IMG/VR virus record: IMGVR_UViG_3300009104_000011
Reading direction: 5' to 3' (one strand)
DNA length: 20,000 bases
Source: an uncultured virus (IMG/VR IMGVR_UViG_3300009104_000011)
Lineage: Duplodnaviria; Heunggongvirae; Uroviricota; Caudoviricetes
Shown here in pieces: positions 1-20,000 of this stretch. Numbering within the stretch: the stretch's first letter is position 1; each line of letters begins with the position of its first letter. The notes under the pieces were generated by a model, which was not told the origin of the DNA, did not search any database, and saw only the letters and a program-made list of their open reading frames with translations. Both the position numbers and the translations under genes were made by a program.

Positions 1-647
1 TGACAACACCGCAACCACAACCTCCTACTAACTTAGATGGTGTGTTTTTTGAAGACGCCAATCAAAGTACAGAGGTAATAACGCCACCAGAGCCCGTACA
101 ACAAACTCAACCGCAACCACAAGAAATTACACAATTAACCGAGGACGAGTACAAGAAGATACTCTTTGGAGCATTTGTGGAAGCAATGGGACCAGTCGCT
201 AACGACCAACAGGTCCTTGCCGCACTACAAGAGCAAATTGATGTGGCGGTTTCTACAACATTAATTGAGATACCCGAAGCACTAGCACAAGTTCAACTAC
301 AGCGAATGAATGAGAAACTATTACTCATAAGAAATCTCAGAGATATCGGTATGGGTATGATGGACCTACGAGAGAGAACAACACTGGGAGAAGCACCGTC
401 AGACATGATTGTTGCAGCCGGAGTGTCAGAATTGAGGAGCAATCCAGAGTTTTACAAAATATTCGCAGACAATACTTACGATGAGTTAATGGCCAAGATT
501 GAGCCCTTCAAGACTACTGGCGCAGTAGAACAAGACTACCTATATCTACAGAAGCCGGAGGTTCAAGAAGTGTGTAGGTATTTGTTACAAGCAGTCAAAA
601 ATGATGCCCTACAGAATGGTATACCAGAAATGCCAACTCTAGCATAG
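1..647 (+). CDS. Hypothetical acidic alpha-helical protein with Pro/Gln-rich N-terminus; probably 5'-truncated by the window edge
   Basis: The frame of track ORF 42..647 is open back to base 3 (TTPQPQPPTNLDGVFFED). Bases 1-2 'tg' would complete an ATG one base outside the window. Contains RSNP at 435-446. Confidence 0.75.
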   Translation, partial: TTPQPQPPTNLDGVFFEDANQSTEVITPPEPVQQTQPQPQEITQLTEDEYKKILFGAFVEAMGPVANDQQVLAALQEQIDVAVSTTLIEIPEALAQVQLQRMNEKLLLIRNLRDIGMGMMDLRERTTLGEAPSDMIVAAGVSELRSNPEFYKIFADNTYDELMAKIEPFKTTGAVEQDYLYLQKPEVQEVCRYLLQAVKNDALQNGIPEMPTLA

Positions 648-661
648 GGGTGATTTAGTTG

Positions 662-1390
662 ATGTTTGAAGACGACGGACCTGTGACTAGATATAAGAAT
701 GATAGAATAGTTATTCCTATATGGGGATTCTTACTAATATTCTTCGGCCCAGCCGTAGTTACTGTTACCTATCTATATCACTATTCGACAATGGAATACA
801 CAGCATCTGCGATAATAGCATTGGCTGTAATGAATGGTTCGATAAACACAGTAATTGCGTGGCTAACTATTCGTCTTGACGGACATTCTAATGACGCACT
901 AGAACACCTTGATACGATTATGGTCGCAATGGAAGAACTAGACGAAACAATGATCGAAGCAAACGAGATGGTTGAGAGTTTCACAACGGATTTGGACAGT
1001 GCTAAAGCACTATTCGATAAGGTTGGCGTGGACTTAGGAGCATTAGATTTGGAGCCAGTTGCTGAGGTTGTCGAGAAGTTGAAAGACAACAAGGATGAAC
1101 TAAACGAGATCCTAAATCACATGAAAGAGGTCGATGTAAAGCACTATATTGACCAAGCAAAGAGGATTGATTGGCAGTCATTGTTAGATTCTGTTGAGGA
1201 AATAATGGGCTTTATTCAATCTAAATCTGGCCCGATTCAAGTACCAAAACCATCTGTCTCCAATGTTGTTTTACCGAATGTCGGTGGTTCGGTGTTTGAT
1301 GAAGAAGAGGATGGCGATTTCTTTTCTGACAGCCTACAACTATCTCCACCAACAAGGGGACTGAGCCTTACGCCACCAAAGCGGCCCTAA
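662..1390 (+). CDS. Membrane protein: two N-terminal TM helices, long acidic coiled coil, Pro-rich/acidic tail
   Basis: Hydrophobic segments IVIPIWGFLLIFFGPAVVTVTYLY and ASAIIALAVMNGSINTVIAWLTI. SD GGGGTGA at 647-653. Start is either ATG 662 or TTG 659. Confidence 0.75.
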   Translation: MFEDDGPVTRYKNDRIVIPIWGFLLIFFGPAVVTVTYLYHYSTMEYTASAIIALAVMNGSINTVIAWLTIRLDGHSNDALEHLDTIMVAMEELDETMIEANEMVESFTTDLDSAKALFDKVGVDLGALDLEPVAEVVEKLKDNKDELNEILNHMKEVDVKHYIDQAKRIDWQSLLDSVEEIMGFIQSKSGPIQVPKPSVSNVVLPNVGGSVFDEEEDGDFFSDSLQLSPPTRGLSLTPPKRP

Positions 1391-1824
1391 CTAAGTTCTT
1401 CTAGTTCCTTGAAACGAATTTTGGTGAAAGGTGCCTCGCCTTGAGCGCACTGAATCTTTTCTGCTGACACTTTCACAATTTGATTATCGTCCAAAAAGGC
1501 CACTCCGGAACAACCATCCTTGACTAATTTGATCAAGTTATCAAGATCTGGCTTTTTCACGCGCCAAATACGCGGGCGAGGGGTTCGCTTTCGCTCTTGG
1601 CTCTTTGGTAACTTTATACCAAACTGAATTTGCAGCATAATTGGACCACTCAGGATATCAATATCTTGTTCCTTCATTGCTTGAGAAACGAAAAACCTAA
1701 CAGACTGCTTTCCGTCTTTGCTTTTTTTGGGATCGTATGCACGAGGAAACCCACCATGAGAACTAAATCTTGGTCTCCCTTGAGCAACCGGCTCGCCGGG
1801 TATGACGACAGTAATCTCCTTCAT
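1387..1824 (-). CDS. rusA: RusA-family endodeoxyribonuclease (Holliday junction resolvase)
   Basis: Family motifs GEPVAQGRPR, KPDLDNLIKLVKDG and LDDNQIV; 145 aa. Confidence 0.92.
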   Translation of the reverse strand: MKEITVVIPGEPVAQGRPRFSSHGGFPRAYDPKKSKDGKQSVRFFVSQAMKEQDIDILSGPIMLQIQFGIKLPKSQERKRTPRPRIWRVKKPDLDNLIKLVKDGCSGVAFLDDNQIVKVSAEKIQCAQGEAPFTKIRFKELEELS

Positions 1825-1861
1825 CGAATTGAAACCACAATTACTGAGTAATGAAGATTGT

Positions 1862-1897
1862 GAAAGGCGTTAAAGTCAAGCACCCTGTCCGAAGACC
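1862..1897 (+). promoter_or_regulatory. Candidate archaeal BRE/TATA promoter for a leaderless transcript; lies in the divergent region shared with rusA
   Basis: GAAAGG followed by TTAAAG at 1870-1875, 28 nt upstream of ATG 1898; no SD before this ATG. Confidence 0.45.
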
Positions 1898-2596
1898 ATG
1901 GAAGAGGGCCAAGTCCTTCACATAAAGTACAAAGACCACGTTCCTATTCAGAAGCGATTTGAGAGCATCGTTCGCATAATCGTAGACATGATTGAGGATG
2001 GGATGCGCGATCAAGTAGTTAGGCAAAAAGCAATATCTATTGTAAATGCTGCCGGAGTTCGTGGTCACGACGAAGTTGGTGAAATACGCGCTATCACAAA
2101 GTGGGTACAGACACACATGGTTTATCGCAAAGAACCTGTAGGTGTAGAATATTTTCACACAGCCCGAAGGCTACTACGTGATATTGATAATGGCTCTTCC
2201 GCAGGGGATTGTGACGACTTTGTTATTCTCGGTGGATCGCTACTTGGTTCACTAGGTTATCCAGTAGGCGCACTAATCGTAGACTCGTCAGGTGATGGAA
2301 CTTTCAATCACGTTATGTTAGTGACAAAAACTTTCACTGCAACAAGAGAGTTTGGAGATAATTGGATACCTGTCGAGTTAATCTATCCAGAATTTGAATT
2401 AGGACAAAGTGTACCGGTTTCAAAGGTCTATCCGCTAATGGCCGATGCAAAATCAATACGCTCACCTGTAACACATAAGACAATAAGTGGTTTAGGTAAC
2501 GTACAAGTTACTAATTCCTTGAAGCCCGGTGTTAGAAGTAATCGTTTTAGAGAAATGTTATCGAAACACCCTTTGGCAAAATTATTTAGAAGGTGA
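1898..2596 (+). CDS. Transglutaminase-like (papain-fold) cysteine enzyme; candidate virion maturation protease or cross-linker
   Basis: AITKWVQTHMVYRKEP, then GDCDD (Cys105, 2210-2212), NHV (His138, 2309-2311) and WIPVE (Glu160, 2375-2377, where Asp is usual). Confidence 0.85.
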   Translation: MEEGQVLHIKYKDHVPIQKRFESIVRIIVDMIEDGMRDQVVRQKAISIVNAAGVRGHDEVGEIRAITKWVQTHMVYRKEPVGVEYFHTARRLLRDIDNGSSAGDCDDFVILGGSLLGSLGYPVGALIVDSSGDGTFNHVMLVTKTFTATREFGDNWIPVELIYPEFELGQSVPVSKVYPLMADAKSIRSPVTHKTISGLGNVQVTNSLKPGVRSNRFREMLSKHPLAKLFRR

Positions 2597-2600
2597 TTAG

Positions 2601-2759
2601 ATGCAGATTCCTAAGAATGACTCAGCCTATCGACTATTACAGGCACCAACTTATTCTCGCGTGGGTTCCGTCTCTGTTTTAGATAGTGGATTTTGGGGAA
2701 CTCTCATAAGTATAGCCGCCGTCGGACTCTTGACGGTGACACTCTTTAACCGACTTTGA
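2601..2759 (+). CDS. Small 52-aa membrane protein (not in ORF track)
   Basis: MQIPKNDSAYRLLQAPTYSRVGSVSVLDSGFWGTLISIAAVGLLTVTLFNRL*. SD AGGTGA at 2591-2596; fills the gap between neighbours exactly; C-terminal TM helix. Confidence 0.8.
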   Translation: MQIPKNDSAYRLLQAPTYSRVGSVSVLDSGFWGTLISIAAVGLLTVTLFNRL

Positions 2760-2768
2760 ATGAGATGA

Positions 2769-3212
2769 TTGACAATGCCAGCAATGAATATATCGCTACA
2801 ACGCAGAATTGGAAGGCTACCTAAAAGCCCAGATTACTTGGACAATGTACCGCCTTCAATTTTTGAATACAACCACCGTGGATTCGGAATGAGAACGCCT
2901 ACACCAACTTACAAAGGATTCTTCGGAATCGGTAAGCACAAGCAGGGTCATGCGGGTAACGAAAATGGGGATGGTATGTTGAGTGCAATTTATGGAAACG
3001 ACGGAACTCGTTCTCTTCCAGCACCGGGAATCTACGGCATTGGTAGCGCTCCCGGCGAAGAAACAGTTATGCCTGCAGCGACAGAGTACAAGCCGACTCA
3101 TTGGAATACCCCTGGCCTCTTTGGAATTCAGGACACAATAACTCAGAACTGGAAGCCGCTTGCGGCAGTATTGGTAATAGGATACGTCGCTAAGCAGAAG
3201 AAGTGGATCTGA
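2769..3212 (+). CDS. Gly/Pro-rich protein with C-terminal membrane anchor and repeated G-hydrophobic-G motifs
   Basis: RGFG, GFFGIG, AIYG, PGIYGIG and PGLFGI repeats; C-terminus LAAVLVIGYVAKQKKWI. ATG 2775 is an alternative start. Confidence 0.75.
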   Translation: MTMPAMNISLQRRIGRLPKSPDYLDNVPPSIFEYNHRGFGMRTPTPTYKGFFGIGKHKQGHAGNENGDGMLSAIYGNDGTRSLPAPGIYGIGSAPGEETVMPAATEYKPTHWNTPGLFGIQDTITQNWKPLAAVLVIGYVAKQKKWI

Positions 3213-3224
3213 GTAGTTGATGGT

Positions 3225-4115
3225 ATGCCAAGAAAGCGATCTTTTCTAGGAGACAATAGGTACCTTGTAGGTGGCCTAGCCCTCGGAGGCTTGTATCTTC
3301 TCACAAAAGGCGGTAGCGCTCTAGGTCCTGCTGCCGAGGCAATCAGCAGAAGGGCTAATCCAGATGATGAATCAGCAGCCGCGGGTGTGACTCCCGGACT
3401 ATTTTATTACATCAGCGAAGCAACAGAGTGGAATGATTACCAAATCATGAAGCCAGCAATTTCGCCTGACACACCAGAAATCATAATTCCTTACACCCAA
3501 AATGATGCAGTAATTCATCTAATGGCTCGCGGTATGCCGGAAAACGTATCTCAGTCAGAAGCACGAAAGATAATTGCAAGAGGATATCCTAGTATAGTAC
3601 ATAGACTAGAGGGAATATACAATAGAAGTAATATGACTGTAGGAGATAGAAAGGAAGTATATGCTCACTTAACACCTCTATACAATGTAATGGGAACACC
3701 AAATGGACAGAGAGTCCCTGCTCCCGGAGCAACTGTTGCAACAACCACACCTACAGCAGAGTCTGTTCAAGGTATGGCAGTTAGAAGAAACGTTGCTGGA
3801 AACTACAGTCCCGGATCAAATCTAATGGGACACCAGACAACAAATCGTGCCGGAAATAGAAGACTGCGTGCAATTAGCGGAATGAAGTCATGGACTAAAG
3901 ATCACACACGTCAGGTCTACGACCAAAGAAGAAATATTTCTGCAACAAGAGAAATGACACTCAGAAATATGAAAGCGGGTATGGATATTGATCTTTACAA
4001 ACCCGTAGAAACACTTGAGATTTTCAGTGAAGCACCACAGCGCAACACGCATGAAGTAGACAATGTCGGTAACGCACTCGTTAAAACGAGGGACTCCATG
4101 CGAAGGATGCTGTGA
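3225..4115 (+). CDS. Hypothetical protein with N-terminal membrane anchor and Arg-rich C-terminal half
   Basis: YLVGGLALGGLYLLT hydrophobic segment; RRANP at 3348-3362; tightly packed in the operon. Confidence 0.75.
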   Translation: MPRKRSFLGDNRYLVGGLALGGLYLLTKGGSALGPAAEAISRRANPDDESAAAGVTPGLFYYISEATEWNDYQIMKPAISPDTPEIIIPYTQNDAVIHLMARGMPENVSQSEARKIIARGYPSIVHRLEGIYNRSNMTVGDRKEVYAHLTPLYNVMGTPNGQRVPAPGATVATTTPTAESVQGMAVRRNVAGNYSPGSNLMGHQTTNRAGNRRLRAISGMKSWTKDHTRQVYDQRRNISATREMTLRNMKAGMDIDLYKPVETLEIFSEAPQRNTHEVDNVGNALVKTRDSMRRML

Positions 4116-4119
4116 TTGA

Positions 4120-7100
4120 ATGACTTTGCAAAGAAGACGCCGCCGCAATGCGGATATCTTTGACACTGGGCCTTTTGGTGCATACAATAACTTTGGATTC
4201 ATTGATGATGGCGGTGACAGCGGCGGTGGCGGCGGCAGCGACGGTGGCGGTAGTTCAAACTCAGAACAAATCAGATACCATAGCACCTACTGGTATTATG
4301 TTTTACCAGTTTACTCCACTGGAAGTCGACCATCCATTCTTCATTATGCGTGGACCGTATATGATGATGTCAATGATGTAGGGACTACAGACCCGCTTGC
4401 TAGTGGAACAGGAGTCACCGATGAGATGGCAGATGCGGCAGCAAAGTCAGCAATTGATACATTAAAAATCGAAGCAGAAGCAGCCGCAGCCGCTGCGGAA
4501 GGCTATATTATTTACTTAACATGGGCGGACGTCTATTACCATCACATGATTATGGGACAACTTACAACAGAGCAAGCAAAAGATATCCTAGCAAATCAAT
4601 TTAATATTAGCGGTGAGGGGCTTGCGCGATACCCTGGACAGTGGGGCTCAGGTATGGCGTATTACGACGAATCAACTTTCTTAGAGCAGTTTGAGGTCCA
4701 TGATAGGCAAGAAGAAGGAGAAATAGAAGAGTATGCTCCACAGATACCAGTTATTGATTACGAAGCAGGATCGTACCTATTACCAAATGTAGGTAATGCT
4801 ACGATGGCGGATCAGCCCATACCAACAAACACCGCATACAAGTATTGGGACGGCAATCTAAAGTCACACAATTGGGCAGACCACGGTATGTCTACGCCCG
4901 AAATGGGCGATGTAAAAGACGGTGGAAGGTATCCTAAACCAATAGTGGATTCGTACGGTGGATATGCTGTTTCATTGAGTCATTATATTGCATCTTATGA
5001 CCCCAATGGGGCGTTTTTAGGATTCAGGGTGCTGACCGCGTCAGAACTTGAGGGAGGAATACCGGCAGGAATCCCCATTGCGACAGTTATGCAAATGTTC
5101 ACCAAGTGCGCCAAGTCTAGAAATGGGCACGATTTCAAAAACAATGGTAGAAACTTCATGTTGGATACCGAAAAGGAACCAGTATGGAGAAAGGCATTAG
5201 ATATGCCTATGCAGCCAAAAAGTTTCTTCCTTTGCGAAACAGCATTTGCAAGAGGACGACCGATACCAAAACCAACAGGCGGTCGTGACAATCAGGTGAT
5301 CATTGAAGGTACACACGGGTTCAATAATGATGATTTGACCATAGCCTATGATACAGGGTATAATGACGTAAAATCTGTATTCGGTAATCTTGGTAGAGAA
5401 GACACTCTTAACAGAGAAGTATACGAAAAGGCAGGCGATGAAGCCACAGCAGAAGCAGGATTTAGTGGATTGGGCTTCAAGATGACCTGGTCACCTCCGT
5501 CCAAGGCTTCTGGATGGCGCAGTAAAGTATACTATGCTGCAAAGGTTGAGTGGCTCGGAGAAAATGGACAGTTTGGTGCTTATTCGACGCACCCAGAAAG
5601 TATACCCGACTGTGACTCAGAACAAGGGAAAACCATGGTTATCTACAGATTTCCAAGACAATTAGACCCTGTAGTAGATAAAAATCTACTAGACTTTTAC
5701 GCAGCAAATGGAATGCCAAACTATGATATAACTCATACTGGAAAGTGTTATCCATTCCCCGAAGTTCATACAATGTCCTCTGGAGATGTTTCCTCATACA
5801 CAGATGCTCGTGACACCAAATATGGGTTAATTGGAAGACTAATGCCAACTAATTCAGATGCAATAGATGCAGAAAAATATGAAGCAGAATACAATGGAGA
5901 AGTATATGCTGGCCGTAGAGTAATTAGTTTCTTACCAATGATATCACCGAGTCTACCACCATCAAATAGACACCGACCGTACATCTTGAATGGAGAAGAT
6001 CTTTGGCCACTTTATTCGGCTTCTATGCATTACAAGAAAACTGATTGGTTTTGTTTTGACACGGGTTTAATTACTGGGGCTGCAATATCTATTACAGACC
6101 CATATAAGAAAGCGTATCTCGGTAGTGGCAGAGTAACCAACGCTTACTTCCCAAAGGCTAATTTAGACGTTGGAAGTACTGCTTTCGCAGTCGGCCAATG
6201 TATGCTTGCTTACGACATGGAAAGCCCGTCTGTTGATGCTAGGTTAGGAGAAAACTTTCCTACTGTCAATTTGCCTCACTCGTCTGAGAGAATAATAATT
6301 ACTACAGAACCTGGGAAAATGGATAGTGCTGGAATGCCTTTCAGATCCAAAGAACTAGACCCGATCGGAAGAGTAGACGATGGTTCTATGGCTGGAAGTT
6401 CCAAGTCAGATTATCTATCACCTATTCAAGTAATCACTACACAGGATTTAGTCAATATGGAGGCTACGCCACCAATGCCTGAGCCGGTAGGAATGGCTGC
6501 AATTAGAGATGCATGGAAAAATACAATGGGAACAGAACTTACAGCAGCGTCATTTGCGGCACTTCCAAATATAGGCGCATTCGACAATCCAACAAAATAC
6601 GGTGTTAGAGACCCCAACAATCCATTAAATTACATCATAAATACAAACTATGGTACGTTTAGTTTTCCCTTCACAATAGCCATATTCCAAGTACCTTTGC
6701 ACCATAGAGGACCAGTTCTAAAATATAGCGACGAAGTTGATACGAATGGTAATCTTAAACCACTTGAGTCAAGTTCGGAAAAACCAGGATATATCGGAAC
6801 AAAGGATGTAAGGCTGGTCTATCAAAGTCCTTTCGGAGAAGTAAACAGTTCCATAATCAATCTCGATAGAAAAATACAGAGACAACTAGACACAGTAGAA
6901 TTAGATGAACATGGTAATCCGATAGAGGGCGAAGTTAGCGACTTGTTTGAAGAACAAACTCAAGAAGGTGGCATCGATGAAGGACAGTATACAGAAGACG
7001 AGCAAGAAATATTCACCGAAAGGCAGTTCAAGAACTGGATGTATGATAAACTCATGGAAGACTATGGCGATGTTAAATGGACAAGCACACCATTTAAGCA

Positions 7101-7689
7101 ACACTTCCATCTTTGGAATAAAGACTACGTTACAGGTAAGATGCTGTTAGAAAAATTCGGAACTGACCCCGATTTCAAACTACCCGGAGTAGATTACTCA
7201 GTATACGAAGCAAGAGCCTCGGAGTTAGGAATTCAAATGGTTTCACAAGTTACAGACGACGAGGCTCAAGATGACCAAGCGGCAAACATGTTAGGTCTTG
7301 GAGCGTTCACAAATTCACAAGGATTTACCGTAACAGACGTTACTGCAAAGTGGGGAACAATGGAAGCCGCTAATGCAAGATACACCGGAGATGTCGGGAT
7401 GTCCATGGTGCCTTATGAGGCAAATGTCAAAAACGAGCAACTCGGATATATGGCAATGAGCAACCTCAGCGGGCTTGGATATCCGGGTGAAGGCGTCATA
7501 GATGACGCTAAAGGATTCGCAGCAGATGTCACAATGGAAGCCGCAAAATGGTCTGGACTTGGAGTGGGACTTGGGCTTGGTGGAGCAGTTATGATTCTGG
7601 CTGGTGGTGTAGCAGTTGGTATAGCAGCAAAAGAAAGTGGAAAAGCCGTGTGGACAATACTTAACAAGAAGAGTCCAAACTCGATTTAA
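4120..7689 (+). CDS. Large (1189 aa) acidic protein with Gly-rich C-terminal TM anchor; possible spike/adhesin-like virion protein
   Basis: Long ORF with N-terminal RRRRR and a poly-Gly linker, an aromatic/Gly/Pro-rich core, and C-terminal GLGVGLGLGGAVMILAGGVAVGIAA. Function is inferred only. Confidence 0.8.
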   Translation: MTLQRRRRRNADIFDTGPFGAYNNFGFIDDGGDSGGGGGSDGGGSSNSEQIRYHSTYWYYVLPVYSTGSRPSILHYAWTVYDDVNDVGTTDPLASGTGVTDEMADAAAKSAIDTLKIEAEAAAAAAEGYIIYLTWADVYYHHMIMGQLTTEQAKDILANQFNISGEGLARYPGQWGSGMAYYDESTFLEQFEVHDRQEEGEIEEYAPQIPVIDYEAGSYLLPNVGNATMADQPIPTNTAYKYWDGNLKSHNWADHGMSTPEMGDVKDGGRYPKPIVDSYGGYAVSLSHYIASYDPNGAFLGFRVLTASELEGGIPAGIPIATVMQMFTKCAKSRNGHDFKNNGRNFMLDTEKEPVWRKALDMPMQPKSFFLCETAFARGRPIPKPTGGRDNQVIIEGTHGFNNDDLTIAYDTGYNDVKSVFGNLGREDTLNREVYEKAGDEATAEAGFSGLGFKMTWSPPSKASGWRSKVYYAAKVEWLGENGQFGAYSTHPESIPDCDSEQGKTMVIYRFPRQLDPVVDKNLLDFYAANGMPNYDITHTGKCYPFPEVHTMSSGDVSSYTDARDTKYGLIGRLMPTNSDAIDAEKYEAEYNGEVYAGRRVISFLPMISPSLPPSNRHRPYILNGEDLWPLYSASMHYKKTDWFCFDTGLITGAAISITDPYKKAYLGSGRVTNAYFPKANLDVGSTAFAVGQCMLAYDMESPSVDARLGENFPTVNLPHSSERIIITTEPGKMDSAGMPFRSKELDPIGRVDDGSMAGSSKSDYLSPIQVITTQDLVNMEATPPMPEPVGMAAIRDAWKNTMGTELTAASFAALPNIGAFDNPTKYGVRDPNNPLNYIINTNYGTFSFPFTIAIFQVPLHHRGPVLKYSDEVDTNGNLKPLESSSEKPGYIGTKDVRLVYQSPFGEVNSSIINLDRKIQRQLDTVELDEHGNPIEGEVSDLFEEQTQEGGIDEGQYTEDEQEIFTERQFKNWMYDKLMEDYGDVKWTSTPFKQHFHLWNKDYVTGKMLLEKFGTDPDFKLPGVDYSVYEARASELGIQMVSQVTDDEAQDDQAANMLGLGAFTNSQGFTVTDVTAKWGTMEAANARYTGDVGMSMVPYEANVKNEQLGYMAMSNLSGLGYPGEGVIDDAKGFAADVTMEAAKWSGLGVGLGLGGAVMILAGGVAVGIAAKESGKAVWTILNKKSPNSI
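4209..4251 (+). repeat. GGC/GGT low-complexity tract encoding a Gly/Ser linker (GGDSGGGGGSDGGG)
   Basis: Directly visible in the sequence. Confidence 0.7.
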
Positions 7690-7698
7690 GCAACACCC

Positions 7699-7728
7699 TC
7701 TTAACAACCCACCTAGTGCGCATAACTG
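7699..7728 (+). promoter_or_regulatory. Candidate archaeal TATA-type promoter, leaderless
   Basis: TTAAC at 7701-7705, 28 nt upstream of ATG 7729; no SD. 7701-7726 matches 14578-14603 at 17 of 26 positions. Confidence 0.5.
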
Positions 7729-9000
7729 ATGGCAGTCAGTCCTGACTTTGCAAATCGTTTGGTTTTTGAGTTCAAAGAGAAATCAGCCGAAATTATTGAT
7801 AGGTATAATCTGAGTCATCTTAGAGGAACAGAAAAGATGGATCCAGCCACAAAATTGGCTGCAGAGTTCATTAATCTTGCAAATCAAAGCACAACCAATC
7901 CAAGTGTGACAGAATCAATGCTCGCATCTGAGCAGAGAATGTATCTTAAGACACTTGAGCAAAAAGTCTTAGGAATTACCAAGAACCAAGCCAAGAGTCT
8001 AGATGGACTGCACGCACAGGCATTTGGGACTACTGTAGTTAGTGACGCAAATTGGGACAGGACTGTTTCATCCGTTGCAAAAGAAGTAGACCGAATTGCT
8101 GTCAAGAATAGCAGTTTGATTAACGCATTGACTAAGGAAGAGCAAAAGTACATGGATAACATGTTTGCAACTGTTGTAGAAACCGTCCGAGTAAAGCACG
8201 AAAGAGATCCTTCTGCGCAGAGTTCTATGGATGCAGAAAAGGCAGCATCTCAAGATCTTAGGACTGTGGAAAAGCAGTTAGAAAAGATGGCAACTGACTC
8301 GATTAAGAGAAGACAACACGAGATATACAGTGATTTTGATGAGCAGTTGAATAGGTATTTGCAATCGTTTAACGAGATGCGAAAAGCAATGAAGCCCGTG
8401 GAAGTTAAGAAAGCCAACAATCAAGTTGGTTTGATAAAGAAAATGATGCGAGAACTAAAGACAAATAAGCGACTAATGAGAGATCGAAATCTGCTACAGT
8501 CGCATATTGCAGCAATTCAAAATCAATTCAAAGTGCTAAACGAGATGGAAGGAGACATGTCAGAGACTGTATCCGCAGTTGCTGGTATATTCGGTTCAAC
8601 TGCCAGGCCAAGTAACAGAAGACACTTTTCTTTTGATGGATTTGGTGCAATGATAACCGCTGCGGAGATTGAAAGCAATCACCCAGAAACAAAGAATCCA
8701 GCGCACATTCGTTCTATGCAGTATTTCATGAATCAAGGTCTCACTTTTGACCAAGCACATGAAGCCTCAAAAGCCTATGGTTATGAGATGAATGATGGTG
8801 TGAGAAGCATGGACCTTGATTATAGAGTTAATTATTTGGGTCAAGCCACAGACTATACAGAAGACTCTCATACACTTAGAGAGTCTTCTTTTGGTAGAAA
8901 ACTGTTAAACGTGGGTGCGGGGACAGTAGGTGGAGGGATACTGTTGCTCGGAGGGGGTTTACTCGTTTTAATAGGTATATCAAGGGTGGGAAGTAAATGA
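7729..9000 (+). CDS. Coiled-coil protein with C-terminal Gly-rich TM anchor
   Basis: Helical K/E/Q-rich body; FDGFG motif; C-terminal VGAGTVGGGILLLGGGLLVLIGI; ATGA overlap with the next gene. Confidence 0.8.
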   Translation: MAVSPDFANRLVFEFKEKSAEIIDRYNLSHLRGTEKMDPATKLAAEFINLANQSTTNPSVTESMLASEQRMYLKTLEQKVLGITKNQAKSLDGLHAQAFGTTVVSDANWDRTVSSVAKEVDRIAVKNSSLINALTKEEQKYMDNMFATVVETVRVKHERDPSAQSSMDAEKAASQDLRTVEKQLEKMATDSIKRRQHEIYSDFDEQLNRYLQSFNEMRKAMKPVEVKKANNQVGLIKKMMRELKTNKRLMRDRNLLQSHIAAIQNQFKVLNEMEGDMSETVSAVAGIFGSTARPSNRRHFSFDGFGAMITAAEIESNHPETKNPAHIRSMQYFMNQGLTFDQAHEASKAYGYEMNDGVRSMDLDYRVNYLGQATDYTEDSHTLRESSFGRKLLNVGAGTVGGGILLLGGGLLVLIGISRVGSK

Positions 9001-11072
9001 ATTTCATCAGAACTAATGGAGAAGTCGTTCAAGTGAATGACAAGGACGTCAATACCCTTGAGAAGAACAAAGATTACACGCTCTACGGAGCAAGACACAA
9101 CCCAAGTGGTGAACAAATGGTATCAGTAGTTTACAATAACGACGCAGCGGCAGAGTATGCCGACAATGATGTGGGAGATTCGATAGCAGATCATCCCGAA
9201 GACCGAAGCATAAGAGGCAATCCAGGTAAGAAATTAACTTGGAGAAATCTGAGACTGCAATCAGCAATAGATGGTGAAGCAACTGTAAAGGGACGAGTAG
9301 GTACGGCAGTTGGTGCGCCTGAGAAACTACTACGATTTGCAGGGAGTGCAATCCTGTCTGGGGTAATAGCAAGCGATCAATCACTAAGAGACGACCCAAT
9401 GTTGGTTATTTCTACAGCAAAAGATTGGTACGCATACATCCAAAAAATGAATACCGTAGACATTGGTGCAGAATTTGCTGCCGGTGTTTCACACGCACAA
9501 CGTGCCTCTAACGCAATGTTCGCTCACGAGTGGGAGAACGATCCAGGCCACCACAATCTCTCAGGAAGACTTCTTCCGGGAGCAGATATTCAAGATGCAA
9601 TTGCAAAGGGACAAATTGCTTACGATGTATTAACTCGCGGCAGAGACATTCTCGCTCAACAGGGATACGGTGCAAACCAACAGGAAGTAATGCACAAGTT
9701 AGTTTTCGATATACTGCGCTCACTTCCAATCAGAACTTACAACTTTTACACACTCTTTAGACTCCATCCCGACGAAGGAAACGCAATCTACTCTGAGTTC
9801 CAGAGCCGATACATTCCTCTTGATACCGCTGAGGTAGAAATGGTTCTTGAGATGCAAAGAGCATTGGACTTGGAAGGAGACGCTTATGCTTTCCGAACAA
9901 CTGCTAATGAACAACAAGGAGTTCTTTCGGCAAGGCTCATGAGATCTGCTGTAGCAGATTATGCCGCAGGTGACACAGTATCAGTTAGAACAATCTTGAT
10001 GACACTGCAGGCACCACCTTACAATTACAGAGCAAGAGGCGTACAAATTGCTGCTGCTGGTGGTGACGCTAGTGCAGCCACCGGTCATGAAACAATCTAC
10101 ATGGAGTTCAAACTTGCTAACAACGAAATGGTAGAAACGGCTAGTCAGAACGTACAAGGAATCAAGAAACTGTCCAAGGACAAGATAGGTGGTTGGGCAA
10201 TTGGAGTTCAAGAACACCACATGGATGATAAAAACCAACTCCAAATCGCTAAAGACTACAAGGATAAGTACAAAACAGTACCTATCGCTCACAGTCAATA
10301 TGATCCAACCCCTGCCTACTTGGCAGTTAGATTCAAATCTACTGGAAAGAAGAAGAAAGGCAAAGGTGGAGACTCTTGGACACTTGTAAACTACGAGGAA
10401 GACTACTTGAGAGTAGGCAACCAGTCCGAAGCAGGTCGTTCTGCAAGAAACATTAGACAAGGTCTAGGTAGCGGTGGCGGCAGGCAAAGTTACGATAGAA
10501 GGCAGCGTGGCGGCCACCGAAGTGACTCAGACTGGGGTAAAGGCTCGCGCGATAGAGGTCGCAGAAATCCCAAAAAGAAAGCAAAGTCAAAGGGTGCAGG
10601 TAGAGGAAATTATCTCTTCGTAGAAATACACGATAAACGCCAAATTGACATGAAGCGACGAGAACCTGCAAAGGGAAAGCAAAAGGGAGAAACTCGACAC
10701 GGAACTGGTAAATCCAAGAAGGGACAGGGTTATTGGAGCCGTGGAGTAAGCAAACATTTACCTGCTGGACAAATGCTACAGATGGGTACTTTGAAGAAAA
10801 CCGGCGAAGAAGCACCGTTCCGAATAAGATTCCCTAGGTCACATTTTGCGACAGTTGCTCATCAATCATTGAAGCCAGGGCAAAAGACGCTGATTCCAAA
10901 GAAGAATAAGGCCAATAAAGAATTCGTAGAGGCGTATCAAGACTTCGTGGACTACTATGGGATGCCTGTTATGACTTCTTCAAGAGACACACAACCCCGC
11001 TTTGTTGTCCCGAAGGAAGCAAGACTCTCTTCGCCGTACTACCAAGAAGTACGAAAACAAATCGGCCAGTGA
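8997..11072 (+). CDS. Hypothetical 691-aa protein with strongly basic K/R/G-rich C-terminal third; candidate DNA-condensing core protein
   Basis: TGKKKKGKGG and RDRGRRNPKKKAKSKG tracts; RHNP, RGNP and RRNP motifs. Confidence 0.8.
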   Translation: MNFIRTNGEVVQVNDKDVNTLEKNKDYTLYGARHNPSGEQMVSVVYNNDAAAEYADNDVGDSIADHPEDRSIRGNPGKKLTWRNLRLQSAIDGEATVKGRVGTAVGAPEKLLRFAGSAILSGVIASDQSLRDDPMLVISTAKDWYAYIQKMNTVDIGAEFAAGVSHAQRASNAMFAHEWENDPGHHNLSGRLLPGADIQDAIAKGQIAYDVLTRGRDILAQQGYGANQQEVMHKLVFDILRSLPIRTYNFYTLFRLHPDEGNAIYSEFQSRYIPLDTAEVEMVLEMQRALDLEGDAYAFRTTANEQQGVLSARLMRSAVADYAAGDTVSVRTILMTLQAPPYNYRARGVQIAAAGGDASAATGHETIYMEFKLANNEMVETASQNVQGIKKLSKDKIGGWAIGVQEHHMDDKNQLQIAKDYKDKYKTVPIAHSQYDPTPAYLAVRFKSTGKKKKGKGGDSWTLVNYEEDYLRVGNQSEAGRSARNIRQGLGSGGGRQSYDRRQRGGHRSDSDWGKGSRDRGRRNPKKKAKSKGAGRGNYLFVEIHDKRQIDMKRREPAKGKQKGETRHGTGKSKKGQGYWSRGVSKHLPAGQMLQMGTLKKTGEEAPFRIRFPRSHFATVAHQSLKPGQKTLIPKKNKANKEFVEAYQDFVDYYGMPVMTSSRDTQPRFVVPKEARLSSPYYQEVRKQIGQ

Positions 11073-13546
11073 TTAGGATGAGAGTAAAGGTACCCAGAGA
11101 TCTTGCGGGAGGTTCTCTCCTTAATGCACATAGGTGGGTAAAGTCCACTATTGCAAGACAAAATCCAGGTGGTTCAACGTCTGATTACAAGATACAGGAA
11201 ACTAATGGAACACCAATTAGTTTGAGTGATTTGACTAGCAGAAACTTTGACGAAGTCTTAGTGATATCCGGAACAAGAAGTAACCCACCTGAACGCGGCG
11301 CACTTGCAGACAGAGCCGCAGAGCGCGGATTTATTGACGCAGACACTTCTAACTACCCAGTGGCTTCACCAGATTGGAGATACCCCAGTTATAGTGACAA
11401 TAATAGGATAGGTAATAACATAGCAAAACTACTACCTAAGGATATAGATGCTTCTATGCTAAATAGACTAGCAGCACAGAACGGTATGTTCAGCGCATTG
11501 AATACAACCACGAAGTTACTTTACACCGATGAAGGACATTTCTCAGATTCCGCAACCGACCCACAAGTCGCAGCACTATTGCAAACGTATGCTAACGCAC
11601 AGCAGAAACTACAACATCCGATTCTTTCCAACCCAGCGAGGACGTTCTTTGGTCCTGATATGAATGATGGATACAGGGGAGTTCTCTCGCCTGATGAAGC
11701 AGTCAAGGTATGGGCAGCAGATAAGTTCAAACTCGATAGCACCAGATTAGGACCAGTCCAATCCACACAATTAATGGATCGGGCCAGAATAATTAGAATG
11801 TACGATTTAGATAATTCAGAGAACCTTAACAATTTCATAGATCATGTTCTGACTCCGTATCTAGTAACGTCCATTGCAAACGCAAACTTGCTAAAGGCCA
11901 TGAGACACGGAGACTATCATCAAACCACAAAGGAGGCCCTAGGTAGATTCAAGGGAGATATGGAAGATACCCCACAGTGGAAGAAATTACTCGCAATGCT
12001 ACCAATGCACGCAAAGGACTTCTACGATGGAAAAGACTACGCTCTTATTGCTCACCCTGTCTTCCAAAGACGAAGCCTAGCAATTCAAGCAATGGATAAG
12101 AGACTCATCAAGCGAATAATGAAGATAGTCAAAGACCATCCAGATAACGCAAACGAAGCACTATCTCCAGGTGAAATCCGTCCCGGTTATAGATCTGCAG
12201 GAGTCGTAGGACTGATAGAGAGTCTTATGGTTCCAGAGAGAAGGGAGATAAACAACCTATTGATTGCTCAACAGCAGATACTGACAACAACAGATCCATC
12301 GGCGCATTTAGAACTTCTAAGAGAACTATACTTGGGTGACAGTAGAGATGAATCTATTGCTAACTCAGTTCGCGACATGGTTATTGGTGACAAAGTAAGT
12401 TACCAAAGAGATGTTGCAGGTTTCCGACCCACGCCTCCACCATACTGGCCTAAACCGGTTGTTCTTGCGGTAATGGATGCATTGAAGGAAAACATCCACG
12501 CTTTCATCGAACAAACAGATAGATTTGGAGTAGCCTTTAGACAACTAGCCAGTATACCTCATATGCCAGTGAATAGAGATCAGAGGATTACTTTCACTCT
12601 TGGAAATGAACAAGCCTCGATGTCACTAGACAGTCTAATCAATCTAAGGAATATTCTGGCACCTCTTTCACCCTCTGTGCTGATGGCTAGCGGTGGTGCG
12701 CAGGGAGTAGATAATCCGACTACTGGAAGGCTGGGTGCCGCGGTTGTAGTTGAAGAGCCAGGTAGACGCGAAATGGAATTTAGGTCGATAGGTATGTCAC
12801 CAAGACAGTCGAGTCCCCTATTCGGAGGGGGCGTATCTGATGATGAGAGAATACTACATTGGAACGATGTGCGTTTCATCATAGCGGCGTTCACTAAGAA
12901 CAGAAATTATTTCCGTGACGGGCTTATGCAGAAAGACGCAGCGGAGATACGGACACTCTTTGAACACATGATTCACAAGTATAGTCGGACAGAGTTTAAC
13001 GAACTTGCAGATGAGACACTTAACCTGCTTTCGATATTTATGGAAGTAGAGGAAACTGCCAGACACAAGTACAATTACGCTATGACCGAAAATGACAGAG
13101 CATTTGTGCTGTATCTTCTGAATAGACTTTTTGACACGATTCAAGTTCAACCCGAATGGGGAGACGGAAGTGGAGACGGCGGTCCGGGCGGAAGGTCTGA
13201 TGATGAAATAGTGAATATTTTGATGCACATGCAAGGACCAGATCAAGCAGTAAGTAATGATCAGATGAACCGTAGACTTCAATTTAATAGAAGGGTTACT
13301 GCGATATCTAACAGGCTTATTCGGGATTATGAAGCAGGCGGTATGGTTCCTCGCCCAACAGAAGTCAATAACATATTTGATGAATTACAACGTGATGTGG
13401 AACTAAGTGCATGGGGACGTAATTTAGTAGCGCACGAAAGAGCGAGAGTATTGAGAGAGATACAATATGATTATGCCCCTAATCAAGCAGTTGAAAGACA
13501 CCGCATGTATGCTGATATTGACGCTATTGGGCGTGATGATAGATGA
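11069..13546 (+). CDS. Hypothetical ~825-aa mainly helical protein
   Basis: Long ORF; GTG 11069 overlaps the upstream stop, and ATG 11078 is a likely alternative start. Contains RQNP, RSNP and LSNP motifs. Confidence 0.8.
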   Translation: MIRMRVKVPRDLAGGSLLNAHRWVKSTIARQNPGGSTSDYKIQETNGTPISLSDLTSRNFDEVLVISGTRSNPPERGALADRAAERGFIDADTSNYPVASPDWRYPSYSDNNRIGNNIAKLLPKDIDASMLNRLAAQNGMFSALNTTTKLLYTDEGHFSDSATDPQVAALLQTYANAQQKLQHPILSNPARTFFGPDMNDGYRGVLSPDEAVKVWAADKFKLDSTRLGPVQSTQLMDRARIIRMYDLDNSENLNNFIDHVLTPYLVTSIANANLLKAMRHGDYHQTTKEALGRFKGDMEDTPQWKKLLAMLPMHAKDFYDGKDYALIAHPVFQRRSLAIQAMDKRLIKRIMKIVKDHPDNANEALSPGEIRPGYRSAGVVGLIESLMVPERREINNLLIAQQQILTTTDPSAHLELLRELYLGDSRDESIANSVRDMVIGDKVSYQRDVAGFRPTPPPYWPKPVVLAVMDALKENIHAFIEQTDRFGVAFRQLASIPHMPVNRDQRITFTLGNEQASMSLDSLINLRNILAPLSPSVLMASGGAQGVDNPTTGRLGAAVVVEEPGRREMEFRSIGMSPRQSSPLFGGGVSDDERILHWNDVRFIIAAFTKNRNYFRDGLMQKDAAEIRTLFEHMIHKYSRTEFNELADETLNLLSIFMEVEETARHKYNYAMTENDRAFVLYLLNRLFDTIQVQPEWGDGSGDGGPGGRSDDEIVNILMHMQGPDQAVSNDQMNRRLQFNRRVTAISNRLIRDYEAGGMVPRPTEVNNIFDELQRDVELSAWGRNLVAHERARVLREIQYDYAPNQAVERHRMYADIDAIGRDDR

Positions 13547-14565
13547 CCATTAGCGACCAAGTAAATGAGATGGTGCAGGAACTCAGAGCGTGGAACGAAT
13601 CAGACAATCCTAAATTTCTTGGTGACCAACTTTATGACCCCCTTGGTTGGGAGGAATTGAGAGAAAGACAACTCGATATCAAAGTGGTAAATAAGGGAAT
13701 TTCAGACATTGCACCACACCTTGATGCTCAGGCATCATTTGTTCTAACTTCGCTAGACCAAGGCCTTGACAGTGTTAGAGTCGATATTCGCAGATTGTAC
13801 GCTGGTTTCCAAGAATTCGCAAAAGGAGAGGACCGTCCAATCAAGAATCTAAACACAATGACTGACTCTCAAAGAAAGACAAAAATGGCACGGTTAAGAG
13901 AAGATTATTTGTTTTTCTTTGCAGATGTTGCACAGAATTCAACGTCCTTATACACCAGTAAAGGATTGATACAGAACGCTATTGAGACATTACGAATGCA
14001 GAGTAAACTTGCTAACTCTGTAAATGCTCTAGGTGGCAAAATGGAGAACTCTGTAACCTATACTCAACTGGCTGATCGACTACAAGCACTCTATGATAAT
14101 GTGTCCAATCTCGGTATGGCTTTGCAAAAGTTACAAATGACAATTAAGAAAGTTAAAGATCCGCCAAGACAAAGGTATCCAAAAATGGATACGAAGCAGG
14201 GCGATAATCAGTTTGTGGATAAATTATACTATGATGTTTTGACTGAGTGGTTAAGAGTTCTCGCTCACTGTCACAAAGTCGAGAATTCAGTGCGTACAAT
14301 GAGTGCGCAGTTTGTAAAAGTAAAAGGACTGAAAGGAATGTCTAAAGATCGACATGGAATGGATACTCTGCCAGAAATTTTGGATAAATACAAGGCAATC
14401 AATAATGAGGCGAAAGCAACGTTCCCTAACTATCGACCAATGTTATTTGAGTCAAAAGTAAAGTTTGCCGAAGCAATGGACCATGCGACCAAAAGAAAAA
14501 GTAAGCGTCGGGCTCTTGTGAAAGCAAATCAGGAACTATTGTCGCGATTAGAAGAGATCTTCTAA
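13543..14565 (+). CDS. Hypothetical 340-aa helical/coiled-coil protein
   Basis: ATGA overlap with the upstream gene; heptad-like pattern; basic C-terminus. Confidence 0.8.
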   Translation: MTISDQVNEMVQELRAWNESDNPKFLGDQLYDPLGWEELRERQLDIKVVNKGISDIAPHLDAQASFVLTSLDQGLDSVRVDIRRLYAGFQEFAKGEDRPIKNLNTMTDSQRKTKMARLREDYLFFFADVAQNSTSLYTSKGLIQNAIETLRMQSKLANSVNALGGKMENSVTYTQLADRLQALYDNVSNLGMALQKLQMTIKKVKDPPRQRYPKMDTKQGDNQFVDKLYYDVLTEWLRVLAHCHKVENSVRTMSAQFVKVKGLKGMSKDRHGMDTLPEILDKYKAINNEAKATFPNYRPMLFESKVKFAEAMDHATKRKSKRRALVKANQELLSRLEEIF

Positions 14566-14574
14566 ACCAGTAGC

Positions 14575-14603
14575 CGTATAAACACCTACCCCTTGCGAAT
14601 AGC
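14575..14603 (+). promoter_or_regulatory. Candidate archaeal TATA box, leaderless transcript
   Basis: TATAAAC at 14577-14583, 27 nt upstream of GTG 14604. Confidence 0.55.
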
Positions 14604-16289
14604 GTGAGCAGCGCAGCATTTTGTGGTGATTGTGGAACTAGAGCCAATCCTAGTAGAGTCACGTGTTTTCAATGTGGTAGCAAATTGCCACATACTCATG
14701 TAAGAGAAAACCCGGCTTTATATGCAAAACTATCTAGAGAATTACCTCCTGCAGCAGTTTTCGATCTCGATATGACAATCTTTGATAACTCGCAGCGATT
14801 TAAGGATGCGCGGCGGGCAGGTTTGGTCGATAAAGAAGGAAAGGCTGTATCAAAAGGCATGATGAGTAAAGGCCAAGCATGGAGAAAGCGAAACAATTTC
14901 CTTTACAGTAAGAAGAATCTACGAAAGGACACAGTAATCCCTGGAGCAAAAGAACTAGTAAATGAACTAGCAAATGAAGGATATACTATAGTGTATCTAA
15001 CTGCTAGACCTAAAGAACACTATGAGGCTACTATAGAGCAACTAGAATATTTTGGATTCCCTCTCTTTAGAGACAACAAGGGAGAAACTCTTCTGATAAC
15101 GAAAGAGCAAAGGAATACCCAAGTTGGTGCATACAAAGGTAATGCGCTAAGAGAACTATCTGGAAATTACAAAGTGGAAATGTTCTTCGATGATGACCAT
15201 AGAGCACTAGAAGAAGCACTCAAATTGAAAATCCCCGGTGTGTATAGCACAGTAGACCAAAGAACAAACCCCGGTGCGGGTGACGTCCACATTGCAGAAG
15301 AAGACATTGAAAAAGCATATAGAATGATGCCAGATCCTGATGATGAAGATGATCGAACTGTTGGGGAGACGATGAATCCATCAGATACTGACGAATATCG
15401 TGAGGCAGCAGGTGCAATAGTGATGAACGAAGACAAAGTTTTGCTACTACGTAGGTCTGTAAAGGAAACCTCCCGACACGGTATGTGGGAACTTCCCGGA
15501 GGAAAACTTGAGGAAGGAGAGACTCCCGAAGATGCTGCTATTACTGAAACAAAGGAAGAAAGTGGTCTAGATGTTGTACTCGATAAAAAAGTCGGTGAAC
15601 ACGTTGATCACAATATGAACAAAGTCTATCACGCTTATATTGCAGAACCCACAAGTGTAGATCAAGAAGTTAAATTATCAGAAGAACATGACGAAAGCCA
15701 ATGGATGACTATTGAGGAAGCACTTGCTTTAGAGGAAGGAAAACTAAGCCATCATGCAAAGTTCTTCTTTGCAAAAATGAAGGTTCTTTCCAACCCAGCA
15801 AAGCGTGGTAAAGATTCCAAGGGACCTTACTACCGTTGGGGTGGTGGAAAGAAATACCATTACAAGGCTGGCAATAAGAAGTCAAGAGAAGCGGCAAGAA
15901 AGAAGGCTTACGGCCAAGCAAGAGCCGCATTTGCTGGTGGCTACAAAAAGAATCCAGCAAGTCCTAAGAAGGTAAAGAAAGCAGAGAAACTTTACAAGCA
16001 CATGAATGGCCAAGAACCAGAGAAGGTAAAAGTTGAGAATATAGATATTGGCAATGTCTGGTACAAGGTCGGAGAAGGTGGGTGTTGGCAGATTGGTTAT
16101 ATGTCTGGCAAAGAAACTGGTAAAGAAGAGCAGAAATATGTTCATACATTCAATGAGGAAACAAAAGATGGCAATTTCCCAGAACTCTATGCAACTATGC
16201 CCGACAAAGGTAAGCCTATGTTGATCATCAAAGGTGGTACTTGGAAGATTAAAACTGACGACAAGGGCGTTGCTTGGATATACGATTAG
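14604..16289 (+). CDS. Multidomain protein: Zn ribbon + HAD-superfamily phosphatase + Nudix hydrolase + basic module + C-terminal domain
   Basis: CGDC...CFQC zinc ribbon. HAD motifs DLDMT (14763), YLTAR, YK and FFDDD (15183). Nudix box GGKLEEGETPEDAAITETKEESGL (15498-15569). Confidence 0.88.
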   Translation: MSSAAFCGDCGTRANPSRVTCFQCGSKLPHTHVRENPALYAKLSRELPPAAVFDLDMTIFDNSQRFKDARRAGLVDKEGKAVSKGMMSKGQAWRKRNNFLYSKKNLRKDTVIPGAKELVNELANEGYTIVYLTARPKEHYEATIEQLEYFGFPLFRDNKGETLLITKEQRNTQVGAYKGNALRELSGNYKVEMFFDDDHRALEEALKLKIPGVYSTVDQRTNPGAGDVHIAEEDIEKAYRMMPDPDDEDDRTVGETMNPSDTDEYREAAGAIVMNEDKVLLLRRSVKETSRHGMWELPGGKLEEGETPEDAAITETKEESGLDVVLDKKVGEHVDHNMNKVYHAYIAEPTSVDQEVKLSEEHDESQWMTIEEALALEEGKLSHHAKFFFAKMKVLSNPAKRGKDSKGPYYRWGGGKKYHYKAGNKKSREAARKKAYGQARAAFAGGYKKNPASPKKVKKAEKLYKHMNGQEPEKVKVENIDIGNVWYKVGEGGCWQIGYMSGKETGKEEQKYVHTFNEETKDGNFPELYATMPDKGKPMLIIKGGTWKIKTDDKGVAWIYD

Positions 16290-16297
16290 GTGATTAA

Positions 16298-16597
16298 ATG
16301 CCACATAAATTTGGGATATCTGAACTCACTTGGACCTACATTGGTGTTGCATCTGCGACGCTACTTCTTATGACAACGTCAAAGACCGCAGCAAATACTA
16401 TAGGCAAAGAAGGAGTCTTTGGTTACGGGAAGAGTAAAAAACTTGCCTCACTTGGGAAGAGCAAGGAGAAAACCTGGGGTGATTTACAAAATGCTTCATT
16501 AGTGCTGCTCGCTCTGACTATGTTAGAGAGTAGCCACGACTCGATTCAAAGACTCACGAACGCTCGACAGGCAAGTAAATACAAGGATATATTTTAG
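16298..16597 (+). CDS. Small membrane protein (two hydrophobic segments)
   Basis: SD AGGTGA at 16288-16293; segments WTYIGVASATLLLM and ASLVLLALTML. Confidence 0.75.
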   Translation: MPHKFGISELTWTYIGVASATLLLMTTSKTAANTIGKEGVFGYGKSKKLASLGKSKEKTWGDLQNASLVLLALTMLESSHDSIQRLTNARQASKYKDIF

Positions 16598-16606
16598 GTG
16601 ATAATT

Positions 16607-16828
16607 ATGGCAGAAATTTGGAATCCATTTGACGCAGATAACCCAGTTTACAAAGATCTTGCAAAGCAAACTGCAATCAATAAAAACTACTGGAGAATAG
16701 CCGGAAGCATTGCATTGTTGATGTTTGTTGCAGATCAGGCAGGTAAGCGAGGTTGGGCAAAGAAAGCATCGAGAGCCACGGGGATAGGAGCATACAAAAA
16801 TAACCCCTATGGGATAATCCGCAAGTGA
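16607..16828 (+). CDS. Small single-TM basic protein (73 aa)
   Basis: SD AGGTGA at 16596-16601 favours ATG 16607 over the track's GTG 16598. Has TM IAGSIALLMFVA and three NP dipeptides. Confidence 0.75.
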   Translation: MAEIWNPFDADNPVYKDLAKQTAINKNYWRIAGSIALLMFVADQAGKRGWAKKASRATGIGAYKNNPYGIIRK

Positions 16829-16838
16829 GGCGGAGGTA

Positions 16839-19800
16839 ATGGTTGATGCATTCTCAGAGGGCTTTTTCGGGGACAATCCCGACGAAGATTCAGTAAAGAA
16901 AGTGCTTGGCCCATACAAGAATAACATTCGTACACATACGTTGGAGCATTACGAACTCTATGCAAACTCGCATAACAAGGCAGCACTAACTGCTCACCAG
17001 TTGCTGTATTATCACGTCTACGGCGACTATCGTCTTACTCTAGATTCAGACGGTAAGCCTAGATTCATCTACAGAACCCGTAAGGAAACAGAAGTGAGAC
17101 CGACTCTGCTTGGTCCTAACGGTCTTTGTAATAACGATGACTTGCGTAAAGAGTTCTTTCTCAACGCACATCTTAGCGACGAGTATAGAGAAGCCGAAGA
17201 AAGGCGTTTGTCGGAGGCGTACGGAAAGAAGGATGAAAGGTTGGGAGTAATCAGCGGGATATACGACCAAGTTACTGACGAAGGTGGAATGAGTCACGAT
17301 ATTGATTCAGTCCCTTGGCTCAATACGGAGATGACAAAACAGGGTACTGGGTCGCTGTTTAACTTACCAAGTATTGGAACCCAGATTGTTAAACTTCATA
17401 GTTACGGTAACGCATCTGAGGGGATTAAGAAAGCACTCATTGGCGAGTTGGATGAGTTAGTTGAATACTATGATGACAGTGAGTGGAATCACCCTAATGT
17501 TTTCTTCGACCAAGATGATGATGAATTAATGGAGTTACTGAATGGTACCCTTCCACCAGACTCAAATGAAAGAATTACAGAAGATAATCTAAATGAATCA
17601 ATTCCAGGTTTACTGGCGGTATTTGTTACATCACTTTTGTCCAATATAGAGTATGAAGACATACCAAATAAGGCAAGATTGCCTCAGAACTTAATGAGAA
17701 CGCTTAGAAACATATATCGAGATGAAAATCAATACGATATGTTTGATGCTAACACAGCAATGGTAAATGCGTTGTTTCAGAATACAGGAAAGGTCTTCGA
17801 TAACGGAGAAAGAGTGACACTGGCAGGCTCTGTTTCAGATGATGTTATCACTGCTATAGCACGCCAATTCTTCGGGCCTGATTCCGGAGACGTCGATGCC
17901 GATGACGTAGAACGGGTTGAAAACTCGTCTTACACCGTACAGGGTTACGAATCTGACAATCCTAATCAGCGATACAATGGCTATACTTTAGCAGCAATAG
18001 ATTTAGTTTCTGGAGCGGCCACAACTATAGTTTTTGATGAGGCATGGCAAGAAGCAACAGGCGAAGAGCCACATATGTTCAAGCCACACGAATTGGTTAA
18101 GGAAGATTTGACTTTAGATCTATCTGGCGATGGAGATGTCAAAAAGACTGGAAAGAAGAAAAAGAAAGGTAAAGGTGGAAAGGCAACACTGGAGCCTGTT
18201 TTGATTCTCTTTCAGAGAATAATGATGGATACTTTCTGTGCGATTCAAATCTTGTGCGAACTAAGCAGTGAATACAACGATACGAACCCAAAAGGTGAAG
18301 CAAAGATTCGCTACCTTTCAAAAGGCGTAAACACGTACTCGACGACCACAGGACAAAAGAAGGGGAAGAAGAAGAAAATTAAGATGCGCGACGTGTATCA
18401 TACTTTCCCTAACATGACAACTTTCAATCGTACAGCAATTGGAAATATAGAGCCGGATGACAAGAAACTCGATGGGAATCTTGGTTATTTGGATAAACTG
18501 GAAAAGTGGAGAACATATTACACGCTATCGATTTTAGCGCAGATTCGTAAGAAAACTGTCGATAGACAGCACATGGATGACTTCTATTCAAATGATTTGT
18601 TGGTTAAGGAAGTAGAATGGTTGTCGGCTGCACTTGGAGATGGTGCTAAGGTACTGCGTAAGAAAACAGACCCGACTGATTTACTCTCTCAAGTTCAATA
18701 TACTTACGTCAGGGGTGTCCCAAGAGATGATCAAGACAAGCCTTTACTACAGCAAACAGCAGAGGCACCAAAGACAACGGTATTTTACGAAGTGGATATG
18801 CCGTTGATAAAAGAAGTAATCTCGACCTACATTGATGTTTACAATAGAACTGTATTGGCGAGGGCATTCAATGTAGAAAGCAGATTTACTACAGAAACTA
18901 TTCCAGTTGCAGATGGTGGTTCACCAGAGATAATTGATTTACTTAGGATGGCAAAGCAAGCCAGAACTGATGGTAAAAACGCTGAGAAGAGCCGCCTAGT
19001 TGGTCAAGCAATGCGTATGCAACCAAGCCAATTCCGTGTGGATGAACCCTATGGAAAGGGAAATACGCGACCCGAAGAGCAAGATTCATTCCCCGGCGTT
19101 AGTTACTTACCAACTGGACATAGATTCCAATTCCACGTAGATACGAAAGACATACCATCTGATATCAATCGAGCAAATGAAATCGAACTAGTAGATAGAC
19201 ATGGTAATGCCCTCACATTAGGAGCGCCTGCAGGAGCAGATGGAGTGGCAGTAGACGAGATTAAATTACGGGTTAAGAAGCCTACTAAGCCACCAGCAGA
19301 AGCAGACTTAGCCAAAACTATTTGGAACTCAATACGTGATAGAAGTCAAGGTGTTTTTGACATCGAGGGAGTTGAGCCACACGAGTTTATGAATCATCTT
19401 TTCAATGAAATGGATAGCCAGTTAGACAGATCAAACATAATCAAGTCGCCTTACCCCGAGTCATGGTTGGGAACCAACATAGTTGAAAGACTTAGAAACG
19501 ATCCAAATAAACTTGGAGAGGTAATCGAAAGGCAGTATTATGCTGAGAAGATGAAGGAATACGTAGAGGCTTTGAAAGGAAAATACATGAATAATTACAT
19601 GATTCCCAGTGTTCTCTTGACCACAATCGAAGCGGCTAAAATAAAGTATGCAAAGGACCCAATGGCATTGAAAACGTCATTTATGGACCGACTTGCTAAA
19701 GACGCGGCGAGTCCTCAGTTAGTTACAACGGATTACATTCTGCGTCCTTACGCAATTACCATCGCAATTATGCGAGCAATCATTTCAATTCCCGAAGGAG

Positions 19801-20000
19801 ACCGAGATGCATACGTTGCAGGTGAAATAGATGACACAATGCGAAGAGATATTCGCAGCCAAATGTATCATAATTTAATCGCACCGATTTTGCCTGAGGA
19901 ACACCCGTTGTATGAACCAAGGCCAGAAATTCCACCCATTCCATCTAGCGGCGCGACAACTCCAGTTGCACCTACACAAGAAACTACACAAGAAACTACA
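16839..20000 (+). CDS. Very large hypothetical protein, at least 1054 aa, 3'-truncated (not in ORF track)
   Basis: GGAGGT SD at 16832-16837. Hand translation MVDAFSEGFFGDNPDEDSV...PTQETTQETT shows no stop to the window end. Acidic N-terminal part with Lys-rich inserts. Confidence 0.85.
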   Translation, partial: MVDAFSEGFFGDNPDEDSVKKVLGPYKNNIRTHTLEHYELYANSHNKAALTAHQLLYYHVYGDYRLTLDSDGKPRFIYRTRKETEVRPTLLGPNGLCNNDDLRKEFFLNAHLSDEYREAEERRLSEAYGKKDERLGVISGIYDQVTDEGGMSHDIDSVPWLNTEMTKQGTGSLFNLPSIGTQIVKLHSYGNASEGIKKALIGELDELVEYYDDSEWNHPNVFFDQDDDELMELLNGTLPPDSNERITEDNLNESIPGLLAVFVTSLLSNIEYEDIPNKARLPQNLMRTLRNIYRDENQYDMFDANTAMVNALFQNTGKVFDNGERVTLAGSVSDDVITAIARQFFGPDSGDVDADDVERVENSSYTVQGYESDNPNQRYNGYTLAAIDLVSGAATTIVFDEAWQEATGEEPHMFKPHELVKEDLTLDLSGDGDVKKTGKKKKKGKGGKATLEPVLILFQRIMMDTFCAIQILCELSSEYNDTNPKGEAKIRYLSKGVNTYSTTTGQKKGKKKKIKMRDVYHTFPNMTTFNRTAIGNIEPDDKKLDGNLGYLDKLEKWRTYYTLSILAQIRKKTVDRQHMDDFYSNDLLVKEVEWLSAALGDGAKVLRKKTDPTDLLSQVQYTYVRGVPRDDQDKPLLQQTAEAPKTTVFYEVDMPLIKEVISTYIDVYNRTVLARAFNVESRFTTETIPVADGGSPEIIDLLRMAKQARTDGKNAEKSRLVGQAMRMQPSQFRVDEPYGKGNTRPEEQDSFPGVSYLPTGHRFQFHVDTKDIPSDINRANEIELVDRHGNALTLGAPAGADGVAVDEIKLRVKKPTKPPAEADLAKTIWNSIRDRSQGVFDIEGVEPHEFMNHLFNEMDSQLDRSNIIKSPYPESWLGTNIVERLRNDPNKLGEVIERQYYAEKMKEYVEALKGKYMNNYMIPSVLLTTIEAAKIKYAKDPMALKTSFMDRLAKDAASPQLVTTDYILRPYAITIAIMRAIISIPEGDRDAYVAGEIDDTMRRDIRSQMYHNLIAPILPEEHPLYEPRPEIPPIPSSGATTPVAPTQETTQETT
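19972..20000 (+). repeat. 12-bp tandem repeat ACACAAGAAACT (TQET), at least 2 copies, cut by the window end
   Basis: Units at 19974-19985 and 19986-19997, plus a partial unit. Confidence 0.7.

Follow-up and report, generated by a model that had tools for sequence, protein, structure and literature searches.

In African swine fever virus, pp220 and pp62 are cut at Gly-Gly|X by pS273R, and the sites of the adenovirus protease are comparable. Asn-Pro is itself the scissile pair of asparagine peptide lyases, known from reovirus mu1 (N42|P43), which is a virion protein, and from FlhB/YscU (N|PTH). Short peptides also mark the exchange point of variable cassettes in polymorphic toxins, VENN in CdiA and PxxxxDPxGL in Rhs, and Asn-Pro is part of the 2A / StopGo consensus, D-[VI]-E-x-N-P-G-P. 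Polyvalent proteins (Iyer et al. 2017), found in phages and conjugative elements, enter the host along with the DNA to act there; they string together 2-15 unrelated, mostly enzymatic domains in architectures that differ between relatives; some are processed before or after packaging, which the passages on processing ascribe to embedded metallopeptidase domains (PMC5512222).

Here, we describe a window of 20,000 nucleotides, the whole stretch of DNA that was analysed; its source is a marine virus-like element, uncultured and about 140 kb in size. An Asn-Pro pair recurs in the window 13 times in unrelated contexts, whereas the pair of the asparagine peptide lyases is single and lies in one fold. 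The resemblance to African swine fever virus and adenovirus lies in three points: dsDNA as the viral genome, a short consensus at module borders and a candidate cysteine protease nearby. Unlike in those viruses, the peptide is Asn-Pro and not Gly-Gly, the candidate has a transglutaminase fold and not that of adenain/Ulp1, the modules are enzymes and not core-shell proteins, and cleavage is putative. As in CdiA and Rhs, a short conserved peptide sits at the exchange point of cassettes, but theirs is one C-terminal toxin per protein, used in bacterial competition, whereas here many seams per protein separate ordinary nucleotide-metabolism enzymes in a virus-like element. Identity with 2A / StopGo was considered and rejected: none of 27 Asn-Pro contexts reads NPGP, and the three NPG sites continue with K, G or A. 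Like polyvalent proteins, the 561-aa protein of the window has at least two unrelated domains and an architecture that varies among relatives; it differs in its short conserved junction motif, of which the consulted sections on polyvalent proteins describe no equivalent (PMC5512222), and in belonging to an element that is no recognisable tailed phage or plasmid. No published description of an Asn-Pro processing motif was found in the main texts of open-access papers and preprints.

An Asn-Pro core conserved in five proteins

The protein set scored comprised the 14 plus-strand ORF products of the window (6,389 aa), and every R-x-N-P tetrapeptide or variant listed in a preliminary description of this DNA is present in them, at the position given there. 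That description had counted Arg two residues before Asn in 10 of about 27 Asn-Pro pairs; there are exactly 27, and Arg occupies position -2 in 10, where about 1.5 are expected from an Arg frequency of 0.057 (binomial P(>=10 of 27) = 1.2e-6). The other -2 residues are T (three), L, S and K (two each) and eight more seen once each. The claimed excess over background holds, and none of 3,000 within-protein shuffles reached 10 RxNP (mean 0.92, maximum 6). RxNP has the lowest p-value among 3,696 observed a-x-bc patterns, and this value stays near 0.01 when all 8,000 patterns that could occur are corrected for; there are two cases of the reversed PNxR. The enrichment was replicated across 36 related loci. 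Because codons differ among sites (AAT or AAC for Asn; CCA, CCC, CCT or CCG for Pro; AGA, AGG or CGC for Arg) while the peptide is kept, the constraint acts at the protein level, as had been proposed. Two further observations of the preliminary description also stand: G-[AT]-R-x-N-P occurs early in three proteins (9093, 11276 and 14640), and the contexts have no detectable homology, with an hhalign probability of about 10% beyond the motif itself.

Conservation was scored against marine-metagenome homologues (Table 1). Asn-Pro is kept at eight of the ten RxNP sites, two LSNP sites, KKNP, TKNP and KNNP, near-fully at twelve of these and in under half of the relatives at RRNP 10560. Pairs that lack a basic residue or Leu at -2 are mostly lost (kept in 3/14, 1/35, 3/12, 2/19, 1/14, 1/13 and 0/13 relatives). 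At -2, Arg and Lys alternate, sometimes with Leu, which is the commonest residue there in a distant relative, and positions -2, -1 and +1 differ among sites and lineages while Asn-Pro stays. The -2 residue is R in 15 relatives at TKNP 8689, whose flanks are conserved (HPE[RT]xNPAHIRSMQY); R in 16 and K in 5 at RHNP 9093; R in 15, K in 12 and L in 4 at LSNP 11624; and R in 5, K in 5 and Y in 6 at KNNP 16796, a site absent from the preliminary list that is followed by a conserved tail, YGIIRK. The invariant core is Asn-Pro, and Arg is not the invariant part; the motif takes the form of a hydrophobic or small residue, Lys or Arg (sometimes Leu), any residue, Asn and Pro. Of R-x-N-P as first proposed, Asn-Pro held at eight sites; Arg exchanges with Lys, and RSNP 435 and RANP 3351 are not conserved as motifs. 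RSNP 435 is embedded in a conserved block (ELRKxPEFYKIF) in which Arg is found in 25 of 25 aligned rows and Asn in 13, the other 12 having Arg or Lys; at RANP 3351, relatives have RQVSP, R--AS and similar instead.

Table 1. Features of the window; fractions in brackets are relatives that keep Asn-Pro at the site
Feature	Position	Strand	Motif sites	Remark
ORF with RSNP	3-647 (truncated)	+	RSNP 435..446	not a seam
Transglutaminase-fold protein	1898..2596	+		active-site Cys predicted; candidate protease for the seams
296-aa protein with RANP	3225-4115	+	RANP 3351..3362 (0/8)	site not conserved
423-aa protein	7729..9000	+	TKNP 8689-8700 (18/19)	
691-aa protein	8997..11072	+	RHNP 9093-9104 (21/21), RGNP 9213-9224 (19/21), RRNP 10560-10571 (11/25)	no Pfam or PHROG family match
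825-aa protein	11069..13546	+	RQNP 11156-11167 (29/30), RSNP 11276-11287 (30/30), LSNP 11624-11635 (31/32)	
561-aa modular protein	14604..16289	+	RANP 14640-14651 (23/26), RENP 14703-14714 (26/26), RTNP 15261-15272 (22/22), LSNP 15786-15797 (18/19), KKNP 15945-15956 (18/19)	zinc ribbon, HAD phosphatase, NUDIX, at least two modules without known family
76-aa protein	16598..16828	+	KNNP 16796-16807 (16/16)	site seven residues before C-terminus

In an alignment of 29 sequences of the 825-aa family, with identities as low as 34%, N32, P33, N72, P73, N188 and P189 never vary, and Asn is never swapped for another helix-capping residue. The three sites all lie in coil in an AF2 model of this protein. 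Confidence in the AF2 models is low (mean pLDDT 55 and 62), and since a C-terminal module that is clearly conserved also scores under pLDDT 50, low values at the sites say little.

The motif had been described as a candidate virion-wide signal, a claim that we do not retain since no capsid, portal or any other virion protein was identified within the window and the conserved motif is limited to five of its proteins; the large proteins at 4120-7689, 13543-14565 and 16839-20000 are without a conserved basic-x-NP. The restriction to a gene block recurs in a related 61.5-kb contig (G001), where K or R occupies -2 in 22 of 46 Asn-Pro pairs of the syntenic block (p 1.6e-8) and in 2 of 27 in the other 38 kb (p 0.74; Fisher p 3e-4 for block against remainder). 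In a distant relative of 110 kb (G002), the syntenic block contains NP-rich giant proteins, with 66 Asn-Pro in 12,343 aa, and there are 70 in 22,727 aa elsewhere. One distant relative of the element carries a gene for the RNA polymerase large subunit.

Domain borders, cassette swapping and a putative processing seam

The short consensus [KRL]-x-N-P is present at Pfam domain borders and at cassette edges. In the 561-aa protein, Pfam places DZR at residues 3-30, HAD at 44-202 and NUDIX at 265-381, and the sites at residues 36, 222, 397 and 450 bracket HAD, NUDIX and a 50-residue module. An alignment of 16 relatives of this protein has NUDIX, YbjQ-like and Cys-rich cassettes inserted, deleted or moved beside Asn-Pro pairs: the NUDIX module takes a different slot in one locus (L013), and the YbjQ-like and Cys-rich modules occur in some relatives only, each flanked by Asn-Pro. 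Cassettes are also shared between different proteins, as residues 460-616 of the protein of another locus (L023) are 81% identical to part (residues 882-1033) of another protein, of 1,728 aa, in G001; the match terminates at NP615/NP1032. Within -3 to +5 residues of [KR]xNP, 41 internal BLAST matches start (mean 14 and maximum 25 in 200 randomisations) and 60 end (mean 27, maximum 39). Five sites (residues 323, 35, 32, 15 and 36 of their proteins) are indel-free and conserved on both sides, and the mean indel density up to 20 columns from the 13 sites is 0.28, not above the alignment background of 0.42, so not all sites are flexible linkers. Several sites lie at domain or cassette borders, as would suit a common processing signal; RANP 14640 falls inside the zinc ribbon.

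The reading that we favour, with a probability of roughly 0.45, takes the motif for a processing seam in cargo proteins of a modular, 'polyvalent' build. Unrelated modules (zinc ribbon, HAD phosphatase, NUDIX and several without known family) share one polypeptide, and Asn-Pro would mark each module boundary and delimit some short N- or C-terminal pieces. Proteolysis at the seam, its most likely role, would free the modules, either during maturation or after delivery. Within this reading, cutting by a viral protease acting in trans is possible, if on the unlikely side.

One candidate for such a protease is the transglutaminase-fold protein, which is encoded 5 kb upstream. No other protein of the gene block is as conserved: its identity is 84-93% in loci whose 825-aa proteins reach 36-65%. 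It has 1,702 relatives at E<=0.001, and of 50 aligned ones 46 match Pfam Transglut_core (E<=0.01) and one matches Peptidase_C71; the window protein itself reaches no Pfam threshold (Transglut_core, E 0.058, 14.1 bits for a cut-off of 23). A search with the family profile hits PDB 3isr, which is a putative cysteine protease, at E 2e-4. In the 50 sequences, D104, C105 and D106 are invariant and H138 is found in at least 90%, and at the third residue of the predicted triad the family consensus is W-x-P-L-D and the window, by eye, has W-I-P-V-E. Transglutaminase-type folds also work as cell-wall isopeptidases. Nothing except co-location and very high conservation ties this protein to the motif, and its role as seam protease is a doubtful suggestion. 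An alternative candidate would be a protease encoded outside the window, for instance of the type of a small metzincin-like ORF, which was seen only in the distant relative G002.

Seams without cutting, and other alternatives

It is also possible, although we think it rather unlikely, that the seams stay uncut, the motif being either a docking motif for a common partner, such as a receptor for packaging or inside the capsid, or the chaperonin that the virus encodes, or a 'punctuation mark' that insulates folding, with the enzymes working as full-length multi-enzyme chains. A Pro right after the scissile Asn is disfavoured by most endopeptidases, which counts against cutting. No relative has a module as a separate gene that starts or ends at a seam: a longer relative extends past 24 natural ends (1 N-terminal, 23 C-terminal), none of which falls on Asn-Pro. 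Five sites sit in sequence conserved on both sides and not in variable linkers, relatives encode a group II chaperonin, and some polyvalent proteins are, in the published account of them, packaged or transferred unprocessed (PMC5512222). However, a linker or helix cap would allow Ser, Thr or Asp before Pro, where Asn is invariant in the 29 sequences of the 825-aa family; sites lie near the C-terminus (16796) or 30-40 residues from N-termini, as in pro-peptide removal; and no reader domain is known for the motif.

Cutting might also proceed without a protease, if the Asn side chain attacked its own carbonyl to give a succinimide and break Asn|Pro. Only Asn-Pro is invariant while -2, -1 and +1 vary, which suits a chemical requirement better than an extended recognition site, and Pro after Asn blocks the competing deamidation. 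Yet known sites of this kind need a folded domain that strains the bond, and the flanks here are unrelated; the conserved basic residue or Leu at -2 is not known to contribute to this reaction. The analogy with the NPTH motif of FlhB/YscU, drawn in the preliminary description, breaks down, as T-H follows none of the 13 sites and neither an FlhB-like nor another lyase family was found with Pfam. We regard self-cleavage by Asn cyclisation, whether taken alone or as the means by which a processing seam is cut, as improbable.

A recombination micro-homology at the DNA level, letting cassettes swap and leaving the peptide as a by-product, would account for the relocation of cassettes at seams and for the 16 identical bases common to two LSNP sites; it is very improbable, because Arg, Asn and Pro codons differ among sites, Arg/Lys exchange keeps the chemistry and not the bases, and the motif is retained just as well at sites in conserved sequence that does not swap. 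Chance, or a bias from the Arg- and Asn-rich composition of the proteins, is hardly credible: the motif was chosen after the fact, two of its ten sites are unconserved and one may mirror the usual zinc-ribbon consensus, but the shuffles, the top rank of RxNP, its replication in related loci, the negative remainder of G001 and the strong conservation of the sites all speak against it.

Returning to the processing seam, we tentatively suggest, at less than even odds, that Asn-Pro serves as punctuation in a plug-and-play system for cargo, used by an undescribed marine virus-like lineage with genomes of about 140 kb and archaeal-type machinery. Movable cassettes would bring their own seams; either a viral protease, of the cysteine or zinc type, would read these, or they would cleave themselves, releasing enzymes. 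Cut or not, the seams matter in several ways: 1) if they are cut, they would constitute a new code by which dsDNA viruses of microbes process polyproteins; 2) they would then also provide a testable peptide, and possibly a new protease site or self-cleaving tag; 3) without cutting, they still represent a short linear motif under strong selection; and 4) in annotation, the motif lets giant orphan proteins be split into modules. If true, the proposal would explain how an abundant, unannotated marine virus-like lineage packs and exchanges small enzymes in a few giant genes.

Enrichment and conservation of the Asn-Pro motif

The preliminary description had counted ten RxNP sites, and their number and coordinates proved exact when we re-translated the 14 plus-strand ORFs (6,389 aa) and counted every Asn-Pro pair. 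There are 27 such pairs, and Arg stands two residues before the Asn (position -2) in 10 of them, where an Arg frequency of 5.7% leads one to expect 1.5 (binomial tail 1.2e-6). The excess also holds against shuffled proteins, with ten RxNP never reached in 3,000 within-protein shuffles (mean 0.92, maximum 6). Since RxNP has the lowest p-value among the 3,696 observed a-x-bc patterns, it still stands, at about 0.01, once its post-hoc choice is corrected for.

At E<=0.001, the search found 64 relatives of the 825-aa protein, every one an unnamed marine-metagenome protein, on contigs of up to 180 kb. When the query was aligned with 28 of them, picked for spread, N32, P33, N72, P73, N188 and P189 were invariant down to 34% identity, Arg and Lys alternated at -2, and the LSNP of the window was [RK]xNP in most relatives. 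Scanning IMG/VR with this single protein gave no match and an alignment-based scan returned one contig; the pattern scans as a whole produced this 1 IMG/VR locus and 35 metagenome loci syntenic with the window, in which K or R is frequent at -2 of Asn-Pro (non-overlapping plus-strand ORFs of at least 100 aa). For each window protein, the relatives found in these loci were aligned and compared at every site, excluding L034, which duplicates the related contig G001, and rows that fall short of the site. Conservation of Asn-Pro, which the preliminary description had proposed as a check, was found at eight of the ten RxNP sites (table) and failed at two. The pair of RANP at 3351 is kept in 0/8 relatives. 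For RSNP at 435, 104 longer relatives (~520 aa) were fetched and 24 aligned: the Arg is invariant, and the Asn occurs in only 13/25 rows, with Arg or Lys in the remainder.

Features discussed in the text, with the conservation of Asn-Pro at individual sites
Feature	Coordinates	Strand	Description	Sites with Asn-Pro kept (sequences)
RusA Holliday-junction resolvase	1387-1824	-	Pfam/PHROG family match	
Transglutaminase-fold protein	1898-2596	+	Candidate seam protease, predicted Cys active site	
423-aa protein	7729-9000	+		Variant: 8689 (18/19)
691-aa protein	8997-11072	+		RxNP: 9093 (21/21), 9213 (19/21), 10560 (11/25)
825-aa protein	11069-13546	+		RxNP: 11156 (29/30), 11276 (30/30); variant: 11624 (31/32)
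561-aa protein	14604-16289	+	Zinc ribbon; HAD-type phosphatase domain, residues 44-202; NUDIX domain, residues 265-381	RxNP: 14640 (23/26), 14703 (26/26), 15261 (22/22); variants: 15786 (18/19), 15945 (18/19)
76-aa protein	16598-16828	+		Further site: 16796 (16/16)
Metzincin-like 162-aa ORF	G002 L052:12123-12608	-	HEYGHALGLQH signature; sub-threshold Matrixin match, E 1.3e-4	
RNA polymerase largest-subunit homologue, 1,611 aa	G002 L050:13377-18209	+	All five Rpb1 domains	

The variant sites are kept as well, with Arg at 8689 in 15 relatives, and so is the site at 16796, which was absent from the earlier list. Most other Asn-Pro pairs are poorly kept (3/14, 1/35, 3/12, 2/19, 1/14, 1/13 and 0/13), the exceptions being PNNP (9/14), HGNP (6/14), TTNP (7/15) and two pairs close to the N-terminus of the 76-aa protein. 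Over the conserved sites, the consensus opens with a residue that is small or hydrophobic; K/R (or L) comes next, then a polar residue and N-P, behind which G, A, S or H is often found. At its start (residues 7-16), the 76-aa protein reads I-W-N-P-F-D-x-D-N-P, and each of these two pairs is present in 16/16 relatives; the first forms the tripeptide N-P-F, a ligand of eukaryotic EH domains.

The motif is confined to one gene block. In G001, a 61.5-kb IMG/VR contig estimated to be 44% complete, K or R stands at -2 in 22/46 Asn-Pro pairs of the syntenic 23-kb block versus 2/27 in the other 38 kb (Fisher p 3e-4). The 110-kb contig G002 (estimated 79% complete, 52.5% G+C) is a distant relative, with ten window proteins matched at 19-61% identity. 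Its syntenic block encodes giants rich in Asn-Pro (2,955 aa with 22 pairs, 829 aa with 13), and the 66 pairs of the block have L (14), K (9) or R (7) as leading residues at -2. It follows that Asn-Pro is the invariant core and that the basic residue is a trait of the window's clade.

Motif sites at module and cassette borders

Four sites of the 561-aa protein, at residues 36, 222, 397 and 450, bracket its Pfam domains. In an alignment of 16 relatives, the head (zinc ribbon and HAD domain) and a tail of 110 residues stay constant, and in the variable middle cassettes are gained, lost or moved to another slot, each with Asn-Pro at its edge. E.g., the NUDIX domain lies behind the HAD domain in the window and behind another module in the relative L013, four relatives carry a YbjQ-like module, and the relative in locus L023 has a Cys-rich module (residues 460-616) that shares 81% identity with residues 882-1033 of an unlike, 1,728-aa protein of G001, the match stopping at NP615/NP1032. 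The G001 protein is itself a string of modules separated by K-x-N-P, among them DUF5754 and a guanylate kinase; a JAB-like reading of its start (H-T-H-P...S..D by eye) was dropped, as there was no Pfam JAB match at E<=0.1.

We collected internal BLAST breakpoints in all plus-strand ORFs of at least 150 aa, in 5-residue bins, and compared them with 200 random placements of the motif: 41 match starts fall at -3 to +5 residues of [KR]xNP (random mean 14, maximum 25), as do 60 match ends (random mean 27, maximum 39). Homologous mini-domains ending in G-[AT]-R-x-N-P were rejected, with hhalign giving a probability of ~10% and aligning nothing but the motif.

Some repeated stretches were also observed. 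The two LSNP sites, in two separate genes, have 16 identical bases (TTCTTTCCAACCCAGC, at 11622-11637 and 15784-15799), which may be chance or the trace of a cassette exchange. Similar Lys/Gly-rich runs (T-G-K-K-K-K-G-K-G-G) occur in the 691-aa protein (residues ~455-600) and in the product of 16839-20000 (residues ~425-500), which are unrelated outside these runs; relatives of the former have tandem KKNP copies within this basic region.

Readings of the seam and candidate enzymes

Three features point to the motif being a functional seam: first, the strict invariance of Asn-Pro, next to which Arg and Lys replace each other freely; second, its position at the edges of modules and cassettes; third, its restriction to one gene block. 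Several results do not fit sites that are simple linkers. Indel-free sequence conserved on both flanks surrounds five of them, and indel density, which we rejected as a linker proxy, is 0.28 near the 13 sites versus a background of 0.42, i.e., shows no excess. All eight sites examined in two AF2 models are outside helices and strands, six of them in segments with pLDDT <50; the models are weak (mean pLDDT 55 and 62) and a conserved module scores equally low, so this placement is mild support only.

From these sequence patterns, we put the probability that the seam is a cleavage site, whether for a trans-acting protease or by self-cleavage, at roughly 45%. The systems with which it may be compared are ASFV polyproteins, the adenovirus protease, reovirus mu1, the NPTH of FlhB, 2A peptides, and the demarcation motifs of CdiA/Rhs. 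Cutting by a trans-acting protease, rather unlikely when taken alone, would have two candidate enzymes. The transglutaminase-fold protein has 1,702 relatives. In an alignment of 50 sequences (the window protein and 49 of 150 listed relatives), D104, C105 and D106 occur throughout and H138 nearly so; 46/50 match Pfam Transglut_core, the window protein by itself falling below threshold, and the family profile finds 3isr, a putative cysteine protease (E 2e-4). In seven loci, the identity of the transglutaminase-fold protein is 84-93%, against 36-65% for the 825-aa protein and 34-65% for the other proteins as a whole, so that within the block it is the best conserved by a wide margin. Its predicted complex with the first 110 residues of the 825-aa protein scored 0.00, which is no verdict and counts neither way. 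The second candidate, the metzincin-like ORF, directly adjoins the 2,955-aa protein and a packaging-type ATPase in G002. None of its matches to Pfam families (Matrixin, Reprolysin and related ones) reaches the threshold, and tblastn of the window, G001 and the other loci, which are parts of genomes, found no copy outside G002. The tests run tie neither protein to the motif.

The seam may also be left uncut and act as a docking or insulating motif, a reading that we likewise hold to be somewhat doubtful; among the relatives, no natural gene split or gene boundary was found at a seam. That the seam cuts itself is quite unlikely. A signal at the DNA level is very improbable, and codons are, as the preliminary description had it, unlike from site to site. 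Chance, set beside the shuffled proteins, deserves equally little credence.

Searching the literature for the motif brought up nothing relevant. Among published concepts, polyvalent proteins (PMC5512222) come closest; the part of that account used here describes no junction motif.

The element that carries the motif

The window (43% G+C) is densely filled with plus-strand ORFs, several with overlapping stop and start codons. Only RusA and the 561-aa protein belong to clear families; the remaining products have no Pfam or PHROG match at E<=0.01. The phage collection gave no match to the whole window (megablast) or to the 825-aa protein (tblastn), and the model of the latter had no PDB match at E<=0.001 (Foldseek; best E 0.11, TM 0.07). 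RusA, the sole minus-strand gene, keeps its position in seven loci of the window's clade, with 76-88% identity, and in G002, with 50%. Six products (the 423-aa and 76-aa proteins and those of 2769-3212, 3225-4115, 4120-7689 and 16298-16597) have a terminal or central hydrophobic stretch rich in Gly, Leu and Ala; by eye, these resemble membrane anchors, which hints at a membrane-associated assembly.

Genes for a group II chaperonin (a thermosome in G002) and for a small HerA/FtsK-like ATPase are present in both G001 and G002, and G002 also encodes a primase-like protein, RusA, the transglutaminase-fold protein, an AAA ATPase and RNase H. The family searches recognised no capsid, portal or terminase protein, which leaves the earlier idea of a "virion-wide" signal unsupported, and a possible capsid candidate of G001 had no usable match in the ESM Atlas. 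Magroviruses, in the portion of their description considered here, are head-tailed and have a thermosome gene, and their genes for capsid, portal and terminase can be recognised (PMC5434244); we rejected this identity, as the chaperonin is in common but those three genes were not found here. Among solved structures, the RNA polymerase subunit of G002 matches archaeal Rpo1N best (E 1e-82), ahead of eukaryotic Rpb1 (~1e-67) and bacterial beta-prime (~1e-32). For a virus-like lineage of ~140 kb, an RNA polymerase of its own and of archaeal type would be notable by itself.

Follow-up and report, generated by a model that had tools for sequence, protein, structure and literature searches.

A conserved glycine tag on particle-building proteins, and a predicted transglutaminase-fold enzyme beside it, in a probable tailless virus of marine archaea

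Adenovirus adenain (AVP; Peptidase_C5), a single virion cysteine enzyme, acts on a short Gly-centered consensus common to unrelated structural precursors, with a hydrophobic residue two places before the Gly (PMC4246237, excerpt). In the T4 gp21 capsid-targeting system and that of phiKZ gp175, a short motif is carried by many head proteins, 10-residue leaders are both targeting signals and cut, and the protease trims its own C-terminus (PMC9026906, excerpt). LapG, one of the bacterial transglutaminase-like cysteine proteinases, has a Cys-His-Asp triad and cleaves a surface adhesin at a short stretch of small residues and so frees a large protein from its anchor (PMC3032545, excerpt). Reviews place SSIP-1 among the tailless phages that contain a membrane and have two capsid proteins (PMC6356626 and PMC5332951, excerpts). 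Our literature search, with most subscription journals outside its scope, found no paper describing motif-guided maturation in tailless prokaryotic viruses; "protease" and "transglut" are not mentioned in the main text of Yutin 2018 (PMC5894146), nor "transglut," "tailless," and "RNA polymerase" in the Poseidoniales virus paper PMC11706807.

Here, we analyzed a 20,000-nucleotide stretch (hereafter, the window) of an uncultured virus (IMG/VR IMGVR_UViG_3300009104_000011). The window probably belongs to the particle-building module of a large virus of marine archaea that has an internal membrane and no tail. Many of the particle-building proteins share a short Gly-centered tag, and an enzyme encoded among them is predicted to have the LapG fold. 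Unlike adenain, this enzyme has the catalytic order Cys-His-acid (His54-Glu71-Cys122 in AVP) and a different fold; Phe, Val, or Trp are common at tag position 1, the final Gly is dispensable, the host is prokaryotic, and cutting is only putative. T4 gp21 and phiKZ gp175, unlike the window enzyme, are serine proteases of tailed HK97-fold phages, cut after Glu (L/I-X-E), and act in systems without membrane-anchored substrates of the window's kind, whereas LapG is cellular, with a single adhesin substrate, an Ala-Ala site, and LapD control.

The virus group and its cultured relative

The relatives of the window are archaeal viruses of 110-140 kb, and the group encodes an RNA polymerase subunit and a thermosome of its own. 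Two of them, G001 (110 kb, 79%) and G003 (140 kb, complete), served as stand-ins for the window's own genome. Both encode a HerA-domain ATPase, although its best PHROG carries the label terminase large subunit. Pfam scanning of 95 G003 proteins (~151 genes called) gave no portal, capsid, or tail family, and a PHROG comparison gave one weak baseplate-connector match. The capsid candidate had a pLDDT of 29 when folded from a single sequence and no PDB sequence match; capsid alignments A4 and A5 matched with a probability of 1.5%, and atlas leads (P2_N/P2_C/P3_C at 0.76-0.77) were obtained for a distant capsid candidate only.

SSIP-1 gp34, annotated as "structural protein" in GenBank, is homologous to the window enzyme (HMM E 4.6e-36, among 57 proteins). 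As in the window, gp34 has a G-M-G in the linker past its domain, small neighboring proteins contain G-[LMF]-G, the gene order is similar, and RENP occurs in gp41 and gp43, both tags being present in weaker form. In SSIP-1, enrichment is limited to G[LFIM]G (17 vs 8.9, P 0.009); the strict motif is not enriched (4 vs 2.3, P 0.19). Unlike the window's clade, SSIP-1 has a 44-kb genome, a bacterial host, and a weaker tag, and its capsid proteins gave no sequence match to the capsid candidate of the clade.

The glycine tag and the RxNP code

The first-pass annotation had listed eight hydrophobic-x-G-[LFI]-G motifs in the window. All eight are in frame where they were placed, spread over 4 of the 16 long ORFs, and an ORF-wide scan with [ILMFWVY]-x-G-[LFI]-G adds none, the eight being the complete match set in 6,585 aa. 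This count exceeds the 1.9 expected from per-protein shuffles (P 0.0008) and the 2.45 from 20-aa local shuffles (P 0.0046). Because the pattern was derived from the window itself, the real test is sequence outside it. There, the tag occurs 290 times vs 105 expected in 54 virus loci with the enzyme (including duplicates, L002 = L182 and L132 close to L153, and four loci from the window's clade), and 47 times vs 47.9 in 37 control loci without it, read on the + strand only. Because the enzyme was the criterion for choosing the loci, finding it in every one follows from the choice; just two new records were reached via a capsid-protein candidate, and both encode the enzyme. The excess is individually significant in only 15 of the 54 loci, and several complete genomes with the enzyme show none (G013, 6 vs 8.1; G047, 4 vs 3.7; G011, 4 vs 3.4). 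In the complete G003, the structural module contains 16 tags vs 8.0 expected, and the rest of the genome 3 vs 4.4. Across 25 records, 41 tags vs 10.2 expected fall in the first 15 residues, yielding short shared leaders, and some begin at residues 1-3. Repeats of period 3 show only mild enrichment (49 vs 36), and P0132 used as a search query gave no match.

At its conserved core, the tag reads hydrophobic-x-Gly-hydrophobic; in most cases a Gly comes next, and then a small or acidic residue. The core was counted in orthologues of <90% identity; representatives at <70% or <90% identity remain mutually related, and gene calls came from custom scripts. Background retention is near 0.01 in most proteins and 0.15 in the 145-aa protein described below. 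Six of the eight sites are kept in orthologues, the site at 5461 is lost, and that at 7549 is a variable helix start. A shared, conserved Gly tag on many particle-building proteins is supported.

The module starts with a syntenic marker, a RusA-like Holliday junction resolvase gene (1387..1824, - strand; Pfam E 2e-27), located at the same place in L001; the features that follow are on the + strand. ISGLG (2483..2497) is at the end of the conserved domain of the enzyme (1898..2596), in a low-confidence linker (residues 188-211), with the core in 31/31 orthologues and the final Gly making up 32% of its column. A 52-aa membrane-anchored protein (2601..2759), fused to the enzyme in relatives L082, L087, L088, and L089, has aligned orthologues with short [SGN]-[LMI]-G-[ASD] repeats. 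Alignment A6 shows the 145-aa protein (2775..3212) to be built of repeated aromatic/hydrophobic-Gly units, with five tag copies in ~90 residues and a weak C-terminal hydrophobic stretch (KD 0.95); it contains the conserved FFGIG (2919..2933; core 41/41, strict 35/41) and IYGIG (3030..3044; core 39/41, strict 34/41), and a degenerate site overlooked at first, LFGIQ (3117..3131; core 29/40). Another degenerate site, ISGMK (3873..3887; core 17/18), is in a 296-aa protein (3225-4115).

The 1189-aa protein (4120..7689; 40 homologues including itself) has a C-terminal membrane helix at about nt 7570-7626 (KD 2.09). Its FSGLG (5461..5475), in a poorly aligned insertion, is not conserved (core 0/36; strict 0/39 and 0/34) and is probably a chance occurrence. 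MLGLG (7288..7302) follows an acidic linker ~95 aa before the helix (core 33/36, strict 29/39, Gly column 100%), and conservation climbs across it from 0.37 to 0.77. LSGLG (7465..7479), ~35 aa before the helix, keeps the core (34/36 in orthologues of <90% identity, 39/39 in another count) and not the final Gly (strict 18/39). WSGLG (7549..7563), at the start of the Gly-rich helix (core 27/36; column conservation 0.28-0.85; strict 4/26 in distant orthologues), is probably better accounted for by helix composition. The 423-aa protein (7729..9000; C-terminal membrane helix at about nt 8923-8979, KD 2.17) carries FDGFG (8632..8646) ~97 aa before the helix (Gly 18/18, core 15/18, strict 8/18) and the extra degenerate sites LDGLH (7999; core 12/18) and VAGIF (8578; core 14/18).

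A position upstream of C-terminal transmembrane helices, as first proposed for the motifs, was confirmed at 7288, 7465, and 8632 and loosely at 2919 and 3030, given the weak hydrophobic stretch, but not at 2483 (a protein without a transmembrane helix), 5461 (helix ~700 aa away), or 7549 (inside the helix). In the window's clade, 47 tags vs 3.6 expected lie 1-100 aa upstream of such helices. The large soluble proteins (8997..16289) carry a second code, [RK]xNP, located by motif scan at 9093, 9213, 10560, 11156, 11276, 14640, 14703, 15261, and 15945; over all 16 window ORFs, RxNP occurs 10 times vs 0.95 expected, and 5 of the 6 NP of the HAD-Nudix protein fall outside its Pfam domains. In the helix comparison, whose distant set was reduced by six loci, RxNP is not enriched in helix-bearing proteins (12 vs 7.9) and reaches 54 vs 11.6 in those without a helix. 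RxNP is a second, separate code that largely avoids membrane-anchored proteins, and the suggestion of two codes stands; their segregation is real but partial. In clade proteins with no detected helix, the tag shows 4.2-fold enrichment as well. The codes vary independently: the tag-rich G002, G036, and G007 lack a clear RxNP excess (1 vs 1.7, 12 vs 6.8, and 13 vs 9.1), and G013 and G028 show the opposite pattern.

A transglutaminase-fold enzyme beside the tagged genes

The gene at 1898-2596 encodes a 232-aa putative maturation protease, a cysteine enzyme that the first-pass annotation had overlooked although its tail holds the first motif. Its Pfam matches, BTLCP (E 0.027) and Transglut_core (E 0.058), are below cut-off; unlike the LapG family, it misses the gathering score of PF06035 (14.7 vs 27 bits). 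A fold search with its AF2 model (pLDDT 84) gave a VIA Z of 13.7 to 3KD4 (139 aligned, rmsd 2.8), 11.6 to 4KTY (factor XIII), 10.8 to 3ISR, and 9.8 to LapG, so that the predicted structure has the core fold of the transglutaminase-like superfamily. The catalytic order is Cys105-His138-Glu160 (nt 2210, 2309, and 2375), and aligned homologues retain the triad (Cys 145/145, His 135/136, Asp/Glu 132/133). By our own reading, homologue P0003 has what may be an intein-like insertion directly ahead of the Cys.

The enzyme had 321 metagenomic matches. Conservation falls at ISGLG, from 0.50 before to 0.14 after, and G[LFIM]G is located just past the domain in 41 of 78 homologue tails vs 8.7 expected. 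At BLAST level, all-against-all clustering of 25 records gave no other protease-like family in common. The enzyme is the likely cutter of the Gly tag. A complex prediction pairing the enzyme domain with a 145-aa protein segment (residues 40-100) scored 0.01 against a mark of 0.32, which speaks neither for nor against contact.

Cutting, docking, and other readings

We propose that the tag would be a common recognition signal on membrane, core, and accessory proteins, and that the enzyme, packaged in the particle as the homology to SSIP-1 gp34 suggests, would cut at tags during maturation, trimming short N-terminal leaders, parting domains from membrane anchors, and removing its own tail. Like the T4 capsid-targeting leaders, the tag may serve as a particle address as well as a cutting site. 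Proteolysis itself, the scissile bond, and the side of the membrane released are what we infer, and we give tag-guided cutting by a packaged transglutaminase-fold enzyme about an even chance of being the maturation step. The match of the enzyme fold to transglutaminase-like proteases argues for it, as do the retained triad, the tags in homologue tails and near N-termini, and the tag excess in enzyme loci. The transglutaminase fold also includes cross-linking enzymes and acyltransferases, which speaks against cleavage, as does the uneven tag excess among loci and genomes.

The main rival is a tag that stays uncut and serves for docking (as an address) only: it would bind the capsid protein or a scaffold and tether core and membrane-anchored proteins to the shell, with the enzyme acting on another target; we regard this as doubtful but well worth weighing. 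It would suit the multiple copies in low-complexity proteins (the five copies in the 145-aa protein would fit multivalent docking too), the tags ≤100 aa from membrane helices, and those at residues 1-3, which leave little to remove. Furthermore, membrane-proximal C-terminal-helix proteins guide capsomer assembly in HCIV-1 and HHIV-2 (PMC6414509, excerpt). Against it, the drop in conservation after the tag in the enzyme and the rise after 7288 suit a processing boundary, and an enzyme with an intact active site is kept beside the tagged genes, although all of this is compatible with docking as well.

Cutting by the enzyme, our preferred reading, also has to be weighed against a transpeptidase or cross-linker that would join RxNP soluble proteins to Gly-tagged anchors, the codes being donor and acceptor of one reaction. 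Factor XIII and transglutaminases do rank 2-4 in the fold search, and the codes are enriched in different protein classes and both occur with the enzyme, but their independent variation among G002, G036, and G007 vs G013 and G028 makes this improbable. Slightly more improbable is cutting by a membrane-anchored zinc metalloprotease (HExxHxxGxxH) encoded next to the packaging-type ATPase in the clade. Matrixins cut Gly|Leu-type bonds, as this enzyme would at the tag, and it is conserved in G001 and G003 (38% identity); however, the zinc motif is present in only 6 of 50 records and 3 of 26 complete viruses and absent from the complete tag-rich G036, G024, G019, and G014, although the enzyme could still act in this clade alone. 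A motif scan found no HExxHxxGxxH enzyme in SSIP-1.

The motifs had originally been matched to the adenain cleavage consensus; an adenain/Ulp1-type (clan CE) protease encoded elsewhere in the genome would then cut at them. ISGLG, IYGIG, MLGLG, and LSGLG do fit (M/I/L)xGx|G, adenain tolerates departures from the consensus (PMC4246237, excerpt), and the consensus, tested as (M/I/L)xGx|G or (M/I/L)xGG|x, is mildly enriched in the G003 module (34 vs 23, P 0.016) and in enzyme loci (485 vs 346), though it overlaps the tag itself. In the window, however, it is not enriched (8 vs 6.15, P 0.27), and orthologues often lose the required residues: compatible sequences number 17/31 at 2483, 7/41 at 2919 (where position 1 is Phe in 41/41, not adenain-type), 18/41 at 3030, 18/39 at 7465, and 4/18 at 8632, with 23/39 at another site of the 1189-aa protein. 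Peptidase_C5 (PF00770) had no match in 48 related virus records, 26 near-complete, a set outside which the window's own genome falls and in which no positive control rang; C48 (PF02902; control rang) and C57 (PF03290) had none in G001 and G003. The 50 fold-search matches listed for the enzyme include neither an adenain nor an Ulp1 chain, which still leaves room for such a fold. A loose clan-CE pattern matched three proteins in G002, G017, and G035 and none in G001 or G003. We consider cutting by a clan CE protease very unlikely. Gly-rich composition alone, the least likely reading of the motifs as a set, does account for FSGLG (5461) and probably WSGLG (7549), and is refuted for the other six sites by local shuffles, control loci, the contrast between the G003 module and the rest, and orthologue retention.

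More tentatively, a wide tailless, membrane-containing group of archaeal and bacterial viruses, SSIP-1 included, might mature via a transglutaminase-fold enzyme and sort proteins by two codes. The Gly tag would mark proteins of the core and those anchored in the membrane, and RxNP would lie where the modules of a soluble polyprotein meet; a single enzyme may cut at both codes, or it may link the two protein classes. The cultured SSIP-1 offers a direct test of tag cutting. The tag picks out virion proteins among hundreds of unannotated genes, and the enzyme marks an abundant group of marine archaeal viruses. Should the tag prove to be cut, tailless viruses of prokaryotes would have a motif-guided maturation step like that of adenovirus or T4, carried out by another protease fold.

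Glycine tags and RxNP in the window

All eight motifs reported by the first-pass annotation lie in frame, in four ORFs (1898-2596, 2775-3212, 4120-7689 and 7729-9000), and the window contains 8 copies of the strict Gly tag, [ILMFWVY]-x-G-[LFI]-G, versus 1.9 expected from per-protein shuffling (P 0.0008) or 2.45 from 20-aa local shuffling (P 0.0046). The second code, RxNP, occurs 10 times versus 0.95 expected. The hydrophobic-x-Gly-hydrophobic core of the tag is retained among orthologues at 2483 (31/31), 2919 (41/41, with an invariant Phe in the first position), 3030 (39/41), 7288 (33/36), 7465 (34/36) and 8632 (15/18); it is present at 5461 in 0/36, and 7549 is the start of a membrane helix, variable in orthologues. 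Further degenerate sites are located at 3117, 3873, 7999 and 8578. Of the residues in the motif, it is the first Gly that is nearly invariant.

At 14604-16289, a single polyprotein-like protein combines zinc-ribbon, HAD phosphatase and Nudix modules with one more module, and its linkers contain NP; RANP at 14640, inside the zinc ribbon, may fall outside the second code. Many short modules linked by NP, with a common domain at the end, also make up L242:10753-12030 (virus record G011) and family 4 of an all-against-all clustering, proteins of this kind occurring in 14 of 25 records.

The transglutaminase-fold enzyme and the distribution of the codes

The predicted fold of the ORF 1898-2596 (+) product is confident over residues 1-187 (mean pLDDT 84), and the model matches the transglutaminase-like protein 3KD4 (Z 13.7), factor XIII (Z 11.6), 3ISR (Z 10.8), PeiP (Z 10.2) and LapG (Z 9.8). 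Among the best 150 of 1,702 homologues, the aligned rows retain the triad Cys in 145/145, the His in 135/136 and the Asp/Glu in 132/133. Motif 2483 is located at the end of the enzyme homology (conservation 0.50 before, 0.14 after), and G[LFIM]G directly follows the domain in 41 of 78 tailed homologues versus 8.7 expected. One homologue, P0003, carries an intein-like insertion immediately ahead of the catalytic Cys. A helical Gln/Pro-rich protein, truncated by the window edge, is encoded at 3-647, and a scaffold-like gene resembling it precedes the enzyme in loci L001 and L002 and in the cultured phage SSIP-1 (gp33).

The search with ORF 1898 yielded 321 metagenomic relatives, 80 of which were kept. 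Searching with a DNA-level pattern that encodes the catalytic motif, we collected 80 of at least 120 IMG/VR loci outside the window; with 11 others, these form a 91-locus set that includes duplicates (L002 = L182; L132 close to L153) and four loci from the window's clade. In the 54 loci encoding the enzyme, the tag occurs 290 times versus 105 expected (15/54 at p<0.01) and [RK]xNP 223 times versus 61 (24/54), compared with 47 versus 47.9 (0/37) and 41 versus 28.6 (1/37), respectively, in the 37 control loci, read on the + strand only. In the complete relative G003, both codes are restricted to the structural module (tag, 16 versus 8.0 expected; RxNP code, 29 versus 5.2; elsewhere, 3 versus 4.4 and 5 versus 4.8). 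Among 25 records, some complete genomes have no tag excess.

The first-pass annotation proposed that the codes largely segregate between membrane-anchored and soluble proteins. In 236 representatives of 483 proteins of the window's clade, proteins with a C-terminal helix contain 78 tags versus 15.1 expected and 12 RxNP versus 7.9, and those with no detected helix 46 versus 11.0 and 54 versus 11.6; distant viruses (1,350 representatives of 1,413) divide in the same way, the respective counts being 133 versus 32.3, 15 versus 12.1, 69 versus 40.8 and 123 versus 30.6. By these counts, anchored proteins show no RxNP enrichment, but the Gly tag is not limited to them. In the C-terminal-helix clade proteins, 47 tags lie 1-100 aa ahead of the helix versus 3.6 expected. 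Over 25 records, the first 15 residues of the proteins contain 41 tags versus 10.2 expected, often in near-identical short leaders within a single genome that resemble the T4 capsid-targeting leaders described in excerpts of PMC9026906.

Virus group, host and a cultured relative

The genes have GGTGA-type ribosome-binding sites, and the sequencing runs that match best are marine. The search with ORF 1898 also led to two long IMG/VR records whose genes are similarly ordered: G001 (110 kb) and a complete one, G003 (140 kb). Because G003 encodes a family B polymerase, MCM, PriS, an RNA polymerase A'-type subunit and a thermosome (NCBIfam, above cut-off), its gene content indicates that the host is archaeal; we infer Poseidoniales as the host order. 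The relatives include one from an archaeal MAG and one from a Flavobacteriales MAG, whose contig (L107, G050), belonging to the archaeal virus clade, is possibly mis-binned. The RNA polymerase largest subunit is a single-chain A'/A''-type protein (G003 38529-43523, L097:14529-19523; G001 33377-38212); the thermosome is likewise encoded by these viruses, and G003 has a SWIB-domain protein besides MCM. This clade did not appear in the literature searched.

The module also encodes an ATPase with a HerA domain, a core-like protein that is basic, and a conserved capsid candidate of 204 aa with no sequence match in the PDB; gene content and the SSIP-1 link suggest that the clade is tailless. A conserved trio (G003 137941-139711, L105:17605-19375; G001 L006:13836-15608) comprises a membrane-anchored zinc-protease-like protein, the HerA-domain ATPase and a 194-aa protein that matches no Pfam family and may be a hydrolase. 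The very basic core-like protein of Arg/Lys/Thr repeats (L006:12506-13543 and the G003 termini) combines both codes: NP lies close to the beginning and Gly tags close to the end.

In a set of 50,697 phage records, the window enzyme matches nothing but SSIP-1 gp34, which is present there in two records (tblastn E 0.02; E 4e-6 from a second query; HMM E 4.6e-36 among 57 proteins) and is annotated in GenBank as a structural protein. Passages of two reviews (PMC6356626, PMC5332951) describe SSIP-1 as a PRD1-like, membrane-containing phage with two capsid proteins. Its module is enriched in G[LFIM]G (17 versus 8.9 expected, P 0.009), NP (21 versus 12.5, P 0.019) and [RK]xNP (4 versus 1.4, P 0.038), with only 4 strict tags versus 2.3; the remaining SSIP-1 genes show no excess of any of the four.

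Possible roles of the tag

The best reading, to which we give even odds, is that the tag is an address-and-cut signal: the transglutaminase-fold enzyme would be packaged, read the tag and cut there. Docking to the tag without cutting ranks second, as a plausible though clearly weaker alternative. Cross-linking between the Gly tag and RxNP is improbable; the two codes vary independently across 25 records. Slightly less probable still is cleavage by the membrane-anchored zinc-protease-like protein, whose gene adjoins that of the ATPase in the window's clade, but whose motif is present in just 6/50 records and lacking in several complete genomes rich in the tag. Adenain, the cutter suggested by the first-pass annotation, is very unlikely: its consensus, (M/I/L)xGxG in the excerpted text of PMC4246237, is unenriched in the window (8 versus 6.15 expected, P 0.27), and it requires in this register the last Gly, which orthologues often replace by Lys, Ala, Ser, Asp or Glu. 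Peptidase_C5 has no match in 48 records (26 near-complete), although the controls likewise gave none, and C48 and C57 have none in G001 and G003. That the motifs arose by chance is the least credible reading.

The proposed address-and-cut system would work like adenovirus or T4 maturation without belonging to the adenain system; the window enzyme also differs from adenain in its catalytic order, Cys-His-acid. To the idea of a tag paired with an enzyme, the window contributes an archaeal branch, a two-code split tested against controls and a cultured test system.

Follow-up and report, generated by a model that had tools for sequence, protein, structure and literature searches.

The open reading frame (ORF) at 1898–2596 of a 20,000-nucleotide stretch of viral DNA (the window) encodes a transglutaminase-like enzyme that we regard as a candidate virion maturation protease for a short glycine motif, hydrophobic-x-G-hydrophobic(-G) (the G motif), a reading to which we give a probability of roughly 45%. 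The enzyme is probably a virus-encoded cysteine endopeptidase with predicted calcium dependence, and on our best reading of the comparative sequence data it would be a core morphogenesis gene of SSIP-1-like viruses, which are tailless, with an internal membrane and a single-jelly-roll capsid. The fold, the intact catalytic triad, the linkage to a capsid module and the sorting of two motif classes by membrane topology were computed directly. Features of the window are collected in Table 1.

Table 1. Genes, motifs and catalytic residues in the window
Feature	Position	Strand	Remarks
RusA resolvase, divergent from enzyme gene	1387..1824	-	Pfam E 2e-27
Transglutaminase-like Cys-His-Glu enzyme, SSIP-1 gp34 homolog	1898..2596	+	catalytic domain about residues 1-185
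D104-C105-D106, nucleophile and flanking acids	2207..2215	+	intein insertion point in 5 homologs
His138 of triad	2309..2311	+	121/121 close homologs; 129/130 aligned distant rows
Glu160, third triad residue by alignment	2375..2377	+	Asp in most distant relatives
ISGLG, the enzyme's own copy of hydrophobic-x-G-hydrophobic(-G), low-confidence linker	2483..2497	+
Basic C-terminal helical tail, probable membrane anchor	2543..2593	+	lacking in about half of distant homologs
52-aa membrane protein, [R/N/S/D][VMIL]G[SAD] variant ahead of C-terminal hydrophobic helix	2601..2759	+	fused to enzyme in P0033
Small protein, four conserved G motifs (RGFG, GFFGIG, GIYGIG, GLFG) and C-terminal hydrophobic helix	2775..3212	+
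Protein with N-terminal hydrophobic segment, conserved VQGM and ISGM	3225..4115	+	each in 25/38 homologs
1189-aa protein, G motifs (MLGLG, LSGLG) ahead of C-terminal membrane helix	4120..7689	+
Coiled-coil protein, LDGLH and FDGFG motifs, C-terminal membrane helix	7729..9000	+
Block of mostly soluble proteins with (R/K)xNP	8997..16828	+	10 versus 0.8 expected
Multi-domain cargo protein (Zn ribbon, HAD phosphatase, NUDIX)	14604..16289	+	NP 7-8 residues before each enzyme domain

The enzyme and its tail

The 232-residue product carries GDCDD at residue 103, NHV at 137, WIPVE at 156, ISGLG at 196 and RFREML at 216, and C105 is its only cysteine. A reading made from the sequence alone had proposed a transglutaminase fold with a Cys-His-Glu triad drawn from the first three of these motifs, and both proposals are borne out: none of C105, H138 and E160 varies among the 121 close homologs, and the best structural matches of an AlphaFold2 model (pLDDT 83.6, built on 102 sequences) are all transglutaminase-like. 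D104-C105-D106 is invariant throughout the alignment (102/102), its acidic residues flanking the catalytic cysteine at a predicted calcium site, as in BTLCP/LapG. Among aligned distant rows the cysteine is kept in 142 of 142, and we saw no inactivated copies. The third triad column, in the distant rows that cover it, holds Asp in 80, Glu in 38 and Asn in 1, with 40 gaps. A full triad is present in 115 rows, 38 of them with Glu, and 37 of these 38 fall in one weakly supported group of a quick tree (SH-aLRT 83); Glu marks one branch.

Confidence in the model is high across the domain and poor at residues 196–208, which contain ISGLG. C105 opens helix 105–118, H138 lies on strand 138–143 and E160 follows strand 156–159; the model thus reproduces the papain-like core layout of the transglutaminase-like superfamily, a helix-borne Cys followed by His and an acid on strands. 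Structural matches include 3kd4 (Z 13.1, rmsd 3.3, 149 aligned), TG3 (Z 10.7), LapG (9.2), PeiP (9.2) and PeiW (9.1), and PNGase and N-acetyltransferases are also among the fold relatives. No one activity stands out, the top 20 rows being of transglutaminase-like fold or relatives of it. By sequence, the enzyme scores under the Pfam cut-offs (Transglut_core 14.1 versus 23; C93 14.7 versus 27), whereas its relatives P0133, P0161 and P0230 clear the cut-off for Transglut_core (PF01841) at 36.8–38.6, and 44–74% of members of its Atlas neighbours at 0.95–0.96 carry PF01841. In PHROGs we found no family for the enzyme (P0001), and PDB sequence searches with A1, A4 and a BTLCP-like phage protein gave no matches. 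Five homologs (P0123, P0144, P0146, P0234 and P0246) have inteins at the catalytic Cys, which is the first residue after the intein; inteins typically occur in essential genes.

The earlier reading had also given the enzyme an ISGLG site of its own, a basic amphipathic tail and self-processing, and these claims survive in part. ISGLG is present at residue 196, but the exact pentapeptide recurs in only 19 of 121 close homologs; the hydrophobic-x-G-hydrophobic core is kept in 116 of the 121 tails, and the strict adenain pattern fits 24. In a count over 58 enzyme tails, 27 contain a G motif, against 6.6 expected. The tail is basic and is modelled as two short helices, but is only moderately amphipathic (11-residue moments of 0.15–0.59 across residues 213–232). 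It is very variable among homologs and often proves to be a fused neighbouring membrane protein, as in P0033, where it is a homolog of the protein encoded at 2601. Tails are absent from 55 of 113 full-domain distant enzymes and at 27 of 39 loci, 19 of which retain G-motif membrane proteins downstream. Because exact ISGLG is so restricted and so many distant enzymes are tailless, self-processing is dispensable, at most optional. The tails of P0041, P0043, P0078 and others have collagen repeats or other domains after the G motif.

Viral relatives and the capsid module

The enzyme gene had been placed at the head of a structural operon. It is indeed the first plus-strand gene after the divergent RusA gene, which is on the minus strand at 67 of 69 close loci, and every long ORF from 1898 onward lies on one strand, with a family match above cut-off only for the one at 14604. 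A single transcript, however, is unsupported, with no promoter signal above chance (4 versus 2.4 ± 1.3); the one RNA contig covers 3114–3367 only. Upstream, the products of 3–647 (Gln/Met-rich) and 659–1390 (a membrane-anchored coiled-coil protein) are conserved in the same place in close relatives, and SSIP-1 gp33 resembles the window's upstream protein in composition and position only. The strain in sequencing run X4 has 7 listed changes in the enzyme gene and, at 2915–3008 of the gene at 2775, a dense cluster of about 25 substitutions with a compensated frameshift.

Close relatives have the same gene order on viral contigs of 110–143 kb and also on numerous metagenome contigs, of which the 80 best among 307 confirmed were retained, and the sequencing runs that contain window DNA are marine. 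A complete, apparently tailless 140-kb relative (G002) encodes PolB, MCM, a small primase subunit, a thermosome, a HerA-like ATPase and a retropepsin-like protease. One enzyme homolog is labelled Euryarchaeota, and others occur in one Methanobacteriota-titled and one Flavobacteriales-titled assembly. We infer that the host is archaeal, probably Marine Group II; for the window virus, a large marine archaeal virus is the likeliest identity. The 140-kb virus (L008–L015) was not found in the available portions of published Poseidoniales virus accounts.

The many small anchored proteins suggest that the virion may have an internal membrane. No single-jelly-roll capsid gene was seen in the window; for the candidate in the 140-kb relative the model is a jelly roll whose matches are all weak (SPV1 capsid, Z 5.7, rmsd 4.6, 144 aligned; P23-77 VP16, E 0.11), and the SSIP-like capsid profile does not match it. 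That relative also has the HerA-like ATPase (DUF87 25.5 versus 23.2) and a weak match to the gp44 profile (E 0.0014), both absent from the window. The same genome has a divergent jelly-roll protein at 3204–4190 and an Arg/Lys-rich core-like protein from 139963 onward.

A search of 50,697 phage records gave one clear homolog of the enzyme, SSIP-1 gp34, which is annotated as structural and to which GenBank assigns no function. P0001 matches gp34 at E 0.02, P0233 at E 5e-9 and the family profile at E 6e-31, and the top BFVD match to the enzyme (E 4e-11) has 304 aa, just as gp34 does. The accessible parts of PMC4958249 and PMC6356626 place SSIP-1 among the membrane-containing vertical single-beta-barrel viruses. 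Its gp34 is a homolog of the window enzyme in both sequence and structure, the first annotated structural gene of its block, with a G motif (RGMG) between the domain and a C-terminal anchor; gp36, gp37, gp52 and gp53 also have G motifs, and both motif classes occur in neighbouring proteins, as in the window. The two enzymes differ in that gp34 has Asp at the third triad position and a true membrane helix, and they share 25% identity. SSIP-1 itself is a 44 kb bacterial phage, whereas the 110–143 kb relatives of the window have archaeal-type replication genes.

To follow the family further, we examined 80 of the 118 stretches that a pattern scan gave, and 45 encode the enzyme family; GC-rich viruses are over-represented in the distant enzyme set. 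At least 90% completeness was reached by 22 of 39 records checked, and in 19 of the 20 complete enzyme-bearing genomes fetched from among these, a profile partly seeded from these very loci found a gene like those for gp45 and gp46, the capsid proteins of SSIP-1. A search starting from the capsid, biased in that its profile was partly seeded from enzyme-bearing loci, covered 401 + 401 + 272 genomes and gave 10 new ones. In 9 of these 10 the provirus has the enzyme on the same contig, 4–16 kb from the capsid gene, and in the tenth the capsid gene is at the edge of a short contig. The enzyme is absent from P23-77, IN93, SH1 and 15 P23-77-like contigs (two of which are those isolates). It is carried across hosts, in records titled Acidobacteriaceae, Uabimicrobium, WOR-3 and Methanobacteriota and in Salisaeta. 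SSIP-1-like proviruses were located at G043:C1:3853821-3859628 and G454:C1:5898649-5903894 and in G308:C1 and G235:C2, in hosts comprising Uabimicrobium amorphum, others of its phylum and others of the phylum of the Acidobacteriaceae record. In total the enzyme profile matches 2716 clusters at 50% identity, 572 of them at E ≤ 1e-10, and the weaker ones may include cellular proteins. Weak matches (E 3e-5 to 9e-4) came from L005, L006, L108 and L110–L113, and those below 60 bits were excluded from the counts; L005 (tailed-phage-like), L006 (BTLCP-like) and L108 and L112 (cellular) have no structural context.

Two motif classes sorted by membrane topology

Two separate motif classes are real: the G motif on membrane proteins, and (R/K)xNP (the NP motif) before cargo-enzyme domains. 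Between 1898 and 9000 of the window, G[LIMF]G occurs 11 times against 3.7 expected, an excess that is marginal over the whole block (13 versus 7.2; 21 of 500 shuffles). Across 39 loci, 157 proteins encoded downstream of the enzyme are anchored C-terminally; 81 of them have G[LIMF]G outside the membrane helix, and flanking positions that were not selected for are enriched as well: L at -2 by 3.4-fold, R at -1 by 5.1-fold and D at +1 by 4.2-fold. The motif has no conserved Gln or Lys. Many copies lie 2–7 residues from the N-terminus or in tandem, a placement as compatible with docking as with cleavage. FSGLG at 448 of the 4120..7689 product is not conserved. The product of 2775..3212 is a candidate substrate or tether. 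A pVI-like amphipathic helix after the G motif was considered as a general rule and rejected (mean moment 0.40 versus 0.39, p 0.34).

The NP motif flags domain starts with a sharpness that the G motif shows for no feature. Of nine Pfam domains in three multi-domain proteins, eight have NP within the 20 residues ahead of them (1.6 expected) and none has it inside (9.5 expected); one of these proteins, a chain of 2208 aa, has guanylate kinase, Ham1, HD, DUF3140 and DUF5824 domains. Putative virion cargo polyproteins made up of enzymes that handle nucleotides (HAD, NUDIX, guanylate kinase, Ham1, HD) are encoded at 14604–16289 of the window and at 131318–137944 and 120396–123200 of the 140-kb genome. 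A small domain that has a His-rich motif and closes with G-I-x-G/N or W-I-x-D recurs by eye, often after NP, at 15964–16289 of the window, where the 14604 product ends, at the C-terminus of SSIP-1 gp43, and at L120 16512–17090 and L170 17366–17923. We rejected RxNP as a capsid N-terminal propeptide site; it stands there in G004, G006, G007 and G040, but the orthologs of G012/G017 have RLRNM.

The two classes also part by topology. Of 310 C-terminally anchored proteins in complete genomes, 80 have a five-residue G motif and 1 has at least two RxNP. The membrane protein preceding the capsid gene, which has a membrane helix in 39 of 40 cases, bears G motifs in its tail (45 versus 12.9) and NP in its head (35 versus 4.2), although NP heads are found in only 15 of 39 conserved copies. 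NP and G motifs sit on opposite sides of membrane segments.

Of the two, the G motif tracks the enzyme better than RxNP does, and the link is strong, not absolute. All 22 complete enzyme-bearing genomes have at least one anchored protein with a G motif, and enrichment reaches p ≤ 0.05 in 13 of them, SSIP-1 not included. RxNP is enriched in 9 of the 22 and at or below chance in 5 (G007, G033, G036, G038 and G041). The refuting case named by the sequence-only reading, related genomes with the motifs and no enzyme, occurs in part, since some enzyme-less P23-77-like viruses retain one or two GLG-type stretches. P23-77, IN93 and SH1 each have one anchored protein with G[LIMF]G, FGLG persists in VP22 homologs, and ILGGLG is found in some ORF18 homologs. 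Overall, G[LIMF]G is enriched in enzyme-less P23-77 (17 versus 8.5) and IN93 (12 versus 6.2), many copies being within membrane helices. The positional equivalents of the capsid-preceding membrane protein in P23-77, IN93 and SH1 have tails of 1, 1 and 6 residues, though the homology of VP15/VP12 to the tailed protein is weak (E 0.006–0.56). NP is present in VP15 of P23-77. The products at 2769 and 4120, named earlier as possible targets, appear plausible substrates; because the G class fits the enzyme better, the third, encoded at 14604, which has NP and no G motif, is doubtful and appears the less likely substrate.

A proposed maturation protease and its alternatives

The mechanism we propose would run as follows. 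The G motif would lie on the capsid-facing side of virion membrane proteins and, while the particle assembles, hold these proteins to the shell. The enzyme, kept on that side by its tail, or free where tailless, would cut at a glycine of the motif, and this cut would mature the particle or prime it, in the manner of adenain and of poxvirus A17 processing. Release of the enzyme's own tail would be a by-product, and (R/K)xNP would be a separate signal on the DNA side, for packaging or at junctions. The earlier proposal of a processing enzyme for one motif class gains support from the capsid-family linkage, the intact Cys and the structural annotation in SSIP-1, with cleavage itself predicted.

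Known systems offer partial parallels. In the portion of PMC13090378 available, DvhG requires D316/E318 and C317; D104-C105-D106 of the window enzyme matches D316/C317/E318, and our best reading is supported because of that match. LapG/DvhG (BTLCP, PF06035) also share the fold (Z 9.2), and their site-specific cleavage, which frees a membrane-tethered protein, is the mode proposed here. The window enzyme differs in its sub-threshold C93 score, its Cys-His-Glu triad and its viral structural context, and the LapG/DvhG substrate motif, [T/A/P]AAG, is unlike the G motif; no LapD-like gene was found among 16 window proteins scanned. Adenain and poxvirus A17/D13 serve as a works-like model. According to the parts of PMC4246237 and PMC8971458 that could be consulted, adenain, a Cys protease, cuts (M/I/L)XGX|G, a Gly motif with a hydrophobic residue four back, A17 processing releases the poxvirus scaffold, and precursor ends sit in capsomer cavities and are loosened by cleavage, as pVI is in the hexon cavity. 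ISGLG fits the first adenain rule, which also supports the best reading, and the family logo resembles the two rules, (M/I/L)XGX|G and (M/I/L)XGG|X. Adenain nevertheless belongs to a different family, its catalytic order being His54-Glu71-Cys122 as against Cys105-His138-Glu160, and no pVIc-like cofactor is known for the window enzyme. A Cys-His-Glu precedent within the transglutaminase-like fold is Bacillus cereus NAT3 (PDB 4DMO, per the entry title), an acetyltransferase that matches with Z 6.7 and 9% identity.

A strong rival holds that the G motif is a capsid-docking tag that is never cut. In one version the enzyme would instead be a cargo-polyprotein protease cutting (R/K)xNP junctions, a view we think unlikely. 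It draws on the sharp placement of NP before domains and on the scarcity of other viral proteases, the sole one found, retropepsin-like aspartic, being present in 1 of 25 genomes scanned by motif (the 140-kb virus) even though RxNP is enriched in 9 of the 22 complete enzyme-bearing genomes. Against it, RxNP fails to exceed chance in five of those 22, NP heads are often missing from the conserved membrane protein, P23-77, which has no such enzyme, keeps NP in its VP15, and the G class, found across the membrane from NP, is the one borne by the enzyme's tail. We rejected the retropepsin-like protease as a general RxNP cutter on the same 1-in-25 count, although the motif scan behind it may have overlooked divergent forms. 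It stands alone by the MCM region at 97175–97513 of G002 (L012:17175-17510, minus), with a similar gene in L003 at 2331–2684, and is possibly a second processing enzyme in the close-relative lineage only.

It is likewise improbable, in our estimate, that both motifs are uncut assembly or packaging tags and that the enzyme enters the virion through its G tag to act on a host target at entry or release, whether envelope peptide cross-links or a surface protein, or by deamidation. Fold relatives such as PeiW/PeiP, LapG, PNGase and N-acetyltransferases fit that role, some neighbouring membrane proteins resemble wall-binding or lytic proteins by eye, and GLG stretches persist in enzyme-less viruses. 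Against it, hosts whose envelopes differ greatly all retain the gene in their viruses, as they do not retain lysins, and many enzymes lack the tail at loci that still have G-motif membrane proteins downstream. PeiW and PeiP, the parallel first drawn, are virus-encoded and share the catalytic fold (Z 9.1–9.2), but the likeness stops at the fold: they have N-terminal pseudomurein-binding repeats, whereas a Pfam scan of the window enzyme (P0001), whose domain begins at residue 1, found neither these repeats nor any wall-binding domain, and it is the window enzyme that is linked to a capsid module in bacterial and archaeal viruses. Least probable, and in our view quite unlikely, is that the enzyme works as a transglutaminase, transpeptidase or acyltransferase, with cross-linking or lipidation of virion proteins at the motif as the outcome. 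Animal transglutaminases score Z 10.6–10.7 and the very short N-terminal leaders before some motifs could suit modification of a new N-terminal Gly, but TG2/TG3 scores are tied with those of PNGase and putative proteases and are thus uninformative on activity, GDCDD resembles the DvhG/LapG protease motif, and the G motif offers no conserved Gln or Lys. No result favours the isopeptide cross-linking once suggested for this enzyme.

The maturation-protease reading invites a wider one, which we put forward tentatively and at somewhat less than even odds: prokaryotic single-jelly-roll viruses may use a two-address code, with G motifs on capsid-side membrane proteins and (R/K)xNP on DNA-side cargo and enzyme polyproteins, together with a transglutaminase-fold maturation protease, an independent invention of adenovirus- and poxvirus-style maturation in a large, mostly undescribed class that would include marine archaeal viruses of about 140 kb. 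The literature searched gave no account of the enzyme or motifs in such viruses, and neither was found in the portions seen of PMC5894146, 10.1101/2025.08.03.668216, PMC8328091, PMC11706807, PMC11161782 or PMC12429598.

If the maturation-protease reading is true, the enzyme would supply prokaryotic viruses with motif-directed maturation from another protease family. In eukaryotic jelly-roll viruses, maturation directed by motifs and carried out by cysteine proteases is an established process (adenain, poxvirus I7 and Ulp1-like enzymes), and we know of no case in which it has been established for their tailless prokaryotic counterparts. The enzyme gene can be used as a marker of an under-described virus group, and SSIP-1 provides a cultured model for both motif classes.
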